NCBI GenBank assembly: GCA_963704655.1
Contig: OY969927.1
Location: 1,184,001 to 1,248,000 of the forward strand
Direction of reading: 5' to 3'
Length of the DNA: 64,000 bases
Origin: an uncultured Candidatus Babeliaceae bacterium
GTDB taxonomy: Bacteria > Babelota > Babeliae > Babelales > Babelaceae
Under the pieces are notes generated by a model. It worked only from the letters and a program-made list of their open reading frames with translations. It did not search any database and was not told the origin of the DNA. A program made the position numbers and the translations under genes. Each line of letters begins with the position of its first letter. The stretch's first letter is position 1. Shown one piece after another: positions 1-64,000 of the stretch.

Positions 1-672
1 AATTGCAATAACATTTGTTGATGGAATCATAATCTCGCGGACGCCAGTTGTGCCAAGCCTAAAGATACTTTTAAGCATAGCCGTCTTTTCTGTCTCCATG
101 AGCCCCTTTTCATAGATATAGTCTATAAGAAACTGTATCTCTTTTTCAGAGGTGATTCCTTCTGATTGAACATTAGTTTTTTCACCAACTTTTGCAACCA
201 CAAAGTCTGATATACTCACTAAAAGATTCACGGGAAAATAAAGCAGGTAATAGGTGACAGCAGTAACCCCTAATGTATAAGGGAACATCTTGTCGCCGAG
301 AGCCTTGGCTACGTTTTTTGGGATCACATCGCCAAAAACCAAAATTGCTGCAGATGTGAAAAGAATATCAAGCAAGTAGGATGCAGGAAATCCAGCAAAA
401 AAGTACTGGGTAATTGCAGAACCCGCATTAGCCGCTGCTACGTTTGCAAGACAGCTTGCAATAAGAATAGCCGAAAATATACGGTGTGGTTGATCTTCTA
501 GCGTTGCAAGGAGGCTTTTGTAGCCAGTGGTTGATTGTGATATCTCTTTAAGCTTAAAAAGACGCATTGCTGTAATGGTGGTCTCTAAAAATGAATAAAG
601 TGCGCAAAATGCAAGCGAAATGACAAACACTATGATATGCGTATATATACTACTATCCGGTATGGGTCCCAT
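1..672 (-). CDS. CNNM/DUF21 transmembrane + CBS domain protein (hemolysin/CorC-like), runs off the window edge
   Basis: Manual translation MGPIPDSSIYTHIIVFVISLAFCALYSFLETTITAMR...LVFGDVIPKNVAK...TSEKEIQFLI...EKTAMLKSIFRLGTTGVREIMIP matches DUF21 followed by the CBS start; not in the ORF track because truncated. Confidence 0.9.
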   Translation of the reverse strand, partial: MGPIPDSSIYTHIIVFVISLAFCALYSFLETTITAMRLFKLKEISQSTTGYKSLLATLEDQPHRIFSAILIASCLANVAAANAGSAITQYFFAGFPASYLLDILFTSAAILVFGDVIPKNVAKALGDKMFPYTLGVTAVTYYLLYFPVNLLVSISDFVVAKVGEKTNVQSEGITSEKEIQFLIDYIYEKGLMETEKTAMLKSIFRLGTTGVREIMIPSTNVIAI

Positions 673-704
673 ATAATTAATCAACCTTTCTTGATTGTAA
701 CTTT

Positions 705-2681
705 TTATTCTTCATCACCATCTTCTTCTAATGCTTCTTCAGCAGTAAATTCATATTCTTTATCAAAGAACGTTTGTAACGATTTGCTACGTGAAGGGTG
801 GCGCAATTTACGCAACGCTTTCACTTCAATTTGTCGAATACGTTCACGAGTTACGCCAAAATCTTTACCTACTTCTTCAAGAGTATGTTCAGATGCAACG
901 TCAATGCCAAAGCGCATTTTAAGTACTTTTTCTTCTCGTGGCGTTAATGTTTTGAGCACCTCGCGAACACGTTCTTTTAAGTCGCTATTTGCAACGGTGT
1001 CAGCAGGTGAAAAATCATTTTCATTTTCGATAAAATCTTTGATAAATGCATCTTCACTATCGCCAACTGGAGTTTCAAATGAAATCGGCTCTTTAGAGAT
1101 CTTGATGATATTTTTAATCTTTTTCTCATCAATATTTAGTTCTTTTGCAAGCTCGGCATGGGTCGGTTCACGACCATGTTCTTGAATGAAGGTGCGTTTA
1201 ATTTTATTAATCTTATTAAGTGTTTCAACCATATGAACCGGTACACGAATTGTACGTGATTGGTCCGCAATTGCACGGGTGATTGCTTGGCGGATCCACC
1301 AGGTTGCATAGGTAGAAAATTTATATCCACGTTCAAATTCAAATTTTTCAACCGCTTTCAGTAAGACCGATATTACCTTCTTGAATCAGATCAAGAAATG
1401 TAATCCACGGTTTACATATTTTTTAGCGATATTAACGACAAGACGTAAGTTTGCATGCGCGAGATTATCTTTTGCACGTTTATCTTTTGTCTGACAATCC
1501 ATAAGCTTTTTAAAGAGCTGTACGATTTTATCGTATGGTAAGCCAACTTCATGTTCGATCTTTTTGACACTTTTTTGTGCAGCGCGCATGGTAGATTCAA
1601 CTTCTAGCAGCTGTTCTTTTTGATCCGCATCAAGATTTTTTTGCGCGGTTAATTCGGCAATCTCTTGTTTACATTGTTGACCAAGTAGGTTCTTTTCATC
1701 AATTTTTGCAAGGGCTTTTTCGATGCGCTTAACTAATTTGCGAATTAATTTGTTAGAAAATTTAATAGATTGGATCTTTTTACTGATCTCTTCTTTATTT
1801 TTCTTAACTTCATTTAACATCGCTTTTTTTTGAGCTTCAGTCTCTAGCTTGCCGCGATAACTGCGGTAAATCTTCTCTTCGTTGTCTATAAGTTGCTGAA
1901 TTTCAGTAATCTTTTTTAAAAGATTCTCTTTTTCTTCTTCATATTTTGGTAAATTTTCTTCACCGAATTCAGAAAACTGAATAATATCTTTTAGTGTTGA
2001 ATTGTCTTTGCTTAATTTTTCGCCAATAGCGATCAGTTCTTTGTGAATAAAGGGAAACTTCGAAAGTGCCTCAATGCTATCACTTTTACATGACGCTATT
2101 TGTTCAGCAATAACAGTTTCTGTTTTTTTATTCAAAAGTGGTATCTTGCCAATGTCGCGTAAGTAGCATTTAACACCATCAGGCATATAGCTTGATTCAG
2201 CCGCCTCTTTAATGGTATCATCAGCTTCTGGGTCATCCTCAGAAGCCTCGGATGCATCTTCGTCCTCTTCGGCAAAATCAAAGGTGCTTTCAAGGTCACC
2301 GGTGAATTTACGCGTAGCGGTAGTTGTCTCATCTTGAGCAAACTCTTCTAATTCTGCACCGGCTTCGAGCTCATCGTGCATTAAAAGTTCTATATTTTCA
2401 CGTTCAATAGTTTTTAAAAGGTCACTGATCTCTTGTTCAGTAAAGTTATTTGCTTCAGCAAAATCCATTACCTCTTCGTAAGTTAAGACATTGGTGCGTC
2501 TGCCCTTATCAAGAAGACCTTCGGTAAGTTCTTGTTTAAGATCAAGCTCGCGGTTGCCTGTAGGAGCAACAACAGTTTTTGGGCTGCTTTTTGTTGCGCT
2601 TTGACGCACTATTTTAGCTGCTGGCTTAGCAGAAGTTGGCGCTTTTGGTGCGCTTTTGCGCACTACTTTACTTGTCGTCAT
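705..2681 (-). CDS. rpoD: Primary sigma factor sigma70, interrupted by two compensating 1-nt indels in region 2.2
   Basis: ORFs 1386-2681 ([19 protein letters not shown]) and 705-1232 ([20 protein letters not shown]) share a frame; [11 protein letters not shown] lies in a shifted frame at about 1362-1397 and [33 protein letters not shown] resumes in frame. Confidence 0.95.
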
Positions 2682-4558
2682 ACTTGGTCTTTCATAAACA
2701 ATTTTTGCTTAAGATTCTGAAATTGAGCAATTATGGTTTCTAATTCTTGATTTCTATTCAATTTCTGAGCCTGAGCTATTTTAATTTTGACACCATTTAC
2801 TATCATTTTCCACCGTTTTTTATAAAACTGTAAAAAAAGTTCCTCCAGCGCGGGGCCTTGTCCTTGAACTTCATCCTCCATCAACAGAGATACGATGAAC
2901 TCCTTTTCATGTTCGGTGCATAGATCTGTTACAGAGACATTGTTCAATAGATCTTTATGCATTTGGAGACGCTCGATAATCGGAAATAAATAAGGAGTAA
3001 AAGCTAGTTTCAAAAAAGCATGCTCTTCTGGCGTCAGGATATATTTTTTACTTATTATAGCAGAGAATATTTTTTTCTCCAAATCGCTAATTTCTATTTG
3101 TGTATTATCAGCTTCTGATTTTTTTTCAATAACTTGCTCTGGCGTGCTATTTGTCACGGCTCGCCCTGAGCGAAGTCGAACGGGTGCGGGGCTGCCTGAA
3201 CCCGGTACAGGGTCACCTGGTTGTAATAGTCGATCGCCTGCTTGATCGCCAGGTTCAAATATAGAATTTTTACGCGCATGGAGCCCCTTCTTTTCAAAAA
3301 AGTGTTTCTTCAGGTTCTCATAAGGTACTTGGCAAGCTTGTGCAGCCTTTTGCAGTAAAAAATCCTGTTTAATCGGATCCTGAACCTGCATGATAAGTTC
3401 TACAATAGCCTTTATGCGTGCCATGCGCTCATGTAAACTCAGCTCGCCTTGATTGTTTTCTGCTGTCTTTTGTATAAAATACTCAAAAATATTAACTGCA
3501 GTTACTGTTAAATGAGTTACATCAGCTCCTTGAGCAACAAGTGAGCAAGGATCCTCCCCTGTAGGAAGCTGAATAACATAAGGTTCAAGTTCAACGTCCC
3601 AGCATAATTGTGTAAGGCGCAGTGCCGCCTTTTGGCCAGCAGAATCGCCATCATACACGGTATATAACTTTTGCGCATAGCGTGATAAATTTTTGATATG
3701 TTCTGCTGTGCAGGCAGTTCCCAATGTAGCAACTGTTTGTGGAATTCCCGCTTGTGCAAATGCGATGCAATCTAAATACCCTTCAACCAGATAAACGGTA
3801 CCAGTATCTTGTATATGCTTTTTTGCCTGGTGAAAACCGTATAAAATAGTCCCTTTTGAAAAATAGGGGTGGTCCTGGGAGTTATAATATTTTGCGCGAG
3901 TATCTTCAGGCATAAATATGCGGCCACCTAGCCCGCATGGTCGCCCAAGGGCATCATGAATTGGGAATGTTATCCGTTCTTCATAGGGGCTATAGAGTGT
4001 TTGCCCTTCGCGTAAAATATTTGCCTGGATAAGATCCTGGGCCATGATATTATTATCTTTGCAGGCAGCTAAAAGTTTTTTAATGCTTTGTTGTCCGCCA
4101 GGAAAGTAGCCGATAGAGAAATTGTCGATGCTTGCTTGGGTGATTCCGCGGTTTTTAATATATTCTTGGGCAACTTTTGATTTCTTAAACTGTTCGATGC
4201 ACCATTGTGCGACAATTTCGTGCACGTGAGTATAGATCTCTTTTTCATGCTTGTTGGCAGTAAACTGTTGCAACGTCTCTTCTGGAAGCTGAATTGCGTA
4301 TCGTTCTGCAAGGTGCTTCACGGCTTCTACTGGTGTGCAATGTTCAACTTTGGTAATAAAGGTCACTACGTCGCCACCGTTATGGCACCCAAAGCAATAA
4401 AATATCTCTTTGTGGGGACTTACGGTAAACGAAGCCGTCCGTTCATGGTGAAACGGGCATTGGCCCTTCCAGTAGTTTCCAGCCCTTTTTAAGGTAGTAT
4501 ATTCCTGAACAACGTCTAAAATCTGGATATGTGTTTTGATAACAGAAAAAATATTCAT
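2678..4558 (-). CDS. dnaG: DNA primase
   Basis: CPFH...CFGC zinc finger, KYYNS, TOPRIM VEGYLD and YDGDSAG; classic dnaG-rpoD order. Confidence 0.98.
   Translation of the reverse strand: MNIFSVIKTHIQILDVVQEYTTLKRAGNYWKGQCPFHHERTASFTVSPHKEIFYCFGCHNGGDVVTFITKVEHCTPVEAVKHLAERYAIQLPEETLQQFTANKHEKEIYTHVHEIVAQWCIEQFKKSKVAQEYIKNRGITQASIDNFSIGYFPGGQQSIKKLLAACKDNNIMAQDLIQANILREGQTLYSPYEERITFPIHDALGRPCGLGGRIFMPEDTRAKYYNSQDHPYFSKGTILYGFHQAKKHIQDTGTVYLVEGYLDCIAFAQAGIPQTVATLGTACTAEHIKNLSRYAQKLYTVYDGDSAGQKAALRLTQLCWDVELEPYVIQLPTGEDPCSLVAQGADVTHLTVTAVNIFEYFIQKTAENNQGELSLHERMARIKAIVELIMQVQDPIKQDFLLQKAAQACQVPYENLKKHFFEKKGLHARKNSIFEPGDQAGDRLLQPGDPVPGSGSPAPVRLRSGRAVTNSTPEQVIEKKSEADNTQIEISDLEKKIFSAIISKKYILTPEEHAFLKLAFTPYLFPIIERLQMHKDLLNNVSVTDLCTEHEKEFIVSLLMEDEVQGQGPALEELFLQFYKKRWKMIVNGVKIKIAQAQKLNRNQELETIIAQFQNLKQKLFMKDQV
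3157..3184 (+). repeat. Palindromic repeat unit inside the dnaG reading frame
   Basis: cggctcgccctgagcgaagtcgaacggg is nearly identical to the reverse complement of intergenic 18879-18905; encodes PVRLRSGRA. Confidence 0.85.
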
Positions 4559-4636
4559 AGATATTTAGTATAACCTAATGAATTTTTTTGTGTGTAAAAA
4601 AAGTTAATGTGTTTTCTGAACTTAAGGTGCTGTGCT

Positions 4637-4963
4637 CTATAGCTTTTTGTTGGCAATTAAAGCTAATTGCGTAGCTCCGCTCATGCTTCCTATAATGCCT
4701 ATAGTTGCAAGAATTGAAGCCCCGATTAATGTTATTATAGGGTCGTTATATTCAACCTCTTGCCATGTTAAGCGTGGAATTTGTCTGTGTGCTAACCATG
4801 CGCCAGCCAAAAGAAGAAAAGTTGCTTTTGAGATGTTTTGCCAACTATCAACAGAAAGTTCTTCTTTAAGAGCCTTTAAATCAATTGTTGCTGTATAGGG
4901 AGTATGAAATAGTGAGATTGTTGAAATTGCTAAAATTATTTTACTCAAAAAACTCTTTTTCAT
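4637..4963 (-). CDS. Hypothetical membrane protein with signal peptide
   Basis: MKK-hydrophobic leader and two further hydrophobic segments; 4-nt overlap with the neighbouring ORF. Confidence 0.75.
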   Translation of the reverse strand: MKKSFLSKIILAISTISLFHTPYTATIDLKALKEELSVDSWQNISKATFLLLAGAWLAHRQIPRLTWQEVEYNDPIITLIGASILATIGIIGSMSGATQLALIANKKL

Positions 4964-5322
4964 ATCAATTCCTCACTAGTAATTTTAAAGCTTCCATCAG
5001 GGTTGCAATAAGTACCTCTAAACATATCATGTGCAGTTTTTAAAAGGGTTGAGACGCCAAAAAGAGGGGTACCTAGCCCTAACAAGCAAATACCTGCGAT
5101 AAAATATTTATCACTATTTTTTAAAGGCATTAACTCTTTTTCTAAATTGAGTTTATATGAGAGCGCTTGTGCGAGCAATGGTAATGTCATTAACGCGCCA
5201 ACGGCCATTATCCCTGCTGACCCATATTGCATGTGTTGATAGGTTATCGTATCGCTTATACAATAACTCGGCGTTGAGCAGATAAAACCCAAGCTTAATA
5301 GTATTAATAATAGTTTTTTCAT
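4960..5322 (-). CDS. Hypothetical membrane protein with signal peptide
   Basis: MKKLLLILLSLG leader, two TM-like segments, SD-like aagggtg. Confidence 0.75.
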   Translation of the reverse strand: MKKLLLILLSLGFICSTPSYCISDTITYQHMQYGSAGIMAVGALMTLPLLAQALSYKLNLEKELMPLKNSDKYFIAGICLLGLGTPLFGVSTLLKTAHDMFRGTYCNPDGSFKITSEELI

Positions 5323-5391
5323 TAAACACCCTTGTGGTTTATATTCTATTATTAATAATAGCGTCTTTATGTGAAATTGTAAAAGTGATGC

Positions 5392-6456
5392 TCAAAAGCT
5401 TGATTTTAATTGATCTTTATACGTTCTATTATTCTTCTCAAGAACTTCCAGAAGTGCAGTGGTCTGTAGATTGCGGAAGCGGTCAATGATGTTTACTTGG
5501 TCCTGAAGCTCTTTTTCGATATCTTCGTCATGTTTGAACCCTGTGGTATTAAAAATACTTGCTTTGCTGGCATCTATTTGTCTTTGGTAACTTATTACCT
5601 TTCGCTCCAAATCAGGGGGCAAAATATGAAGGGTTGTTTGCGCAATAAGGAGCGTTAACATATTTCTTAAAAAGAAATCTTGGAACGTTAATTTACCTTG
5701 CGCGGCGCGTTCGTTTTGTTGGATCTGTAACAATTTCTTTATTAGACCTAATTTAATGAAAATATTATTTATTTCAGCTTCATTCCAAGGATTGGGTGCT
5801 TTTATAGGGCTTTTTTCGTCGAATGTTTGTAATATTCTATCATCAAAAAAAAAATCATCTGCGGACACTAGGTTAAATTTTCGATAATTACAGATCGTTT
5901 TTTTAGAACCAAAATCTGGTTGTTCCTCTATAAGCCTATATTCAAAATACCCATAATCACGTAAATTATCGTCTTGTTTAATCGTCCCAGGCAGATATAG
6001 ATATTTTTTGCCTTCTGGAAAATCGAGTACTAAAGCGTGTTTTTCAAGATGTGCGTCTATGGTTGCGGGAAACGTTCGGTAAGCTTCATCGGGCGAAAAG
6101 GTGCTTGCTCTGGAAACGGGGCTGGTGACATAAAGTTTGCGCTTTTCGTCATATTCAAATTCGGGCAAATTGTTTTCTATATCTAGTATCTCAAGTGCTT
6201 GCCATCTTTCAGTGCTCCGCCTGGAATCATCCTGTTTTAAAGATAATGGGCCACTATTGGTTCTTGGTGAATCACTTATGAAAAGAGGCTTTGGACGAAT
6301 CATGATGCCATCTGGTCCAGTGCCTTCTGATACTGCCCTTCGTAGCCTTTGAATTTTGTCCATTCCATGCGCACATGGGCTCATGGTGAGTGCTATAAAG
6401 AAAAGAATTTTGATTTTTTTATTTCTTATTACACAATTATAAAAAATTTTTTTCAT
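5392..6456 (-). CDS. Hypothetical exported protein
   Basis: 354-aa ORF, leader ending AHG|MDK, SD ggaggg. Confidence 0.8.
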   Translation of the reverse strand: MKKIFYNCVIRNKKIKILFFIALTMSPCAHGMDKIQRLRRAVSEGTGPDGIMIRPKPLFISDSPRTNSGPLSLKQDDSRRSTERWQALEILDIENNLPEFEYDEKRKLYVTSPVSRASTFSPDEAYRTFPATIDAHLEKHALVLDFPEGKKYLYLPGTIKQDDNLRDYGYFEYRLIEEQPDFGSKKTICNYRKFNLVSADDFFFDDRILQTFDEKSPIKAPNPWNEAEINNIFIKLGLIKKLLQIQQNERAAQGKLTFQDFFLRNMLTLLIAQTTLHILPPDLERKVISYQRQIDASKASIFNTTGFKHDEDIEKELQDQVNIIDRFRNLQTTALLEVLEKNNRTYKDQLKSSF

Positions 6457-6649
6457 ACTAAAACCCTCCTATATATTAAAAATATTAAGGCTTAGGGTGA
6501 GCAATAGTCAATAATATGATTATTAAGGGGTGAGGCACCTTAATAATTTCAGCTTGAAAATCTATTTATTTCTGGTATACTTATATTTAACTTAGTAGCG
6601 TAATGCTCTATAAATATAAACAATAACGTTAATAATTAAAGGAATTACA

Positions 6650-6958
6650 ATGAAAAAAATGTTATTATTGAGCGCTCTTTTTGCTGCTTCAGCAGTTATG
6701 GCTATGGATCAAGAAAATAAAACTGCAGCGTTAAAAAACGATGTAAAAACTCTTGAAGCTATGAAATTGGGTGTTCAGCAAGCTCTTGTAAATGTGACAT
6801 TATCACCAAACGTAACTGTTCGCAGAGGTAAGCAATCTATTATCAAGCCTGCTGCATCTGTCGTTGACAATGTTGGCATATTAGAAAGAAAAGAAGCTGC
6901 TTTAACCTTGCAAATTGCAGCTGCTAAAGCAAGATTAGAAGAATCTCAAGCTAAGTAA
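6650..6958 (+). CDS. Small exported coiled-coil protein
   Basis: SD aaagga, leader ending VMA|MDQ, downstream terminator. Confidence 0.85.
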   Translation: MKKMLLLSALFAASAVMAMDQENKTAALKNDVKTLEAMKLGVQQALVNVTLSPNVTVRRGKQSIIKPAASVVDNVGILERKEAALTLQIAAAKARLEESQAK

Positions 6959-7004
6959 TGTTACTTTAATAATTAAATTCTTAACATCTTAGATTTACAT
7001 AATT

Positions 7005-7044
7005 AAGCCCCTGTTACTGTTTTCAGTAGCGGGGGCTTTTTTTT
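7005..7044 (+). terminator. Intrinsic terminator overlapping the lgt 3' end
   Basis: aagcccctgttactg-tttt-cagtagcgggggctt followed by a T-run. Confidence 0.8.
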
Positions 7045-7832
7045 GCGATTAATTCAGAGAAAAGAATAAGAAGTATACCCGCGCACAGTATCCCAATGCT
7101 TATCCACTGGTGAAAAGAAAGTTCGGATGAATACACAAGTGCATCGGTGCTATTAATAATGCGGTCGCCACGATAAAAATCGACCACAAAGCGTTCAAGA
7201 CTAGAAAATATTAAAAATAAACCAGCCAATGTGCCCGGCTGTAATCTAAAGCGTGCGCAGAGCTGTAATATAATAAAAATTCCCAAAAAGATAAGTGAGC
7301 TATAAAGCTGCGTAGGAATCAGTGGCATGTTTAATGGCGCATGCGAACCTGCGTGCGTATACATAATCGACCATGCCGATGTAGTGGCGCATCCAAAGCA
7401 ACAGCCAGCAAACAAGCAGCCTAAGCGAGCAATTGCTTGTGCCAATGGGATATAAAGTGCCCCTAAATCTAAAATGGGTAATACGGGTATTTTGTGGTAC
7501 CACAAAAATAGTGGAACAAAGATAAGCCCTGCAATAATTGCGCCCAATATAGAAAGTCCGCCGTTCCAGACAGAAACCATTTCAGTTAGAGTGTGGTATG
7601 ATTTCCATTCACTTGCAATATGCAATACCCGAGCGCCGATTATGGCAACAATTACTGTATAAATAATAAGCTTTTCGTAAAGAGCCGAACTTATATACTT
7701 TTTACGCAAGAGGTGATTATAACTTAATGCAATAAAAGCGGTGATTCCCAGCGCAACAAAAACGCCATAAATATGTATTGAAAGTTGGCCGAATAAGTGA
7801 AAAATCTCTGGATTTAAACTAAATGTTAGCAT
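7023..7832 (-). CDS. lgt: Prolipoprotein diacylglyceryl transferase
   Basis: IYG, GARVLH, WNGGLSILG, ARLGC, PTQLY and RFVVDFYRGD motifs. Confidence 0.95.
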   Translation of the reverse strand: MLTFSLNPEIFHLFGQLSIHIYGVFVALGITAFIALSYNHLLRKKYISSALYEKLIIYTVIVAIIGARVLHIASEWKSYHTLTEMVSVWNGGLSILGAIIAGLIFVPLFLWYHKIPVLPILDLGALYIPLAQAIARLGCLFAGCCFGCATTSAWSIMYTHAGSHAPLNMPLIPTQLYSSLIFLGIFIILQLCARFRLQPGTLAGLFLIFSSLERFVVDFYRGDRIINSTDALVYSSELSFHQWISIGILCAGILLILFSELIAKKSPRY

Positions 7833-7853
7833 AAATTACATTTCTAAATTTGG

Positions 7854-7950
7854 CCGCATGGATTCGACTACGCTCACCACGAGCGGCCTTTAACCCGTGC
7901 ACCCTGAGTGCCCGAAGTAGCGTTAACGCGAAGACGGGTGTATCGAAGGG
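7854..7950. repeat. Composite (inverted doublet) palindromic repeat overlapping the mnmG stop codon
   Basis: ccgcatggattcgactacgctcaccacgagcgg + ccgtgcaccctgagtg-hairpin-tgtatcgaaggg; supplies the C-terminal PSIHPSSR and the stop. Confidence 0.9.
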
Positions 7951-9869
7951 GCGGCACTAATATTATTTAACTGTTCGCGGCACTTAAAAATCAAAAGGGA
8001 AATTGCTGCAGGCGTCATGCCCTGAATAAGAGCCGCTTGTGCAATGGTTGCCGGTTTTGTTTTTGCAAGTTTTTGCCGTAGTTCAATAGATAACCCAGAA
8101 ATGTCGCTGTAGTCAAGCATTTCTGGAATAATAAGCTCTTTATAATGCTGCATCTTTTCAATCTCACGCTGTTCACGGTGCAAATAGGGCCCATATAAAA
8201 GCTCAGCAAAAATCGACGCCCGTGCGCGTGATGTTAATGCCGCTATGGATTCGACTTCGCTCACCACGAGCGGCCCATTTAACCGTGCACCCTGAGTGTC
8301 CGACGAAGCTTTTAGCAAAGACGGATGTATCGAAGGGTCATATAATCGATCAATAGCTTCATATGCATATGCGCTATCGCCGGTGCCAAGTTTTTGAATA
8401 ATCGTAATATATTCTTTATGTGCTTTTATGCTGTCTGTAACTGCGATAACTGTGTTGTTTTCTGCTTCGATTGCATCATGCATCTCTTTTGATATCAAAT
8501 TAAGTGCATAGGCGCGCTTGTGAAAACGCTTAAAGACATTGTCCTGACGCAGCACAAGGCGACGTTCAGCGCGTGAAGTAAACATGCGATACGGTTCATC
8601 TGCGCCATGTGTGACAAGATCATCGATCATAATGCCGATATAACTTTCATTGCGGTCAAGTACAAATGGTTCTTGATTATGCGCTTTTAAATGCGCATTA
8701 ATGCCCGCAACAATACCTTGACCAGCAGCTTCTTCATAGCCCGTGGTGCCATTAATTTGGCCAGCTAAAAAGAGGCCAGGAACCTTTTTAAGTTCAAGTG
8801 TGTGATGTAACTCTTTTGGTGAAACATAATCATACTCAATAGCATACCCTGGACGTGCTATTTCAACATTTTCAAAACCTTTAATGGTGCGTAAAAATTC
8901 AAGCTGAACCGGTAATGGCAACGATGTTGAAAGGCCATTTGGATAGACTTCATCGCTGCTTGCGCTTTCTGGTTCAACAAAGATATGGTGCGCATCTTTA
9001 TGCGCAAAGCGTGAAATTTTGTCTTCGATAGACGGGCAATAACGTGGCGGTGTGCCCTTAATGTGCCCCGTATAAATAGGTGAATGGTGCCAATTTTTTC
9101 TGATGGCATCATGGGTGTTTTTATTAGTATATGTTACAAAACAGTCCATTTTATGGGTAACTTTATGGGGCGTAAACTCAAAAAGTGCATCAAGTTCGTC
9201 TGACCCTTGGCGCTCCATCTGCGAAAAATCAATACTAGAGCGTATTAATCTTGCAGGTGTTCCTGTTTTGAGCCTGCCCATCGTAAGATTTAAGCTTTTT
9301 AAAAATGCAGGTAAACCTACTGAAGCCTCTTCTGCCTGGCGGCCACCAGAGTAATTAACCTGGCCGGTATGAATTAAGCCATTTAAAAACGTCCCAGTTG
9401 TCAAAATAACCGCTTTTGAGGTGTAAGATGAGCCTTCACGAGTAACTATGCCTATAACCGATCCTTGTTCGTTTAAAAGGCATTTTTCCACCATGGCCAT
9501 ATAGATAGTTAGGTTCGGGGTAGCTTGTAAGTATTTTTGGCTTAATTTATTATATTCAACTTTATCGATCTGGAGCCTTAATCCCTGAACCGCTGGCCCT
9601 TTGCTGGTATTCAGCATTCTGGCCTGAAGATAGGTTTGGGTGCATAATTGTGGCATTAATCCGCCAAGAGCGCTGATCTCAAAGACAATGTGCCCTTTGC
9701 CTATTCCGCCAATGGCAGGATTACAGGGCATATGGCCTATTTTGTCTCTGTTTAGCGTTATAAGCAGGGTTTTTGAGCCCATTCTGGCGGCTGCATACGC
9801 AGCTTCGTTACCAGCATGCCCGGCACCAACGACAATAACGTCAAAATCGAAGTGTTGTGTGTTATTCAT
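7923..9869 (-). CDS. mnmG: tRNA uridine-5-carboxymethylaminomethyl modification enzyme MnmG/GidA
   Basis: [59 protein letters not shown]. Confidence 0.98.
8240..8337. repeat. Composite palindromic repeat inserted in frame within mnmG
   Basis: Same doublet as 7854-7950; encodes [32 protein letters not shown]. Confidence 0.9.
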
Positions 9870-9916
9870 ATTTTTATACTTGTATATTTTTTAGACGATA
9901 TGAGTTTTTTCACTTT

Positions 9917-9973
9917 CCGTGCACCCTGAGTGTTCTACGTAGCACAAAGTGCGTAGTAGAAAGTATCGAAGGG
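9917..9973 (+). repeat. Palindromic repeat unit upstream of mnmG
   Basis: ccgtgcaccctgagtg-ttctacgtagcacaaagtgcgtagtagaa-agtatcgaaggg. Confidence 0.9.
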
Positions 9974-9991
9974 CAAATTGTTTTGGGCTCA

Positions 9992-10081
9992 TTGAATTTA
10001 ATAATTATAAAGTATAACATGAATTTTGTAAGAAATCTGCAAAGAAAAAGGGCGCCCAGTTGTCCTCAAGGCACCCTTTAT
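9992..10081 (-). repeat. About 90-bp direct repeat, copy 1 (terminator + promoter block)
   Basis: Near-identical to 11116-11203; on the minus strand a hairpin with T-run is followed by extended -10 TGTTATACT. Confidence 0.9.
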
Positions 10082-10102
10082 AAAAATTATAGGCTATTTT
10101 TT

Positions 10103-11104
10103 TTAATTTCTTACGTATTGTTTTTCATCAAATTCAGTATTGCCGATTTTGTAGCCTAAGCCTCCCATAATGGTAAGCCAATCGTAATTTTGATAGGAAT
10201 CATCATAACGCGTTGCATTAGAAAAATTAGTTTCAGGAGTGATTTTTGCATTTGTAAGGTCTGTGTTTACTAACCTTGCATTTTCAAAATTTGCACCAGT
10301 AAGATTTGTTTTGGAAAAATTTACGGTTGTAAGGTTAGAATCGCTGAGGTTGGCATAAGATAGGTCTGCACCCTCTAGGCTACAGATACCATAATCATTA
10401 CTAACCCCTCTTAAATCAGCATGTGAAAGATTAACATTTTTCATACTACAAGGATAAAGTTTGGTTAGTTTTGCGCCCACAAGTTGAGCTCCGTCAAATT
10501 TTGCATTTGCAAGCTCTGCGTAGCTAAGGTCTGCGCATGATAGGTTTGCGTTGGTGAAATCTGCAGAGATAAGGTATGCCCCTTTAAAGTTTACAGAAGT
10601 TAAGTTCGCCTTTTTAAAAATTACGCCACAGAGGCTTGCTTTGCTAAAATTTGCCTGTCTAAGATCAACGTTGCTAAGATCTGCTACCATATTGAATGCG
10701 ACACTGTTTGTTGTCCTATCTAAGTACAGTTCTTCTTTTTCAGTTAGAGGATTAATGATTCTTACTATACGGTTATCATTCCAAAGTATAGGCGCATCAA
10801 TTTTATGCAGTATTCTGTTTTGAACATTACTTAAATCGATATTTTTAAGATTTTTTTGACCACTTTTTACGATATCAGTGTTATAGTTCAAAATAAATTT
10901 TTGATGGTTAATGAGTTGTTCTTCTGATTTTTGATCATACCCTGAATCTTTCCACGCCTTCCTATCTTTCTCCCATTGGGGTTTTGTTTCTTCTTCTGTA
11001 TAAGCGACTTTATATCCTAGCGCTCTCCAGGCATCATTGAGTGAAAATGCATTTAGGTATGCTGTTGTCAGGCATAATAATAGTAAAAAATAACGTAATT
11101 TCAT
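10103..11104 (-). CDS. Exported pentapeptide-repeat protein
   Basis: Signal peptide; many A(D/N)(L/F)xx repeats. Confidence 0.92.
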   Translation of the reverse strand: MKLRYFLLLLCLTTAYLNAFSLNDAWRALGYKVAYTEEETKPQWEKDRKAWKDSGYDQKSEEQLINHQKFILNYNTDIVKSGQKNLKNIDLSNVQNRILHKIDAPILWNDNRIVRIINPLTEKEELYLDRTTNSVAFNMVADLSNVDLRQANFSKASLCGVIFKKANLTSVNFKGAYLISADFTNANLSCADLSYAELANAKFDGAQLVGAKLTKLYPCSMKNVNLSHADLRGVSNDYGICSLEGADLSYANLSDSNLTTVNFSKTNLTGANFENARLVNTDLTNAKITPETNFSNATRYDDSYQNYDWLTIMGGLGYKIGNTEFDEKQYVRN

Positions 11105-11115
11105 AATATTTTTCC

Positions 11116-11203
11116 TTGAATTTAATAATTATAAAGTATAACATGAATTTTTTAAGAAATCTGCAAAGAAAAAGGGCGCTGAGTTATCCTCGGTGCCCTT
11201 TAT
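11116..11203 (-). repeat. About 90-bp direct repeat, copy 2 (terminator + promoter block)
   Basis: ttgaatttaataattataaagtataacatgaatttt...aagaaatctgcaaagaaaaagggcgc shared with 9992-10081. Confidence 0.9.
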
Positions 11204-11227
11204 TAATGTAATTATCTATTAAATAAA

Positions 11228-11755
11228 TTAAATTTTTTCGTTTATTCTTTTTACAAATTCATCAAATTCTAAAACGGTTTGACAGATTACGCCATTAAAG
11301 CGGCCACAATTATCTTTTATCCAGCATTTTGTATTTGGATCCATAGACATTGGTATATCTGCCTGTGCTGCTGTAGCTCCTCTCAAAAGGGGCGATAGAA
11401 GAGAAAAGTATAGATAATGGGTAGTAAATAGTGCGGAGAAATCAGTTTGAATGATAATCTGTTTGTCTTTATCTCCACGCTGTACCGTAAAACGAACTTG
11501 TTCGCCAAGTGGTGTGCGCAGGGTTGCCTTCTCTTGGCCGTTGAAGCCTTGAGCAGTGGTTCGTTCTTTCCAGCCTGCAGATGAGTACATATAACCAAAA
11601 AATGACGCATCGACACTTTTCTTGAGATTTTTCATCACAAAATCAGTAACTGCATAATCTTTATGATTAACTGAAAATAGATTACTTTCAGAAAAGGATA
11701 TAAGGGTTAAAAAGAGGGTTATGCTCTTTGCCATAGTTAATATCTCCATCAACAC
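11228..11755 (-). CDS. Hypothetical exported protein
   Basis: Hydrophobic leader; terminator downstream; start codon uncertain. Confidence 0.7.
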   Translation of the reverse strand: MLMEILTMAKSITLFLTLISFSESNLFSVNHKDYAVTDFVMKNLKKSVDASFFGYMYSSAGWKERTTAQGFNGQEKATLRTPLGEQVRFTVQRGDKDKQIIIQTDFSALFTTHYLYFSLLSPLLRGATAAQADIPMSMDPNTKCWIKDNCGRFNGVICQTVLEFDEFVKRINEKI

Positions 11756-11801
11756 CCTTTATCATTATTTATCATTGATTAGTTTGCTATAAATCAAAAT
11801 A

Positions 11802-12179
11802 TTAAGAAATTCTTGCTATAAACCAGCCCCAAAAATTGGCCCAATTATTTTCTGAAGATGCCCAATCAGTTTTATTAAATTCAAAAATATCATTACTAAT
11901 ATGATGTTGCATTGCTTTTGAAGCACTGATTTGCATCAAAAATAGTAAAAACCATGGGAAGTTATCATACTTTTTTATAATTTCATAGCCGATTGCATGA
12001 ATTGCTACAGAAGAGCCTAATTGTGCAATATACCCTGCCCATTGGTACTTTTGTGAGTGTGGGACTTCAACTTTTGGTTCTTCTTGAGCTTCGACTGTCT
12101 TTACTGTGAATACTATTTGATTATATGCATAGGTATTTAAACTCAAGAGAGCAGCGATAGTTAACATAATTTTTTTCAT
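11802..12179 (-). CDS. Hypothetical exported/membrane protein
   Basis: MKKIMLTIAALLSLNTYA leader, SD aaaggga. Confidence 0.8.
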   Translation of the reverse strand: MKKIMLTIAALLSLNTYAYNQIVFTVKTVEAQEEPKVEVPHSQKYQWAGYIAQLGSSVAIHAIGYEIIKKYDNFPWFLLFLMQISASKAMQHHISNDIFEFNKTDWASSENNWANFWGWFIARIS

Positions 12180-12199
12180 AAATTCCCTTTATAATATTT

Positions 12200-12324
12200 T
12201 ATTTATTACTATTATAATTATACGATATTGGGCGATTTTGTCAATCAGGACTATTAAAGATGCGTGCAGATGGGCATTTTGGGAAAAAAACAGCAAAAAA
12301 GCGCCGTGGGGTTTAAGCCACGGC
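12200..12324 (-). repeat. About 120-bp direct repeat, copy 1 (terminator + TTGACA-N16-TATAAT promoter)
   Basis: Similar to 12925-13037; hairpin gccgtgg-ggtttaag-ccacggc. Confidence 0.88.
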
Positions 12325-12338
12325 ACGCTAAGTTTATT

Positions 12339-12899
12339 TTAAGAATTCAAGTATTCTTTAATCAGTTTTGTTGCCATTGGCAGATCAGTTTTATCGCTGA
12401 TTGCAAAACCGCCTAAACCTGCAAAACCAACTGTGTGATTAAGCAATCCGATTACAGCAATTATCTGAGTGAGGTAAAGGGTGCTCTGATAAGTTTCTAA
12501 AAGTTTAAATGTTAAAAGACTTCCTGCGATGCCGAAAATTGGACCAGAAAGAGCAATCGCTGCCATCTGTAAACGGTGATCAAATAAATTCTTATCATCA
12601 AAAGTGCATTGTATCCAACTATAACCTGTAGCAGGGTTAAAGCCTCCAAGCTTTAAACCACCCAACTGGGCGTAAACTTCAGACGATGCTGAGTTGCGTC
12701 CCACGGTAATATCAATTGGGCAATCATAGAGTAATTTAGCTGTAATGGCATGCCCGAATTCATGGAATGTTGTTAGCGCCATGCCAAGAAGATAAGCACC
12801 TGTAATATCTTTAGCGATATTCGTTGGAGTAAAATAAGATTTCGCGGGTAATGATAATAATAATGTGCTTACTATTAATAAAATCTTTTTCATATTCAT
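12339..12899 (-). CDS. M50-like (site-2 protease family) membrane metallopeptidase with N-terminal leader
   Basis: HEFGH zinc motif within a hydrophobic helix; IALSGP motif. Confidence 0.75.
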   Translation of the reverse strand: MNMKKILLIVSTLLLSLPAKSYFTPTNIAKDITGAYLLGMALTTFHEFGHAITAKLLYDCPIDITVGRNSASSEVYAQLGGLKLGGFNPATGYSWIQCTFDDKNLFDHRLQMAAIALSGPIFGIAGSLLTFKLLETYQSTLYLTQIIAVIGLLNHTVGFAGLGGFAISDKTDLPMATKLIKEYLNS

Positions 12900-12924
12900 A
12901 TAGGGTATCCCCTCTTAAGTCTAC

Positions 12925-13037
12925 TATTTATTACTATTATAATTATATATTATAGGGCGATTTTGTCAATTGGGCCCATTAAAAATGCGTGCAGATGGCC
13001 GTTTTGCAAAAAAATCGCCGTGGGTTTAAGCCACGGC
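12925..13037 (-). repeat. About 120-bp direct repeat, copy 2
   Basis: tatttattactattataattata...gggcgattttgtcaat...atgcgtgcagatgg...gccgtgggtttaagccacggc. Confidence 0.88.
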
Positions 13038-13071
13038 GCGGTATTGTAATCTATAGCTTTAATCAAAAATT

Positions 13072-13602
13072 TTAATTTAATAAAGCTGTTGCTCGTGCAA
13101 AGAACTTTTCTTTCAAAAGTGTATCCGAGTCATTGCTGAGTAACTCATTACCTATGGTTAAGCACCAATTGCATTCATTAATTTCCTTTTGAATATTCTG
13201 GTCGACATCGCTAAAATTGAGTAGTGAGTCTGCTAATGCTACAGTCAGACCTGCAAAAGCGGCAAAAGCGAAACTTGGAATACTGAATAAACTAATCTTG
13301 TCTGAAAGGTCTGATGCAAATACTATACCTTCCGCAAATAGATTTTTCTCTGATTTAACAGCAATCCATTGAATGAGTAATAGCTGTGTTAATAAACTCA
13401 CATTCCATCCCCTGATGAGTGGTCTTTTAACATTACCAATTTCTATCTCTTTAATTTTTTTTGTGAGAGTTTTTTGTTTTTCTGATATCTTGCCGACTAA
13501 TGTAGATATCTCATCTTGTTGGTTCTGGTCAGCTTTTAAAGATGGCTGAAAGTATAATGTAACCAAACTAAGTATTAATAGAGCTTTTAAAATTTGTTTC
13601 AT
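13072..13602 (-). CDS. Hypothetical exported protein with hydrophobic segments
   Basis: Signal peptide, coiled coil, two hydrophobic stretches. Confidence 0.75.
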   Translation of the reverse strand: MKQILKALLILSLVTLYFQPSLKADQNQQDEISTLVGKISEKQKTLTKKIKEIEIGNVKRPLIRGWNVSLLTQLLLIQWIAVKSEKNLFAEGIVFASDLSDKISLFSIPSFAFAAFAGLTVALADSLLNFSDVDQNIQKEINECNWCLTIGNELLSNDSDTLLKEKFFARATALLN

Positions 13603-13619
13603 AATTTCCTTAAATTTTT

Positions 13620-14189
13620 TTATTTTGTAGACATGGACTTTGCAAGAAATCGAGCCAATAACCTGCAGGGTGTCGAGTCAATCGCTACTGCGCGTTGACC
13701 TGCTACATCCACTGGGCGGTAATTTTTTTGATTTGTATCAGCACCCTGTACAACAAGTGCCTCTGCTTTTTGTAATAACTCTTCCTGCTTGCCTTCATAA
13801 GCAAAGCATTGTGCTGCTAAATGCTGTAACGGTGAAAAGTTATAATCATCTGTTTTATTTGGATTAATGCCCGCTTCTAATAAAATCTTCATAACCCCAG
13901 GCTCAACTTGATAGTCTGTAGCAGCGTGTAGAAAGGTGCGGCCAGCGCCATAAGTTGCATGAGCATCTGCGCCCTTTTGAAGTAATGCTTCAGCAAGCGC
14001 TGAGGTTTTTACATACTTAAGTGGTTTTCTAGAATTGGCCGGTTTATTTGGGTCAATCTGACCATTTTTAATAGCATCAGCAAGTTTTTGTTCTTCTTCT
14101 TTTGTGTGAGATCCCCACCGAATTTCCTCTTTACGTGCAGATATATTTAAGGAAATAACTAATGAAAGAATTAGTAACTTTAATTTCAT
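13620..14189 (-). CDS. Exported ankyrin-repeat protein
   Basis: GRTFLHAA, LLEAGINPN, FSPLQHLA, GADTN; signal peptide. Confidence 0.85.
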   Translation of the reverse strand: MKLKLLILSLVISLNISARKEEIRWGSHTKEEEQKLADAIKNGQIDPNKPANSRKPLKYVKTSALAEALLQKGADAHATYGAGRTFLHAATDYQVEPGVMKILLEAGINPNKTDDYNFSPLQHLAAQCFAYEGKQEELLQKAEALVVQGADTNQKNYRPVDVAGQRAVAIDSTPCRLLARFLAKSMSTK

Positions 14190-14228
14190 AATTAGCCTTT
14201 TGATTATTAATTGACTTTTTCTGTTCTT

Positions 14229-15260
14229 TTAAACTTGTCTTTTCATAATATTTTCAACTGAACAGGCAATAACATCGGCGCTTTGTTGCGTATAGCCGCC
14301 AGAAAGAACCATCATCACGGGGATTTTATTATCAATTGCAGATTTAATAACCATTTCATCGCGTTGTATAACGCCAGCTTTAGTTACACTCATGCAACCA
14401 AGTTGATCACCCTCAAGGATATCTGTGCCGGCATTATAGATGATAAGATCTGGCTTATGGGTCTCTATCGCGGCTTTAAGCGGTTGTTTTATGAGCTCAA
14501 GGTACTGTGTATCGTCAGTATACCATTCAAGTTCAATTGGATATTGTACATGTTGAGTTGCTGCACCATCGTGGACGCGCGGGTAGTTATATTTACCGAA
14601 AGCATCGACTATACATATTCTTTTATCATCACCAAAAATGGTAGATACGCCATTACCCTGGTGAGCATCTAAATCAACTATTAATACTTTTAAATCTGGG
14701 TTTTCTTGCCAAAGCTTATTGACCGCTAACGGGATATCGGCAAAAAAGCAAAAACCTTCACTGATGTTTGCTTTAGCATGGTGATAGCCGCCTGAAAGGT
14801 TAATGGCAACGCCATGTTTCATAGCAAGTTTTGCAGCGAGTATTGTGCCGCCTGTAGCATGTCGCATTGGCTTTAGTAGCTTAGTTTGCAACAGAAAATT
14901 AGGCATATATGCCAATAATGGTACGCCAACTGTATGTGCTATAACTTTTGAATTTTTTAAACTATTTAAATAATCTTGCGTATGAATGCATAACAAGTCT
15001 TGATCGGTTGCTGGTTTTGCCTCATGACACGTGCTATCCTGCAAAAGTGCTTTGTTTTTAAGATGATTAAATACTTTGCTGTATTTATGCGAATCAAAAT
15101 GGTGTAAGTATTTTTCTATGCCAAAGAATGAAATATCATATTTATCGCTATAGACAATATGCGTTTGTTTAAAATCAGGCGAATATTGGGCATGCGAGAA
15201 TGCAATGCTTGCAATTTGAATTATCGTTATAAACAATGAGTATAGTAAATTATATTTCAT
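14229..15260 (-). CDS. Zn-dependent deacylase, HDAC11/class IV-like, with signal peptide
   Basis: GGYHHA, GFC, DLDAHQGNG, YNAGTD and SGGY intact; IVYSDKYDISFFGIEKYLHHFD resembles the HDAC11 N-terminus. Confidence 0.92.
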   Translation of the reverse strand: MKYNLLYSLFITIIQIASIAFSHAQYSPDFKQTHIVYSDKYDISFFGIEKYLHHFDSHKYSKVFNHLKNKALLQDSTCHEAKPATDQDLLCIHTQDYLNSLKNSKVIAHTVGVPLLAYMPNFLLQTKLLKPMRHATGGTILAAKLAMKHGVAINLSGGYHHAKANISEGFCFFADIPLAVNKLWQENPDLKVLIVDLDAHQGNGVSTIFGDDKRICIVDAFGKYNYPRVHDGAATQHVQYPIELEWYTDDTQYLELIKQPLKAAIETHKPDLIIYNAGTDILEGDQLGCMSVTKAGVIQRDEMVIKSAIDNKIPVMMVLSGGYTQQSADVIACSVENIMKRQV

Positions 15261-15276
15261 GGTTTTCTCCTAATAA

Positions 15277-15306
15277 AACGCCACGGCTTTTTATGACCAT
15301 GGCGCG
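15277..15306 (-). terminator. Probable intrinsic terminator
   Basis: cgccacggc-tttttatg-accatggcg hairpin with A-run on its left; same gccacgg stem family as 12303, 13017 and 23888. Confidence 0.55.
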
Positions 15307-15353
15307 TATAACCTATCCATTTCCCCGTCTTTTATAGACCGGTGAGAATTTAT

Positions 15354-15830
15354 TTATAATCTTGCAGCTTTGTTGATACGAGCCAACAGAACACCTTTGT
15401 CGAGGACTTTAGGTTTTGTAGCTTTTCCTTCTTCTTTAGCGAATAGGTCTTCAAGAGACCCTTGATACTTTGCTATAAGGTTTAAAAGCAGGTAAAAACT
15501 ACATTTGTTTTTACATAAGTCTTTTAATTCTTTAGCAAGCGATTGTAAAATTTTATGTTGTGATTTTTCAAGGTGCGGAACCGCTTTACATGCCAAAGAT
15601 GTAAATGATTCTGTTACTTCATAATCTGGGTCAGTAAACAATGGCGCAAAAATCGCTGCAGCATGTTCTTCAGGAGTTTTAACGGTAGTTATCGTTACGT
15701 CCACTTCAATTACTTCTATCGCTTCAGTAGTATGGCTATGTTTTGCCAAGACAGTTGATGTACTTACAAAGGTAAGAAGGGCTGCTAGGCCAAAGAGTGA
15801 TAATTTATTAGCTTTTTGTGTTCTTTTCAT
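15354..15830 (-). CDS. Hypothetical exported protein
   Basis: Start chosen after SD aaagga; leader ending VLA|K. Confidence 0.75.
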   Translation of the reverse strand: MKRTQKANKLSLFGLAALLTFVSTSTVLAKHSHTTEAIEVIEVDVTITTVKTPEEHAAAIFAPLFTDPDYEVTESFTSLACKAVPHLEKSQHKILQSLAKELKDLCKNKCSFYLLLNLIAKYQGSLEDLFAKEEGKATKPKVLDKGVLLARINKAARL

Positions 15831-16075
15831 AAGGTATTTTCCTTTCAAGGTGAAGTTTAAGTTATGAATTACTTTCACTTAAGCGTATAGTTTAAGTATA
15901 GACCACCAGGCTTAACCGTCAAAGGGGGGTGTTTTTTCCGCTCCAGATCGATATATCGCTAAAAATAGGGGCGCCTTGGGCATAAATTTGCCCAATAGGT
16001 TCACAGACCGGCAAAAAAAGGGTATATTGTGGAGAAACTTAATAAAAATCTATCATCAAAACCACGAGTTTAAGC

Positions 16076-17278
16076 ATGTTTTTTAGTTCCCGCTTTATTT
16101 ATATAGCATTATTTTTCATTCTTGCCCTCATTGGCTATCAAGGGTACCGCTACTTTGGCACCCATACCCCCCCCACTATAGAGATATCTGATATGCAAGA
16201 TGGTGGTTACTACGCCGGAGACAAGGAGTGTCTATTAACTGTGCGGGGTGATTATCCCATAAAAACCGTTTCCATGTGGGTTGATGACAAGCCCCTTGTA
16301 AACCGTTTTAAGGTAAACAGTAAGCTTTTTGAGCGTGTTATGCCTATTCTTTCAAAAGTGATAACAAATGGTAAGCATACCCTTAAAATTGAAGCGCAAG
16401 ATGGCTCTTATAACCAAAATACAACGGTTAAAGAGATAGGTTTCACCGTGGATAATAGCCCATTACAGGCTGCATTTGTTAAGGCTGATGCTGAATTTAA
16501 GGTATTTCAGGGCAGAACGCTCCATGTGCAATTTCAGGTAAATAAACCTATAAAATCGGCTATGGTGAAAGTTTTATCACATAGTTATCCATGCGTAGTA
16601 GAAATGCCTAAATCGAACATCTATGAGTGTTTTGTGCCTATTAGCGCTGAAGAAGTTCCTAATGAATATCTTTTTGCTATAGAGATAGAAGATCTTGTGG
16701 GTAACAGCGTAACCCTTGATAATAAATTTCATGTGGTGATGTATCCATTTAAAAAGCAGCAGCTGTCTGTACAAAAAGAAAAAGTGCAAAAAGAGGCCGA
16801 GCTGGGGCTGCCTGCAGATATGTTAGAATCAGCTTTAAAAACAATTGCTCAAGCATCACCTACTGAAAAACTTTGGCACGGTGTCTTTTATGTGCCCTGT
16901 GACATGACCGGTGTTTCAACTGAATTTGGCACTATTAGAACAACTCAAGACAGAGGCAAATATCCGCATAATGCAATTGACTTGCTTGCGCGCCCTAAAA
17001 GCGTTGTTTGGGCCTGCCAAGATGGTGTAGTGGTTCTTAAGGAGCGTTATGCTCATAGCGGTTTAACCGTTGGTATCGACCATGGTTGTGGTGTAGTTAC
17101 TCTGTATTATCACTTAGAGACCTATGGCAATGTTGAAGTCGGGCAGAAGATTAAAAAGGGCACTCCGGTTGGAACATTAGGCATGACCGGGTATGCTAGT
17201 GGCTATCACTTGCATTGGGAGATGAGAATATATGATATTCAAGTTGACCCTATGCAGTGGACGAAACATGATTTTTAA
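16076..17278 (+). CDS. M23 family peptidase with N-terminal anchor and Ig-like domains
   Basis: HNAID and HLHWE motifs; GMTGYASG. Confidence 0.92.
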   Translation: MFFSSRFIYIALFFILALIGYQGYRYFGTHTPPTIEISDMQDGGYYAGDKECLLTVRGDYPIKTVSMWVDDKPLVNRFKVNSKLFERVMPILSKVITNGKHTLKIEAQDGSYNQNTTVKEIGFTVDNSPLQAAFVKADAEFKVFQGRTLHVQFQVNKPIKSAMVKVLSHSYPCVVEMPKSNIYECFVPISAEEVPNEYLFAIEIEDLVGNSVTLDNKFHVVMYPFKKQQLSVQKEKVQKEAELGLPADMLESALKTIAQASPTEKLWHGVFYVPCDMTGVSTEFGTIRTTQDRGKYPHNAIDLLARPKSVVWACQDGVVVLKERYAHSGLTVGIDHGCGVVTLYYHLETYGNVEVGQKIKKGTPVGTLGMTGYASGYHLHWEMRIYDIQVDPMQWTKHDF

Positions 17279-17777
17279 AAACGTAGAAATATATTTTTTA
17301 TATGCCCCGTCAAAAGTTCGATGGGGCCTTACTTTTACACTTTTATTACTGATATTTTCTTGCTGGTGGTATTTTGCATTTGCCCCATTGCGCGGCAAAC
17401 TAAAAATATCTGAGAATAAATTTGAAAATGCCTGCCAGGCAACTCAGGAAGTCGACCAGCAAGCTTTAATTGATTCTATTAATACTAAGGCTCTCCAACA
17501 AAGAATCGCATTTGTAGGCGATTATAACCACTTTCTTAAAGATCTTTTAGCAGGCGGCCTTGAAACAACCGCTGTGACCATTGAAAAAACAGATAAAATC
17601 GATGGTTTCGCGGCAACTTCTATCAAAATTGCCTTTACGGGCCCATTTGAGAAATTTTATACATTTCTTTCTGGGCATCAAAAAAACTATCTCTGTTTAT
17701 GGAACAGCTGCATGTGCACTCAATCAACCAAAGACATTCTATTTGTAAATGCAGATATTACTATATATTCTAAGTAA
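17268..17777 (+). CDS. PilO/GspM-like inner-membrane protein
   Basis: Single TM, coiled coil, IKIAFTGPFEKFYTFL resembles the PilO ferredoxin-like domain. Confidence 0.5.
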   Translation: MIFKNVEIYFLYAPSKVRWGLTFTLLLLIFSCWWYFAFAPLRGKLKISENKFENACQATQEVDQQALIDSINTKALQQRIAFVGDYNHFLKDLLAGGLETTAVTIEKTDKIDGFAATSIKIAFTGPFEKFYTFLSGHQKNYLCLWNSCMCTQSTKDILFVNADITIYSK

Positions 17778-17866
17778 TAATTCCCAAAACCATTGCTTTT
17801 TGCTTTATCTTTTTATTAATATTAATTATAGAGATAATATTAATTAAAATAAAAGGAAGAATTGTT

Positions 17867-18352
17867 ATGAAAAAGATAGTATTTTTGATTGCGCTTTCAA
17901 CAGCGTCGCTATATTCAACTTTTTGGCTTAATTATAAAGATAGTCCAGAGGGTTTTGTTGTGCAATCAGTTAGTGCTAGCAGCAAGGAAGAATGTAGAAA
18001 GGTCTGTAAAGATGGCGGTGGTACTTCTAATCAAGATTATGATGGTTGTGGGTGTCAAGGAGCAATGAAATATACTATGCCGCGAGACAAGGAAATAAAA
18101 TTGCCCGATGGTGTTATACCATTACATTTTAACTATTTTATTAACAATGCTAAGGACTTTAAGGACAAAAAACTTATACCCGCACAAGCAGAAGAAGGCA
18201 TTAAACAGGAATGTATAAATACTTGTAAAAGTGTAGGTAAAGAATCAACTTCTGTTGAGGGAAAACCTTTTAACGTAAGGCTTGATTTATTGCAGTTCAA
18301 CGAATATGAGAAAAATTTTGCGGCTACTAATGGCGAATGCTATTGCAAATAA
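17867..18352 (+). CDS. Exported cysteine-rich protein with two CxxxC...CxC modules
   Basis: Signal peptide; eight Cys in CRKVC..CGC and CINTC..CYC. Confidence 0.8.
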   Translation: MKKIVFLIALSTASLYSTFWLNYKDSPEGFVVQSVSASSKEECRKVCKDGGGTSNQDYDGCGCQGAMKYTMPRDKEIKLPDGVIPLHFNYFINNAKDFKDKKLIPAQAEEGIKQECINTCKSVGKESTSVEGKPFNVRLDLLQFNEYEKNFAATNGECYCK

Positions 18353-18381
18353 ATAATGTAATTAAAATAAAAAGGAAAAAG

Positions 18382-18465
18382 ATAAAAAAGATAGTATTTT
18401 TGATTGCGCTTTCAACAGCGTCGTTATATTCAGTGGCCGAGATCCAAGAGAGCTATTCCGTTTAA
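18382..18465 (+). pseudogene. Remnant duplicate of the leader of the 17867 gene (ATG changed to ATA, stop after 27 codons)
   Basis: aaaaagatagtatttttgattgcgctttcaacagcgtcg(c/t)tatattca and the upstream ttaaaataaaa..gga are duplicated. Confidence 0.75.
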
Positions 18466-18515
18466 TTAAAATTAAATATGTATTAGTGTGTTTCACTTAG
18501 ACTCATACACCAGCC

Positions 18516-18558
18516 CCCTTCGATACGCCGCTCTAGAAGCGGCACTAAGGGTGCACGG
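18516..18558 (-). repeat. Palindromic repeat unit
   Basis: cccttcgatac-gccgctctagaagcggc-actaagggtgcacgg. Confidence 0.88.
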
Positions 18559-18668
18559 GGTGTGGGCAATAAACTAAATTTAATTTTAATATCTAGCAAT
18601 TAAAGTATTTTTTACGTTATATCTAGAGTTGTGTTTTAAAGTTACTCATATGGTTGAAGGCGCATCTT

Positions 18669-18866
18669 ATGAAACTATTTTTCATCATGACTCTTTTTCT
18701 TTTTCAATCTCTATTTTCAGAAAGTATACGTAATATCTTTGAGTATGATACCAGTTGGAATCATGCAGATTATGATATTGTTGCGCATGGCCACATGCAC
18801 GAAACGGGCAAGACTTTTAAAGTTTTACAGTGTGGAAGTGAGTCAAAAATAGTTATTGAAAAATAA
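18669..18866 (+). CDS. Small hypothetical exported protein, possibly a fragment
   Basis: MKLFFIMTLFLFQSLFS leader; its 3' 36 nt recur downstream with only silent changes. Confidence 0.6.
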   Translation: MKLFFIMTLFLFQSLFSESIRNIFEYDTSWNHADYDIVAHGHMHETGKTFKVLQCGSESKIVIEK

Positions 18867-18878
18867 TTAGATTTTATA

Positions 18879-18905
18879 CCCTTCGACTACGCTCAGGGCG
18901 AGCGG
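18879..18905 (-). repeat. Palindromic repeat unit (short form)
   Basis: cccttcgactacgctcagggcgagcgg. Confidence 0.9.
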
Positions 18906-18946
18906 CTGTCGTGTGGCAGTGAATCAAAGATAGTTATTGAAAAGTA

Positions 18947-19075
18947 AAAAAAAGCCCTTCAACTCGATTAAAAGCTGAAGGGTTAGGGGGGAGAACAATT
19001 CTAGAATGAATTGTTCATTTAGGGACGTTTTTTAATAGCAAATTTATTTGTAGGAAAAATTCTCTACTTAACTTT
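18947..19075 (-). ncRNA. Candidate small RNA of about 130 nt
   Basis: Minus-strand TTGACT-N17-TAGTCT promoter (19109-19081), internal hairpin, ctcccccc tract and terminator with T-run; only a 5-codon ATG ORF. Confidence 0.4.
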
Positions 19076-19198
19076 GGTTGAGACTAACAATCTGTTTTAG
19101 TAAAGTCAAGCGAGTTAATACTTTTAATTTTCTTATATTTTTCTGAATCAAAAAAAATGCTGTAATCTTGCACTAATTCGATATATTAAAAAAATAAA

Positions 19199-19636
19199 TT
19201 ATTTTAATTTTTCTTCCAGGTTCCATTTTTTAATAATAAGATCATGCAATTCAAGATCATTGTCTTTAATAAGTTCAACAAAACGAGTTTCATCGAATCT
19301 GAAATTTCCCGGCATACCTTTTGCTGGTTCTTTTATCCTTGTCTCCATGTAAGCACCGCGTTGCACTGATGCTGCAATAAATGGCTTTATTAAATGAAAT
19401 TGGTTTTTATTGCTTAATGCGAATCTACATAAATCTTGAAGATAATTATCTTTTGCAGGCTGTTGAAAATCCACAAATGCGGCCCAGTATTCTTCTGTTG
19501 CTGAAGTTTTTGATTCTGTTAAAGCGGCAAGTGCGATTTGGTCTTTTGTGATTTTTAACAGAAGCTCAGCTTTATTTGTATCATCAAATGCGTATAAGCT
19601 TGTAGCGAAAAATAGGCAAAGTGAAATAAGTATCAT
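19199..19636 (-). CDS. Hypothetical exported helical protein
   Basis: SD aagga then MILISLCLFFATSLYA; weak similarity to the N-terminal half of 19647-20666. Confidence 0.75.
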   Translation of the reverse strand: MILISLCLFFATSLYAFDDTNKAELLLKITKDQIALAALTESKTSATEEYWAAFVDFQQPAKDNYLQDLCRFALSNKNQFHLIKPFIAASVQRGAYMETRIKEPAKGMPGNFRFDETRFVELIKDNDLELHDLIIKKWNLEEKLK

Positions 19637-19646
19637 GGGGGTATCC

Positions 19647-20666
19647 TTATGTATTTGAATTGTTGCTTGTGATAAGTTCGTTGCTATGTTTAATGAGTGC
19701 TTGTTGTATATAGCGCAATTGCTGAGATTCAGGATCTTTTTCTGCCAGCAAGGTTGCCAGTTCAATCGCTGTTTTGTTAAGTATCTTTAAAGCAAATTCA
19801 CTTTTTTCTTTGCCGTCCCATGCTTTCATTTTTTCATTAAAAAGTTCATGATTGCAATTTCTGGTTATCCATTCAAATTTTCTTTGTAGTTCATGTAATG
19901 AATGCTCTTTAGCATTGAGGATTAGTTTATGTAAGATAGAGCCTCTAAAATTATCATCAAAATTATCAGGGCGATAAACTAAAGATAATAGATTTGGATC
20001 GAGTCGTACCTTTGCCTGGGAATAATTTAAAAGATCTGATTCATAATCGGGGCCCATTATGTCAAATAGGTGTGCATTATCGGGAGTAGGCCGTATTTCA
20101 GAAGGTTCTAGCAATCTAGCAATATCGACGGTGCGTGCGTTTTCCCAGATGTCTGAAAAAATATTATCAAAGAGCCAAGAATATAGTCGTGCGTCATGCT
20201 GCACTAAAGAAAGTATTTTTTTATCATTAAAATCACAAGCAGTTGATATAAGATCACGGATATCCGTTCTCATTTGAGAATCATTCAAAGAAACATTCTT
20301 AATGCACATAGCTACTAAACAACGCGTATATTTATACTTATTTTTTTCCCTATCTAACCAAAATAAAAAAGAATTAAAGCAGAAGGTCTGGGCCCCTCCT
20401 TCTAATTTATCAAATGCTAACCAATGCTCTTTTTTTTTCTGCTTTTTGCAATAGGTTGTAATTGCCCAGGGATTATCAGGATTTTCATCATCAAAATCAA
20501 AACTTTTTTTACGAAGTTCGCTTTGATTTATAGGAGGCTGTTTCTCTATTTCTTGCCAAAGTTTTAATTGAACCTCAAGTATTTTTGAAACAGACTGATT
20601 TTCTGCAGCGTATAAAAAACTGCCCATGCAAAGCAGTAATAGAAAAATCATCATATGCTCTCCCAA
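19647..20666 (-). CDS. Hypothetical exported protein, possibly degenerate ankyrin-like
   Basis: Leader ending LYA|AEN; GSILHKLI motif. Confidence 0.75.
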   Translation of the reverse strand: MGEHMMIFLLLLCMGSFLYAAENQSVSKILEVQLKLWQEIEKQPPINQSELRKKSFDFDDENPDNPWAITTYCKKQKKKEHWLAFDKLEGGAQTFCFNSFLFWLDREKNKYKYTRCLVAMCIKNVSLNDSQMRTDIRDLISTACDFNDKKILSLVQHDARLYSWLFDNIFSDIWENARTVDIARLLEPSEIRPTPDNAHLFDIMGPDYESDLLNYSQAKVRLDPNLLSLVYRPDNFDDNFRGSILHKLILNAKEHSLHELQRKFEWITRNCNHELFNEKMKAWDGKEKSEFALKILNKTAIELATLLAEKDPESQQLRYIQQALIKHSNELITSNNSNT

Positions 20667-20685
20667 GAGAATAATAATAAATTAA

Positions 20686-21399
20686 CTATGAATTATAGAT
20701 GAATTTTTTAATTTCGGGAAAGTTATTTGGTTGAGACATAAATTCTTGCGAGTTGGCAGTTTGCACAATCGCGCCTGCGTGCATTAAAAATATTGTGCAG
20801 GGTAATTGCTCAACCAATTGAACATCGTGCGTTGCAACCAAAATTGTGTAGCCTGCTTGCGATAATTCGGTAATGGTTCGGGCGATATGAGTTTTTAAAA
20901 GTGGGTCAAGCGCAGAGGTTGGTTCATCAAAGCAGATAACTGCCGGTTTTTGCGCAATGGTGCGTAAGATAGCAAGACGTTGTTGTTGACCACCAGAAAG
21001 TTCGTCAGGGAACCTGTTTGCAAGTTCAAGCATGCCGTACTGTTTTAAAAGCGTTAATGCAATTTCGTGAGCTTGCGCTAATGACATCTTTGTGCGCCCC
21101 TTACAGAGTGGAAAGATGATATTGTCTTTCACCGATAAATTTTCAAAAAGATTAAATTGCTGAAAGACCATGCCAACTTTTTCAGGAGTAAGATATTCTG
21201 CATCAAGAAAGATGGTTCCCGTATCCTGCGTTTCAAGGCCAGCAATAATACGTAATAGGGTTGATTTACCGGTTCCAGAAGAACCAAGTAATACACCAAT
21301 ACTGCCAGTTTGAAGCTGTAAAGAAATATCGTGTAAGACTATTTTTGAGGAAACACCGGAGGTGCCGAATTTTTTAGAAAGATTTTTTATCTGTAGCAT
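20686..21399 (-). CDS. Polar amino-acid ABC transporter ATP-binding subunit (GlnQ-like)
   Basis: GSSGTGKST, MVFQQFNLF, LSGGQQQR, FDEPTSALDP. Confidence 0.95.
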   Translation of the reverse strand: MLQIKNLSKKFGTSGVSSKIVLHDISLQLQTGSIGVLLGSSGTGKSTLLRIIAGLETQDTGTIFLDAEYLTPEKVGMVFQQFNLFENLSVKDNIIFPLCKGRTKMSLAQAHEIALTLLKQYGMLELANRFPDELSGGQQQRLAILRTIAQKPAVICFDEPTSALDPLLKTHIARTITELSQAGYTILVATHDVQLVEQLPCTIFLMHAGAIVQTANSQEFMSQPNNFPEIKKFIYNS

Positions 21400-22042
21400 G
21401 GTAAGAAAGCTTTGATTCTAAAAGGGTGATAGCATACGATAAGCTCATGGTTATAATCAGATAAATAACTGCAAGAGCAATATATATAGATAGTGCGTCA
21501 TACGTTTGTGAAATAATGGTTTTGCCCACAAAAAAGAGTTCGGTAACACCAATCATCGATGCCAAAGAGGTGTCTTTTACCAGTGTTATTGCTTCGTTTC
21601 CCAGTGCTGGCAGCACTGTTCTAATTGCCTGTGGTAAAATAACCGTTTTTAATAATTCTTTACGTGGAATGCCTAACGTTTGTGCCGCTTCAAGTTGGCC
21701 CGTTGATATACTGCGAATCCCCGCTTTAATTATTTGGCTGATATAGGCACTACTATTCATGCCGATAGCAATTAACGCGCACCAGAATGCACTCAAATGT
21801 AGATGGTTACTGACAAGGTAATAGATAAAAACGATTTGAATAAGCATGGGCGTGCCACGCAGAATTGTCGTATAAACTTTAATAAGTATGCGCGCTACGC
21901 GAGACCCTGACGTTTCAAGAATAGCTAGTAATGTGCCCAATAATGCACCAATAAGCAGTGCACCAACTGCAAGCGCAAGTGATATGCCTGTTGCTTTTAA
22001 AAGCTCAGGCGCTCTTTGAAGTATCAGTGTAAAATTTATCAT
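21374..22042 (-). CDS. Polar amino-acid ABC transporter permease
   Basis: RGTPMLIQ, GQLEAAQTLG, ILPQA, LVKDTSL. Confidence 0.95.
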   Translation of the reverse strand: MINFTLILQRAPELLKATGISLALAVGALLIGALLGTLLAILETSGSRVARILIKVYTTILRGTPMLIQIVFIYYLVSNHLHLSAFWCALIAIGMNSSAYISQIIKAGIRSISTGQLEAAQTLGIPRKELLKTVILPQAIRTVLPALGNEAITLVKDTSLASMIGVTELFFVGKTIISQTYDALSIYIALAVIYLIITMSLSYAITLLESKLSYHATDKKSF

Positions 22043-22058
22043 ACTCTATTTCCAATGT

Positions 22059-22166
22059 CCGCATGGTTCGACTCCGCTCACCACGAGCGGCCAGTCCCGC
22101 TTACAAATTTCTTGTTCTCTCCCTTCCGCTCACACTGAGCGGAGGCTGAAAGCCGAAGTCGAAGTG
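22059..22166. repeat. Inverted doublet of palindromic repeat units between ABC genes
   Basis: ccgcatggttcgactccgctcaccacgagcgg (22059-22090) and ccgctcacactgagcggaggctgaaagccgaagtcgaagtg (22126-22166). Confidence 0.9.
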
Positions 22167-22928
22167 TCATGCTAAATACCATTTCTCTTTTAACTGAGCA
22201 AGTGTACCGTCTTCACGTAATTCCTGCAACGTAACATCTATTTTTTCTTTTAATTCAGGGGAGTTTTTTGAAATTCCCAATGCAGTAAATTCTTGTAATT
22301 CTTCTATAGGTACAATGCGGACAGTGTCTGCGCCAATAGCATCTTGTAATGGTTTAATTGTGCCGCCACCTGTTACAAACGCATCTACTTTGCCATGTTT
22401 AAGTGCAAGCAGTGCATCACTGGTGCTTGGGAGTCTGAGTAGATTAATTTCAGCTTTTTGTGAAAGCTGTAAATCAGCAACATACCCTTGGTTAACCGCA
22501 ACAGTTTTTCCATACAAATCACTGAGCGAGTTGATCGAATTGTTATTGCTTAATAACACTATTGCAAGCGGGTCCGCCTCTATATACGGTGTACTAAAAA
22601 GCACACGTTCTGCACGTTCTGGTGTGTGTGACATGCCTGCTGCAATAACGTCAATTGAGCCAAATTGCATTTGCGTTAAAAGTGTCTCAAAGGGCATATT
22701 TTCTAAGCGATAGGGCATGTTTAAGCGACTAAATATCTCACGAATAAGGTCGATATCAAAGCCAACAATGGCACCCGTATCATCGATAAAACTAAAGGGT
22801 GCAAAATCGGCGCTGGTGCCAACAACTATCTCTTGTGTATTGCGGCCCTTAGGCTTTGAACAGTAACGAATAGTTGCCACGGTAGTAGCAACCATGAGTA
22901 TCATGATAATTTTTTGTAAACTTTTCAT
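22167..22928 (-). CDS. Polar amino-acid ABC transporter substrate-binding protein (SBP family 3)
   Basis: VGTSADFAPF, GFDIDL, TPERAERVLFSTPY, DGTLAQLKEKW. Confidence 0.95.
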   Translation of the reverse strand: MKSLQKIIMILMVATTVATIRYCSKPKGRNTQEIVVGTSADFAPFSFIDDTGAIVGFDIDLIREIFSRLNMPYRLENMPFETLLTQMQFGSIDVIAAGMSHTPERAERVLFSTPYIEADPLAIVLLSNNNSINSLSDLYGKTVAVNQGYVADLQLSQKAEINLLRLPSTSDALLALKHGKVDAFVTGGGTIKPLQDAIGADTVRIVPIEELQEFTALGISKNSPELKEKIDVTLQELREDGTLAQLKEKWYLA

Positions 22929-22943
22929 AATTTATTTCCGTAC

Positions 22944-22985
22944 CCGCTCACACTGAGCGAAGGCTGAAAGCCGAAGTCGAATGTG
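22944..22985 (+). repeat. Palindromic repeat unit, near-identical to 22126-22166
   Basis: ccgctcacactgagcgaaggctgaaagccgaagtcgaatgtg. Confidence 0.9.
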
Positions 22986-23017
22986 TTGGGGATTGAAAGT
23001 GACATTCTTGAATTACT

Positions 23018-23788
23018 TTAAACTTTGTGGGTGAAAACTGCAATAAAACCAAGGTTATAGAATGCCATTCTGAAATTGGGGTTAAGTTCAGAAGCTTTTT
23101 TGAGTAATTCAAATGCGCGTGCCGGGTTTTCAGGCTGTTCCATAAAATGCACAACTGCCAAATTATTAATGGTAGTAAAGTTATTTGGATTTAATGCAAA
23201 TGCTTTTTCAAGCCATGAATGTGCGGTTGCGTAATCATTTTTTTCATAATCAAGCATACCTAAATTATTATATGCGTAATCAAAGTTTGCATCATTTTCG
23301 ATAGCCTTTTCAAACATTTCATGTGCGCGATCAAATTTTTGCAAATACATGTAAACAATGCCTAAATTATTATAAAAGGCTGATGCATGCGGCTCTTGTT
23401 CAATTGCTTTTTTAAGATATTTTTCTGCTTCGCTATGCACATTATTGCTTGAAAGGAATGTCCCTAAGTTATACAGTGCAGCAGAAGCAGATTTTTCACC
23501 AGCAACGGCCTTTTTGAGATTTGCAAGACCTTCTTGGACATAGCCAAGGGCGCATTGCATTGAGCCTAAATTGCTCAAAAGATGCGAAGATTGTGACTGC
23601 GCATTTACTGCTTTTTGGTAATATTCAAGCGTTTTTTGCGGATTATTGTCTTGGAAATAACCATTTGCGGCTGTTAATGCATGCTGCGCTTGGTCATTAA
23701 TGCCTTCAACAGAGGTGTAATAGATATAAGGGGTTTGTAAGGTGCTCGTCATAAGACGTGCTTTAACATCGACGGTTGTTTGTGTCAT
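23018..23788 (-). CDS. TPR-repeat protein
   Basis: Repeated (Y)NNLG...A...(F/L)(E/K)KA units at about 34-aa spacing. Confidence 0.92.
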   Translation of the reverse strand: MTQTTVDVKARLMTSTLQTPYIYYTSVEGINDQAQHALTAANGYFQDNNPQKTLEYYQKAVNAQSQSSHLLSNLGSMQCALGYVQEGLANLKKAVAGEKSASAALYNLGTFLSSNNVHSEAEKYLKKAIEQEPHASAFYNNLGIVYMYLQKFDRAHEMFEKAIENDANFDYAYNNLGMLDYEKNDYATAHSWLEKAFALNPNNFTTINNLAVVHFMEQPENPARAFELLKKASELNPNFRMAFYNLGFIAVFTHKV

Positions 23789-23880
23789 AGTTTTTGCAGG
23801 GCTAAAGTGTTACTTTTTATTTTATTTTAATCTATTTTGCAAAAAAGTAATAGGCGGGATCACGTATATGTTATGCATAT

Positions 23881-23911
23881 AAAAAAAGCCACGGCATGAT
23901 ACCGTGGCTTT
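23881..23911 (-). terminator. Intrinsic terminator
   Basis: A7-gccacgg-catgata-ccgtggc-ttt. Confidence 0.8.
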
Positions 23912-23938
23912 AATATCTTGATTATGACAGTACTTTTT

Positions 23939-24466
23939 CTAGCGACCAAGCACTATGCTTGGCTTACTTAGTATTAAAAGCCCTATAATGGCTGCTGGTA
24001 TAGCAGGACGTGCAGCCATAAAAGCGCCTGTTACTGCTGTGCCAATCGACAATGTTGAATATAAAGCGTTTGATTTATAGTTTCGTTCCATATGTTGTAA
24101 TGCTTGCGTCAAAGATAAATGAGTACCATCAGCAGTTACAACAGATTGCGTACCAAGGGGTCCCTTGTATATTCTATAATTGCCAACTGTTTTATAATCG
24201 CCAACTTCTATTCCTGGTTTTAAGGTTCCATTAGCGACACCTTCCCATGCTAAGCGTAGCTCATCTTTTTGTCTTTTAAGGGTGTTAGCATTGTAATAAT
24301 AAGCGCTCATGCCGCCAGTTAAAAGCCCGGCCCCTGCTAAGAAATCGCCTGCCCAGCTGCCCGTTACAGGTTGGAAAATATTATTAATATCAATCATTGT
24401 TTGGGTTTTTTGTGAACTCAAGCCCAAACCAAGGGCAAAGAGTAATAAAAGCTGTTTTTTCATCAT
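23939..24466 (-). CDS. Hypothetical exported membrane-associated protein
   Basis: Leader ending TQT|MID; Gly/Ala-rich hydrophobic segments. Confidence 0.75.
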   Translation of the reverse strand: MMKKQLLLLFALGLGLSSQKTQTMIDINNIFQPVTGSWAGDFLAGAGLLTGGMSAYYYNANTLKRQKDELRLAWEGVANGTLKPGIEVGDYKTVGNYRIYKGPLGTQSVVTADGTHLSLTQALQHMERNYKSNALYSTLSIGTAVTGAFMAARPAIPAAIIGLLILSKPSIVLGR

Positions 24467-24601
24467 TTTTCCTTTAAATTGTGATTGCAATATCTCTAAT
24501 AGTAATTATTGCAGATTTTTTGGTTAAAAGGCAAGATATTGGCTTATGTAAGCCCTATTTTCAGGTTAAAAACAGGGGTGTTTTTGGGTAAAAAAGCAGG
24601 T

Positions 24602-25108
24602 TTAGGCTTTTTTTAATATAAAACTTACGTGTCCAGAGCTTTCAAGGTATGCTTTTTCGATCTTGGAGACATCGCTGGTGCCTGTTTGTGTGCGTAATAG
24701 GGTATGAAGGTCATGTTCGGTAATGAAGCATTTTCTCATGGCCTTCCATTGAATTTTGCCGTCTTCAACCAATACTATCGGTTTCCCTTCGACAATAATT
24801 TTGAATGCGATTATGTAATAATCTATTACGACAACGAGCCAATTAAGAACCAGAAGAAAAATGGCCATACCGAGTGTTTCATAAAATAATGGTCCAGTAA
24901 TTGCGGCTGCTAAAATTGAACCGATAATGATATACAAGAAAAAATCTGAAACGGTTGTATATCCCATAAAACGTTTATTTAAGCGTGTTAAAAAAATGCC
25001 CAAAATATATACACATAATGCACGTGCTATCATGTGCCAAACGGTTAAATGTACCGCATCGACTCCAAAAAAATTATTTATAACACTGAGTATACTCATG
25101 ATAATCAC
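24602..25108 (-). CDS. DUF421/YetF family membrane protein
   Basis: Three TMs then EGKPIVLVEDGKI...ITEHDL...AYLESSGHVS. Confidence 0.88.
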   Translation of the reverse strand: MIIMSILSVINNFFGVDAVHLTVWHMIARALCVYILGIFLTRLNKRFMGYTTVSDFFLYIIIGSILAAAITGPLFYETLGMAIFLLVLNWLVVVIDYYIIAFKIIVEGKPIVLVEDGKIQWKAMRKCFITEHDLHTLLRTQTGTSDVSKIEKAYLESSGHVSFILKKA

Positions 25109-25173
25109 CTTAAAATTAATCGACTTACGTAACCGTTTAATTATGATAAATATGCATGTTTAAATTCAAGCGA

Positions 25174-26793
25174 TTAATAAAGTTGGTCAAGTGTGGCCTT
25201 GGGTGTAGTTTCTGCAAGTGCAGCGTAAAATGTTTCGTCATATGAGCGTGTTTGGATAACAATGGGCATAGGGATAGCATGTCCAAGCAATAAGACTTGT
25301 TTTTTGCTATCAAGTGTAGCTAAGACCGTTTTTAGTTCTTGGCTGCCATGTGTGCCGGTAAGCACTGCCTGAATATCTTTTTCATCACTTAATTGTGCAA
25401 CAATTTTGGTGCCAAGTTGTGAAATTATTTCTGGGTCGATTCCAGAAGGACGTTGATCGATCACCAATAACGAAACATAATATTTACGCATTTCACGCGC
25501 AATGGTACCAAAGATTGTTTGGCGCGCAGTTTGTGGGTTTAAAAATTTGTGCGCCTCTTCAATGGTGATCAGCAACTTGCGTGGTTCGTCTTCTTTTCTA
25601 TGAGAGCCAAGAAATTTTTCTGTTTTTTCTATATACAGTGCGTGGATTCTGCGCGTAATAATATTTGCCAATAATAAATAACAAAATGTAGAAGTGAAAT
25701 TTCCAAACTCTATAATTACTGAAACGCCGCGTTGGAGATATTCAAGCAGCTGATCAATAACGGTATCATGCGTTAGATTTGGGTCAAAAAATGGCAAGCG
25801 TTGAATTTGTTTCAGTTTTCTGTGAAGTGCGGTGAGTGATTCCGGGTTACATCCAGTTTCTTGAGCAAGCTCTTTTAGGCGATCCCCAGAAGTGAGTAAA
25901 ACAGAGAGCCAATTATTTCTATATTTAGATTCAAGCAAATACGCAGATTCACATGCTGTTGGGTGCAAATTAAGCTCTTGCTGTAATGACAAAATATCTT
26001 CAACTTGCAGCGCTTGGTAACTTAATTTTATGGCAACATCGGGTGTTGCCCCGCGTCGTTTTGTTGATGCAGGGTCAAGTGAAAATATTGCTATTTTGCT
26101 GGGGAACAGTGTCTTGAGCCCTTTGACAAATGATTCATGGGAACCTTCTTTGCGTGCTTGCAGGCCGTATTCGCTGTGCATATCAAAAATAAGCGTTACT
26201 GCGTTAGTATTTTTAATAACACCCGCTAAAACTAAACGTGTTAAAAAAGTTTTTCCGGTTCCTGTTTTACCAAATATGCCATTACTTCGTTCAAGTAATT
26301 TTGGGATATTAAGACACACAGAAACATCCATTTCTAATGGCGTGCCGATAGAAAAATAGGTTTCATGGTCCTCTTTTTCACTGCCAAATATCGCCGTAAT
26401 TTCATGGGGCGCAACAGAAGTTACCGGGCAAAAATGTGCCGGAATGCTGGTAACCGGTGACCGTTCCAGGCGATTATTTAAAACAACCATGGGGCGCAAG
26501 ATTGCCGTTGCGTGCAGATAGCGCTGTTTAACGCGTTGCCACAGTAAATTGTGTTTGTTTATCGGTGGATATTGCACCAATTCTGTTGGTAGTGGTTCTA
26601 GAAAAATATTGGTGATCATTGAAAAGTATCGATACTCTGCACCGGTGATACTTACAAATGTTCCAGCTTTCAGGCTATCAAGATCGACATGCGAACTTAT
26701 GCGCATGACAAAACCATCTGAAAGTGACCCGGCTATAATGGTGCCGATTGGCGCGCAATCGCGCACTATTTTTTTTTCTAAACTAAGCTGCAT
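25174..26793 (-). CDS. HerA/DUF87 family ATPase
   Basis: N-terminal HAS-barrel-like region, GKTGTGKT, FDMHSEY, IEEAHKFL, IAREMRKY, DQRPS. Confidence 0.92.
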   Translation of the reverse strand: MQLSLEKKIVRDCAPIGTIIAGSLSDGFVMRISSHVDLDSLKAGTFVSITGAEYRYFSMITNIFLEPLPTELVQYPPINKHNLLWQRVKQRYLHATAILRPMVVLNNRLERSPVTSIPAHFCPVTSVAPHEITAIFGSEKEDHETYFSIGTPLEMDVSVCLNIPKLLERSNGIFGKTGTGKTFLTRLVLAGVIKNTNAVTLIFDMHSEYGLQARKEGSHESFVKGLKTLFPSKIAIFSLDPASTKRRGATPDVAIKLSYQALQVEDILSLQQELNLHPTACESAYLLESKYRNNWLSVLLTSGDRLKELAQETGCNPESLTALHRKLKQIQRLPFFDPNLTHDTVIDQLLEYLQRGVSVIIEFGNFTSTFCYLLLANIITRRIHALYIEKTEKFLGSHRKEDEPRKLLITIEEAHKFLNPQTARQTIFGTIAREMRKYYVSLLVIDQRPSGIDPEIISQLGTKIVAQLSDEKDIQAVLTGTHGSQELKTVLATLDSKKQVLLLGHAIPMPIVIQTRSYDETFYAALAETTPKATLDQLY

Positions 26794-26900
26794 AAAAATT
26801 CCCCCATGTTAATATCTATTATTACTGTAAGTTTTTTTATGTCATAATTCAACAGAGTGCTTATTTATTGTAAGCTTAATTTAATTTTTTAAAGGAATAA

Positions 26901-28280
26901 ATGAAACGTTTTTTTTATGCACCTATTTTTTTTCTTCTTTTACATAATCAGCTCGTGGCTCTTGAAGCTGCCCAAAAATGTAAAGTGCGATTTAGAACTT
27001 TACCAAAAGAAATAACAGAAATGGTTCAATTATACGCTATTCATAATGAATTATTTCCGGAAAAAAAGTATGTTGAAGCGCAGCGATTTGAAGAGAGCTT
27101 GTTAAGGAATTTTGCGCTATTTCCAGATGGCAAAAGGATAGCGTTGCAGCTCTGGAATGACGTGACTGTCTATGATCTTGAAAAGGGTACATTATTACAA
27201 AAAATTGGATATCGAGATATTAAAGGGATTGATGTTTTTCCCTGTAATAAAAAAGTCGCTATCCTTGCTGGGGAAAAAGTTCGTGTTTGGGACTTGGAAA
27301 AGAATGTTTCTTCTGTACATGGTGGATATTATGACGATGCTAGAATAGCTGTTTTTAACGATGGCAAAAGAATAGTTTTTGGTAAAAGTTTTCCTAAATT
27401 AGTAAATCTTGAATCTAATGGCGCAGAACCAAATCATCAATTTTATAGCAATATGTATGATGCAGCGACAAAAGATTTAAAAGTTTTCCCTTCTGGTGAT
27501 AAGCTTGCAACCACAGATGAGCGTTGTGTTATTATCTGGGATGTTGCTACAGGCAAAAAACAACACTTTTTACATCATGCAAGCAGAGTATCTTCAATTG
27601 CGATATTTCCCGATGAGCAAAAAATAGCCACTGCTTCAGGTAGAGAAATAACTATCTGGGATGCTATAAAAGCAACTAAATTAAAAGAGCATCGTTCTTC
27701 AGCGAGCATTTACACATTAGATATATCTTCAGATGGTAGCAAGATAGCTTATGGTGGCAATAATAGTGAGGTTGAAATACGGGACACACAAAATTGGCAC
27801 TTGTTACATTCTATTGGTGTAGGTGACCATGTAAATGGTGTTAGATTTCTTCCCAATTCGTCTGACTTTATATCGCGAACAATGGGTAGTGTAAAACTTT
27901 GGGTTGAAGCTAAACCATACATGATGAAATATTTAGAGAAAAATACCGATCGTGATATAAAGTTCTTGTTATGGCTTTTTTTAAAGTATAAAAATTTTTT
28001 ACATGAAGAATATCCTGCAAGAAGCTGTATGCGTATACAAGATGTTGTTTCCTTTGCAAAAAAATTAAACCCCAAAAAAGATATTTCTGTTGATAGTTTA
28101 ACAGCTATAAGAAATAGAATGCCTAAAGATATTCAGCGCGTTTTAGCAAGATCCTTAGGTATTTACTCGTGCTCAGATGAAAAAATTGATCAGAAAGTAC
28201 AAAGTATTCGCCTGTTTGAACTTCAAGATAGACCGAGAAAAGAGGCCCTTGCGCGGGCTTATGCTGCTTTGAGAGGCTAA
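26901..28280 (+). CDS. Exported WD40-repeat protein with F-box-like motif
   Basis: Leader; FRTLPKEITEMVQLY; repeated FPDG...VRVWD / IIWD / ITIWD. Confidence 0.9.
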   Translation: MKRFFYAPIFFLLLHNQLVALEAAQKCKVRFRTLPKEITEMVQLYAIHNELFPEKKYVEAQRFEESLLRNFALFPDGKRIALQLWNDVTVYDLEKGTLLQKIGYRDIKGIDVFPCNKKVAILAGEKVRVWDLEKNVSSVHGGYYDDARIAVFNDGKRIVFGKSFPKLVNLESNGAEPNHQFYSNMYDAATKDLKVFPSGDKLATTDERCVIIWDVATGKKQHFLHHASRVSSIAIFPDEQKIATASGREITIWDAIKATKLKEHRSSASIYTLDISSDGSKIAYGGNNSEVEIRDTQNWHLLHSIGVGDHVNGVRFLPNSSDFISRTMGSVKLWVEAKPYMMKYLEKNTDRDIKFLLWLFLKYKNFLHEEYPARSCMRIQDVVSFAKKLNPKKDISVDSLTAIRNRMPKDIQRVLARSLGIYSCSDEKIDQKVQSIRLFELQDRPRKEALARAYAALRG

Positions 28281-28367
28281 CTTACTTAAAAAATTGTTTC
28301 TTGATCACAACTTCTTTTATACTTAAATGGTTTGTGCGTTTTTGGGAAACACTTTTTAGGGGATCAT

Positions 28368-28820
28368 ATGAAGAAAGTAATAACGCTACTATTTTTTTGT
28401 ATACCTATGCACGCAGTTGGGGATAGGCTCATACAATCTTATTTTGGTAATCGGCTTGCAGAAAGTTCTAGCAAGGACCGTGTCGAAATTTTTTGGGTTG
28501 GGGAAGAAAGTAAATTTAAAGTCAGAACTATCGGAATTTCGCCCAGAGAATTTAATACCAAAGATGAACTCTCTGTTAATGCTTTGGTTTGGAGTGACGA
28601 TGGTCGGTATCTTGCTATCGGTTCAAAAGATTGGGTAGAGGTGTGGGACACAGCTTACCAATGTTTTGCAGAAATATCCCCAGATGACACTTTAGTTGCT
28701 CTATGTGCAGAATGCAAAAAGAGGCAAGCTTGTGTAATTGGCCGTGTTACTCAGATTGCCCCAAAAATAAAGGCTTTGAAGGACCGTTTTGAAGAGTTAA
28801 GCAAAAATACAAACCGTTAG
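28368..28820 (+). CDS. Short exported protein with 1-2 WD40 repeats, possibly an internally deleted paralog
   Basis: SD ggggat; VNALVWSDDGRYLAIGSKDWVEVWD. Confidence 0.7.
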   Translation: MKKVITLLFFCIPMHAVGDRLIQSYFGNRLAESSSKDRVEIFWVGEESKFKVRTIGISPREFNTKDELSVNALVWSDDGRYLAIGSKDWVEVWDTAYQCFAEISPDDTLVALCAECKKRQACVIGRVTQIAPKIKALKDRFEELSKNTNR

Positions 28821-28822
28821 TT

Positions 28823-29065
28823 TTATTTGTTAGCAAACTGTGCTTGTCTGTCTTTATAGACTTGAAATTTTACAGCCTTTTGACGCTGTTCGGCAGAAGC
28901 GCCTGATGATGGGTTTAGGATATCTATAATAATATTAAGTTGTACTTCGCCGTAGGGTAAACGTGCAGCCAGTTTAAGTTGATCATTAATTTCCTGAGAT
29001 TCTGCGTTCAGCGCAGTAATTAAAAAACTTACAGTTAGTAGCAAAAATAAATTTCTCAATTTCAT
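28823..29065 (-). CDS. Small hypothetical exported protein
   Basis: SD aaggag; leader ending LNA|ESQ. Confidence 0.75.
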   Translation of the reverse strand: MKLRNLFLLLTVSFLITALNAESQEINDQLKLAARLPYGEVQLNIIIDILNPSSGASAEQRQKAVKFQVYKDRQAQFANK

Positions 29066-29133
29066 AATAATTACTCCTTTTATCCTTACTTTAATTCTAG
29101 CAGTAACTATATTTATAAATCAAGTGAATAATA

Positions 29134-30842
<1,709 letters not shown>

Positions 30843-30982
30843 TCAGATGTTTGGTGCGCTTTGGCGCACTGTTTTATGATAAAAATCAATTTGTATGTAG
30901 TATACCACTTTATTTTTTTGATGCACATGGTATGTTGGCAATGCACCTCCACCAATTGATGATCTTCTGAGTTCATCGATAG

Positions 30983-31016
30983 AACAGACGGTGAATTAAT
31001 TTTCACCGTCTGTTTT
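30983..31016 (+). terminator. Terminator-like hairpin with the same 24-bp core as 31659-31682
   Basis: aacagacggtgaa-ttaatt-ttcaccgtctgtt followed by T-run. Confidence 0.75.
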
Positions 31017-31047
31017 TATCCAAATTTATATAAAATTCGAATTCCCC

Positions 31048-31096
31048 CCGCTTATCCCGAGTGAAACTGAGGGAAGCGAAATTTTGTATCGAGCGA
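31048..31096 (+). repeat. Degenerate palindromic repeat unit
   Basis: ccgcttatcccgagtg...tgtatcgagcga fits the family consensus loosely. Confidence 0.6.
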
Positions 31097-31205
31097 CGGC
31101 TGGAAAGTGTTGGGGATATAATTGATTTAATATGTTATTATTTACTATATATAGAGTAATTTTTAAAAAAAATAATAATTTTATTTAACATGCAGGCGAA
31201 ATTAT

Positions 31206-31643
31206 ATGAATAATTATAGATTAATAGTATTAGTAATGTTGTTTCTAACCCCTTTTTTGCAGGCAGGCGGTGTTCTTAAAGGAATGACAGGTTCAGATGT
31301 TATCCGCAGATATAAAGATTTGGAAGAAATGGCAAAGAAAGCAAAGCAGCAAAGTACACCAGAAAATATTCAAACGCTCGATCAATTTGGAAAGGCTATG
31401 GCAAATAAATGGCAGGCGGAAACTATTGATTTTTTAAATGAGTGGGCCTTTAACGGCAAAGTTTATGAAGCTTATTCAGTTGGTGAAGATGAATTACGGG
31501 GTATAGACCTTAAAGAACAAGCTTTAATAAGTGAATTGATACAAGCTGGCTTTGTTACAACTGCAATAGATGATAACAAAGTATCCTTTGCATTAAAGAC
31601 ATATGATACATATATTTTAAAATTATATGGTTATATTGATTAA
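31206..31643 (+). CDS. Hypothetical exported protein
   Basis: Leader ending LQA|GG; followed by a bidirectional terminator. Confidence 0.8.
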   Translation: MNNYRLIVLVMLFLTPFLQAGGVLKGMTGSDVIRRYKDLEEMAKKAKQQSTPENIQTLDQFGKAMANKWQAETIDFLNEWAFNGKVYEAYSVGEDELRGIDLKEQALISELIQAGFVTTAIDDNKVSFALKTYDTYILKLYGYID

Positions 31644-31651
31644 AATTTATT

Positions 31652-31689
31652 AAAAAAGGACGGTGAATTAATTTTCACCGTCCTTTTTT
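31652..31689. terminator. Bidirectional intrinsic terminator between convergent genes
   Basis: A6-ggacggtgaa-ttaatt-ttcaccgtcc-T6. Confidence 0.88.
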
Positions 31690-31715
31690 AATAAACTATT
31701 TACGCTGCAAATTAT

Positions 31716-34133
31716 TTATGCCACTGACCCTTGCGTAGATTCTGGATGAGCGGGTGTGAGTTGCACTATAGCAACTGGTTTAATTTCTTGTGGCATTAAA
31801 ACGTGTTTAAGTACTTCGTTTGCGTGGTTAACCCAGATAAGATCAATATCTTTGGTAATCTCTTCAAGTCCTGCAATATCGCTCTTATTTTTATACGGCA
31901 AAATAATGTGCGTAATATGGTTTCGTTTTGCAGCCAAGATCTTTTCTTTTACGCCACCGATCCGCATAACATCACCTCGTAGGTTCAATTCCCCTGTCAT
32001 GGCGTATTCAGCATTAATAGGTCGCTGAGTAAGTGCAGAAAGAATCGAAGTCAGCATGGTTATACCAGCAGATGGGCCGTCTTTTGGAATAGCGCCTGCA
32101 GGAACGTGAATATGTACGTCATAGTCGGTGAACATTTTTGGGTCGATACTAAATTCTTGGGCATGTGCGCATGCATAACTCATAGCAGCTTGTGCAGATT
32201 CTTTCATGACATCACCAAGTTGGCCGGTGAGTAATAATCTCCCTTTACCCGGCATAGTGATCGCTTCAATTTTGAGTATTTCGCCACCAACAGAGGTCCA
32301 GGCAAGGCCGTTGGTTATTCCAACTAATGCGCGATGGTCAAATTCATCGTCAACATATTTTCTTGGCCCCAGATATTGTTCAAGGTTTTCTTGAGTAATT
32401 GTTTCAACCGTGTTTTTTTCAACAAAGATTCGGGCGATTTTTGAACATATTTTTTTCAATGTTCTATCAAGTTCACGAACCCCTGCTTCACGGGTGTAGC
32501 TATTGATAATATCAAGCAGCGTTTCTTCTGCTAATTCAAATTGTGCATTAACTAATCCGCTTTCGTTAATTGCGCGGTTAACCAGATGTTTTTTTGCGAT
32601 TTCTTTTTTCTCTTCGCTGGTGTAGCCGCTTAAATAGATGATTTCCATACGGTCACGTAACGGCTCAGAAAGATTTTCTAGGTTATTAGCAGTTGCGATA
32701 AAAAGTACTTGTGAGAAATCAAATGGGATGCCCAAGTAGTTATCGTAAAACGTTTTGTTTTGTTGTGGATCTAAAATCTCAAGCATAGCCGCTGACGGGT
32801 CGCCTCTAAAATCTGCGCCGATTTTATCAAGTTCGTCGATAATAATAACCGGGTTACATGAGCCAGCCTTGCGCATGCCCTGGATAAATCTTCCTGGCAT
32901 TGCGCCGACATAGGTTCTTCTGTGGCCACGAATTTCTGCCTCGTCTTTGACGCCGCCCAGTGATACGCGGTAATATTCTCTGCCTAATGCGCGTGCAATA
33001 GATTTACCTAAGGAAGTTTTACCGGTACCTGGAGGGCCCGCAAAGCATAAAATTGGTGCATAGCCATCTTTTTTTAATTTTTTTATCGAGATAAAATCTA
33101 AAATTCTATCTTTAATCTCTTTAAGGCCATAGTGATCTTCATCTAAAACTTGTTGAGCATGTGCAAGATCAAGATTATCTTCTGTGGTGATGCCCCACGG
33201 TAGTGAAAGTGCAAGATCAAGATAGTTTCTTAAAACCGCAGCTTCCATAGAGTCTGGGGATGTTTTTTCAAGTCTATTCATTTGGCGTGAAATTTCTGTG
33301 CGCGCTTCTTCTGGCAATGGCAATGTATCCAGTTTTGCACGAATTTTATCAACCTCTTGGGTCTCTTCATCGCCGAGTTCTTTTTTAATTGCTTTAAGCT
33401 GTTCGCGTAAGTAAAACTCTTTCTGTGATTTGTTCATTGAATCGCGCGTGCTGTTTTTAATGCGTTCTTGTGCCTGGTTTACTTCTATTTCTTGTGAAAT
33501 AAGTAAATAAAGACCTTCAAGAAATTCTATAAAAGTTCCTGATTCTAAAAGCGCTTGAGCCGCTTCTACGTTAAGCGTTAAGTGTGACAAAATAAATTCG
33601 GCAATTTTTTCTGGGTCATGCATTTTTGATAATATTAAATGGAAATCTGGGCTCAATGACTGGCCCGCAAGTGACATAGTTTCAGATATTGCTTTAATAT
33701 TTTTGATAACTGCATTAATCTCTGGCGTATCAAGATTTTCCTGAGAACTTATGCGATGTACGGTAGCATTTAATAATTCTTGGTCCGCACTGATAGCGCT
33801 GACAAAACCTTTATCAATGCCTTGAACCAAGATTTTGATGCCGCCTTCTGGTATTTTAATAAGGCGCATAATTGAACCAATAGTGCCCACTTCGTAGAGG
33901 TCCTTGGTGCCGATGGCACCTTGGTGGTTATGTGATTGCTTACGTGAGGCGATAAGGAAAACTTTTTTAGTATCATCATCGATGCTTTTTTGAATGCCTT
34001 TTATAATTCGTTCATCAAGCACCAGTAGCGGTACAATCATGCGGGGAAAAACGACGATGTCCATTGTCGGAATCACCGGCAGAATTTCTGGCGCTATGTT
34101 GTCATGAACTGACGATTTGAGATTTTTTTTCAT
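31716..34133 (-). CDS. lon: ATP-dependent Lon protease
   Basis: LON N domain, GPPGTGKTS, IDELDK, catalytic PKDGPSAG and GGVKEK. Confidence 0.98.
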   Translation of the reverse strand: MKKNLKSSVHDNIAPEILPVIPTMDIVVFPRMIVPLLVLDERIIKGIQKSIDDDTKKVFLIASRKQSHNHQGAIGTKDLYEVGTIGSIMRLIKIPEGGIKILVQGIDKGFVSAISADQELLNATVHRISSQENLDTPEINAVIKNIKAISETMSLAGQSLSPDFHLILSKMHDPEKIAEFILSHLTLNVEAAQALLESGTFIEFLEGLYLLISQEIEVNQAQERIKNSTRDSMNKSQKEFYLREQLKAIKKELGDEETQEVDKIRAKLDTLPLPEEARTEISRQMNRLEKTSPDSMEAAVLRNYLDLALSLPWGITTEDNLDLAHAQQVLDEDHYGLKEIKDRILDFISIKKLKKDGYAPILCFAGPPGTGKTSLGKSIARALGREYYRVSLGGVKDEAEIRGHRRTYVGAMPGRFIQGMRKAGSCNPVIIIDELDKIGADFRGDPSAAMLEILDPQQNKTFYDNYLGIPFDFSQVLFIATANNLENLSEPLRDRMEIIYLSGYTSEEKKEIAKKHLVNRAINESGLVNAQFELAEETLLDIINSYTREAGVRELDRTLKKICSKIARIFVEKNTVETITQENLEQYLGPRKYVDDEFDHRALVGITNGLAWTSVGGEILKIEAITMPGKGRLLLTGQLGDVMKESAQAAMSYACAHAQEFSIDPKMFTDYDVHIHVPAGAIPKDGPSAGITMLTSILSALTQRPINAEYAMTGELNLRGDVMRIGGVKEKILAAKRNHITHIILPYKNKSDIAGLEEITKDIDLIWVNHANEVLKHVLMPQEIKPVAIVQLTPAHPESTQGSVA
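31728..31753 (-). repeat. Repeat unit encoding part of the Lon C-terminal tail
   Basis: cccttgcgtagattctggatgagcgg versus intergenic cccttgcgtaggctcaggatgagcga at 56806. Confidence 0.75.
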
Positions 34134-34222
34134 TACAGTTTTCCCCTCTTACGTATTTGTCCCTTATTCCCAGTCTACGTGGGTAATATTTCCAAATACA
34201 AGACTTTGGGGTAAGAGGGTTG

Positions 34223-35107
34223 TTATTTTTTATTAATATTCTTAATTTCTTCCAATTTATTTTTGGCAAGTTCTTGTGTAACTGGATTTATATCCTTTTT
34301 AGGAATCTTTAGAATTTCTTTATAGAGTTTTTCTGGCGCAAGGTTGCCAGAATTTATGTTAAACTTCGATTGATATGTTTGGTTTTCTTCTAATAATTTT
34401 TTATCTATGAGTTCTTTAATTTCTTGGTGTAAGTTTGACCAGCTAAATTCAGTAAAAATAACTGCTAATGTTTTTAAATATTGGGCACGAGCATAATTTT
34501 TAAGATGATTTTCAAAAGGTCTGTGAGTCGGATACGCTTCTTGAATAAACTTTGAAATTATTTTCCATTTTTCATCCTCAGAAACGGCTGGTTCAATGAG
34601 TAATTTTACATTTTTGAGTATCTCTTTGTCGACCTTTTCCTGGGCATCTTTAATTTTTTTCAGTTCTATAAGGTTAGGATTTACACGTTGTAACACAAGG
34701 CCGATCTTTAAAGGTGTACTTTTTTCAAATGGCTCGGTTAAAGGCTTTTGTTTATTCAACATTTTCAGTGCGTTTTGAAATTTTTCTTTAAACGTCTGCC
34801 ATTTTTGGCGATCTGTACTTTGATAAGATTCTTGTACCGTTTCTTGCTGTTTGAGGTGCTCTTTAATATGCGATTTTAAAATTTCAAACTCAACATAGTC
34901 TTTTTGTTTTGCCGGATTTTTAACGGCTTCTACGAGTAAATCCTTTAATGCTTTTTCATCAAGGTTTTGTTTTATGATCTGTGGTTTTGTATTTAATGAT
35001 CGCATAAGCGCTTTATAATAGCCTTCATAGAGCGGTCTTGCTCGCATGCCATTAAGGTTAAAAGGCATAAGTAATAGACCAGATAAAATGAAATTTTTTA
35101 TGCGCAT
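34223..35107 (-). CDS. Hypothetical exported Lys/Glu-rich helical protein
   Basis: Leader ending LNG|MRA. Confidence 0.8.
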   Translation of the reverse strand: MRIKNFILSGLLLMPFNLNGMRARPLYEGYYKALMRSLNTKPQIIKQNLDEKALKDLLVEAVKNPAKQKDYVEFEILKSHIKEHLKQQETVQESYQSTDRQKWQTFKEKFQNALKMLNKQKPLTEPFEKSTPLKIGLVLQRVNPNLIELKKIKDAQEKVDKEILKNVKLLIEPAVSEDEKWKIISKFIQEAYPTHRPFENHLKNYARAQYLKTLAVIFTEFSWSNLHQEIKELIDKKLLEENQTYQSKFNINSGNLAPEKLYKEILKIPKKDINPVTQELAKNKLEEIKNINKK

Positions 35108-35182
35108 CCCCGCCCCCCTTTTACTGAGATATCTAAGTTACTTTAAAAATATCATAACTAATTTCAAATTGTCAATATTATT

Positions 35183-35755
35183 CTACTGTTGGGTACAGCC
35201 TTCTATAGAGCGGCCAAGATAGGCAAGATGTTCGTAAATAGAACCGATATCTTCCAATTGGTCTTCATGCAGTTTTTCAGCTAAATATGAAGAAAAGTCT
35301 TGTTCGGAATTTTTTGGTGAGGGTAAAGGCTCCCGGCTGGCTATTCTTTCAGCAAAGTGGTGCAATTCAATTAAGTGGCTCGCCGCTTCAAAAAATTTGA
35401 TTTTTATTTTTCTTGTGAGCTGCCCATGGTTTGCTGTGTTTGCGATCTGTTTTATTCTCTCGCTTGAGAAAAATATATTGAAATCGGTATCTTTAGGGTC
35501 AAAATGCTCAAGTAGTCTATTAAAGCCAAAGTAAATTTGATTGTTGATAATATGAGTAAGAATGGTTTTGCAATTATCGACTGGATTTAAAAATGGAACT
35601 ATAAATTCAGGGCTTTTAAGCGCATGCGTCGAGATGGTAAGTAATATTTTATGCCGTGTGTCTTTATCAAAAGTAGCAAATAACGCTTTTGAAGCATTCA
35701 TTGCGTCAAGGGAAAAAGTAATAAATATGAAAGCTGAGAAAATTTTTTTTATCAT
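35183..35755 (-). CDS. Exported protein, tandem family member 1 (ends CTQQ)
   Basis: MIKK leader; FF(S/T)xxR and ASHLIxLH motifs shared with both neighbours. Confidence 0.8.
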   Translation of the reverse strand: MIKKIFSAFIFITFSLDAMNASKALFATFDKDTRHKILLTISTHALKSPEFIVPFLNPVDNCKTILTHIINNQIYFGFNRLLEHFDPKDTDFNIFFSSERIKQIANTANHGQLTRKIKIKFFEAASHLIELHHFAERIASREPLPSPKNSEQDFSSYLAEKLHEDQLEDIGSIYEHLAYLGRSIEGCTQQ

Positions 35756-35859
35756 AATAAAAAAATTGTTAAAAAATAACGTATTGCTTTTATTATTGTT
35801 TATTAAAAACAACAAAATCGCAATACGTTATTTTAAAAATTAAAGATGAGTCTTTTTTT

Positions 35860-36595
35860 TTATGATTGTCTGCAATCTTCAAGGGCTTGCTTTAAGTCGA
35901 TTACCTGAATGCCAGATTTAGGATAAGCACTTGGATGAGCATCTTCATAAAAGTTCATTTTTGTTTTCAGAGCATCTAACTTTTCGTTAAGATCTTTAAC
36001 GGTCTCAGAAGCTTTGTTAGTTGTATCAAGTATGCATGCTAGATTCATGGAGAAATCGTTTGGTTCGATATTTTTGCATGCTGCCAATTCCAATCTCTCG
36101 CGTACTGTTTTTGCTTCATGATGTAAAATCATCAAGTGGCCTGCAAGTTGAAAATACATTTTTTTATGTTCACCTAAATCACGAGAGCGACCATCTGCCG
36201 CCATCTTTTCAATGCGTTCATCAGTGAAGAATTTTGCAAAATTGGTATGGTTTTCATCTAAGCCTTCGGTGACTTTGATTAAAGCGGCTGCGCCTTTAAG
36301 TCTAGGCTGTTTTTCTTGTATTGCTTCTAAAAGAGATTTCCCAGTGTTTTTTTTAGTTATCTGGTTATCAAAAGCATACGTCAGGAACAGTGGTAATGAA
36401 CTTTTGTCTTTGATAACCGGAAATATTGCATCAAAGGTTTCACCTAAATTTTCTGCTGCTTCCGTTGCTAGCGCATATAAGATTTCTGCTTTTGTTCGTT
36501 GATTATCGATACTTGCGTATTCAAAAACATTAACTTCACTTGCTTGTGCAGTTGCGCAGAGTAACGTGAGTAAAAGATAGAATTTTTTTTATCAT
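35860..36595 (-). pseudogene. Exported protein, tandem family member 2 (ends CRQS), with a +1 frameshift in a poly-A tract near the start
   Basis: Frame is open from 36588 to 35860; the leader DNA matches that of 36621-37262 except for one extra A; 736 nt = 3n+1. Confidence 0.8.
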
Positions 36596-36620
36596 AATAA
36601 AGTCTATAAAAGAAGTTGTT

Positions 36621-37262
36621 TTATTGTAGTGGGCAGCCAAGTTCATAAAATTGATTTTGTGAGAAGGGTATAAGTGCTGGGCCATTAATTCTCTTTTCTA
36701 ATGACTCACGCTTTTGTTTGAGCAAATCGCTTTCCTGTAACGGGTTATGCAATCTTTTTACTAAATATGAAGCGAGACTATCAACACTATGGGTTTCTTG
36801 TATACCTATGGCAATACCATCGGCAATTTCCAATGCGTGCCCATGTAACTGAATTAAATGACTGGCTTGTGAAATATACAATGCTTTTTTATCGAAAGGC
36901 CAATTTGAATTTGTGGCTTGTTGAGCTATTTGATCTAAACGAGCATCAGAAAAGAATGTTTTAAAGTCTGTGTCAGCTTTGTCAAAAGACGTAGCAACGT
37001 TTTCTATATTACCATGTATCTGGTGATCTAAAATTTTTTTAAGTGTTTTTTCGCATATATCCCTCGATTCCAGCTCCTGAGGGTTTTCTGTTAAAAAAGG
37101 CACTATAGCAGTTTCAGGGTTTTTTAATGGTAGTGTCGATAGCCCAAGTAATACATGTAATCTTGTTGTTTCATCAAGAGAAGCAAATTTTGTAAGACTA
37201 TTTTCATTGGCATGTGCAGATGCGCAGAGTAACGTGAGTAAAAGATAGAATTTTTTTATCAT
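36621..37262 (-). CDS. Exported protein, tandem family member 3 (ends CPLQ)
   Basis: MIKKFYLLLTLLCASAHA leader; DFKTFFSDARL and ASHLIQLH. Confidence 0.82.
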   Translation of the reverse strand: MIKKFYLLLTLLCASAHANENSLTKFASLDETTRLHVLLGLSTLPLKNPETAIVPFLTENPQELESRDICEKTLKKILDHQIHGNIENVATSFDKADTDFKTFFSDARLDQIAQQATNSNWPFDKKALYISQASHLIQLHGHALEIADGIAIGIQETHSVDSLASYLVKRLHNPLQESDLLKQKRESLEKRINGPALIPFSQNQFYELGCPLQ

Positions 37263-37368
37263 ACGTAACCTTTAAAGATACGGTTTATGTGATTTTGTTT
37301 ATAACTCACATAAGTATACCTATACTGTCCCCAAATGAATAGATTCAGCGTGATAAACGTACAATTAA

Positions 37369-37443
37369 CCCTTTCCATACATTCACCTGTGGTGAACACT
37401 TCCGACTTCGCCAAGGCTTCGACGGACAGGCAGGGTGCACGGG
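37369..37443 (-). repeat. Palindromic repeat unit carrying a nested 30-bp hairpin element
   Basis: ccctttccatac-hairpin-cact[tccgacttcgccaaggcttcgacggacagg]cagggtgcacggg. Confidence 0.8.
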
Positions 37444-37463
37444 ATTTGAGTATGATAAATGTT

Positions 37464-38828
37464 TTACTTATAATTTAAGTACAGGTCGTTAACAAATATC
37501 TCTTGCGGGTCATATTGTCTTTTAAGTTTAATAAATTCATCAAACTGTGGGTATGCCGCATGAACTTGTTCTTTGGTTGCAAAGCATTGGTATGGCAAGT
37601 AAAAGGTGCCATGGCACTCGAGGGCTGCGTTAATAAGCTCGCGTGTCCAAAGCTGTGCAACTTCAAATGCTGCTTTGCTGTTTTCTAGCGATATAAAAAG
37701 AACCAGTGCGCTGCATGTTTCAGGAGCATAGCTTAAAAAGCTTGTGGTATCTTTTTTTACTAAACGAAGCGTGCCATTTAAAAGGTTCACATTATTCTTT
37801 TGAAGAATAACTTTTGCTTTATCAACGAATTTCTTAAAATCTTTTAAGGGAATAAAATATTCTTGCAAGATATCTATATGTGTCGACCTGGTTTCTTGTA
37901 AATGATCGGTAGCAAAATGCATGAAGTTATTTCTTGATTTAGTTACTTCTAATTCTATCAGATGCTTTTCTACAAATAAGCGAACATTTTTTACAAAGGG
38001 AACATCTCTCAAAAAGCCAAATAACTTTTGTGAGATATACGTTTTTATTGATGAAAGTGGCTTTAATTTCTCTGTAGTTATCTTTTTAGTGTCATGATAC
38101 GTAAGCGTAAGCATGGTATCAAAAAAATTCTCTGAGCCGATCGTAAAACGCGCAGAAAAAAGTGCAATATTATTGTTGGCAAGAGTTTTCTGCGTTAATG
38201 AGTCAAGATGTCTTTTTGTGTTAACAACCTTAACTCTTTTTTTTAACATCGTGTTATCAATAAGTTGCAAAGTAACTTCTGTGATAATGCCAAAAAGACC
38301 ATACCCACCAATAACGGCATGGTAAAGTTCTGCATTTTTAGTAGGGCTTAAGGTCACTTTTTCGCCTTGGGCATTAATAATAACCATTGAAATAACGGTG
38401 CTTCCCACTGGAGCATATCTAAAATCTTGGCCGTGGGCATTTACGCCAATAGAGCCACCAACAGAGAAATCACAATAAGACTGCATAGCAGCAACCGCGA
38501 GCCCGAACGGGTTAATATATTCTTGAATCTCTTTCCAGCTTATTCCAGCCTGAACGGTGATAGTTTTTGAACTTATATCTAAGTTTAAAATTTTGTTAAG
38601 GCCCTGTAGATCGATAACTGTTGTATCGCACAGGGTATTTTTAACACTAACCCCTTTGCCAGCGCCTTTTATGGTAACATTGGTTTTGTTTGTAGCGGCA
38701 GTTTTTACGGCTTGCTCGATTGCATCAACATTTTTGGGTGCAATTAATGTTACACTATGCGCATGTGTGGTATAGGTCGATAAAATTGTCATTAAAGACA
38801 AGAAAGTTTTTTTCAGAAATAGTTTCAT
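37464..38828 (-). CDS. FAD-binding oxidoreductase (FAD_binding_4 / aldonolactone oxidase-like) with leader
   Basis: VQAGISW, FSVGGSIGVNAHG, GGYGLFGIIT, ILQEYFIP, GTFYLPY, KRQYDP. Confidence 0.9.
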   Translation of the reverse strand: MKLFLKKTFLSLMTILSTYTTHAHSVTLIAPKNVDAIEQAVKTAATNKTNVTIKGAGKGVSVKNTLCDTTVIDLQGLNKILNLDISSKTITVQAGISWKEIQEYINPFGLAVAAMQSYCDFSVGGSIGVNAHGQDFRYAPVGSTVISMVIINAQGEKVTLSPTKNAELYHAVIGGYGLFGIITEVTLQLIDNTMLKKRVKVVNTKRHLDSLTQKTLANNNIALFSARFTIGSENFFDTMLTLTYHDTKKITTEKLKPLSSIKTYISQKLFGFLRDVPFVKNVRLFVEKHLIELEVTKSRNNFMHFATDHLQETRSTHIDILQEYFIPLKDFKKFVDKAKVILQKNNVNLLNGTLRLVKKDTTSFLSYAPETCSALVLFISLENSKAAFEVAQLWTRELINAALECHGTFYLPYQCFATKEQVHAAYPQFDEFIKLKRQYDPQEIFVNDLYLNYK

Positions 38829-38899
38829 AAGTTAGGTCTCCAAAACGCTTAATTAATTCTATTATTAATATTGGCATTATGGGGAAAATTTGTCAAAGG

Positions 38900-38915
38900 G
38901 CCCTTAATTAAGGGC
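38900..38915. promoter_or_regulatory. Perfect 16-bp palindrome between back-to-back TTGACA boxes
   Basis: gcccttaattaagggc; TTGACA on minus (38896-38891) and on plus (38942-38947). Confidence 0.5.
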
Positions 38916-38986
38916 TCTGGATGCTCATATCTTCGTGCAAATTGACAAATAAGCAATATGCTATAAGCTTATTAGTATAAAGAAAT

Positions 38987-40702
38987 ATGAAAGAAAAAAT
39001 AATGAAGTTAATTAAACTAGTGGCCGTTGCTGTAATAATGGCATTCACCCTTCAAAATAGTGCACATGGCCCAGAAAGCCATTTACATAACGTTTTTTAT
39101 ACCCCTGCATTGCGCGAGCAATTTAGCCTGTTTATTGACAATGTTTTAAAACAGGTCCCTTCGACAGATTTTTTTGCGCATATAGATAAGATGCCGGGTA
39201 TTGGTTTTGTGCCTACTGATAGCGATGTTTATGAGCAATTATTGCCTGAAATTAACGCCTTAACGCCACGATTTTCACTTTATTATAAAATGGCATCATT
39301 GCAGAACCAGAAAAGTGTTCTTTCTGGGCAAATTCAAGAGCTTTTAGCTGATAAAAAAAGTATAGATGGCTGTGTTGAAATAGGTGGTCCTGGTACTTAT
39401 ACCAGCTGCATCAAAAAATTTATAACCGTTACTGGCGATATTTATGCAATAAATGATAAGCAAGAGGCAAGTGACCGTATTAAAGCATTTAGCTTTAACA
39501 TCAAAAACGGGTTTTTGCCGTATAATCATTTTGTGCCATTACAAGATTACGCGTCTATCGCCGAAGAAGTTATTCCAAGTAATAGTGTAGACTTGGTCAT
39601 CTGTGCTATTGGGTTGCACCATATTCCTGTAGAAAAATTATCTGATTTTGTTGCATCGATTCATAGAATCTTGCGCCCAGGTGGCACATTTATTGTGCGT
39701 GACCATGATGTTATTAATGATGATATTATGGACTTAACCCATGCTGCGCATAGCGTATATAATCTGCTTATGGTTAATGAGCCGTTAGAAAACGAGCGAG
39801 CAGAATTTAGAAACTTTAAAGCATTATCTTACTGGATTGAACTTTTACAACAACACGGTTTTGAAGTTGGCTCTGAGCGCCTTTTACAAAAGGGTGATCC
39901 AACACATAACACGATGTTAAAATTTACAAAAATTGCACAAACTGAGCCTGAAAAAGTTTTGCAAATTTCACATGATATAAGCAAAGAGCCTGGGTACCAA
40001 GCCAAGTTTATTGATACTTTTTTAAAGACCACCGAATGGTTTAATGTTGATATGACGCAAGAGTATGCAAAATTTATCGATTATAGGCCCTTTTATGAGT
40101 TTCCGTGGTTTGAAAGCGTTGGTCTTTATTGGGATCTATTTGCAAAATCGTGGAAAGTTGCTGCTAAAAAAACAAGCCATTGGGCTGTTTTGAGTTCAAC
40201 AGAGACAGGGATGAATCTTTTTATCGGTGTAACTATGACATTAGAATATGTCGCTAAAGGTATAATATCATGGCCTATTCGTATGGCTATTGCAGGTGTT
40301 GCTCCAGATAAAATTACCCTGTTTATTAATGATCGTGACAATAATGTTGAGTCATTTGATAGTCGCATCAAAATCGCTCAGCAGTATGCCAATAGCAGCC
40401 TTAAAGTTATTGATACTCCACGTTATAAAGAGTTTTTAGATATCTTGGTGGAGCTTAAAAAGTCGAATATAACTATTCTAGAAATTGCCGGTAATAAAGA
40501 GATTCAGATAAAAGTTCGCAAGAAAAATAGTATCCCTATGAATCTTACTATCCAAGGCACTGCAATCTTATACGATTGGCAGATCCCTACGCAGCAAGAT
40601 TATACCTATTATGCTTTATCTGTGCAGGTAGATAAACTTCTTGATGTCATGAGAGATTTTTCTGCTCACGGTATTGAAGTTTTATACGTTCATGATTTTT
40701 AA
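38987..40702 (+). CDS. Class I SAM-dependent methyltransferase-domain protein with leader and uncharacterised C-terminal half
   Basis: VEIGGPG, SNSVDLVICAIGLHH, LRPGGTFIVRDHD. Confidence 0.85.
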   Translation: MKEKIMKLIKLVAVAVIMAFTLQNSAHGPESHLHNVFYTPALREQFSLFIDNVLKQVPSTDFFAHIDKMPGIGFVPTDSDVYEQLLPEINALTPRFSLYYKMASLQNQKSVLSGQIQELLADKKSIDGCVEIGGPGTYTSCIKKFITVTGDIYAINDKQEASDRIKAFSFNIKNGFLPYNHFVPLQDYASIAEEVIPSNSVDLVICAIGLHHIPVEKLSDFVASIHRILRPGGTFIVRDHDVINDDIMDLTHAAHSVYNLLMVNEPLENERAEFRNFKALSYWIELLQQHGFEVGSERLLQKGDPTHNTMLKFTKIAQTEPEKVLQISHDISKEPGYQAKFIDTFLKTTEWFNVDMTQEYAKFIDYRPFYEFPWFESVGLYWDLFAKSWKVAAKKTSHWAVLSSTETGMNLFIGVTMTLEYVAKGIISWPIRMAIAGVAPDKITLFINDRDNNVESFDSRIKIAQQYANSSLKVIDTPRYKEFLDILVELKKSNITILEIAGNKEIQIKVRKKNSIPMNLTIQGTAILYDWQIPTQQDYTYYALSVQVDKLLDVMRDFSAHGIEVLYVHDF

Positions 40703-41049
40703 TAGTGAAGATACTGAGCATTTTTTGTGTCTTTAAGCGCTTGTAGCGCTTCAGGAGCATCCGCAAAAATTGCTGCCATGAGTTTCGTTTCTTTCGATAT
40801 TATTTCCGTAGCTTTTAAATTATTAACAAGCTGGAAAAAATATCGTAACTCTTTCTGGGTAGTTTTGAGTACCTCAGAAGGTTTTAATGTTTTTCCCCCG
40901 AGTGCTGAAACGATATTTGAGTTGTTTACAAAAAGTTCAAAACCATTATTTGTTAAACGGTCCCTGAGCATGTTTTCAGAAGGAATGGTAACTTCCATTG
41001 CTTGAGCTACACAAGGCAAAAGCAAGCTACATAAAAATATCTTTTTCAT
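40699..41049 (-). CDS. Hypothetical exported protein
   Basis: Leader ending AQA|MEV. Confidence 0.8.
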   Translation of the reverse strand: MKKIFLCSLLLPCVAQAMEVTIPSENMLRDRLTNNGFELFVNNSNIVSALGGKTLKPSEVLKTTQKELRYFFQLVNNLKATEIISKETKLMAAIFADAPEALQALKDTKNAQYLHY

Positions 41050-41081
41050 AGACTCTTCCTATAAAAATGTCTGAGTTTATT

Positions 41082-41576
41082 TCAAAATTCATTATCATCT
41101 TCAAAAGATTTTATAATCTCGTTAAGGGCGCGTTGCTTAGGTGAACCTTCCCAGATTCTTCTTTGGAGTTCATTCACGCATTGTTCAGCATAGACAGCTT
41201 CCTTATAAGTTAATTTTTCGCGTGCTATAAGTATATATTTGGAGGAGTCTAGGATACTTTCTGCTTTATTAAAGATAGCGAGTATAGGCAATTCTCTTTC
41301 TAATAAGTGTATTATCACATTATCTTGTATAGGTGAGCAATGTACTGCGATATCGATTGCGGTTAATTCTGTTACTTCATAGCCCTTAAATAGTGATGAT
41401 AAAAGCAATATTCCTGAAAGTGTTTTTCGAGGGAAATATGTTTCTAATTCTGCTACACGATCTTCTAGATTTGGGAATTGTCCTAAAAGGTTTAAAGCCT
41501 CTTCAACATTACTTTTTTCCATAGCATTGCAGCTTAGAATGACAGATATTCCTATAAGAAGTATCTTTTTTACCAT
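41082..41576 (-). CDS. Hypothetical exported protein
   Basis: Leader ending CNA|MEK. Confidence 0.8.
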   Translation of the reverse strand: MVKKILLIGISVILSCNAMEKSNVEEALNLLGQFPNLEDRVAELETYFPRKTLSGILLLSSLFKGYEVTELTAIDIAVHCSPIQDNVIIHLLERELPILAIFNKAESILDSSKYILIAREKLTYKEAVYAEQCVNELQRRIWEGSPKQRALNEIIKSFEDDNEF

Positions 41577-41711
41577 TGAGAGCCCTTTTTAAACGAGACT
41601 ATATTCTTAAGGTATCCCTTTTTTCTACCTCTTGCCAATAAATTTTAAATAAAATAGTTTTTGTTATACTATTTAATGTTTTGTACAATTACTATTTTTT
41701 AGGGCAAACTT

Positions 41712-42425
41712 ATGCAATTTCATATAAAAAACATTTTTATTATTTTAGCTTTTTATGCTTTTTCCACTATTCCTGTTTGCGCAATGAATGCAAATATGCA
41801 AAAAACGCTTGACGCTGTTGAAGCTAACATTGAATTGGCTGAGCGCATCAAGGATGAGACAGAACAAGAATTTAAGACTCAAAAGGAATCTTTTGATGCA
41901 TTGGGTAAAGATTTCTCTACCAGCCAAGAGTATCAGCAACTTCGCGTTAAAATTGATACCTATAGAGCAGCTAGAGAAGTACTTACTTGGGAACAAATAT
42001 CTTCTGGAAGGTTCTGTCCAGTTGACTCAGAAAGATTTTCTAAGTATTGCTTAACCCGGGGTTTGCACTATCAAGGAGATATGTCTTATCAGGGAGATAC
42101 GTTTTCAGACAAAGAGGAGGAAGTTGAATTGCAAAAGATTGAAAATAATATTGAAAAAACGATTAGAAATCATAAAAATCCTCGAATGGCTGCCTTGATT
42201 GCACGTATGCAACATGATAAAAAACAAAATAAGAAACAAAAACTGGATAAAATAGCTGAAGCGAATTTTCATCAGGCATATTTATTAGAACAGCTTATCT
42301 TTGGGTTAGTAACTAAACCATTATCTGAAGAACAGTTTAAAGAACTAGCTTCTAATGGTTTTGATAAGAAAAAATTGTCTGCTATGATTCGCTCGTATAG
42401 AATTTATAAGAGTAATGATGTGTGA
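41712..42425 (+). CDS. Hypothetical exported coiled-coil protein
   Basis: Leader ending VCA|MNA. Confidence 0.8.
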   Translation: MQFHIKNIFIILAFYAFSTIPVCAMNANMQKTLDAVEANIELAERIKDETEQEFKTQKESFDALGKDFSTSQEYQQLRVKIDTYRAAREVLTWEQISSGRFCPVDSERFSKYCLTRGLHYQGDMSYQGDTFSDKEEEVELQKIENNIEKTIRNHKNPRMAALIARMQHDKKQNKKQKLDKIAEANFHQAYLLEQLIFGLVTKPLSEEQFKELASNGFDKKKLSAMIRSYRIYKSNDV

Positions 42426-42454
42426 TTAAAGATTAAATAAAATAAAGGTACATT

Positions 42455-42943
42455 ATGAAAAATAGTTCAAAGATATTGTTGTTGATCGCATTTATGGGCA
42501 TGGGGACAGTTACCATTTATGGTGGTGACCGTAAAGTTCTAGGCAGGGTTAATGATAGTGGATTGAAAAAAAATCTTCTTGGGGCAAGTCTTGGGGCAAG
42601 TCTTGGGGCAAGTAGTGCACCCACTCGTGAAAAAAGGTTATATTCGAACTGGGTCCAGGGTTCATACTACTTAGGTTTCGACTTGGGCTTGCCAGATGTA
42701 AGTTCACTTTCAATTAAAGATATGACGAGACAAATGCCAAAAGAAGGTGTGGATGGAGAAACGTATAATGCTGTATTAGAAAATGGTGATATTTTAGAAG
42801 TAACTTATTTTCATGCAGGACCAATGAAAGGTCAATTTTTGGGTAACCATTTTTGCCAGGATGGTGTTAACGGTTACAGCGTAAGTGCGGAATATTTTAA
42901 TAAGATTAAACAACGTTATGAAGAATTACAAAAACCTCGTTGA
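42455..42943 (+). CDS. Hypothetical exported protein
   Basis: SD aaaggt; hydrophobic leader. Confidence 0.8.
   Translation: MKNSSKILLLIAFMGMGTVTIYGGDRKVLGRVNDSGLKKNLLGASLGASLGASSAPTREKRLYSNWVQGSYYLGFDLGLPDVSSLSIKDMTRQMPKEGVDGETYNAVLENGDILEVTYFHAGPMKGQFLGNHFCQDGVNGYSVSAEYFNKIKQRYEELQKPR
42577..42613 (+). repeat. Perfect in-frame 12-bp tandem repeat x3 (LGAS)
   Basis: (tcttggggcaag)3. Confidence 0.95.
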
Positions 42944-43221
42944 ACCTTTGTAGAAAGAGATTCAAATAATTAATAGATTAAGAAAAAAGAGGGACTATTT
43001 TTAAAATAGTCACTCTTGCAATAGATGGTAGTAAAAAACTACTTATTTTGTAAGATATTCTTGAATTCTGAATAATACGCGCGCGAAGTTGTTGCGTTCA
43101 AACGTATATTTTTCTTCAGCTGTTTGTGCGTCACTTGCTGTTCTAATAAGAATATTGCACTATATAGGGCAGTTTTGTTATCTTTTGTATAGGGTTTATT
43201 TAAGTTCACAAATGGGGGGCC

Positions 43222-44145
43222 ATGATGAAGATACAAATCTATACATTAATACTTGTATCTATGTTGTCTATTTCGGCAATGGAGCTACAAAAGACAAAGT
43301 CTGAAGGCGATGCTTTTAATGGGGCGCTTGACTCAGGTGATTTAGAAACGATGCTCACGCAGGCTGAGCAACTTTTTGATAGTGACTATCTTCAGGCATG
43401 GGCATTGGCTGAAGCCGCAACTGCCTTTGCAAGAGAAGGCGAAGCAGCATACTTTCTAGCGCGTCGATTTATTCCCGAAATAAGTAATTCAATAAAACGG
43501 CAAGAAGTATTGGATGGCAAACAGACCGGGGAATATCTCTTAAACCGAGCATGCTCGCAAAATAATCCCGCAGCAAAAGAATTTTTTAAAGAGCTTAATG
43601 GTCAGGAATTTCAGCATTCTACAACTCATGATAAAAGTAGAGCAGAATTTGAAGAGTATATACGATCGAGAAAACAATTAAGAGCTGAGGATTTTTTACG
43701 TAATGCACAAGGGTGTAGTGAGCCTGGCCATTCTGGCGATTTTAGACATCATTTACGTGGATTAACGTTGGCAATGATCGGTTTTTTTCAATACCCAGAT
43801 GACCACAATCTGCCATTCTGGATCGCACAATTTGCCAGCAATCGACAAGCCAATAAATCATATAAAGATTCTGGGGACTTTCAACATCTATTTTCTCCAA
43901 ATATACCGCTTGCTGAAAAATATTTAGCTTTTGCAAGCAAAGGGGAAGCTTCTACTCAAGCACGCATATTGCTGTTACAAGCACATTTAAACCGGGACAA
44001 AAAAACTGATAATCCGCGCGAATTATATAGCGAAGCACTTGCTGCGCCAGACTTTCATACATTGCCTGATCATGTAAATCTTAAACGTTCTATCGAGCGT
44101 GAAATACATACGTGCGGGGCATCATGCGGTTGTGCTGTATTATGA
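43222..44145 (+). CDS. Exported helical-repeat (Sel1/TPR-like) protein with C-terminal CaaX motif
   Basis: Leader ending ISA|MEL; YLLNRACSQNNPAA and LAEKYLAFA; ends CGASCGCAVL. Confidence 0.82.
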   Translation: MMKIQIYTLILVSMLSISAMELQKTKSEGDAFNGALDSGDLETMLTQAEQLFDSDYLQAWALAEAATAFAREGEAAYFLARRFIPEISNSIKRQEVLDGKQTGEYLLNRACSQNNPAAKEFFKELNGQEFQHSTTHDKSRAEFEEYIRSRKQLRAEDFLRNAQGCSEPGHSGDFRHHLRGLTLAMIGFFQYPDDHNLPFWIAQFASNRQANKSYKDSGDFQHLFSPNIPLAEKYLAFASKGEASTQARILLLQAHLNRDKKTDNPRELYSEALAAPDFHTLPDHVNLKRSIEREIHTCGASCGCAVL

Positions 44146-45024
44146 TGCGCCCGTTGCCTTGCATAGATCACTTATATCACGATCAAGCATTTTAATGCTG
44201 TCTTTACAGCTATTCATGATAGCGCGCGAGGCATGTATCCCTTCTGGGCCTTCGGGATTGCCAAAGCTTGTAAGTACTTCCATGAATGTAGGATTTGGCA
44301 ATTTACTGTAGATCGTTAATTCGGTTTCAGTAAATGGGAAAGGAGCAAGTTCAATCATCGCTTCTTTATATTTTTCTAACTTTCTTTTACGTTTTGCCAA
44401 CTGTAAAACTAGTGCACTTGCTGGCACTTTTTCTGTAGCATGTGCAGTGCATAATGCAACAAATTTACTTAATTGATCTGGCATTGTATAGAGCCCTTTG
44501 CCAACATAGTATTGCGGATCAAAATTATTGTTTGGCTTTGTATGCTCAGGATTATTTGAAGAAAGAAATGTTTTATAATCTGTAAGGCCAAAATTCGTGC
44601 ACTTTTGGGCAAACTCTGGGGCTGTCACCTTAAGTTCAGAGCGTTTTCTAAGTTCTTGATGCGTATCAATGATGGTATTAAAAATTTGTGGGCGAAGTGC
44701 GATTAGTTTTTTCCAATTTGTAAGCGTTGGTGTAGGGTATCGATTTTTATAATATTCGTTTAATGCTGCAAGCCCTGCAACGGTTATTGCGCATGTTGCC
44801 GAAGATGCTGGCAGACTTATGATATATTGGGCTACCGCTGCAACAGGAAGTGTCAATATAAAAGCTGGCACTGTTGCGCCAAGCCCTTCTTGTACCGCTT
44901 GCGCATGTAATTCTTTGTCTGTTGGATCTGGCGGCAGTTCGTCCATTGCCATAAGTGGGAGTATGCAAAGTAGTGAAAGAAGATAGAAGTTAATGATATT
45001 TTCCCTGTTGTTTTTATTCGTCAT
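44140..45024 (-). CDS. Hypothetical exported protein with two hydrophobic segments
   Basis: Leader ending LMA|MDE; start uncertain. Confidence 0.75.
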   Translation of the reverse strand: MTNKNNRENIINFYLLSLLCILPLMAMDELPPDPTDKELHAQAVQEGLGATVPAFILTLPVAAVAQYIISLPASSATCAITVAGLAALNEYYKNRYPTPTLTNWKKLIALRPQIFNTIIDTHQELRKRSELKVTAPEFAQKCTNFGLTDYKTFLSSNNPEHTKPNNNFDPQYYVGKGLYTMPDQLSKFVALCTAHATEKVPASALVLQLAKRKRKLEKYKEAMIELAPFPFTETELTIYSKLPNPTFMEVLTSFGNPEGPEGIHASRAIMNSCKDSIKMLDRDISDLCKATGAS

Positions 45025-45343
45025 CTTGCCAGTCTTTTTTTGTTGAGCAGGTATGTTCCACGGGTATGAGATAAAAGTTTTTTATACCTTCACCTGTAGA
45101 ATTTGTACTCACACGATAACAATTTAAGCCAGTTTCTTCATCATACACTATAGGCCAATTTCGTGGAACCGGCTGCCATTGGTCTTCTGAAAATCCTTGA
45201 AAATGACTCAGTGCATAGGATGTTGTTTTTTGTAATCCATTGATAGTCAGGAGAGTCGAGAAATTCTTGAATGAGTGCCAGGCCAGCTGTTAATTCTGGA
45301 ACCGCACGCAATTTGTCTAATTTTTACTATCTCACGTAATGTT

Positions 45344-46720
45344 TTACGGGACAAGGGTATCAAGAATGAATTCGGACCATGTCTTTTCATAGCGTAAATC
45401 AAAAAGATACTGCAAAAACCATTGCATATCTTCAGGAAATGACCGGTAAATATCATTCATTTGGTCACGGTCCAATTTTTTATTATTTTTTTCAATGAGA
45501 CTACTTATCGATAACGGAAGCCCTTTATTTTTGCTGGCAATAAGCAACAATACAAAAAGTTTTTGTTCCAACGTTGGTGCATGCTTTTTTCTGCTATTAA
45601 AAAAATATTCTGTCAGTTTTTCTTGTGGGTGCCAAAGGTATATACCTTCATGCGTGGCACATTGGTTTTCTACAGGGTTCCATGCAAATGCCATTTCATT
45701 TGAAGGGAACTCAAGTTTATGCATGAGCTCTTCTGTTGTATGGTTAACGATATAAATGCCATTATACTCACTATTTTCTTTGTAATACGTAGCCGCGATA
45801 TAGTTGCCATCTGGTGACCACGCGAGGTTTTGTATTTTATTATCCTGCTCATGAACAGGCGCTATCTCTTTTCTATCAGATAGTTCATATGCATCATCCA
45901 GCGCATATGTTGTTATTTGGCTCTCTCCTGAAAACGCAATATGCGTCCCCAGTTTGTTAAATATTAAATTTTCATAAAGTCGCGATTCTGGCGCGACAGG
46001 AGGAATTATTGTCTTTTTTAAGCCTTCAAGAGCATCATATACCGTTACTCTATCGTGGCAAACTAAAATAAATTCTGGTTTAATGGGGTGCCAGGCCAAA
46101 TTTTTTGAATCATCTCCAAAATCACTGCCGTATTCCGTTTGCGTGAAAGGCATAGATTTAATTAATTTTTTTGTTGAAAGGCAATAGGTAGAAACTCTAT
46201 CATTTTTAAGCGATGCAAATAAATCATGGGATGGGGATATAAATAACTCGCTACCCGCTTGATATATCTCTTGGCCGGTATTCATATCGATGAACATGTA
46301 TTTGCCAATTGAGGCTACATCGTTATGGGCCCAGCTTATTTTGCCAGTGGAAAGGAATGGGCAAATGACTTTGGCGCGCTGTATTCTTTTTGCGGTTTTT
46401 ATACATGAAAGGTACCAGATGTCATTCCGTACCGCAAGTTGAGTGCCATCTGGGTTCCATGCCAGCTGCTTAATAAAATTATTAACGGGTATCTTTTTGC
46501 AAAAGTGCATATCGGGCAGCGTTTTAAGCGCATTTTTGAGCATATATCCAACAATATGATCTTTTATTTCATCGGGTAATCTATTATCAAAAAATGGCAC
46601 TTTTGCTTTTTGATCTTGCTTGTTTATTATGCGCTCACCCGCTGCGGTGATAAGAAGATCAGTGATGGGGGCAAAAAGACAGGGACAACAAAACGTGAAT
46701 GCTAATGCTATCTTATTCAT
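45344..46720 (-). CDS. Exported WD40-repeat protein with F-box-like motif
   Basis: ATGA overlap with the upstream stop; FDNRLPDEIKDHIVGYM; LAWNPDG, LAWHP, LAWSPDG. Confidence 0.88.
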   Translation of the reverse strand: MNKIALAFTFCCPCLFAPITDLLITAAGERIINKQDQKAKVPFFDNRLPDEIKDHIVGYMLKNALKTLPDMHFCKKIPVNNFIKQLAWNPDGTQLAVRNDIWYLSCIKTAKRIQRAKVICPFLSTGKISWAHNDVASIGKYMFIDMNTGQEIYQAGSELFISPSHDLFASLKNDRVSTYCLSTKKLIKSMPFTQTEYGSDFGDDSKNLAWHPIKPEFILVCHDRVTVYDALEGLKKTIIPPVAPESRLYENLIFNKLGTHIAFSGESQITTYALDDAYELSDRKEIAPVHEQDNKIQNLAWSPDGNYIAATYYKENSEYNGIYIVNHTTEELMHKLEFPSNEMAFAWNPVENQCATHEGIYLWHPQEKLTEYFFNSRKKHAPTLEQKLFVLLLIASKNKGLPLSISSLIEKNNKKLDRDQMNDIYRSFPEDMQWFLQYLFDLRYEKTWSEFILDTLVP

Positions 46721-47913
46721 ATAAAAAAACATAATGCCTCTGATACTGGGCGTTCATGGTATACCGTTTGGCTCTCTGTAGAGTTTTTAATAAAATAACA
46801 TGCTGATGGTTGATTTGGTATGGTGTCTTTAAGATACAGCGTGGTGCATCCACCGCCGCCGATATTTAATGCATCGGTGCATCCTAGGTTTTGCATAAAT
46901 TCTGCAAGCTCCGGCATGCTTATACCTTCACTGTCTTTGGTTCGCCCTTCAACAACAACTATACAGAGTTGATTATTTGTGGTTATGCCGACTGCAGTGC
47001 GTGGGTGGCGTTGGTCAATAAGCCAATGTTGCATCTGCGTGGTATGAAAATCTGCCGCGACTTCGTCATTGCAATGCACAATTTCCTGCCCTTGGCTAAA
47101 CTCTTCAAAAAGCTCTTGCTGTTGTATGGTGCCATTATGTATCAGTAAACCTGCGCCACCAAGTACAAAATCATAATCGTTATAGGTTGTTGAATTGTCA
47201 GCTGATGTAACTTCAAGTTTTAAGGTCACCGGCATGCCCTTTTGTAGATCGCATGCGCTTTCAGAATCAACTTGGTATACATAGGTGCCATTTTTAATTT
47301 CTGGTATATCATGCGTGACATTTTGCACGGTGCCATCTGCAATAATAATATTCTTGCCCGGTGTGTGGTTCAACAAAAATGCATCAGCGCATGGTGTGTA
47401 TAAAACTGATTGGCCATAAACTCGTGGCTGGTTAACGTGATCAACGGTATAGCGTTTGTTATCACTAGAGAAATCTATCTTTAAAAATGTTTTATCAATT
47501 GTTGCCTTTTTAGTTTTACTGTTCCAACCAAAAGAGCCACGGGTAAGTTGAAGATCGGAATAAACCTTTTTATCAAGATATAAAAGATTCACTCTATTGC
47601 CATTATATTTTCCGCCACGTCTATAGTTGCTGCCATTAACTGCAAGTAATGCATTGCATCGTTTTGCTATACTGGAGACCTCTTCACGTTGACCCAGGGC
47701 AGGGACAAGTTTAATATCGACTGTATCTAATGGCAGGGTGATGACATGCGCATTAAGGGGAAATTCTGTTGCAGTATAGCGAGCATATAAGATATCAGTT
47801 TCTAACTGCTGAGTTTCTTGAAGGTGCACTTTTATCGCAAAAGATTGTTGAATAATTAAAAGTGCAATAAGTGATAAATTTGTGATGCGCAATAACGTAT
47901 TTTTTTTGATCAT
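46717..47913 (-). CDS. Phosphodiester glycosidase (NAGPA) family protein with leader
   Basis: RHPRTAVG, VVEGR, ELAEFMQNLGCTDALNIGGGG, ERPVSEAL. Confidence 0.85.
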   Translation of the reverse strand: MIKKNTLLRITNLSLIALLIIQQSFAIKVHLQETQQLETDILYARYTATEFPLNAHVITLPLDTVDIKLVPALGQREEVSSIAKRCNALLAVNGSNYRRGGKYNGNRVNLLYLDKKVYSDLQLTRGSFGWNSKTKKATIDKTFLKIDFSSDNKRYTVDHVNQPRVYGQSVLYTPCADAFLLNHTPGKNIIIADGTVQNVTHDIPEIKNGTYVYQVDSESACDLQKGMPVTLKLEVTSADNSTTYNDYDFVLGGAGLLIHNGTIQQQELFEEFSQGQEIVHCNDEVAADFHTTQMQHWLIDQRHPRTAVGITTNNQLCIVVVEGRTKDSEGISMPELAEFMQNLGCTDALNIGGGGCTTLYLKDTIPNQPSACYFIKNSTESQTVYHERPVSEALCFFI

Positions 47914-48422
47914 ATTCTCACCTTATTATAAGTAATGCCTTTAATGCCAAGCTTTTCAGCTGTTGCAATATTAACATATTGGTCATCAATGAAAAGTGAT
48001 TCTTCGACTTTTAAATGATATTTTTTTATAAGATGCTGGTAAATTTCGATATCTGGTTTGTTAACATTAATATCTTGCGAGATAACGACGCCGTCAAAGA
48101 GGTTTAAAAAATCTGGGTAATGTCTTTGCAATAAGTTTAACGACTTAGTGACCCAGTTTGAAAGAATATAGAGCTTATGCACCTTATTGCCATCAGCATC
48201 TTTTTTACATGAAAGTTCATGCACTATAGTATGCATTTCTTGTATAGGTTTAAATGGATTAAATTCTTGATGTGTAAAGCCGATGCTTAAATCGTCGCTT
48301 GTATAGTTAAACAGGACGCCACCGATATCAAAAATAATATTTTTAATTTTTTGATCTTCGATTATTTTCATTATAGTATCTTGACCATGTAACGATAGAG
48401 ATAAAAAAAGAAGTGGGTACAT
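47910..48422 (-). CDS. HAD-superfamily phosphatase
   Basis: IIFDIGGVL, LSN, KPD, FIDD; start after SD aaaggt. Confidence 0.88.
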   Translation of the reverse strand: MYPLLFLSLSLHGQDTIMKIIEDQKIKNIIFDIGGVLFNYTSDDLSIGFTHQEFNPFKPIQEMHTIVHELSCKKDADGNKVHKLYILSNWVTKSLNLLQRHYPDFLNLFDGVVISQDINVNKPDIEIYQHLIKKYHLKVEESLFIDDQYVNIATAEKLGIKGITYNKVRI

Positions 48423-48432
48423 CAACCTTTTT

Positions 48433-49014
48433 TTAATAGGCAAACCCGATGCCGGCTCGAAGATCAAATCCACCGATATCAGCTTTTTGTTTATTAAAGG
48501 TCTCGCGTGGGAACAGGTAGCGGAAGGCAGCAGTAACATCAAAATAGCGGGACACAAATAAGTTTAAACCAACTTCAAATTCGCCGATCCCTTTAGCCGC
48601 TTTTATCGTTTCGCTATAACTTTTTTCAAGCATAAAGATCGCTCCGCCACCTAATGAAATATAGGGCTGGAACGTGCCTCCAGTGCTCAAAAGTGTACGT
48701 AAGTAAAAAGTGAGAGGAACTTCTTGTAATTTTGTTGGATTTTTTAAAAAGGTTGTCTGCCCTTTTGTTTTCCAATAACTTACCTTTGAACCGATTCCAA
48801 TAGATTCTAGGAAATAATAACAGGCATCAACCGTTATTATATTTTGTATGCCATTTTTATAAATTATATTAAAATCGCTATCATCATGCTTAAAGACATA
48901 GCCGGTAGTAAAGGCGAGATTAAAACTTGTGCTCTGTTTTTTTTTCGGCTCTTGGCGAGCTTTAAAACATAGCAAAGGTGTGAACAGAAAGAGCAAAAAA
49001 GCTAATTTTTTCAT
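48433..49014 (-). CDS. Outer-membrane beta-barrel protein (8-stranded type)
   Basis: Leader, amphipathic strands, FQPYISLGGG, terminal GIGFAY. Confidence 0.8.
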   Translation of the reverse strand: MKKLAFLLFLFTPLLCFKARQEPKKKQSTSFNLAFTTGYVFKHDDSDFNIIYKNGIQNIITVDACYYFLESIGIGSKVSYWKTKGQTTFLKNPTKLQEVPLTFYLRTLLSTGGTFQPYISLGGGAIFMLEKSYSETIKAAKGIGEFEVGLNLFVSRYFDVTAAFRYLFPRETFNKQKADIGGFDLRAGIGFAY

Positions 49015-49041
49015 GGTAGTATTCTATAGTTATAATGTATT

Positions 49042-50421
49042 TTATTTGAGCCATAATCTTTCATAAATAGCTGATGTATTAAGACTGCCATTTGGGTAAA
49101 GGGCAACAACGCTGTATCCGCTACATTTATTTTTCGGTGCCTTGAATGTCCATGTATTTGTTCCTTGAGGTGAAGTAGTGGTGCTGCCGATTAAGATACC
49201 ATTTTGATAAATAAAGATTTTTGATGGATTTTGTGCAGTTCCGCAGAGTTTTTTATAGTGAGATTTTTTCGTAACATTACAAATGCGTGTTGATGTTAAT
49301 CGTGGGCTATTTAAATAGCGTGCAACTTGAACAAGATTAAATGATTGATCTGCGCCTACTGCAATAATTTTTCCATTGCATTGCAATGCGCCATCAAATA
49401 TTGTTGCACCAGGTGGTGTTTCAACAACCCCATTTGTCCCAAATGTTGTGTCCAGTTGTCCGCTTGATGTATAGCGCACCAATTGAAAATCTAATATGGA
49501 GTAAGAAGGCGCCCCAAGCAGAATGCATTTGCCGTCTGCCTGTAAAAGCAGAGCATTTGCAATGCCAGAGGGCCCTGAAATGACACCGCCGCCAAAGGTG
49601 GTATCAAGTGATCCATCGCTATTCAAACGTACTAGTTCTAATGTTGGGGTAAAGGTGCTGCCCGCTATAATTATTTTTCCATCTGGTTGTAAAACAATTG
49701 GGCCCCATATGCCTCCGGGAGCAACAGCTACCGCAAAGCTGTCATCAAGTGTGCCGTCTGTATTGTATCGTATAACCGTTAAATTAAAGCTGCTGGAATT
49801 GCCCGCAACAATAACTTTGCCGTCATTTTGAATGGTAATACCTTCAATATATTGCCCAGGACCGCTTTCAAATATCGTGTCAACACTACCATTTGTGTTG
49901 TAGCGTACCACCACAAACAACCCGGTATTATCATTGGTTCCTGCAAGAATGATTTTGCCATCAGTTTGGAGTGCAAGAAAAGCGCCGATGCCAATAGGGC
50001 CTATTACCACACCATCAGAGCCGAATGTTGTATCATTTGTTCCATCTGGATTGTAGCGTATCAGCTGAAAGAATTGAAATGTTGCATCTGCGCCGGCTAT
50101 AATAATTTTTCCATCAGGTTGTATAATAACACTTGAAGCTAATATCCCTGTGGTATCAGTAACAACACCATTTGTGCCAAAAGTGGTATCAATTGTTCCA
50201 TCTTTATTGTAACGTATGGTTATCGTGGCACCCACTGTATTTGTTGCTAGTACGACAATTTTGCCATTAGTTTGAATGGCGCATGAAAAACCGACAAATC
50301 CATTTGTTGGAGAATCGACAAAGCCAGCACCAGCGCCAAATGAAGGGTCCAACGTGCCATCTTGTGCAGATAAACTTAAGCATATTCCATAGAAACTGAT
50401 AATGAGTAATATTTTTTTCAT
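49042..50421 (-). CDS. Exported delta-60 repeat beta-propeller protein with C-terminal Ig-like domain
   Basis: About 7 repeats of QxDGKIxxAG...RYNxDGTLDxTFG. Confidence 0.9.
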   Translation of the reverse strand: MKKILLIISFYGICLSLSAQDGTLDPSFGAGAGFVDSPTNGFVGFSCAIQTNGKIVVLATNTVGATITIRYNKDGTIDTTFGTNGVVTDTTGILASSVIIQPDGKIIIAGADATFQFFQLIRYNPDGTNDTTFGSDGVVIGPIGIGAFLALQTDGKIILAGTNDNTGLFVVVRYNTNGSVDTIFESGPGQYIEGITIQNDGKVIVAGNSSSFNLTVIRYNTDGTLDDSFAVAVAPGGIWGPIVLQPDGKIIIAGSTFTPTLELVRLNSDGSLDTTFGGGVISGPSGIANALLLQADGKCILLGAPSYSILDFQLVRYTSSGQLDTTFGTNGVVETPPGATIFDGALQCNGKIIAVGADQSFNLVQVARYLNSPRLTSTRICNVTKKSHYKKLCGTAQNPSKIFIYQNGILIGSTTTSPQGTNTWTFKAPKNKCSGYSVVALYPNGSLNTSAIYERLWLK

Positions 50422-50432
50422 ACGTTCCCCTT

Positions 50433-50816
50433 TTAATGCGCGCCATTGCGGAGTAAAAACTGTATCATTCTTATGATGTTTATTTTACCATAAGGGTTGC
50501 TATAACTTGCCTGTAATGGGGTGATACCAAAGTTATTCGGTTGGTTTACTAAGGTCGCAAATCCTGTGGGGTTGGTATTAAATAATTGTAAAAAAAAGTA
50601 AAACAGGCTACTTTGCACAGCTAGCATGAGCATGCTGTTTCCGTTAGAATCGGTAGCTGATATGTTGCTAGGGTTAGAGGCATAAATTTCTAGCGCGGGC
50701 GTCATGTCACTCGTTTCAATATCATTAATAATAAATGGTGGAATAGTATTACCTTTTATTACTATAACACACATCAACAATGAACAATACAAAGTAACTT
50801 GAGAGAGTATCTTCAT
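50433..50816 (-). CDS. Small exported ankyrin-repeat protein
   Basis: GNSMLMLAV, GITPLQAS, MIQFLLRNGA. Confidence 0.8.
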   Translation of the reverse strand: MKILSQVTLYCSLLMCVIVIKGNTIPPFIINDIETSDMTPALEIYASNPSNISATDSNGNSMLMLAVQSSLFYFFLQLFNTNPTGFATLVNQPNNFGITPLQASYSNPYGKINIIRMIQFLLRNGAH

Positions 50817-50901
50817 TATTACTTCCCTTTTAATGGTCAAGATATTTTTATCTTGCTAGCATACACCAATAATCTATATTTTCAAAAAACCATAGGGCAA
50901 T

Positions 50902-52086
50902 TTATTTTCTGACAATATTAAATCTTTTAACCAGGTGCCATTTTAAAATCGGGTCAAATTTGCTAAGGGTTCCATGGAAATCCCAAGTTTTAAACTGTGG
51001 GTTATATTTTTTGAAAAGATCAAAATCAATAGGCATAGGATTTTTATGTTTTTTATAATATGTCCTACCTTCTTTTTCTCGCCGTGCGTGATACCGTTCT
51101 TGTAGGGCATATTCAGCGCCAAATAAAAAATAGATCAGTGATCTTTGGTATTCTTTTAGATTTTCAAAACTCTTTTTTAAATAGTCTGGATTAACGGTAA
51201 TTTTTAGCTGACCAGATGCTCCGACGAAATTGTCCGGAACAATAAGATCATGGGCTTGTGAAACAATTTGTCTTACCAGCCGGTTTTGTGGTGACACATT
51301 AGTGAAGCCATCTACACGTTCTGAATTAATGTCATAAATTCTGCCAGCACAAGAATAGTTGATGCTAACTAATCGATTTCCGTCATGAGAAAATTTTAGG
51401 TACTTAAGGGGGATGTTGATTCCATATGTACGAAAAATAGTATCGGTAGCTAAATCTCTAACTTGAATTTGCCGGTGTAACTCTATTGCAAGCCATTTAT
51501 TGGCATGTGAGATGGCAATTTTAGAGACATCTGAAGGGCAATTTGCTACTAAACGCTCTTTTTTTGTTTCAAGGTTATACCCTCTTATTGACGCAAAGTT
51601 ATCGGCTGCGACTTTATATCTATGAACGTATAACAGCTCTTTTCCTGTTGCATCAAATACAAAGTCGTTTGAGCTAGAGACATTAATTCTTGTAGGTCGT
51701 TTGTTTGGCTGCAGAAGATCATAAAGTTTTATTTTGACATTTGGTTTTGCTAGTGCTAACAGCTGTTTGCTCGGGTTATAAGCATAGATGGTATCATATT
51801 CTCTATACTTATTTTTAAAAAAAGAACAATATGGCTTATAAGTTTCTAGCTCTGGGACCATCCATGATTCATTATAATCTAAAAACTCTCTCTTTTCATT
51901 ATAATGGTAAATTGTTTTTAGCACTTTCCATCGTAATTCAGCAGGTATTTTATACAAATCATAGCTCATATTTTTAGTAAAACCATGTGCAGTAGTATCG
52001 GCATGTTTACTTAGAATTTTAACTTGTTCCTGCGCAAAAAGATCAATGTGGCAAAGGAGTAAAAAAATGGTTATTTTAATATTCAT
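50902..52086 (-). CDS. Exported WD40-like protein with F-box-like motif (tandem paralog A)
   Basis: LYKIPAELRWKVLK; IAISHANKWLA, LKFSHDGNRL; last 45 aa identical to paralog B. Confidence 0.85.
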   Translation of the reverse strand: MNIKITIFLLLCHIDLFAQEQVKILSKHADTTAHGFTKNMSYDLYKIPAELRWKVLKTIYHYNEKREFLDYNESWMVPELETYKPYCSFFKNKYREYDTIYAYNPSKQLLALAKPNVKIKLYDLLQPNKRPTRINVSSSNDFVFDATGKELLYVHRYKVAADNFASIRGYNLETKKERLVANCPSDVSKIAISHANKWLAIELHRQIQVRDLATDTIFRTYGINIPLKYLKFSHDGNRLVSINYSCAGRIYDINSERVDGFTNVSPQNRLVRQIVSQAHDLIVPDNFVGASGQLKITVNPDYLKKSFENLKEYQRSLIYFLFGAEYALQERYHARREKEGRTYYKKHKNPMPIDFDLFKKYNPQFKTWDFHGTLSKFDPILKWHLVKRFNIVRK

Positions 52087-52107
52087 GGTAAGGGCTTAAC
52101 GTTCAAT

Positions 52108-53256
52108 CTATTTTCTGACAATATTAAATCTTTTAACCAGGTGCCATTTTAAAATTGGGTCAAATTTGCTAAGGGTTCCATGAAAATCCCATGTTTTAAA
52201 CTGTGGGTTATATTTTTTGAAAAGATCAAAATCAATAGGCATAGGTGTTTGATATTTTCCCGTATATGATTCACCCTCTTTTTCTTGTCGCTCTTTATGT
52301 CGTTCTTGTAATGATCGCTCAGCGCCAAATAGAAAAGCGATCAGTGATTTTTGGTATTCTTTTAGATTTTCAAAACTCTTTTTTAAATAGTCTGGGTTAA
52401 TAGTAATATCTATTTTTCCCGTTCTGCCTTTTAAACTCTCTGGCACCATAAGATCATGCGCTGGTGAAAAATGCTCTTTTAATTTAGGGTGCTCTGGGGT
52501 GATATCTGCAAAGCTGGCTGAAGTAAATCCTGTTTCTACATTATATAATCTGCACACTTTTTGAGTGTCAATTTTAACTAAACGGTCTCCGCTAGCATTA
52601 AATTTTAGATACGTAATGGGTCGATTAATTTCAAAGGACCTAAAAATATCTTTGGTATCTAAATTAATAACATCAATTCGGTTTTCAAGCGCGACTGCAA
52701 GCTGTTTATTGTCATTTGAAATGGCAATTTTATGGATATTTTCAATTTGAGCTGTTAATACCCGTTCTTTTTTTGTTTCAAGGTTATAGCTTCTTACTAT
52801 TGAAAAAAGCCCCATATCTTTATAGCAAAACAGCAATTCTTCTCCTGATGCATCAAATATAAAATCATTTGGGATAGTCATTTTTAATTTTTTAGGACGT
52901 TTGTTTGTTTGCAAAAGATCTATCAGATATATTGCATTTTTTGGGTTGGCTACTGCTAATAACTGTTTGACATGGTTATAAGCATACAGGATATTATTAT
53001 CTTCATTTTTAATTGTTAGGTATGGTTTATTTGTTAGTTGCCCTGGCGTAGATGATTCATGAGCACTTATTATTTTAAGCACCTCACATTGTAATTCACC
53101 AGGCATGTTAAAGAAGTTAGAATGCACATCGTCGCCATTAAAACCATGTATTGTTATTTGAGTATCATCTTTGGTAGCAACTTTTTGCATTTCAATATCC
53201 TGTGCATAAAGACAGGCGTGAGAAAATAGTATAATAATTGCTGTTTTTTTGTTCAT
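52108..53256 (-). CDS. Exported WD40-like protein with F-box-like motif (tandem paralog B)
   Basis: FFNMPGELQCEVLK; IAISNDNKQLA, LKFNASGDRL. Confidence 0.85.
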   Translation of the reverse strand: MNKKTAIIILFSHACLYAQDIEMQKVATKDDTQITIHGFNGDDVHSNFFNMPGELQCEVLKIISAHESSTPGQLTNKPYLTIKNEDNNILYAYNHVKQLLAVANPKNAIYLIDLLQTNKRPKKLKMTIPNDFIFDASGEELLFCYKDMGLFSIVRSYNLETKKERVLTAQIENIHKIAISNDNKQLAVALENRIDVINLDTKDIFRSFEINRPITYLKFNASGDRLVKIDTQKVCRLYNVETGFTSASFADITPEHPKLKEHFSPAHDLMVPESLKGRTGKIDITINPDYLKKSFENLKEYQKSLIAFLFGAERSLQERHKERQEKEGESYTGKYQTPMPIDFDLFKKYNPQFKTWDFHGTLSKFDPILKWHLVKRFNIVRK

Positions 53257-53416
53257 TGATATATCCAAATTTGATCTTATAATTTAGTTTATTATTCTTT
53301 TTGCATTATATATTATATTATAATAGCAAATTTCCCTGTTTTTGACAAATGTATAGCAAAGACAGGTATGATCTGACTTATCCATGGATCGCAATGTGGA
53401 ATGTGACAGGATAGTT

Positions 53417-54067
53417 TTAATCTACCAATTCAAAGATATCAATGGCCCGTGTACTGGGATTTTGCTTTAATATTAAATTAAAGGTTTCGTAAATAATAGG
53501 GTCCTGGGTTGTTACAAATTGTCCCGAACCAATAGGATGATGTTGTTGAGTTTGAATAATGGCTGCTGTATCAGATGGTTGTATCGTTACCATTAATTCT
53601 GTACGAGCGTGAAATTCCAAGTTTACTGATGCAATTTCATTTGGTTTAACGGGTAATGTTCTATGGTGTTCCCACTTATTGTCATGCATAAGATGAATTT
53701 GTGCTAGTACAGAAAACGGGGAATTATTGGTGAACGTATTTAGCTTAAAATTTTTTTGTAAGAGTGCATGACACTGTTGTTCTGCTGCTAAGCGATTCGA
53801 TGCGTAAAGATTTTGAAACCGCGCGAGACGCGCTTGAGATTGTAATTGTGCGTTAATTAATCTTTGGGACAATTCATCACGGTGTTTAATTAATGACTCG
53901 TTAGCTGTTTCAAGTCGAGCAATTTCTCTTGCGATATAATCGTGTTGCAGGGCGCCTTCTATTACTAACCATGCGATTTTTCGATCTGAATAAAAATGGG
54001 GCTGTAATGTTTCATCAGCAGCCATAAGGCAAGAACCATAAGAAAGAATAAGAAATAATATTAACAT
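53417..54067 (-). CDS. Hypothetical exported protein (coiled coil + beta-rich domain)
   Basis: Leader ending LMA|ADE. Confidence 0.75.
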   Translation of the reverse strand: MLILFLILSYGSCLMAADETLQPHFYSDRKIAWLVIEGALQHDYIAREIARLETANESLIKHRDELSQRLINAQLQSQARLARFQNLYASNRLAAEQQCHALLQKNFKLNTFTNNSPFSVLAQIHLMHDNKWEHHRTLPVKPNEIASVNLEFHARTELMVTIQPSDTAAIIQTQQHHPIGSGQFVTTQDPIIYETFNLILKQNPSTRAIDIFELVD

Positions 54068-54119
54068 AGCAAAAGCTCAGGCAGTGTATCTTTAACCTTT
54101 TGAAAAATCTGATATTTTA

Positions 54120-54392
54120 TTAATCTTTCCAATTCCACCATTTTAAAAGTTCAGGGTCATGGTGCTGTGTCGATGCAAAATAAATTGCGCAGCGAAAGAC
54201 ATAGAGCATGCATCTATCAACTTGCTGGCCCTTGAGTATGCACAGCGTTTTATACAGTTTTTCAGCGTCTGCATCTTTAAGATCATCTAGTGACCGCAAC
54301 CCCATGTCCCAAAAATCTTGCGCAATAATGTTACCCACACCAGGAATTTCACGAAATACGGCTAATGTCTTTTTTTGATTATTATTAATCAT
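54120..54392 (-). CDS. Cdd1 / pathogenicity-locus family helix-hairpin-helix protein
   Basis: IPGVG HhH motif; DRCMLYVFRCAIYFA...KWWNWKD. Confidence 0.85.
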   Translation of the reverse strand: MINNNQKKTLAVFREIPGVGNIIAQDFWDMGLRSLDDLKDADAEKLYKTLCILKGQQVDRCMLYVFRCAIYFASTQHHDPELLKWWNWKD

Positions 54393-54415
54393 TTTGGGTA
54401 GAATGTTGTGCAGTT

Positions 54416-54823
54416 TTATTTAACGTATTTTTCGATTAATTCATGTGCTGTAAATATTTTTTTAACTTCATTTAAGGCATGGTTTTCATCGCCTTGCATA
54501 AGTTTTTCTATACTTTCTTTTGATTTATATTGTTGCAAAGTTTGAGCAGCTTGGAAAACGGTAAAAGTTTTTGGTAATTTATCTTTAACCGCTTCAGCAT
54601 TTTTAAAATTTTCTGGGCTTGGAAAGTTTCCGCAATTTATCAGTAAGGCTGCTATCCCAGCTTTTCCAAGATCTAATTCTTCCAAGGATTTATGAGCATC
54701 TGTTGGTATTAATGTTACCGCATTGAATGATTTTTCAGAGAGATCTTTGCCTGGAAATTCAGTGTTCATGCTTTTTAAGTGCATAGTATTAAGAATGAGA
54801 CAAAGTAATAATATTTTTTTCAT
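54416..54823 (-). CDS. Hypothetical exported protein
   Basis: SD aagga; leader ending LKS|MNT. Confidence 0.8.
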   Translation of the reverse strand: MKKILLLCLILNTMHLKSMNTEFPGKDLSEKSFNAVTLIPTDAHKSLEELDLGKAGIAALLINCGNFPSPENFKNAEAVKDKLPKTFTVFQAAQTLQQYKSKESIEKLMQGDENHALNEVKKIFTAHELIEKYVK

Positions 54824-54843
54824 ATATATTTTCCTTAAGAGTA

Positions 54844-56031
54844 TTAACTTACTTTATAAATTGCATGTTTGCCGACTTTAATAATCATACCAGATTTTGG
54901 TAACACGTTTGTGTTAATCTGGGTAACTTTTTCACCGTCAATGCTGATAGCGCCCGCTTCAATGCGGCGGCGGATTTCAGTTGAGGAAAGTTTTTCAGGC
55001 AACAGTTTTACCAACTCTATAATAGTGGTTTCTTGTGATGGCACCGTTATTTCAGTAGCATGCGAATAGTCTCGTTTTTGAAACAGCTCTTCAAAGTTTT
55101 TTAAAGAAGTTTCAGCTTCAGCTTTAGACCAGAAACGTTCAATAATTCTAAACGCCATCTGTTTTTTAAGTTCCATCGGATGCGCCGTGCCTGCAACAAC
55201 ATTGTTTTGCATTTTCACAATTTCGTCATAAGGCGTTAATAATAATAATGTATAGTAGCGCCACATTAAGGTGTCAGAAATCGACATAAGTTTACCAAAA
55301 GCATCTTGCGCAGGTTCTGCTAAACCGATCGTGTTGCCGTAAGATTTAGACATTTTTTGTACGCCATCAAGGCCTTCAAGTAATGGTAAGGTAATGCATA
55401 CTTGGCCTTCCATGCCATGTGCCTCTTGTAAATGGCGCCCCATTAACAGGTTAAACGTTTGGTCGGTGCCGCCAAGTTCGATATCAGCTTTAAGCGCAAC
55501 AGAATCATAGCCTTGTAAAAGTGGGTACATAAGTTCATGCATACCAACTGGGGTTTGTTCAGCAAGGCGCTTTGCAAAATCTTCACGTTCAATAACACGC
55601 GCAACGGTAACTTGGCCACAAATTTTAAGCCATTGGTCAAGCGTGATTGGGGAAAGCCACGTCGAATTATACGCAATGGTCGATTTGCTGGTATCAAGAA
55701 TTTTGCCCACTTGATCTAAATACGTTTTGCTGTTTTGCTCAATCTGTTCTGGCGTTAATGGCGGCCGTGTCTTTGAGCGGCCGGTAGGGTCGCCAATTCG
55801 CGCAGTAAAATCACCAATTAAAAAGATAATATGGTGGCCCATATCTTGTAGCTGGCGCAATTTAGAAAGCACAACAGCATGGCCCAAATGTAAATCAGGA
55901 GCCGTTGGATCTGCACCAAACTTAACTATAAGCTGTTTGCCCGATGATAATTTTTTTTCTAATGCCGGCACAGAAAGAATCTCTTGTGTGCCAATGGCAA
56001 TTTCATTAATAAGTTGTTCAACTGTTTTCAT
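54844..56031 (-). CDS. tyrS: Tyrosine--tRNA ligase
   Basis: DPTAPDLHLGH, YPLLQGYDS, GGTDQTFN, KMSKS, C-terminal S4 domain. Confidence 0.98.
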   Translation of the reverse strand: MKTVEQLINEIAIGTQEILSVPALEKKLSSGKQLIVKFGADPTAPDLHLGHAVVLSKLRQLQDMGHHIIFLIGDFTARIGDPTGRSKTRPPLTPEQIEQNSKTYLDQVGKILDTSKSTIAYNSTWLSPITLDQWLKICGQVTVARVIEREDFAKRLAEQTPVGMHELMYPLLQGYDSVALKADIELGGTDQTFNLLMGRHLQEAHGMEGQVCITLPLLEGLDGVQKMSKSYGNTIGLAEPAQDAFGKLMSISDTLMWRYYTLLLLTPYDEIVKMQNNVVAGTAHPMELKKQMAFRIIERFWSKAEAETSLKNFEELFQKRDYSHATEITVPSQETTIIELVKLLPEKLSSTEIRRRIEAGAISIDGEKVTQINTNVLPKSGMIIKVGKHAIYKVS

Positions 56032-56036
56032 AATTT

Positions 56037-56765
56037 TTAAGCACCTTTAAGTAATATGCTGAAAAGTTCTATAGCCCACACAATGCAGCTAAAAGTTATT
56101 GTTAAGAAGAATTGGTAAAAAAGTATACAAAAAGCTAATGGTATAGCAATCATAAAGAGCCATGAATATTGGCTCATCATAATCTGATATCTAAAAGGAT
56201 ATATCGCTGCTTGGAATGCGTTACGCACCATCGAAATGCATAATACCGACGCTTGAATAAAAACAATGCCTACAAAAAAAAGCGTTGCCGTTATTGCATA
56301 GGGCGAACAGTTTGAAAACCATGGCGCATTTTGTTGAAAGATATAGCGTGCATCGTCTGATGCTTGATACAGCATGGTTTTAGAAAACATTCCTAGTGAT
56401 GTATAAATACACTCTTTGCCGGTTAATAACACGCTTGGAATAATTGCACATATTGCAAGAAACAGACTCACCAGCGACTGAGCGGAATAGGCTAAAATAG
56501 TCCTAAATGCTTTGTTGCGGCCACTGATATATTCTTGGTCCACGGGTAGTATGGTTCCCCAGCCAAAGCTTAAAAAGATAAAACATAATGACCCGAACAT
56601 ATCAAAATAGTCAAAAAGGTTTTCTACTTGTTCGTCATGGGCATGCATTTTGTCATAGGCGCCATGGGTAATAAGTAGGGAGGTTAAATATCCGTTAAGG
56701 GGCACTGAAAGCACAAAGGCGATCAATTTGATGATAAGAATAATAATAAAGAGTGATGATATCAT
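56037..56765 (-). CDS. Membrane protein, degenerate site-2-protease-like
   Basis: FDMFGSLCFIFLSFGWGTILPV resembles the small S2P motif; no HExxH. Confidence 0.6.
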   Translation of the reverse strand: MISSLFIIILIIKLIAFVLSVPLNGYLTSLLITHGAYDKMHAHDEQVENLFDYFDMFGSLCFIFLSFGWGTILPVDQEYISGRNKAFRTILAYSAQSLVSLFLAICAIIPSVLLTGKECIYTSLGMFSKTMLYQASDDARYIFQQNAPWFSNCSPYAITATLFFVGIVFIQASVLCISMVRNAFQAAIYPFRYQIMMSQYSWLFMIAIPLAFCILFYQFFLTITFSCIVWAIELFSILLKGA

Positions 56766-56805
56766 AGTTTTAATGCGTTATGAAAATTAATTATTTATTC
56801 GCTAA

Positions 56806-56885
56806 CCCTTGCGTAGGCTCAGGATGAGCGACGGGGGAACACCGTGCACCCTGAGTGTTCTTCGCAAGAAGAATGTATCGAAGGG
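56806..56885. repeat. Inverted doublet of palindromic repeat units
   Basis: cccttgcgtaggctcaggatgagcg + ccgtgcaccctgagtg-ttcttcgcaagaagaa-tgtatcgaaggg. Confidence 0.9.
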
Positions 56886-57015
56886 GCAGTATCCACCATA
56901 CACCAGATTAGTTCTCAGTATACCAAGAGGTGTATAAGTTGTCTTGCCAAAAAAGGAGTTGCGTATAAACTTCCAAGAAAGCAGTAGTGTTTAGAGATTT
57001 TTTAAAGGGTAGATC

Positions 57016-59220
57016 ATGAACAAAAAAGAGAGTTTAGTCTATTACGCAGTTCCGCCGTTTATTCTTATAATTTTGGCAATTATCGCTTATTTTTCATCGG
57101 TATCGTATGAATTTCAGTTTGATGATTTGGCAAATATTGTTAATAATTTTCAGGTGCGTGTGGGTGGTGTGTGGGAGCTTTTTTTTGCAAATACCCGTTG
57201 GATATCACAAACTCTTAATACCTTTTATTTTCAATTTGGTAAGTTTGACCCGTTTATATACCGGCTTGCTAACATTACGTCACATATTATAACGGGTGTT
57301 ATTGCATATTTTGTGGTCTATTTAATGCTGCGCAGGCTTAAGCATACGACGTTTTTGTATGCTCAACGCTTTACGGTAGCCTTTTTAACAGCAGGTTTTT
57401 TCTTATTGCACCCGGTTCAATCACAAACTGTTTCGTATATTATTCAGGGGCAGCTTGAAGGTTTGGCTGCACTGGTAACATTATCTATGATCATGTTTTT
57501 TTTAATGTATATGACATTCAAATCGGCGACTGCTCGTGCTTTGTCATTAGTCGGTATGTATATTTGTATGTTCTTGGCGCCCGGAACAAAAGAGATAGCA
57601 ATTATAAGTCCGTTACTGGTTCTTTTGGTTGACTGGTTTTTCGTTGCGCAGGGCAACTGGCATGCGTTATCGCGCCGCTGGTGGTTACATGCAAGTTTAT
57701 TTATCGGCATTTTTGGCATGTATATCTTTTTCTTAAAGCCAGAATATTTTACGACCATTTTGGGCCTTAAGATGGAACTGCATAATAATATGGGCAATAT
57801 GCTCACCGATAAAGTCGGTGAAAAAATTACGCCGCTGTGGTACTGCATGTCCCAATTTAAGGTAATTTTACACTATATTGGTATATTCTTTTGGCCATTT
57901 AATGTCAGTGTTGATTATGATTGGGTATTAGTCGACCACTTTTTTGCTCTTGATTGTATTTTCCCATTTTTGGCACTGTGCGCACTTGCCGTATACACAC
58001 TCTATCGTCTGTATAAAAATAAAACAGATTTAATAAGTTTTGGTATTATTTGGTATTTTCTTGCCGTGTTGCCACGCTCGAGCATAATCCCATCAACAGA
58101 GTTGGTTGCAGATTATAAAACCTATTTAGCATCACTGGGACTTTTCTTTTTGTGGGCATATGCTGCAGCGTATCTTGTTTATAGTATAGAAAAACATTTT
58201 CATATAACGCGCCAGTTACTGCACTGGGGAATACTGACTGTGCTGTTAATGCCCTTTGGGTATGCGCTGTATGAACGCAATAAAGTGTGGCGCACTGCAG
58301 AAGAGTTTTGGTTAAATATTTTACAAAATGCACCGGGCAAAGCGCGTGCGTATAATAATTATGGTGTTTCGTTATGCGCAAAACATAAAAATGAAGAAGC
58401 GATTCCCTATTTTCAAAAAGCTATGGATATGGATAAAGTATATTCAGATCCGCACAATAATATCGCTGTTGCGTATGGTTGTCTTGGCAGGCTCGATGAG
58501 GCTATTAAAGCGCTCGAACATAGTGTTAAAATCTGTCCTGTGCAGCCTGAAGCGTATAATAATATGGCAAGCTTCTATTTACAAAAAAATGAACTGCCAA
58601 AATCTGAAGAGCTTTTAAAGATTGCACTTCGTTTGCGTCCGCATTATGGCAAAGCGCATTTTAATCTTGGGCGCACCTTTTATGCAATGGGCAAAAAAGA
58701 TGAAGCGTGGAGCTGTTTTAAAACCGCTTGTTTAAAGGCAGATTTTGATACGATTGACTCATTTAATTTTTATGCTGGAATATCATTGGAATTGAAAAAG
58801 TTCGATGACGCACTTTTGGGATATAGAAAGATGCTTGAGCTGGCGCCTCAAAGCCGTGACGCAATAAGTGGCATGGTAAATACTTATTTAATGAAGGGTG
58901 AGCCAGAAAAAGCTCTGCCGTACTTTAGACAGCTGTTACAACTGTTTCCAAATCAGCCAGATTTACAGTTTAAATATGGCGAGGCGCTTATTGCTGCCCA
59001 GGATTATACCAATGCACTTGCAGTTTTTAGGAGCATTCTGGAAGCTAATCGTGGCTTTGTTCCTGGGTATGTTAAAGTCGCCGGATGCTTGTATAAATTG
59101 GGCAGAAAACAAGAAGCATTTAAAGCCCTTGAAGACTTCTTGGCACAAAATCCACCGCAAGAATTTGCAGAGCCGATTAAAAGTATGTTACAAGATATGA
59201 GAACTGGGAAATTTAAATAA
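57016..59220 (+). CDS. TMTC-like GT-C membrane glycosyltransferase with C-terminal TPRs
   Basis: FQFDD after TM1, FLLHPVQSQTVSYI, TKE, RNKVW, followed by multiple TPRs. Confidence 0.85.
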   Translation: MNKKESLVYYAVPPFILIILAIIAYFSSVSYEFQFDDLANIVNNFQVRVGGVWELFFANTRWISQTLNTFYFQFGKFDPFIYRLANITSHIITGVIAYFVVYLMLRRLKHTTFLYAQRFTVAFLTAGFFLLHPVQSQTVSYIIQGQLEGLAALVTLSMIMFFLMYMTFKSATARALSLVGMYICMFLAPGTKEIAIISPLLVLLVDWFFVAQGNWHALSRRWWLHASLFIGIFGMYIFFLKPEYFTTILGLKMELHNNMGNMLTDKVGEKITPLWYCMSQFKVILHYIGIFFWPFNVSVDYDWVLVDHFFALDCIFPFLALCALAVYTLYRLYKNKTDLISFGIIWYFLAVLPRSSIIPSTELVADYKTYLASLGLFFLWAYAAAYLVYSIEKHFHITRQLLHWGILTVLLMPFGYALYERNKVWRTAEEFWLNILQNAPGKARAYNNYGVSLCAKHKNEEAIPYFQKAMDMDKVYSDPHNNIAVAYGCLGRLDEAIKALEHSVKICPVQPEAYNNMASFYLQKNELPKSEELLKIALRLRPHYGKAHFNLGRTFYAMGKKDEAWSCFKTACLKADFDTIDSFNFYAGISLELKKFDDALLGYRKMLELAPQSRDAISGMVNTYLMKGEPEKALPYFRQLLQLFPNQPDLQFKYGEALIAAQDYTNALAVFRSILEANRGFVPGYVKVAGCLYKLGRKQEAFKALEDFLAQNPPQEFAEPIKSMLQDMRTGKFK

Positions 59221-59229
59221 GAAAGTTTT

Positions 59230-59610
59230 ATGAAGAGTAAATTTCTTACCTTTTGTATAGTGTTGGGTATTGCTTCAATTGAAGCAATACCCACTGAACT
59301 TAATACACTTTATCAAAGTTTTGAAAAGGCGCAAAAAACGCAATCTATTGCTCAAGAACTTGATAGAGTGATTCCCTTAGATAGAGCTTATAAAAAAAAT
59401 GTTTTATTGTATGAAAAATACACACCTCTTATGACAGCAATTGATGCCTATATTAAAATGGCATATGCTTTGCAAGCTGAGGGGAAATCTAAAGTTCCAG
59501 ATTCTTCAAAAAAACGTTCAGAAGTTATCAAAGAATCCACCAAGAATATTATAAAATTTTCTCAGGCGCGAAGAAAAGTTGAAGAACAATTTGCTGCATT
59601 AAAAGATTAA
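59230..59610 (+). CDS. Hypothetical exported helical protein
   Basis: Leader ending IEA|IP. Confidence 0.75.
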   Translation: MKSKFLTFCIVLGIASIEAIPTELNTLYQSFEKAQKTQSIAQELDRVIPLDRAYKKNVLLYEKYTPLMTAIDAYIKMAYALQAEGKSKVPDSSKKRSEVIKESTKNIIKFSQARRKVEEQFAALKD

Positions 59611-59619
59611 TTTTTTTTT

Positions 59620-60417
59620 TTATCTTTTTGAACGTTTTGTTTTGGCATGCAATGGCACTGTTTCAATGCTTTTGCGCAGCTGATCTGAAAGCGTGGGCTT
59701 TTTGCGCGCAATTTTTTTAACTGGTGCAGTAGCTTTTGCTGTTTTCTTTTTACTTTTAGCTTTTAAAAGAGCTTTAATTTCTTGGGCAAACGTATCTTTA
59801 AATTTTGTTATATCAAATTTCTTTACTGATAACGTGTTGATAAGTTGCTCTGCTAGTTTTAATTCCTGCGCATTATATTTTGGCACGGGTGAAGCGGGGA
59901 CATCAAGAGCCTTTATTTCATAAGAATAGTGTAACGTGGTGAGCAGTAAATAATTTTCATGCGGGCGTATTGCGCAGGTGTATTCTTTGTCGTGCATAAT
60001 AAATCTGCCTATGGCAATTTTATCTAATTTTTCTAATGCCTTTAAAAATAATGCATAGCCATTATTACCGCTTCTTGCTGGCGCAATATAATAATGGTGG
60101 TTCATGTACAAGTCATTTAGCTGATCAGCTTCAATAAATTCTACAATGTTAAGTGTCTCTGTTGTTTCTGGACGCAATTTTTTGAGCATATCTTGACTCA
60201 GAATTAAAAAACCTTTTGATGTTTTAAACCCTTTGACGGTGTCATTCCAGACAACTTCTTTTTGGCACTTTGGGCACCAGCGATGATATTCTAATGGCGT
60301 TTGGCACGTTGCATGCAACATAGTAAACCCTAATGCATGTTCTTGTATTGCCGGGTAAAGTTTAATGGGAATCGAAACTAACCCGAAAGACAGTGAACCT
60401 TGCCAAATTATTTTCAT
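59620..60417 (-). CDS. ku: Ku protein (NHEJ)
   Basis: IWQGSLSFGLVSIPIKLY, VKGF, ELKLAEQLI, basic tail. Confidence 0.95.
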   Translation of the reverse strand: MKIIWQGSLSFGLVSIPIKLYPAIQEHALGFTMLHATCQTPLEYHRWCPKCQKEVVWNDTVKGFKTSKGFLILSQDMLKKLRPETTETLNIVEFIEADQLNDLYMNHHYYIAPARSGNNGYALFLKALEKLDKIAIGRFIMHDKEYTCAIRPHENYLLLTTLHYSYEIKALDVPASPVPKYNAQELKLAEQLINTLSVKKFDITKFKDTFAQEIKALLKAKSKKKTAKATAPVKKIARKKPTLSDQLRKSIETVPLHAKTKRSKR

Positions 60418-60490
60418 GAAAATCCTCTTTTATATATTTCTAGCATACGGTACAATTCCTATGCTATAAAAAAATTAAAAATGGATTTTT

Positions 60491-60910
60491 ATGTCGAAAC
60501 CAATCTTTGTTATTCAAGAACATCACGCGAGTCATTTACATTACGATTTTCGTCTCGAAATGGACGGTGCATTACGTTCATGGGCGGTGCCAAAAACGCC
60601 CACCGCAGAGCCTGATATTAAAAGACTTGCCGTGCTCACAACGGACCATCCGCTTGAATATGCAACTTTCCAAGGTGTTATTGAAGAAGGTTACGGTGCC
60701 GGCACGGTCAAGATTTGGGACCACGGCACGTATGACAATATTACGCATCATGAGGGCAAACTTATTTCGATGGACCAAGCCTTTGAAGATGGGCGCATTA
60801 AAATTAATTTGCACGGCAAAAAATTAAAAGGCGCATTTGCCCTTATTCGATTTCACAATAACGACAAGAATTGGCTCTTGATGAAAATCGATGATAAATA
60901 TGCAGAGTAA
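60491..60910 (+). CDS. Stand-alone LigD 3'-phosphoesterase domain
   Basis: FVIQEHHASHLHYDFRLE, SWAVPK, DHPLEY, GAGTVKIWDHG. Confidence 0.93.
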   Translation: MSKPIFVIQEHHASHLHYDFRLEMDGALRSWAVPKTPTAEPDIKRLAVLTTDHPLEYATFQGVIEEGYGAGTVKIWDHGTYDNITHHEGKLISMDQAFEDGRIKINLHGKKLKGAFALIRFHNNDKNWLLMKIDDKYAE

Positions 60911-60924
60911 TAAAAAGCTTAACG

Positions 60925-62769
60925 TTACACAGCTTTTTTAAGAGCCACTTGTTTAATAGCCTCTTTTATTATCTCTTTGCTAGCTATCACCGTATATTCA
61001 GTTAATCCGCTTAACTGCATTACTTGGTCATCGGTATATTTAAAGTTATTGGTGCTGGTATAGTTTTTACTGTCTTTAGGGTCCAAGTACCAACCATTTT
61101 GATATCCTGGATTTGCGATAACCGGTACATAGATAATTGTTGGTGTTCCAGTTTTTGGATCGCCATAATGGACCGAGCAGTTATTTTTGGTAGCGTTATA
61201 ATCGATAGTCGGGAATTTGAGGTTATTTTTTTGAGCATATTTTTCTGCAAGTTTTAATTGCGCAGCAGGGTTTACTATGTTGCTTGCAGATGCATCAAGC
61301 ACAATAATAATATCAACAGCTCTTTCTGGACGTAATAATGGCGGCAGTGGAAGATTAAAATCAAGCCCAGCATCAATAAGTTCAAATTTTGGCAAATCAG
61401 AAAGCGGTGCGCCGTTAATGCCGAATGTCCAGTTAAAAATATCTGGTGCCGCTATCCGTTTTCCGGTAATAGCAGAGCCTTTTAAGGCGCTTAAAACTTC
61501 TTTTGGTGCAACTTTGCCAAACTTATCATTAATAAACTCTTCTACGTTTACCGCAATTGCCGATCCCCATATCCCCATGCAAAAGCTTAAAGGTTGCGCT
61601 GGCGGATATATAGAATAACTTTGTTTGCTTGATGCGCCTTTTTCAAATTTTCTACCAAACGCCCACACGGGAATAGATGCATTAAGGTACGTGCTACCAA
61701 CTTCATAGGGGGTAAATTCTACCCATGGTTTAGCATCTTGCATGCTTGGTGAGGTAATTACCGCAGTAAAAATTGGAAATGGGTTTCGTGACGGACTCAT
61801 TTTTTCGGTTAAATCTGCAATAGTAAATTTGCCTGAGTTTGGAAGAAGAACTTTTTGTGCTATTAAAGAACCCCAAATATCGATAGGTGAAATGGGAATA
61901 TTAAAAGAAAGGTTATTTAATAACGCGTTACTTATTTGTAAAACATCAACATCACTTTTTATATCTACTGATAATTTCCCATAAAGATCATGCAAAAAAG
62001 AATCTATGCTTTTACCCGACTGGAGCCAACCTGACATTGCCCATGTTGAGCCAGAAAGGCCCGCCTGATATGTGAGCGCATTAAGAAGCCCAATTTTATC
62101 TGCGCCATTTATAAAACCTGCTGTGGTTATCATGGCGCGATATCCGCCGCCACTGCAACAAATAGCAATGCGTGGCAGATCAGATGTTTTTATGGGGGTT
62201 TCTACTAATGTGTTTAAGGCTTTTTCAGTTATTGCCGCACGTTGTTGCACATACTGTAGCTCTTGTGGGGATAGACTGTTACCTTGGCGCACTTGTGCAT
62301 CTTTTGTTACATAGGGTGCTTTTACTAATGTGCCACGATTTATTTCATAGACAGAACTTTTAATTGCTTCAACTACCGGACGACTTAACCAGGTGACGGT
62401 ATTATATCCATCTAATTCTTTGCGTTCGTTTTCTGCAATATAAAAATCACTTCCGCGCGTGCTTCCCAAATTTACAAAATGGCGATCACCCTTATGTATC
62501 GTGTTAGGAAAATCTTGTGTATAGGCAAAATAAAGATCGCGGTCATAGGTGCCCCCAACATAAAGTTTCAAGTCTGGCCGTTCAATGCTTTTTGTTTGGC
62601 CGGCAGCTATTAAAAAGGGCTCACTATTTTGCATACGTTCGCTGGTTACACCTTTGGTATAATAAAAAGCAGCATAGACATCTTTGTCTGTTTTATTAGC
62701 GATATTTATTTTGTCTGCATTAAGAGTAAAAGATAAAGCTATAAACGATATACTTATAATTTTTTTCAT
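60925..62769 (-). CDS. Exported cPLA2 / phospholipase B-like lipase
   Basis: CSGGGYRA, GLSGSTW (catalytic Ser), PFPIFTAV, WVEFTPYEVG, LIDAGLDFNLP (catalytic Asp), RAVDIII. Confidence 0.92.
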   Translation of the reverse strand: MKKIISISFIALSFTLNADKINIANKTDKDVYAAFYYTKGVTSERMQNSEPFLIAAGQTKSIERPDLKLYVGGTYDRDLYFAYTQDFPNTIHKGDRHFVNLGSTRGSDFYIAENERKELDGYNTVTWLSRPVVEAIKSSVYEINRGTLVKAPYVTKDAQVRQGNSLSPQELQYVQQRAAITEKALNTLVETPIKTSDLPRIAICCSGGGYRAMITTAGFINGADKIGLLNALTYQAGLSGSTWAMSGWLQSGKSIDSFLHDLYGKLSVDIKSDVDVLQISNALLNNLSFNIPISPIDIWGSLIAQKVLLPNSGKFTIADLTEKMSPSRNPFPIFTAVITSPSMQDAKPWVEFTPYEVGSTYLNASIPVWAFGRKFEKGASSKQSYSIYPPAQPLSFCMGIWGSAIAVNVEEFINDKFGKVAPKEVLSALKGSAITGKRIAAPDIFNWTFGINGAPLSDLPKFELIDAGLDFNLPLPPLLRPERAVDIIIVLDASASNIVNPAAQLKLAEKYAQKNNLKFPTIDYNATKNNCSVHYGDPKTGTPTIIYVPVIANPGYQNGWYLDPKDSKNYTSTNNFKYTDDQVMQLSGLTEYTVIASKEIIKEAIKQVALKKAV

Positions 62770-62874
62770 AACATCCCCCTGTATTTATATATAATTGTAT
62801 ATTTGGAAATGTTTGAAATGCAAGAAAAGCGATAAAAAGAATAAGATATCTTATCAAAGTGGCATGAATTAATT

Positions 62875-63417
62875 CTAATTATGTATACTTTTTAAAAATT
62901 TTCTTATTGTTGCGGTGGCTTTCTTATAAGGAGCGACGGTATTAATGGTAACCCATTTACTTAATGGCCATTGTTTGCCCGATTTGAGGGTGCACCATGG
63001 CCAAACGCCAAGCTTATCCAGATTACCTATTTGATACTCAGATTCAACTATTTTAATGATTTCTGTTACAAGATTATGTAGCTCTTGTTCTTGCTGCGCA
63101 TTATGTGTGTAGCGGTACTTAGAATAAAAATGTTTTGCAAGTCCCGCGTAATCCCACGTTGAAAAACCTTCGCCGGGCATAACAGGCATGATATTTTCTT
63201 GTCCGGCATGGTACCAGTTCAGCAGTAATTTCCCCCAGCCAATTTGATAGGCAATAATATCATGAACACTTACAGGGCCACCAGTGCCTTCTATGGTTTT
63301 TACATCTCTTTTTAGTAACGGCACTTGCTCCAGCACCGTTACTAATTTATGGTATTCGGTGTTAATGCTTTGAGCTAAAGGGGACTTAAGAATAGAATTA
63401 TTTAAGCTTATTGCCAT
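62875..63417 (-). CDS. ClbS/DfsB (DUF1706, DinB-like) family protein
   Basis: DIIAYQIGWG, PGEGFSTW, WPLSKWVTINTVAPY. Confidence 0.85.
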   Translation of the reverse strand: MAISLNNSILKSPLAQSINTEYHKLVTVLEQVPLLKRDVKTIEGTGGPVSVHDIIAYQIGWGKLLLNWYHAGQENIMPVMPGEGFSTWDYAGLAKHFYSKYRYTHNAQQEQELHNLVTEIIKIVESEYQIGNLDKLGVWPWCTLKSGKQWPLSKWVTINTVAPYKKATATIRKFLKSIHN

Positions 63418-63736
63418 TTGGTACATCGCCATTAAAAGTTACAAGTTGTATGGCTCCAGAAGCGTCTTCTAGCCCAAGCAACAGGAATTCAGAAGTAAAG
63501 CCAGCAATGTTTTTTGTGCCGACATTAGTAAGTCCCAATACACGCATGTTCACAAGCGTTTCGGGTGTATAGTGGTGCGTTACTTGTGCAGATGTTTTTA
63601 ATATGCCAATCTCCGGGCCAAAGTCTACCCAGATTTTATAAGCAGGTTTTCGTGCTTGTGGGAAAAGCTCACTTTTAATAATTGTCCCCGCGCGAATATC
63701 TATTTTTTCAAAATCATGAAATGTTAGGTTTGTCAT
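63398..63736 (-). CDS. csaA: CsaA/Trbp111-type tRNA-binding, export-related chaperone
   Basis: DFEKIDIRAGTI, ARKPAYKIWVDFG, SAQVT, SEFLLLG. Confidence 0.9.
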   Translation of the reverse strand: MTNLTFHDFEKIDIRAGTIIKSELFPQARKPAYKIWVDFGPEIGILKTSAQVTHHYTPETLVNMRVLGLTNVGTKNIAGFTSEFLLLGLEDASGAIQLVTFNGDVPNGNKLK

Positions 63737-63762
63737 AACTATACCTATATATAATTCGCGCT

Positions 63763-64000
63763 TTAAGAGATTAGTTTATGTCTTCTTAATAACTGGTAAG
63801 CCGCATGATTTGGATCTTTGATATGCTGCTCTACGTGCGTAAGTAATTTTTTATCGTATGGCTCGCACCCTTGGCAAACGTTTTTAACGCATATCAGTAT
63901 AGCCCTTTGACTGCCTAGCTTGTAGGCAAGATCAAAAAATTTTAATGCTGGGTCGCGGTAGTAAAAAATACTTTTTGGATCATCATAATGATTTTGGTAC
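63763..64000 (-). CDS. 3' end of a hypothetical protein (Sel1-like), start outside the window
   Basis: Open frame ...YYRDPALKFFDLAYKLGSQRA...LLRRHKLIS-stop. Confidence 0.6.
   Translation of the reverse strand, partial: YQNHYDDPKSIFYYRDPALKFFDLAYKLGSQRAILICVKNVCQGCEPYDKKLLTHVEQHIKDPNHAAYQLLRRHKLIS

Follow-up and report, generated by a model that had tools for sequence, protein, structure and literature searches.

A bias towards methionine with an acidic or amide partner at the predicted mature N-termini of exported Dependentiae proteins

Methionine is generally rare at position +1 of signal peptidase I substrates. The N-termini of eukaryotic proteins are subject to the specificity of methionine aminopeptidase, to NatB (Met-Asp/Glu/Asn/Gln) and to the Arg/N-degron rules, NatB being mainly a co-translational enzyme. 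In Bacteroidetes, the Q-rule describes signal peptidase I substrates whose +1 residue is Gln, which becomes pyroglutamate (PMC5837995, PMC10653852). The edema factor of anthrax has been reported to be Sec-exported and to act in the host cytosol with a mature Met-Asn start, its activity following the N-end rule (PMC3755998). For Dependentiae, signal peptides have been reported in 44% of CDS, with secretion into the host proposed (PMC6561590), and in a cultivated relative no secretion system other than type II is reported to have been found (PMC4378268). Here, we describe a bias at the predicted +1 position in the genome of an amoeba-parasite-type bacterium of the Dependentiae (TM6, Babeliaceae), starting from a stretch of 64,000 nucleotides (the window).

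Predicted cleavage sites throughout derive from a crude, purpose-made leader and -3/-1 heuristic. Leaders had to contain a basic n-region, an uncharged hydrophobic core of 7-15 residues and a polar c-region after it; cleavage called for a small, uncharged residue at both -3 and -1, with Pro excluded from -3 to +1. The sample comprised 477 leader-bearing ORFs, 39 from the window and 438 from 72 related Dependentiae loci. The identical pipeline was applied to 450 kb of E. coli K-12 as a control, yielding 58 leader ORFs. Chance was modelled by a binomial with 3% expected Met at +1.

An initial annotation had listed 11 unrelated window ORFs in which a hydrophobic leader and a small residue precede Met. 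All 11 are present with the sequences given there, and their unrelatedness was borne out by all-against-all BLASTP of the 71 window ORFs, in which none matched another. They share one layout, a K/R-rich start, a hydrophobic core, a small -1 residue and then ATG, and D/E/N follows Met in nine, as had been claimed. No Pfam match was found for any of the 11 at E<=0.001. The annotation designated each ORF by its low end, so that in the 8 minus-strand genes the site lies near the high end. Its further claim, predicted cleavage directly before Met, stands for 10 of the 11, where this is the top-scoring or sole -3/-1 site, and is doubtful for the ORF at 23939. About 43 of the 71 window ORFs carry a leader, and Met is at +1 in 10-11 of these (binomial p=5e-7 for 10/43). 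The strict pipeline, which misses the ORFs at 5392 and 44140 for their long n-regions and places the 23939 site elsewhere, still returned 8/39 (p=2e-5).

Three of the sites lie on the plus strand (slashes mark the predicted cut). ORF 6650-6958 (VMA/MDQ; leader and Met 6650-6706) has an 18-aa leader, its Met(+1) codon at 6704-6706 following the top site, and an SD-like 5-mer upstream. ORF 41712-42425 (VCA/MNA; 41712-41786) has a 24-aa leader and Met at 41784-41786; its homologue search returned the self-match only. ORF 43222-44145 (ISA/MEL; 43222-43281; 19 aa, Met at 43279-43281) encodes a protein with a CaaX-type box at the C-terminal end. Three distant leader-bearing homologues (26-29% identity) have T, S and T in place of Met.

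On the minus strand, ORF 5392-6456 (AHG/MDK; 6361-6456) has a 31-aa leader at 6364-6456 and Met at 6361-6363 behind the only -3/-1 site. An AGGAG-like site precedes its first ATG, and the homologue P0002 (42% identity) retains Met (TQT/MER). ORF 34223-35107 (LNG/MRA; 35045-35107; 20 aa, Met at 35045-35047) and ORF 44140-45024 (LMA/MDE; 44944-45024; 26 aa, Met at 44944-44946) likewise have a single compatible site each, and the C-terminal part of the former resembles two leader-bearing J-domain proteins of L001, both with Met(+1). ORF 54416-54823 (LKS/MNT; 54767-54823; 18 aa, Met at 54767-54769) has two relatives in L001 (60% and 37% identity) that keep Met, as LES/MFN and LRS/MDE. ORFs 40699-41049 (AQA/MEV; 40996-41049; 17 aa, Met at 40996-40998) and 41082-41576 (CNA/MEK; 41520-41576; 18 aa, Met at 41520-41522) follow the same pattern. 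In the family of ORF 35183-35815 (LDA/MNA; 35699-35755; 18-aa leader from MIKK, Met at 35699-35701), Met is not kept: the paralogue at 36621-37262 (37% identity) reads AHA/NEN, and the +1 residues of relatives in L001 and L002 are H and Q. The doubtful case, ORF 23939-24490 (TQT/MID; 24395-24466), has a 23-aa leader from MMKK and Met at 24395-24397; Thr is poor at -1, and better sites (LSS/QKT, GLS/SQK) lie 5-6 residues upstream of Met.

The predicted leaders are real, translated Sec-type leaders, judging from their translation signals and conservation. An SD-like 4-mer or longer lies upstream in 43/66 leader ATGs and in only 4/66 Met(+1) codons, and homologues conserve the leaders. Two of the 68 Met(+1) calls, a Lon protease and a DUF421 membrane protein, are false leaders. 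Median leader length is 20 aa in the Met and non-Met sets alike, and -1 usage is A>G>S in both (A 41, G 14, S 8 and C 3 in the Met set). The best signal-peptidase-I-type site falls directly before Met, which makes Met the predicted mature start. Other leader types were considered for the 11 window ORFs. A lipoprotein signal for signal peptidase II needs a lipobox Cys at +1, where all 11 have Met, and Met is not known to take a lipoprotein-type lipid modification; lgt itself is present in the window at 7023-7832. Type IV prepilin leaders, which are short and basic, are cut after Gly and have the hydrophobic stretch with Glu at +5 behind the cut, do not fit, as here the hydrophobic stretch lies before the predicted cut and the mature start is polar, and a Tat signal was rejected on the lack of RR in all 11 n-regions. 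At the DNA level, the codon choice for Ala(-1) equals that of other leaders (p=0.75), and the Met-polar junction is, by this measure, set at the amino-acid rather than the DNA level.

The occurrence of exported proteins predicted to start with Met is real. Met occupies the predicted +1 position in 68/477 leader-bearing ORFs, whereas it accounts for 0-22/477 (0-4.6%) at each other position from -12 to +16. The frequency is 14.2% when weighted over 360 sequence clusters, singletons contribute 45/304, and Met(+1) occurs in 38 of 69 sources. Outside the window it is found in 60/438 leader ORFs of the 72 related loci, and in 1/13 of an outgroup of 7 loci. That Met is unusual at +1 elsewhere, as initially stated, agrees with the E. 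coli control (1/58; Fisher p=0.005); here it is 5-7x enriched. We also used a test that dispenses with called sites, scoring each Met within 14 positions past the hydrophobic core for a preceding -3/-1-compatible pair. Such a pair precedes 106/204 post-core Met versus 1216/7070 (17%) residues overall (p=1e-30), the other 19 residues ranging from 9 to 20% and E. coli Met giving 2/19. This result supports the heuristic cleavage sites. An artefact, whether by chance, from miscalled starts or through bias in the cleavage heuristic, could be suspected from the untrained heuristic, the 2/68 false leaders and the one doubtful site among the original 11, but position control, site-free test, cluster weighting, E. 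coli control and SD evidence all oppose it, and we find it scarcely credible. The Met-polar junction is strongly enriched at predicted mature starts across Dependentiae (Babeliales), in many unrelated proteins. About one in seven predicted exported proteins of this bacterium and its relatives would begin with Met and then an acidic or amide residue, a lineage-wide bias. The bias seems to be unreported; a term search of the Q-rule paper PMC5837995 turned up neither methionine nor TM6 nor Dependentiae.

The usual partner of predicted Met(+1) is large and polar, namely Glu, Asn, Asp, Gln and less often Arg. D/E/N/Q stands at +2 in 44/66 (67%) after Met, compared with 23/90 (26%) after L/I/V/F/W and 32% after all non-Met residues, so the partner noted in the window is confirmed and is specific to Met. 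Counting D/E/N only, the values are 39/68 after Met and 93/409 after other +1 residues (p=2e-8), against 37/261 at residue 2 of ordinary genes. Small residues are avoided at +2 (3/68 versus 133/409 after other residues, p=1.5e-7, and 69/261 at ordinary starts), those permitting Met removal occur in 2/66, and L/I/F/W/Y/M in 8/68 versus 89/409 (p=0.07). Positions +3 to +6 are weakly biased, and no motif extends past +2.

The residue at +2 bears on whether these Met residues are, or once were, start codons. The initial annotation had offered leaders grafted onto pre-existing ATGs as one of three options: cytoplasmic or newborn genes would have gained a leader by 5' extension, leaving the old ATG at the junction. 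Most Met(+1) proteins are indeed fast-evolving and Pfam-less (52/68), being only 28-60% identical beside housekeeping genes of 76-94% identity; AT-rich upstream DNA should easily encode K/I/L/F-rich peptides; and one spurious upstream extension was found, in Lon of L049, most relatives of which start at the aligned Met. However, ordinary genes of these genomes have K/I/N/S/A/T as their second residue, from which the residue after Met(+1) differs both in the scarcity of small residues and in charge (D/E 27/68 versus 12/261; Lys 3/68 versus 78/261). The Met excess is confined to +1, whereas imprecise grafting would spread it over +2 to +16, no leaderless relative starting at Met occurs among 98 homologue pairs, no SD remnant precedes Met, and Met is conserved above neighbouring residues. 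Grafting is the least supported of the three options and appears improbable. Use of the inner ATG as a second functional start for a cytoplasmic copy (dual localisation) would account for an in-frame ATG right where the mature part begins and for purine-rich second codons, 80% of the +2 codons having A in the second position. It conflicts with the near lack of SD-like sites before the inner ATG in genomes that use them, with 12 upstream bases that resemble those of other leaders, and with the rarity of Lys, the favoured second codon, after inner Met; we consider it very improbable. SD sites at the leaders and not at the inner ATG, together with a +2 residue unlike that of true starts, argue against fossil and internal starts alike.

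Met(+1) is retained in 21/28 homologue pairs (17 queries, mean 41% identity), in which identity is approximately 0.47 at +2 to +11 and 0.82 at -1; the predicted Met and the -1 residue are conserved to a similar degree. Most Met(+1) proteins either lack a Pfam match or have eukaryote-type domains, those matched including ankyrin (6), J-domain (3) and WD40 (1) proteins. Neither class is significantly in excess over other leader proteins (Pfam-less 52/68 versus 100/150, p=0.16; eukaryote-type domains 10/60 versus 20/150, p=0.52). Classical envelope families account for 0/60 Met(+1) proteins and 13/150 others (p=0.02), a contrast that vanishes once three hydrolases are classed among the envelope enzymes (3/60, p=0.57).

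These data could reflect a sorting signal, read by the bacterium after Sec and routing, for instance, a subset of periplasmic intermediates over the outer membrane by type II, vesicles or another path. Acidic residues after the lipid-modified Cys direct Bacteroidetes lipoproteins to the surface, a comparable case. A sharp, position-specific two-residue motif at the amino-acid level, restricted like a sorting class to a subset (~14%) of leader proteins, conserved about as well as -1 and lacking classical envelope families, would suit such a signal, as would a cultivated relative in which type II is the only system found (PMC4378268). Still, the bias fades past +2, Met is absent from homologues in some families, the envelope contrast hinges on the classing of the three hydrolases, type II systems are generally taken to recognise folded substrates, and no candidate receptor emerged. 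We regard a sorting signal as unlikely.

We tentatively favour, as a plausible reading short of a probable one, that the Met-polar mature N-terminus is a selected cap comparable to the Q-rule, with a putative link to host rules. These bacteria live inside protists, and a large share of their Sec-exported proteome appears to be destined for the host. Exported-protein starts tend to be acidic or amide-rich, and in the eukaryotic cytosol an N-terminal Asp, Glu, Asn or Gln is destabilising when bare. A Met placed before such a residue would be spared by methionine aminopeptidase, would not form a recognised N-degron and would resemble the NatB class of host proteins, in effect paralleling the pyroglutamate cap. 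Host exposure of leader proteins is suggested by the ankyrin, J-domain and WD40 proteins with Met(+1) and by the family of ORF 43222-44145, 4/4 members of which end in C-a-a-X. The bias may thereby adapt exported proteins to life in a host cell. The same +2 statistics would arise from a Met-polar motif of any function, a sorting signal included, so that the host-rule link is a pattern coincidence only; the data fit a host-like N-terminus as well as a sorting signal and do not separate the two. Among non-Met leader proteins with eukaryote-type domains, +1 is of a stabilising type in 7/20 and host-destabilising in 13/20; with these and many other leader proteins predicted to have a destabilising +1, general N-degron avoidance is not seen. 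Further points run against the cap reading: Met stands at only 14% of predicted sites, it is not kept in the 35183 family (36621, L001, L002) or in the CaaX family, Met(+1) proteins show no significant excess of Pfam-less or eukaryote-type proteins, their lack of envelope families depends on the classing of three hydrolases, and NatB acts mainly co-translationally.

A cap could also act against exopeptidases outside the cytoplasm, in periplasm, vacuole or medium, independently of the host cytosol, and would then serve the purpose of the Q-rule pyroglutamate. Lineage-specific +1 biases are known, with Gln tied to extracytoplasmic stability (PMC5837995, PMC10653852), and Gln(+1) is fairly common here (35/477, D/E/N/Q next in 19/35). 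Unmodified Met is not known to block aminopeptidases, though, and the avoidance of small +2 residues is not explained, which makes this version quite unlikely. Overall, the rarity of Met at +1 and its D/E/N partner in the initial annotation have stood, and its grafting option has fared worst.

Compared with known systems, the leaders resemble classical Sec/signal peptidase I substrates in their positive n-region, hydrophobic core, small -3/-1 residues and length of ~20 aa. All 11 window ORFs have the n-region, core and c-region, and the -3/-1 pair is doubtful at 23939; the difference from the classical type is Met(+1), so rare in E. coli. The residues after Met(+1) match the Met-retaining NatB class of eukaryotic N-termini (Met followed by Asp/Glu/Asn/Gln in 9/11 window ORFs and, as above, two thirds overall), with Met-removal residues nearly absent and bulky hydrophobic ones reduced. 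Unlike here, where predicted post-export N-termini are concerned, those rules act on nascent cytosolic proteins. Edema factor similarly has its signal peptide cleaved before Met and Asn, and its N-terminal residue governs activity in cells (PMC3755998), but this concerns one protein, from an unrelated Gram-positive that has a delivery system of its own, and no proteome-wide rule. The CaaX box of the 43222-44145 family recalls host-prenylated Legionella effectors (PMC2916131), which unlike it are type IV-injected and have no Sec leader; prenylation of the family is putative. The Q-rule is likewise a phylum-specific +1 bias within the ordinary Sec pathway (PMC5837995, PMC10653852). Membership was rejected, as Gln would be expected in most substrates and is outnumbered here by Met; no glutaminyl cyclase gene was seen within the window. 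The bias described here differs in the residue (Met, not Gln), in its share (~14% of substrates rather than most) and in a +2 rule of large polar and no small residues, with no modifying enzyme known, and the fairly common Gln(+1) of these bacteria shares the acidic or amide +2 partner.

The Lon protease gene (31716-34133, minus strand) has its best relatives, 84-94% identical, in metagenome-assembled genomes of Candidatus Babeliaceae or Dependentiae, and about 70 further Dependentiae/TM6/Babeliales loci contain a Lon match at 60-71%. The window, with a GC content of about 37%, is therefore part of a small Dependentiae genome; the known members of the phylum are protist parasites. Housekeeping genes (dnaG, a sigma-70 fragment, mnmG, lgt, atpD/C, lon, and tyrS) are interspersed with many genes that lack a Pfam match or encode eukaryote-type domains, including WD40, ankyrin, TPR, histone deacetylase, PLA2_B lysophospholipase, and others. 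The ORF following dnaG (1386-2681, minus strand) matches only sigma-70 regions 1.1 and 1.2 in Pfam; the remainder of this 431-aa protein has no Pfam match at E≤0.001, where sigma regions 2-4 would be expected to match. Ku (59620-60417, minus strand) adjoins a stand-alone LigD 3'-phosphoesterase domain (60491-60910, plus strand). Both belong to non-homologous end joining, here in a genome of about 1.3 Mb, and Pfam revealed no ligase or polymerase domain near them in the window.

By our reading of a scan for the residues at -3 and -1 of the signal peptidase I site, about 43 of 71 ORFs in the window carry a Sec-type leader. Domains that normally work in the eukaryotic cytosol or nucleus are found among these leader-bearing proteins. 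Pfam and the leader scan together identified WD40 propellers (starting at 26901, 28332, 45344, 50902, and 52108), an ankyrin protein (13620), a histone deacetylase (14229), a PLA2_B lysophospholipase (60925), a NAGPA phosphodiester glycosidase (46717), and a pentapeptide repeat protein (10103).

The initial annotation had described at least 11 unrelated ORFs in which a leader is followed directly by Met, nine of them with Asp, Glu, or Asn next. On re-reading the sequence, we found leader and Met in all 11 (5392, 6650, 23939, 34223, 35183, 40699, 41082, 41712, 43222, 44140, and 54416, by low coordinate) and D/E/N next to Met in 9/11, and no two of the ORFs are similar to each other. They were scanned for a hydrophobic core followed by small residues at -3 and -1 without Pro. 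A cut directly before Met, so that Met becomes the first mature residue, Met(+1), is the top or sole candidate in 10 of the 11, but ORF 23939-24490 has better sites 5-6 residues upstream. None of the 11 has a Pfam match. Met occupies +1 in about one quarter of the approximately 43 leader-bearing ORFs of the window. A stricter automatic filter retained 40 leaders among 70 ORFs, 39 of them with a site and 8 of these with Met(+1); 5392 and 44140 escape this filter owing to the length of their n-regions.

To extend the sample, 79 loci (1.43 Mb) around Lon were collected from one scan of genome contigs, and 7 were set apart as outgroups by title or low identity (L065, L069, L074, L075, L076, L078, and L079). 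The sample thus consists of the 64-kb window and the surroundings of a single gene in 72 genomes, rather than whole proteomes. ORFs of at least 70 aa were picked greedily, and in-frame start codons were compared by their Shine-Dalgarno (SD) sequence and leader properties to select the start. As the cleavage site we took the highest-ranking -3/-1 pair close to where the hydrophobic stretch ends, with +1 ignored in the choice; all sites are predictions of our fixed heuristic rather than of a trained signal-peptide predictor. Iterative refinement of a cleavage-site matrix failed to converge, the matrix shifting into the hydrophobic core, and the fixed heuristic was kept.

Met is strongly enriched at the predicted +1 position. 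It was found in 60/438 leader proteins of the 72 related loci, in 5/23 of the five closest relatives, and in 1/13 of the outgroup loci. For the window and related loci together the count is 68/477 (14.3%), which makes Met the commonest predicted +1 residue, and its share at all other positions from -12 to +16 is 0-4.6%. The enrichment is spread across the lineage, with at least one Met(+1) case in 38 of 69 sources; it persists when each of 360 BLAST clusters is counted once (14.2%) and among singletons (45/304). The same pipeline applied to 450 kb of E. coli K-12 yielded 421 ORFs, 65 of them leader-like and 58 with a site, and a single Met(+1) (1/58; Fisher test against Dependentiae, p=0.005). 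A test independent of site choice gave the same picture. In the 14-residue stretch past the hydrophobic core (505 leader ORFs), a -3/-1-compatible pair immediately precedes 106 of 204 Met residues, compared with 9-20% for each other residue (overall 1216/7070; p=1e-30). In E. coli, 2/19 Met residues qualify. Pfam identified two of the 68 Met(+1) calls as false leaders, one a DUF421 membrane protein and the other a Lon whose upstream extension is spurious; their removal leaves 66/475 for later counts.

An ATG at this position could be a fossil start codon left at the leader junction, or a site of internal initiation. Both explanations are disfavoured. An SD-like match of at least 4 bases precedes 43/66 leader ATGs but only 4/66 Met(+1) codons, which argues against internal initiation, and no leaderless relative beginning at the aligned Met was found in 98 homologue pairs (0/98), which argues against a fossil start. 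The SD distribution of leaders in the Met set equals that of other leaders. In the 11 ORFs of the window, an AGGAG- or GGGG-like SD lies before each first ATG and not before the inner ATG. Because the leader ATGs have SD sequences that are rare before the inner ATG, and homologues keep the leaders at the protein level, the inner ATG does not look like a true start or a second start.

The residue after Met(+1) is also constrained. The 68 cases comprise E (17), N (12), D (10), R (7), Q (5), Y (4), H (3), K (3), G (2), L (2), and A, M, and F (1 each), with S, T, C, P, V, I, and W absent. D/E/N occupy +2 in 39/68 Met(+1) proteins, compared with 93/409 proteins with another +1 residue (p=2e-8) and 37/261 at residue 2 of ordinary genes (ATG start, SD of 4 or more). 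For the small residues G/A/S/T/C/P/V, the corresponding counts are 3/68, 133/409 (p=1.5e-7), and 69/261. A general rule of hydrophobic +1 plus acidic +2 was rejected, since D/E/N/Q follow L/I/V/F/W(+1) in just 23/90 cases; they follow A(+1) in 21/50 and Q(+1) in 19/35. The +2 partner is specific to Met. A DNA-level junction motif or recombination cassette was likewise discarded, as the synonymous codons for Ala(-1) are used as in other leaders (p=0.75). Apart from the codons, the junction shows no base bias, the third position of the +2 codon included. The signal is therefore set at the amino-acid level.

Because few homologues were found, conservation of Met could be judged in few families only. 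Searches with 54416-54823 and 41712-42425 returned only the query proteins, and those with 5392-6456 and 43222-44145 returned 1 and 3 homologues, respectively. Met is kept in 21 of 28 homologue pairs spanning the site (17 queries, mean identity 41%), although these pairs are few and not independent; identity averages approximately 0.47 at +2 to +11 and is 0.82 at -1. Met is kept between 5392 and its homologue P0002 (42% identity), between 54416 and two genes of the relative locus L001 (60% and 37%), in a four-member family in L031/L035, and in an S9 hydrolase pair in L015/L017. It is not kept between 35183 (M) and 36621 (N), L001 (H), and L002 (Q), nor in the 43222 family, where three homologues of 26-29% identity have T, S, and T. 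Across 21.7-37.3 kb of the window, aligned with its closest relatives (L001-L004 and L013, Lon 84-94% identical), housekeeping neighbours are 76-94% identical; leader proteins that lack a Pfam match reach only 28-60% or have no counterpart. Turnover of the exported accessory genes is very fast. Gene order is also rearranged among close relatives, the tyrS block adjoining lon in L001. A leaderless 114-aa ORF (35860-36204, minus strand) is similar to the C-terminal portion of the leader protein next to it, 35183-35815 (44% over 43 aa), and to a 251-aa leader protein in L001; it is probably what is left of a truncated paralogue.

We then compared the proteins that carry Met(+1) with 150 drawn at random from the 378 other leader proteins, assigning functional classes ourselves from Pfam names. 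Outside the window there are 60 Met(+1) proteins, of which 44 lack a Pfam match at E≤1e-5; the others comprise 6 ankyrin, 3 J-domain, 1 WD40, and 1 GH3 proteins, 2 S9-type hydrolases, the 2 false leaders, and a single weak coiled-coil hit. The random 150 include 100 without a match, 11 ankyrin and 3 RING proteins, and, by our classing, about 13 members of classical envelope or periplasmic families (OmpA, BamD, TamB, M23, solute-binding protein, and others) and about 17 of polytopic or cytoplasmic families in which the leader call is doubtful. The two sets differ neither in the share without a Pfam match (p=0.16) nor in that with eukaryote-type domains (p=0.52). Envelope families account for 0/60 Met(+1) proteins and 13/150 others (p=0.02), or for 3/60 when hydrolases are counted (p=0.57). 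Only 7 of 20 non-Met leader proteins with eukaryote-type domains have A/S/T/G/V at +1.

A tandem array of seven genes (L016:12547-20775, plus strand), three with ankyrin repeats, has a leader and then Met in 7/7, mostly Met-Glu-Lys-Lys/Asn, of which the strict pipeline flagged only 4/7; in several, basic clusters soon after Met resemble nuclear localisation signals. Three leader-bearing J-domain (DnaJ) proteins (L001:7461-9880, plus strand; L026:20825-21514, minus strand) all have Met(+1), two of them being paralogues with Met-Gly-Gln, and no J-domain protein is present in the random 150. ORF 43222-44145 (plus strand) and all three of its distant homologues (P0004-P0006) end in a CaaX-type box (C-A-V-L, C-V-I-L, C-I-V-Q, and C-V-I-Q), the eukaryotic prenylation signal. 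In the whole data set, such ends occur in 5/477 leader proteins and 0/812 others. These termini suggest that the family may act on host membranes from the cytosolic side, and the box could be usable by host enzymes only. The structure model of 43222-44145 is of moderate quality (pLDDT 65.7) and all-helical, with weak matches in the PDB to TPR/Sel1-type repeats only (best E=0.025; none at E≤0.001). The model of 5392-6456, built from a two-sequence alignment, was unusable (mean pLDDT 36.8).

Three N-terminal rules operate in eukaryotes: small +2 residues allow methionine aminopeptidase to cleave off Met, D/E/N/Q mark the NatB class, and bulky hydrophobic +2 partners turn unacetylated Met into a degron. 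After Met(+1), residues permitting Met removal are nearly absent and bulky hydrophobic partners are reduced. Release into the host has been proposed for leader-bearing ankyrin and other Dependentiae proteins (available text of PMC4378268 and PMC6561590), and for a Sec-exported toxin active in host cytosol, a mature Met-Asn N-terminus and adherence to the N-end rule have been described (available text of PMC3755998). Since the +2 pattern matches the eukaryotic rules, and in view of the host-release proposals, the CaaX family, and the toxin precedent, we favour, with low to moderate confidence, a role of Met(+1) as a cap that would hide the acidic/amide early mature region from host N-terminal surveillance. 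A bacterial sorting signal and protection from exopeptidases fit the same statistics. Our confidence is further limited by the many other leader proteins whose predicted +1 residue would be destabilising in the host.

Dependentiae, which are widespread protist parasites, send almost half of their proteome out through Sec and apparently possess only a type II system (available text of PMC6561590 and PMC4378268). We consider it possible, at somewhat less than an even chance, that a phylum-wide 'Met rule' operates, by which a defined subset of Sec-exported, host-directed proteins exposes Met-(Glu/Asn/Asp/Gln) as an active signal. If read by host N-terminal machinery, Met would be retained, acetylated in NatB fashion, and escape N-degron ligases; if read by the bacterium, it would mark an undescribed export step sending periplasmic proteins out to the host. 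Such a rule, if true, would add a new class of mark, for N-terminal host adaptation or for export, and would connect the cleavage of bacterial signal peptides with eukaryotic N-terminal surveillance in a testable way. It would give a concrete handle on how and in what form effectors reach the host. It would also offer a simple sequence handle for picking effectors from thousands of uncultivated parasite genomes, a cheap feature separating candidates from housekeeping envelope proteins in metagenome-assembled genomes.

We found no published Met(+1) bias in searches of the main text of openly accessible papers on signal peptides, secretion, or effectors of Dependentiae, TM6, Babela, or Babeliales, or on NatB and bacterial effectors. 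We rate the bias as a lineage-specific +1 rule for signal peptidase I substrates, of a kind already known from the Q-rule of Bacteroidetes, where Gln at +1 is converted to pyroglutamate. A term search of the available text of the Q-rule paper (PMC5837995) returned no mention of methionine, TM6, or Dependentiae. In the window, Gln ranks second among predicted +1 residues (6/39), often as Gln-Asp/Glu (LSA/QDG, LFA/QEQ, and LYA/QDI, the slash marking the predicted cut). Gln(+1) ORFs include 49042-50421, 50902-52086, 52108-53268, 14229-15260, and 28823-29065, all on the minus strand, and Gln(+1) accounts for 35/477 overall; it may serve as another cap, of the kind seen in the Q-rule. If the first two exported residues follow a lineage-wide rule, it would be the second known phylum-specific +1 rule, after that of Bacteroidetes, and the Met cap proposed here would be functionally parallel to its pyroglutamate cap (PMC5837995, available text).

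Follow-up and report, generated by a model that had tools for sequence, protein, structure and literature searches.

Three tandem genes of a Dependentiae genome encode leader-bearing proteins that all end in Cys-x-x-(Q/S). They belong to a family, hereafter called family A, for which we favor the following interpretation, giving it an even chance of being correct: lineage-specific, tandemly expanding small all-alpha proteins that would be exported and then farnesylated by the host at their C-terminal box. The source genome (1.3 Mb, single contig, 96% complete) is that of a member of the Babeliaceae in Dependentiae (TM6), a widespread and almost uncultured group of protist parasites. The window, i.e., the whole stretch of DNA that was analyzed, comprises 64,000 nucleotides of this genome. 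The tails of the proteins resemble a eukaryotic lipid-anchor signal, making host lipidation of family A probable. Host farnesylation had been put forward in an earlier note on this DNA. It is supported by a second leader-bearing family with CaaL ends (family B), an excess of Cys at position -4 confined to leader-bearing proteins, missing disulfide machinery, a disordered tail in the structural model and protein farnesyltransferase (FTase) scores, whereas conservation of the Cys among homologs was partial. A role of the family A termini as host farnesylation boxes is plausible, and it survives every computational test that was run.

Table 1. Features of the family A locus and of other leader-bearing genes in the window
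Feature	Position	Strand	Description
Family A paralog 1 (P0003)	36621-37262	-	213 aa, MIKKFYLLL... start, CPLQ end
Paralog 1 leader	~37209-37262	-	MIKKFYLLLTLLCASAHA (translated ORF)
Paralog 1 CPLQ codons	36624-36635	-	stop codon 36621-36623 (translated ORF)
Family A paralog 2 (P0002)	35860-36595 including ATG	-	open frame 35860-36588 from stop to stop, 242 aa, CRQS end
A8 homopolymer tract	36583-36590	-	breaks the frame of paralog 2; A7 at the equivalent place in paralog 1
Paralog 2 CRQS codons	35863-35874	-	translated frame
Family A paralog 3 (P0001)	35183-35755	-	190 aa, MIKKIFSAF... start, CTQQ end
Paralog 3 leader		-	MIKKIFSAFIFITFSLDA (translated ORF)
Paralog 3 CTQQ codons	35186-35197	-	translated ORF
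Leader-bearing neighbor	34223-35107	-	294 aa, between family A and Lon
Lon protease	31716-34133	-	conserved anchor of the locus
Family B member	43222-44145	+	307 aa, leader, C terminus ...CGASCGCAVL
NAGPA (phosphodiester glycosidase) domain protein	46717-47913	-	leader-bearing, CFFI end

Translation of the ORFs showed that the three tandem paralogs described earlier, with their CTQQ, CRQS and CPLQ ends, are real and all lie on the minus strand (Table 1). The other two copies are 29% and 37% identical to paralog 1. The core previously noted as unrecognized, T(D/N)FxxFF(S/T)xxR...A(S/G)HLxxLHxxA, is common to all three, and no Pfam or NCBIfam match above the cut-off was obtained for it. Synteny was compared by using Lon as the query for related loci, and four related assemblies or contigs were found to have family A genes upstream of Lon. 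The 294-aa neighbor is a homolog of a leader-bearing J-domain protein from a genome of the same genus, matching its C-terminal part (BLASTP, 37% over 113 aa, E 1e-13). The gene for that relative follows the family A pair of its genome, and its DnaJ domain was detected with an E value of 4.7e-14; a Pfam search found no J domain in the window's neighbor.

MIKK leaders had been claimed for all three copies, which proved right for copies 1 and 3 but not for copy 2 as assembled. In paralog 2 the ATG of the MIKK start (36593-36595) and the long ORF are in frames that differ by one base, and the ATG frame encodes MIKKILSFTHVTLRNCTSK followed by a stop. Paralogs 1 and 2 share near-identical DNA over approximately 55 nt of the leader-coding region, except for an extra A in paralog 2. 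Since an A8 tract stands in place of A7, the long frame is directly preceded by TGA TAA, and the first in-frame start would yield only 114 aa, paralog 2 as assembled is frameshifted. The frameshift may stem from misassembly of the homopolymer, mark a recent pseudogene or lie at a slippage site. Where public contigs from four runs of two studies aligned to the window they matched it exactly, their coverage lying outside the A8 tract and most of copy 3. A rough tally of ORF pairs that abut near homopolymers throughout the genome did not separate assembly errors from operon neighbors.

Cys is located exactly at -4 in the three window copies and in 7 of the 12 family A members, with the boxes CPLQ, CTQQ, CRQS, CSIM, CRVQ, CNMQ and a second CPLQ. 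Members with this feature are found in both major branches of the tree. The tails that precede the Cys vary by tens of residues among members, and in an eight-member alignment the C-terminal Cys is among only six invariant columns. The conservation that had been anticipated among homologs therefore applies to part of the family, as five members (P0004, P0008, P0010, P0013 and P0014) have no Cys at -4. Their termini differ: the Cys is at -6 in P0004 and at -10 in P0008, and P0010, a complete and Lon-adjacent gene verified on a metagenome contig, has no terminal Cys. Neither P0013 nor P0014 has one, and their sequences may be incomplete. None of the seven boxes has a charged residue at a2 or a K, R or P at X; C termini of this genome pass these criteria at a base rate of 0.63. 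Q occupies the X position in five of them, compared with a background of 4.9% (nominal P 5e-6, a value that ignores shared descent). Judged from these termini, the Cys-x-x-(Q/S) pattern in family A is beyond chance.

That such ends suit an FTase, as had been argued, was borne out in yeast data obtained with Ydj1, although most CXXX sequences pass there (PMC10320760). All six distinct family A boxes are above the HM cut-off of 3, at 4.99 for CTQQ, 4.84 for CRQS, 4.82 for CPLQ, 4.97 for CRVQ, 5.74 for CNMQ and 3.76 for CSIM (PMC10320760). This cut-off was correct for 93.8% of 48 tested motifs, and because most CXXX sequences exceed it, the yeast score is a weak discriminator (PMC10320760). The EF values of the five non-canonical boxes range from 1.3 to 2.35, compared with 1.61 and 1.63 for the known farnesylated CASQ and CKQQ, and that of CSIM is 0.56, as in canonical controls (PMC10320760). 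Q at X is the sole positive pattern reported for the Ydj1 data in that study (PMC10320760).

The AlphaFold2 model of paralog 1 is all-alpha (pLDDT 84, pTM 0.79). Its tail residues 201 to 213 have pLDDT values below 50, and this predicted disorder suggests that the C-terminal tail is accessible. The core remained as unrecognized in structure searches as the earlier note had found it by reading. Foldseek returned no match in the PDB at E <= 0.001, and the weak rows (FAT, Bak/Bcl-xL, ClyA and diphtheria toxin) were discarded as not meaningful, the best E value being 0.32 with a TM score of about 0.2. The top match of VIA-align among 48,161 chains was a designed nanocage (Z of 5.0); no structural match to the core was found in BFVD, and the ESM Atlas yielded nothing usable. 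In Pfam searches family A had no homology to DnaJ, NAP or kinase domains. A protein homology search with P0003 retrieved P0003 itself alone, and the 12-row alignment used as query retrieved P0003, P0006 and one fragment. As modeled, the family A core resembles no solved fold and appears to represent a new helical family without a recognizable fold.

The terminal Cys might instead have a bacterial-side or extracellular role, in an intermolecular disulfide, as a metal or cofactor ligand or as an envelope tether, with the proteins acting in the periplasm or on the surface. We regard this as unlikely, while ranking it first among the alternatives. It is consistent with the leaders, which predict periplasmic export, and with the fact that all nine members with a Cys in the terminal region have it among the final 10 residues, also when it is off -4. 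It would also fit the lack of a second membrane signal next to the box, since neither a polybasic stretch nor a second Cys was found beside it in family A. A second, internal Cys is conserved in six "short" members, a further point in its favor. However, two of these, P0010 and P0014, have kept the internal Cys without a terminal one, and the long subgroup has the terminal Cys without the internal one; therefore, the two are not an obligate pair. DSBA, DsbB, Thioredoxin_4 and VKOR were all missing from the 96%-complete genome, in searches that detected the positive controls. The proportion of proteins with an even number of Cys is 45% in the leader and non-leader classes alike, indicating no even-number bias among exported proteins. 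We thus rejected a structural disulfide, as no Dsb or VKOR protein was found, parity was unbiased and the internal and terminal Cys do not consistently co-occur. The disorder of the tail in the model also argues against a bacterial-side role, which would leave unexplained the exact -4 spacing in seven members, the preference for Q at X and the CaaL family.

We then come to the genome-wide counts, which were made on ORFs of at least 80 aa. Leaders were assigned to crude ORFs with a permissive heuristic, which called 606 of 1357, rather than by SignalP on called genes. On this basis, 18 of 590 leader-class ORFs have Cys at -4; across the remaining 19 terminal positions the counts average 6.8 and never exceed 13 (Poisson P 2.8e-4). 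In the non-leader class there are 13 at -4 versus a mean of 9.5. The enrichment in leader-bearing proteins that had been predicted was thus seen against other positions, but the comparison of the two classes gave P = 0.076 in Fisher's test, and the excess is uneven across genomes. In 400 kb of each of four other genomes, the leader-class counts at -4 were 8, 4, 2 and 1 (total of 15 versus 8.8, P 0.037). At 72 Lon-flank loci of other Dependentiae there was no clear excess, with 10 Cys at -4 versus 2 to 12 elsewhere.

It may also be that the box has no special function and is simply inherited in a young, fast-evolving family, the genome-wide excess being an artifact of paralogs and of the crude way in which ORFs and leaders were called. 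The members of family A are related, and therefore not independent. In 5 of 12 members the feature was lost and the gene kept, and three of the four other genomes have little or no excess. Moreover, the leader-class Cys(-4) tetrapeptides are not FTase enriched, as 12 of 18 are FTase permissive, no more than expected from the base rate of 0.61. Nevertheless, we consider this explanation improbable, more so than a bacterial-side role of the Cys. The median terminal branch of the tree is 1.36 substitutions per site, yet the Cys and its three-residue spacing persist in seven lineages and both subgroups, and the Cys has stayed while the three residues after it and the tail before it have all changed. 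The excess survives when families A and B are each counted once (approximately 14 versus 6.8), and unrelated leader-bearing families carry canonical boxes.

Among these, family B is leader-bearing and found in the same genus, and 7 of its 10 members end in C-a-a-L (CVLL, CAVL, CQIL, CVIL, CVIL, CTIL and CVLL). Its members have PPxY-like motifs just downstream of the leader, and some of the boxes are accompanied by an extra upstream Cys (...SCGCAVL, ...VCCQIL and ...GCCTIL). In G008, a genome from a different genus within the same GTDB family, the leader class has eight Cys at -4 versus a mean of 1.9 elsewhere, and five of these eight proteins are leader-bearing ankyrin-repeat proteins with the ends CLLS, CLVS, CILS, CYMF and CLLY. 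Another genome, G040, encodes a polybasic box, KKRTKKCHIM.

The leaders of family A are laid out as n-, h- and c-regions; positions -3 and -1 hold small residues, and the h-regions span about 12 residues. That they are uncleaved signal anchors, which would hold the proteins in the inner membrane facing the periplasm, away from host enzymes, appears very improbable. In favor of an anchor, cleavage is indicated solely by AxA-like sites spotted by eye in the three paralogs (AHA, AQA and LDA). The layout, the small residues and the short h-regions speak against an anchor, which would also leave the C-terminal pattern unexplained. Lipoproteins were discounted, as the lipobox [LVI][ASTVI][GAS]C was not matched and the sole leader Cys (..TLLCAS.., read by eye) follows a Leu. 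In GlyGly-CTERM, PEP-CTERM and MYXO-CTERM tags, a transmembrane helix and then a basic tail come after the motif. Such a sorting tag was discounted for family A, in which just three residues follow the Cys.

Regarding enzymes of the bacterium itself, no PPTA match and no Rce1-like (CPBP) protein were found in the genome. Prenyltrans (PF00432) had no match either, a result that is uninformative as its control matched in no genome. An ICMT Pfam match (24.5 bits) was examined as a candidate bacterial CaaX methyltransferase and rejected, the protein being a DUF1295 membrane protein (E 2e-74). VirB4, FHIPEP and VipB were missing from the genome in searches that detected the controls, and two secretins were present. 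The main departure from known CaaX effectors, as read from the gene content, is thus the lack of type III and type IV secretion markers and the presence, instead, of Sec-type leaders and two secretins.

Host farnesylation of family A, the explanation that we favor, could proceed as follows. A cleavable Sec leader, predicted from sequence features, would carry the protein across the inner membrane. Either of the two secretins, or outer-membrane vesicles, could then release it from the cell, and it would arrive in the host cytosol. There, host FTase would farnesylate the flexible C-terminal Cys-x-x-(Q/S/M) box, and the farnesyl group might tether or address the protein to host membranes or partners. 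The earlier note had seen a paradox in proteins reaching the host cytosol despite Sec-type leaders. There is none, since effectors of this phylum, including ankyrin proteins, are expected from published work to be exported by Sec (PMC6561590). In Chromulinavorax signal peptides are present on 44% of CDS, including ankyrin proteins and ORFans, and Sec is the presumed effector route; the organism replicates in the cytoplasm, and vesicles have been seen (PMC6561590). Family A resembles the putative effectors of Chromulinavorax destructans, signal-peptide proteins of the same phylum presumed to act on the host (PMC6561590).

Parallels for the termini come from other bacteria and from eukaryotes. 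Host prenyltransferases lipidate the Cys at -4 of AnkB and the Pel/CAAX proteins of Legionella pneumophila, and this is required for their membrane localization (PMC13081727, PMC2916131). Like them, family A comprises proteins of an intracellular bacterium adapted to amoebae or other protists that end with Cys at -4 (PMC13081727), and the ankyrin-plus-CaaX proteins of G008 resemble the layout of AnkB. In contrast, the Legionella effectors lack a Sec leader and reach the host by Dot/Icm type IV injection, whereas every family A member carries a Sec-type leader. In sequence, the core of family A bears no relation to them; it has no fold match, and the candidate boxes of the family are of the non-canonical CxxQ/S kind. 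Salmonella SifA is reportedly a host-prenylated type III effector with a C-terminal CaaX. SifA and GtgE differ from family A in their delivery by type III secretion, in protein family and in their origin from animal pathogens. The C-terminal CaaX of GtgE and SifA promotes association with host membranes (PMC13423502). With regard to the boxes themselves, those of Ydj1 (CASQ), Nap1 (CKQS) and STK11/Lkb1 (CKQQ) are similar to those of family A, with a Cys, non-aliphatic a1 and a2 residues and then Q or S, and in yeast boxes of this type are prenylated with no further processing (PMC10320760). Those proteins are made in the cytosol of the host, unlike the bacterial, leader-bearing family A. We found no literature linking Dependentiae with CaaX boxes or prenylation.

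As far as we are aware, a C-terminal prenylation box is usable in the eukaryotic cytosol alone, so a conserved box on a leader-bearing protein would be direct sequence evidence of delivery from the periplasm to the host cytosol. If the boxes are used, Sec-exported proteins must reach that compartment without a recognizable type III, IV or VI system, which implies that an uncharacterized route, based on secretins or vesicles, delivers them. In that case, a terminal CaaX could serve, from sequence alone, to pick out true cytosolic effectors among the approximately 44% of proteins with signal peptides, and would be a simple handle for effector discovery in Dependentiae. Host-prenylation mimicry would be extended from the injected effectors of Legionella and Salmonella to another phylum and another export logic. 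More tentatively, and with the balance somewhat against it, Dependentiae may use eukaryotic lipidation signals to direct an entire group of proteins with Sec leaders to host membranes. The signals would include the CxxQ boxes of family A, the CaaL boxes of family B, the polybasic box of G040 and the ankyrin-CaaX proteins of G008. Separately, an F-box-like LPxEL(K/I)LHI motif was noticed by eye in the G008 ankyrin proteins, for which Pfam lists ankyrin families alone at E <= 0.01.

The minus strand carries three consecutive open reading frames, arranged head to tail, from position 35183 to 37262 (table below). The earlier note had described them as tandem paralogs with a shared core, and this was borne out, since the core is common to all three and the proteins are 29-37% identical in pairwise comparisons. 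The MIKK leaders that it had given to all three hold for copies 1 and 3, whereas copy 2 has one only when a single A is disregarded. The copy 2 ATG (36593-36595) is out of frame by one base because the A tract at 36583-36590 holds eight A, against seven in copy 1. The frame from that ATG reads MIKKILSFTHVTLRNCTSK and then stops. TGA TAA precedes the long frame, in which the first internal start would give 114 aa. As assembled here, copy 2 is frameshifted; public contigs are identical to the window wherever they align, with the A8 tract outside their coverage. Except for the additional A, the leader DNA of copies 1 and 2 is almost identical over ~55 bases from the start of the coding region, and their mature parts share 29% amino-acid identity, a pattern that points to gene conversion or to a recent exchange of leaders between the two paralogs. 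The near-identical leader DNA was seen within 36510-36660 and 37180-37330, minus strand.

Coordinates of the family A genes and of neighboring leader-bearing proteins in the window
Feature	Position	Strand	Length	Features of the product
Family A copy 1	36621-37262	-	213 aa	N-terminus MIKKFYLLLTLLCASAHA/NEN; C-terminus CPLQ
Family A copy 2	35860-36588	-	242 aa	Stop-to-stop frame; KKFYLLLTLLCATAQA/SEV ... CRQS
Family A copy 3	35183-35755	-	190 aa	N-terminus MIKKIFSAFIFITFSLDA; C-terminus CTQQ
FAD-binding / ALO-like oxidase	37464-38828			Sec-type leader
Class I methyltransferase	38987-40702		571 aa	Sec-type leader
ORF	40699-41049		116 aa	Sec-type leader
Family B member	43222-44145	+		C-terminus ...CGASCGCAVL
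NAGPA (phosphodiester glycosidase) domain protein	46717-47913	-		Leader-bearing; C-terminus CFFI

No Pfam or NCBIfam model matched these proteins and their homologs (family A). A profile of eight members retrieved only 14 of 1.84 billion representative proteins at E ≤ 0.001, including one repeat artefact, and whole-genome searches found the family in 4 of 41 genomes and in a single genus of the 36 sampled. A fourth, distant paralog of 284 aa, ending in CSIM, is encoded elsewhere in the window's own genome (a single contig of 1,298,077 bp, 38% G+C). In the window, three related assemblies and one metagenome contig (L183), family A genes are found upstream of Lon. The closest relatives of the window's Lon (94%, 94%, 89% and 89%) are in Candidatus Babeliaceae or Dependentiae, and further matches are mostly Babeliales, Dependentiae or TM6. 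The locus is expanding and contracting fast, as it holds one to three copies. It also differs sharply between close relatives, since L183 carries a single family A gene (137-703, 36% identical to copy 1) and lacks the 294-aa neighbor present in the window; its Lon, visible over 338 aa and open at the contig end, starts with the residues of the window's Lon by eye. That neighbor (34223-35107, minus strand) has no J domain; its match is confined to the C-terminal part of a J-domain protein with a leader (DnaJ E 4.7e-14), a possible secreted mimic of a co-chaperone, encoded after a family A pair in a same-genus genome (G004; L003:2257-3402).

The best-supported explanation for family A, with chances that we consider even, is that its members are exported by Sec, are directed at the host and have their C-terminal box farnesylated there by host enzymes. 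Conservation of the Cys four residues from the C-terminus, Cys(-4), was only partial. Seven of the 12 reasonably full members, found in both main groups of the maximum-likelihood tree (3/6 and 4/6), end in Cys-x-x-x (CPLQ, CTQQ, CRQS, CSIM, CRVQ, CNMQ and CPLQ). In two others the terminal Cys is displaced (...CEQGQM, at -6, and ...CPYLERITQQ, at -10), and in three it is absent, including the L183 homolog, whose gene is complete, stop codon included, and immediately precedes Lon. Given this spread over both groups, the long terminal branches (median 1.36 substitutions per site) and the at least four state changes required on the tree, Cys(-4) is an old feature, kept many times over and also lost repeatedly.

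The motifs fit a prenylation box. None of the seven has a charged residue at a2 (Q, Q, L, I, V, M, L). Position X holds Q, S or M, with Q in five motifs, compared with a 4.9% share of Q at the C-termini of the own genome (nominal P 5e-6, common descent ignored). Kim et al. 2023 screened the full set of CXXX sequences in yeast (PMC10320760). By their Ydj1 HM scores, all six distinct motifs lie above the authors' cut-off of 3, which was correct for 45 of 48 tested motifs: CTQQ 4.99, CRQS 4.84, CPLQ 4.82, CRVQ 4.97, CNMQ 5.74 and CSIM 3.76. Their enrichment factors (1.54, 1.90, 1.32, 2.35, 2.10 and 0.56, respectively) compare with 1.61 and 1.63 for the farnesylated CASQ and CKQQ and 0.41 for the canonical CVIA, and 'Q at X' is the only positive pattern that its authors describe (PMC10320760). 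As the majority of CXXX sequences pass (PMC10320760), the scores indicate compatibility with farnesyltransferase (FTase) rather than specificity. A bacterial-side role for the terminal Cys is an unlikely reading, if the strongest of the rivals. Neither a protein prenyltransferase alpha repeat nor an Rce1-like protease was found in the own genome. The marginal match to ICMT there is a DUF1295 protein.

A disulfide within the mature part is the obvious alternative, because that part contains two Cys, and no more, in both copy 1 and copy 3. However, all six 'short' members have the internal Cys, two of them without a terminal one, and it is missing from the 'long' members that carry the terminal Cys. 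DSBA, DsbB, Thioredoxin_4 and VKOR domains are absent from the own genome, whereas in a panel of 14 reference genomes each control search was positive in 3 to 9. The even-number Cys bias reportedly expected of exported proteins in disulfide-forming bacteria (Dutton et al., 2008) is also missing, with 215 even and 264 odd counts in the leader class (45% even) and 206 and 252 in the non-leader class (45% even). Lastly, the terminal Cys lies in a disordered tail (residues 201-213, pLDDT < 50) of the AlphaFold2 model. This model, built from a 12-row alignment, is otherwise confident and all-alpha (pLDDT 84.0, pTM 0.79). The structural comparison proposed for the core gave nothing meaningful: Foldseek found 0 matches in the PDB at E ≤ 0.001, BFVD no match and ESM Atlas no usable match. 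The best VIA-align hit among 48,161 chains was a designed cage (Z 5.0 over 105 residues), and by the tool's own note chance scores of helical models are usually far higher.

Host farnesylation of exported proteins had been expected to leave a genome-wide enrichment of Cys(-4) in leader-bearing proteins, which was only partly seen. In a crude set of 1357 ORFs, picked greedily by length with no gene finder, Cys occurs 33 times at -4 and 13-27 times at each of the nine other positions within the last ten (-1 to -10). Among ORFs of at least 80 aa, the leader class (n = 590) has 18 Cys at -4, whereas the other 19 positions average 6.8 and reach 13 at most (Poisson P 2.8e-4); with the two paralog families collapsed, the figures are ~14 against 6.8. 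The remaining ORFs have 13 (mean 9.5, maximum 18 elsewhere). The direct contrast of leader and non-leader ORFs at -4 was weak (20/606 versus 13/751, Fisher P 0.076). The leader heuristic misassigned four or more Cys(-4) proteins that look leader-bearing, and the leader-class tetrapeptides were not enriched over background for passing a simplified FTase rule (12/18 versus 0.61). Over 400 kb of each of four other Dependentiae genomes, leader-class Cys(-4) totaled 15 against 8.8 (P 0.037), namely, in G008, from another genus of the same GTDB family, 8 against a mean of 1.9 at other positions, 4 in G040 (including KKRTKKCHIM and CVIC), 2 in G047 and 1 in G023. No clear excess appeared in 72 Lon-flank loci of other Dependentiae (10 at -4, 2-12 elsewhere). 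The excess is thus real in some lineages and uneven over the phylum. Inertia or artefact behind the Cys-x-x-x ends of family A is improbable in our estimation.

Dependentiae are obligate intracellular parasites of protists. The earlier note saw the Sec-type leaders as an obstacle to reaching the host cytosol, and this did not hold. In the cultivated Chromulinavorax destructans, which replicates in the host cytoplasm and apparently sheds vesicles, 44% of CDS have a signal peptide, with ORFans and ankyrin proteins enriched among them (PMC6561590). Our crude heuristic placed 606 of 1357 own-genome ORFs (45%) in the leader class, in agreement with that figure. The only outer-membrane export candidates found there, among those looked for, were two secretins (open frames of 802 and 818 aa, ~4 kb apart, G000:C1:1068670-1073730); VirB4, FHIPEP and VipB were not found, with positive control searches. 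In this phylum, host-directed proteins are therefore expected to carry a Sec leader. We regard signal-anchored envelope proteins as a very improbable identity for family A. Under host farnesylation, the leader would direct the protein to export and then be cleaved, the protein would cross the outer membrane and reach the host cytosol, the host would farnesylate its box, and the helical core would presumably act.

Host prenylation of bacterial effectors as such is already established, for Legionella AnkB and Pel effectors (PMC13081727) and Salmonella GtgE (PMC13423502). Type IV or type III systems inject those effectors, whereas the family A leader implies a different delivery logic for the same trick. 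The phylum and the protein family are also new, and the box is non-canonical. Full-text literature searches, with most subscription journals outside their reach, returned nothing relevant linking Dependentiae with CaaX or prenylation, or on CaaX boxes in Sec-dependent effectors.

Parallel cases occur among other leader-bearing proteins. A second family (family B; 10 reasonably full members of the same genus, in 4 of 41 genomes and 1 of 21 genera, distant members being 21-26% identical to the first) ends in C-a-a-L in seven members (CVLL, CAVL, CQIL, CVIL, CVIL, CTIL, CVLL) and in ...SIFE, ...FSLL or ...EGYR in three. In most, a Sec-type leader is directly followed by a PPxY-like motif (PPPY, PPAY, PPDY, PPCY or PPSY), and several have an additional Cys just upstream of the box. 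In general, PPxY motifs bind WW domains and Cys upstream of such a box serve as palmitoylation sites; in family B these are candidate roles. One own-genome copy is split by a frameshift (120323-121036 and 121015-121293; G000:C1:120323-124831, L088), and another, ending in ...SIFE, has no Cys. In G008, five of the eight Cys(-4) proteins are leader-bearing ankyrin-repeat proteins (Ank_2 E 4e-28 to 1e-78; ends CLLS, CLVS, CILS, CYMF and CLLY; L106, L107, L110 and L119), a layout that recalls Legionella AnkB, and a sixth is an LRR protein ending in CDLF. The ankyrin proteins belong to a very large paralog family, most of it without the box; an F-box-like LPxEL(K/I)LHI is visible by eye near their N-termini, without Pfam confirmation. 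A leader-bearing 438-aa ORF of G040 (G040:C1:222206-223522, minus strand; L153) has the C-terminus KKRTKKCHIM, in which a CaaX box comes after a polybasic stretch. In the window, the three genes after family A (37464-41049) all start with Sec-type leaders, and five Cys(-4) ORFs fall inside ~12 kb (35183-47913), so that this part of the window may be an island of genes for exported proteins.

Follow-up and report, generated by a model that had tools for sequence, protein, structure and literature searches.

Does an exported protein of an intracellular bacterium end in a lipidation signal that is read by the enzymes of its host? The question is raised by a gene in a 64,000-nucleotide stretch of DNA (hereafter the window) from an uncultured Candidatus Babeliaceae bacterium, the product of which begins with a putative export leader and ends in a CaaX box of eukaryotic type. 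The genome carrying the window is a single contig of 1,298,077 bases with 38% G+C and is 96% complete, and its Lon protease is most similar (89–94% identity) to those of Candidatus Babeliaceae/Dependentiae (TM6) metagenome-assembled genomes. Dependentiae are described as obligate intracellular bacteria of protists (PMC6561590; PMC12172432).

The gene, its leader and its C-terminal end

The ORF comprises 307 codons followed by TGA (Table 1), and the C-terminal end of its 307-aa product reads …HTCGASCGCAVL-stop, the last residues being ...EREIHTCGASCGCAVL. CAVL stands directly before the TGA, in agreement with the initial annotation, which had named this end a CaaL box. In eukaryotic CaaX boxes X = Leu directs the protein to geranylgeranyltransferase I, whereas Gln, Ser or Met at this position marks it for farnesyltransferase, and by this general rule the box of the window protein is of the geranylgeranyl type. 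The TTA codon of its last residue, Leu307, is the complement of the TAA stop of a convergent ORF. A scan for promoters and terminators around the gene gave counts not above those of shuffled sequences (6 versus 4.4; 2 versus 1.3).

The N-terminus reads MMKIQIYTLILVSMLSISA followed by MEL, as previously described, with a short charged start, an uncharged hydrophobic stretch of 15 residues and a small residue at position -1 of the putative cut site. Judged by eye, the leader has the n-h-c layout MMK / IQIYTLILVSMLSIS / ISA before the next Met, and signal peptidase I is predicted to cut after Ala19, so that the mature protein would start with MEL. The leader and cut site were assessed by eye together with a crude hydrophobicity rule, and as the latter flagged 720 of the 1211 ORFs of the genome it is too permissive to serve as a test. 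A putative Sec-type leader is common to the family described below, and in the family alignment most homologs have an equivalent leader with a small residue at its end, followed by T/A/M and then E/D. In the database the gene (P0001, 294 aa) is called from Met14 (43261) and thus lacks the leader; as a leader is present in all homologs, a start at 43222 or 43225 is preferable.

Table 1 Features of the CaaX gene and its surroundings, in coordinates of the window.
Feature	Coordinates	Strand	Basis or remark
Whole gene	43222..44145	+	Homologs align from the leader onward; second ATG at 43225 is an alternative start
Leader, residues 1–19 (MMKIQIYTLILVSMLSISA)	43222..43278	+	Read from the sequence and from equivalent leaders in most homologs
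All-helical body, residues ~30–295, the half nearest the C-terminus (~150–295) being TPR-like	43309..44106	+	AlphaFold2, VIA-align, family profile
Tail predicted to be flexible, residues 296–303 (HTCGASCG)	44107..44130	+	Sequence; pLDDT <50 at residues 300–307
Codon of Cys298	44113-44115	+
Codon of Cys302	44125-44127	+
CaaX box, Cys304-Ala-Val-Leu	44131..44142	+	Sequence; Cys304 is an invariant column in CaaX-bearing homologs
Codon of Cys304	44131-44133	+
Codons of Ala-Val-Leu	44134-44142	+
Stop codon	44143-44145	+
Convergent orphan ORF, 294 aa, with leader	44140..45024	-	Overlaps the last 6 bases of the CaaX gene

Family, conservation of the box and fold

The window protein matches no Pfam or NCBIfam family, and its relatives are few. 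An exhaustive HMMER search of 1.84 billion representatives disclosed 4 proteins at E ≤ 0.001. Word-indexed protein searches yielded, beyond the window protein itself, just P0005 and P0006, whether the query was the protein alone or a profile of 6 or 12 sequences. A search of genome contigs with the window protein alone as query found no relatives, and in two family alignments (A2 and A5) the same search saw no stretch of sufficient conservation; a metagenome scan with one family alignment (A6) gave no match, and with another (A7) the sole match was the contig known to carry P0005. Searches of whole genomes gave matches in 7 of the 261 genomes of the order at E ≤ 0.001. Four of these were accepted as carrying the family, all of them belonging to the window's own genus (6 genomes). 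The remaining three (G024, G038 and G125) had partial matches only (E 2.5e-6 to 3.2e-4, 50–79 residues), spanning the leader alone or one TPR-like stretch, and were left out of the family count.

Fifteen gene copies were thus collected: five in the window's genome, two each in three further genomes (G002, G003 and G004) and four of metagenomic origin, namely P0003, P0004, P0005 and a 293-aa neighbour of P0005. The window's genome (G000) carries at 120–125 kb a tandem cluster made up of a 359-aa copy, a copy split into two ORFs, a 321-aa copy and a 303-aa copy, and one of the two copies of G004 is also split. The homologs share 15–28% identity with the window protein.

CaaX endings of the pattern C-[V/A/I/Q/T]-[I/V/L]-[L/Q/S] occur in 11 of the 15 copies, so that the motif, far from being absent in homologs, is kept at this low level of identity and the initial annotation is borne out on this point. 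The eleven endings are CAVL, CVLL (twice), CVIL (three times), CQIL, CTIL, CIVQ, CVIQ and CVVS. When these tails were compared right-justified, position -4 was Cys in 11/11 and position -2 was I, V or L in 11/11; position -3 was V in seven tails, the other four having A, I, Q and T once each, and position -1 was L in eight, Q in two and S in one. From position -5 to -12 the best residue reached at most 4 of the 11 tails. The length of the tail varies among copies, and one copy carries a duplicated 30-residue segment. The 332-aa copy of G003 ends ...EGYR-TGA and continues in frame with QQNGECPLM-stop, which looks like a CaaX-like end severed by a stop. Three copies are devoid of the box, their ends being SIFE, HIFG and FSLL, and therefore the family fold can function without it.

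A maximum-likelihood tree was built from 13 full-length rows, the two split copies being excluded. It displays two deep clades (support 100/99) and terminal branches of about 0.5–1.9 changes per site. The CaaX copies lie on either side of the root, which is a midpoint root only, and the three box-less copies form a single clade (100/99). Given this distribution, the simplest reading is that the box is ancestral, has been under selection and was lost once. As the family is narrow, comprising four genomes of one genus plus metagenomes, few independent lineages stand behind this argument.

A model of the window protein was obtained with AlphaFold2 from a 12-sequence family alignment (mean pLDDT 79.7, pTM 0.78) and consists of 15 helices; a model from the single sequence was poor (pLDDT 47.8) and was discarded. 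Behind the confident helical body pLDDT falls below 50 at residues 300–307, which suggests that the C-terminal tail is accessible. The initial annotation had called the protein Sel1-like. In a Foldseek search of the PDB, Sel1/SLR proteins made up 8 of the top 10 rows (E about 0.02–0.12, TM 0.23–0.33, rmsd about 18 Å), including LpnE (6deh), LceB (8sxq), Oxalobacter SLR proteins, HcpC and SEL1L. As modelled, the window protein is an alpha-alpha solenoid like the Legionella proteins LpnE and LceB, which are the top rows (E 0.023 and 0.040, probability 0.97–0.98), and differs from them in that TM is 0.24–0.28 with an rmsd of 18–19 Å, no Pfam Sel1 match is present and the signal at sequence level is that of a classical TPR.

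This signal was obtained by several routes. With VIA-align (48,161 chains) the three-TPR domain 7tb1_A was best (Z 8.5, rmsd 2.8 Å, 125 residues), and many TPR rows at Z 7–8 covered residues ~150–304, values of Z below ~13 being common for helical repeats. The Pfam TPR families (TPR_1/TPR_8) match 4 of the 12 members, the best at 1.5e-5, with no Pfam TPR match for the window protein taken alone, and the family profile matches consensus TPR proteins with E 1.3e-8 over profile positions 238–293. Pfam Sel1 (PF08238) matches none of the 12 members at E ≤ 1, no Sel1 protein is among the 59 PDB sequence matches of the family profile, and in an ESM Atlas feature search the Sel1-carrying clusters scored 0.89, under the threshold of 0.9. 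In view of the classical TPR signal at sequence level, the protein is here called a TPR-like alpha-solenoid; the term Sel1-like is fair for the general shape but is not a family assignment (Sel1 0/12 versus TPR 4/12 by Pfam).

Lipidation, export and alternative explanations

Searches of the window's genome (96% complete, one contig) disclosed no protein prenyltransferase (PPTA and Prenyltrans domains) and no Rce1-like/CPBP protease. As no enzyme of prenylation or CaaX processing was found, the box, if read at all, must be read by the host. By the rule for X given above, both kinds of lipid would be in use within the family.

The initial annotation had also proposed a second lipid. The tail of the window protein has the layout C-x3-C-x-C-AVL, with further cysteines at -6 (Cys302) and -10 (Cys298), which are plausible candidates for S-palmitoylation. 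A second Cys at most 6 residues upstream of the box occurs in 3 of the 11 CaaX-bearing copies, namely the window protein, the 321-aa copy of the same genome and a 305-aa copy of G004; dual lipidation is consequently a reasonable prediction for the window copy and not a trait of the family. H-Ras has the tail CxxCxC-aaX and RhoB the tail CC-aaX, and it is to these that the family tails can be compared: the cysteine spacing of the window tail is like that of H-Ras, and two relatives have RhoB-like CC-QIL and CC-TIL tails. Unlike Ras and Rho, the protein has no GTPase domain and has a TPR-like helical body, so that the likeness is confined to the tail. In 2005 Reinicke and colleagues reportedly described Salmonella SifA as modified by host prenylation and S-acylation. 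With its CaaL box and cysteines just upstream the window protein resembles SifA in layout; it differs from SifA and GtgE, which are injected by the T3SS of an animal pathogen and have folds unrelated to its own, and upstream cysteines are limited to the three Dependentiae copies named.

A second motif directed at eukaryotes occurs near the N-terminus of relatives. PPxY, a ligand motif of eukaryotic WW domains, is present in 7 of the 12 aligned members at residues 24–37, directly behind the leader, and is absent from the window protein itself. The whole genome contains 15 PPxY motifs, of which 4 are in the TPR-like family.

As for export, the window's genome encodes signal peptidase I, two secretins and two ATPases of the T2SS/T4P type (T2SSE), and a search for core components of T3SS and T4SS in this genome (96% complete) gave no match to VirB4 (PF03135) or FHIPEP (PF00771). 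The usual destination of proteins with a Sec leader is the periplasm or the outside of the cell. Type II secretion genes with two gspD copies are reported to be conserved across TM6 genomes (PMC4776705). In the related Chromulinavorax destructans, signal peptides were reported on 44% of the CDS and on 78% of the ankyrin-repeat proteins, and the Sec system was proposed as an effector route (PMC6561590).

The reading that we favour, and consider probable, is that the window protein is a secreted TPR-like scaffold of a protist-infecting member of the Dependentiae, exported by Sec and type II secretion and geranylgeranylated by the host. We infer its secretion route, access to the host cytosol, lipidation, localisation and host target as follows. 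The N-terminal leader would direct the protein to Sec and be removed by signal peptidase I after Ala19. The folded TPR-like protein would then be released, most likely by way of a type II secretin or packed into outer-membrane vesicles, and enter the host cytosol, where geranylgeranyltransferase I would add a C20 lipid to Cys304 of CAVL and Rce1 and Icmt would trim and methylate the C-terminal end. An acyl group may in addition be attached to Cys302 and Cys298 by palmitoyl transferases of the host, which would make the anchor a stable one with two lipids, as in H-Ras and RhoB. Once tethered to a membrane, the helical repeat domain would serve a host protein as docking scaffold. The passage of a Sec-exported protein into the host cytosol is the weakest link of this model.

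A first alternative stays within the bacterium. A Sec leader points to the periplasm first and leader-bearing TPR proteins are common in the envelope, as exemplified by the 734-aa TPR protein of the window, which matches PilW-/LapB-type models; the protein could accordingly be a periplasmic or surface TPR protein of the bacterium that never meets the host cytosol. Its conserved Cys-hydrophobic tail would then serve the bacterium itself, for instance by forming a disulfide, binding metal, touching the outer membrane or marking the protein for sorting or quality control. The CxxxCxC tail of the window protein could indeed bind metal, although the extra cysteines are not conserved, and three family members function without the box. 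This explanation does not account for a Cys at exactly -4 in 11/11 CaaX-bearing copies, an aliphatic a2 and X = L/Q/S next to drifting upstream residues. To our knowledge no bacterial system reads such a C-terminal Cys-hydrophobic tail. The lack of an Rce1-like/CPBP protease among the proteins found in the genome and the PPxY motif of the relatives also speak against a purely bacterial role, which is therefore held to be unlikely.

More doubtful still, and regarded as improbable, is a tether: with its leader uncleaved, or otherwise retained by the bacterial surface or by vesicles, the protein would insert its host-prenylated C-terminus into a host membrane and so bridge the bacterium or its vesicles to a host organelle. 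The protein has hydrophobic elements at either end and AlphaFold2 draws residues 2–38 as a single long helix, but the hydrophobic stretch measures only ~15 residues and its end has the small residue usual where signal peptides are cleaved. For C. destructans, vesicles of the outer membrane at an early stage of infection and a tight wrapping by organelles are described (PMC6561590), which would suit such a tether.

The favoured reading, a secreted scaffold lipidated by the host, has precedents in other bacteria. AnkB and PelA, C, D, E, H, I and K of L. pneumophila, an intracellular bacterium adapted to amoebae, are CaaX effectors prenylated by the host, the Cys of the box is required for their anchoring to host membranes via host prenyltransferases, and Legionella is reported to have no prenyltransferase of its own (PMC2916131, PMC13081727). 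The localisation of Salmonella GtgE likewise needs the CaaX Cys and GGTase-I (PMC13423502), and the known prenylated bacterial effectors are reported to be injected by T3SS or T4SS (PMC2916131, PMC13081727, PMC13423502). Like AnkB and the Pel proteins, the window protein has a eukaryotic CaaX end in a genome where prenyltransferase searches were empty. Unlike these effectors, which use the Dot/Icm T4SS, it has a putative Sec leader in a genome where neither VirB4 nor FHIPEP was found, and it comes from the phylum Dependentiae and bears no sequence relation to them; moreover, prenylation has been shown experimentally in the Legionella effectors, whereas here it is predicted from the sequence. 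The proposed delivery from Sec to the host cytosol is what separates the Dependentiae CaaX case from the known ones.

A wider model is put forward tentatively, as a possibility to be taken seriously without being relied upon. Dependentiae, which appear to be equipped only with export of the Sec/type II type, no injection machine having been found here, would pass leader-bearing proteins into the protist cytosol, where at least one fast-evolving TPR family would use host CaaX prenylation with X switching between L (geranylgeranyl) and Q/S/M (farnesyl); in most members PPxY could recruit host ubiquitin ligases with WW domains (Nedd4-type) to the lipid-anchored scaffold. If true, CaaX effector families would for the first time be known outside Proteobacteria and with a classical signal peptide. 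With respect to the CaaX effectors of Legionella and Salmonella, the phylum, the classical leader, the genome with no T3SS/T4SS core found and the fold would be new. In the literature searched no paper joins CaaX with Dependentiae, and prenylation is not mentioned in the papers on Dependentiae/TM6; supplementary Table S1 of PMC2916131, on CaaX in other bacteria, may bear on this novelty.

With a conserved CaaX family in Dependentiae, the mimicry of host lipidation signals would be known from a deeply separate and barely studied phylum of protist parasites as well, and there would be a handle on whether their many leader-bearing proteins reach the host cytosol. As prenylation is possible only in the host cytosol, a lipid label that depends on Cys304 during infection would prove Sec-dependent cytosolic delivery.

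CaaX endings elsewhere in the genome

C-a-a-X closes 13 of the 1211 ORFs of the genome exactly at their C-terminus; at 39 internal offsets the pattern occurs 3.9 times on average. The TPR-like family contributes four of the 13 and accounts for most of the excess: with the family counted once the figure is 10 versus 3.9 expected, and the excess is largely gone after also removing three ORFs that failed as controls. These three were checked against homologs in 41 genomes of the taxonomic family. For the ORF ending in CILF, orthologs with 69% and 57% identity end in TSLLF and YYLKF, and the Cys is not kept. For that ending in CFFI (46717..47913), the Cys is kept within an ERPVSEALC motif, but lies at -4, -5, -7 or -8, and for that ending in CSVI the box is not kept in homologs. 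Since all three fail, conservation of the box belongs to the TPR-like family, and not to the genome or to the method; a broad use of CaaX by this genome, with the CILF, CFFI and CSVI endings unconserved, was mostly rejected. CaaX endings are not significantly commoner on leader-bearing ORFs (10/720 versus 3/491, Fisher p 0.26, under the permissive leader rule).

That the window protein is an ordinary orphan protein with a CaaX-like end by chance and a functionless tail is hardly credible, for although about 1% of the ORFs of the genome end in this way and the three tested are indeed unconserved, the box recurs in 11 of the 15 copies, over branches exceeding 1 change per site and to either side of the root.

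A second set of proteins with a Cys near the C-terminus is encoded at 35–37 kb of the window, and was correctly taken by the initial annotation to be unrelated to the protein described here: comparison of the two with hhalign gave probabilities of 3.3% and 0.8%, the leader alone being in common. Four paralogs of this family in the genome have Cys at -4 (CTQQ, CPLQ, CRQS and CSIM), and the inner residues of these boxes are mostly non-aliphatic. The initial annotation had counted the two families as independent uses of host prenylation, a use that for the family at 35–37 kb would be putative. The homolog in G004 ends in CEQGQM, with the Cys at -6.

PPxY motifs in the target family

A PPxY motif (PPPY, PPAY, PPSY, PPDY or PPCY) was found at residues 24-37, directly after the leader, in seven of the 12 aligned members of the target family, the window protein at 43222..44145 being without it. 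In the own genome (1211 ORFs) the motif occurs 15 times in total, and the family accounts for four of these. As PPxY is bound by eukaryotic WW domains, it is predicted from the sequences to be a second host-directed motif of the family. On a metagenome contig (L101:2865-3392, + strand), a 175-aa leader-bearing ORF adjoining two family members also carries PPSY after its leader, and its C-terminal 40 residues are extremely Cys-rich.

Features located in the window, in the own genome (G000) and in related sequences
Feature	Location	Strand	Remarks
Tandem cluster	L005 (G000:C1:116000-130000), 4321-8832		four target-family paralogs
PPxY-bearing homolog	L005:5383-6462	-	aligned
PPxY-bearing homolog	L005:6857-7768	-	aligned
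PPxY-bearing homolog	L005:7867-8832	-	aligned
PPxY-bearing homolog	L088:207-1205	-	aligned
PPxY-bearing homolog	L094:1501-2340	+	aligned
PPxY-bearing homologs	P0002, P0005		aligned
Copy stopping at TGA	L088:1-1205 (G003)	-	target family
35-37 kb family	window 35183-35815	-	..LDAMNAS..
35-37 kb family	window 35860-36408	-	
35-37 kb family	window 36621-37262	-	
35-37 kb family	G000:C1:897814-898668	-	
ORF	window 41712-42425		..VCAMNAN..
AME in target gene	window 43276-43284		
ORF	window 44140-45024	-	..LMAMDEL..
WD40/beta-propeller protein	window 45344-46732		
Leader-bearing ORF	window 46717-47913	-	398 aa, ends ...ERPVSEALCFFI
Delta-60 repeat protein	window 49042-50421		TIGR02608 match at 1.8e-76
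Orphan proteins	within window 41712-50421		237 aa, 162 aa, 294 aa

C-terminal ends within and outside the family

Within the L005 cluster, whose flanks hold several HAD-like paralogs with leaders, one copy consists of two overlapping ORFs (101 aa and 240 aa) and retains the CVIL end; in the 359-aa copy a tail segment of about 30 residues is duplicated (..SERRRIEKILVQIGQQENPNAPIYQN.. occurs twice). In the copy from G003, another genome of the genus, the TGA is followed by nine in-frame codons, the last of them CPLM, and then a stop; this TGA is either a recent nonsense change removing the box or a candidate for read-through.

The 35-37 kb family is unrelated to the target family except for the leader. 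Its four paralogs end in CTQQ, CRQS, CPLQ and CSIM, with Cys at -4 in all four and inner residues that are mostly non-aliphatic; the C-terminus of a homolog in G004, of the same genus, is CEQGQM.

A prenylation box was rejected for the 398-aa protein, because the Cys near its C-terminus, kept in homologs, shifts between -4, -5, -7 and -8; its CaaX-like end is part of a conserved domain motif.

Leaders and gene neighbourhood

Ala-Met-(Asp/Glu/Asn) often stands after leaders in the own genome, with 25 occurrences observed genome-wide at residues 12-40 and about four expected from the density elsewhere. Window examples are the target gene and the ORFs at 35183-35815, 41712-42425 and 44140-45024. 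The motif may reflect a sequence context in which cleavage is favoured, or it may serve as a secondary signal for sorting.

The target gene lies within a run of leader-bearing genes, orphan or eukaryote-like (41712-50421), to which the three orphans, the WD40/beta-propeller protein and the delta-60 repeat protein of the table belong; this run looks like an effector-rich stretch. The 398-aa protein also falls in this run.
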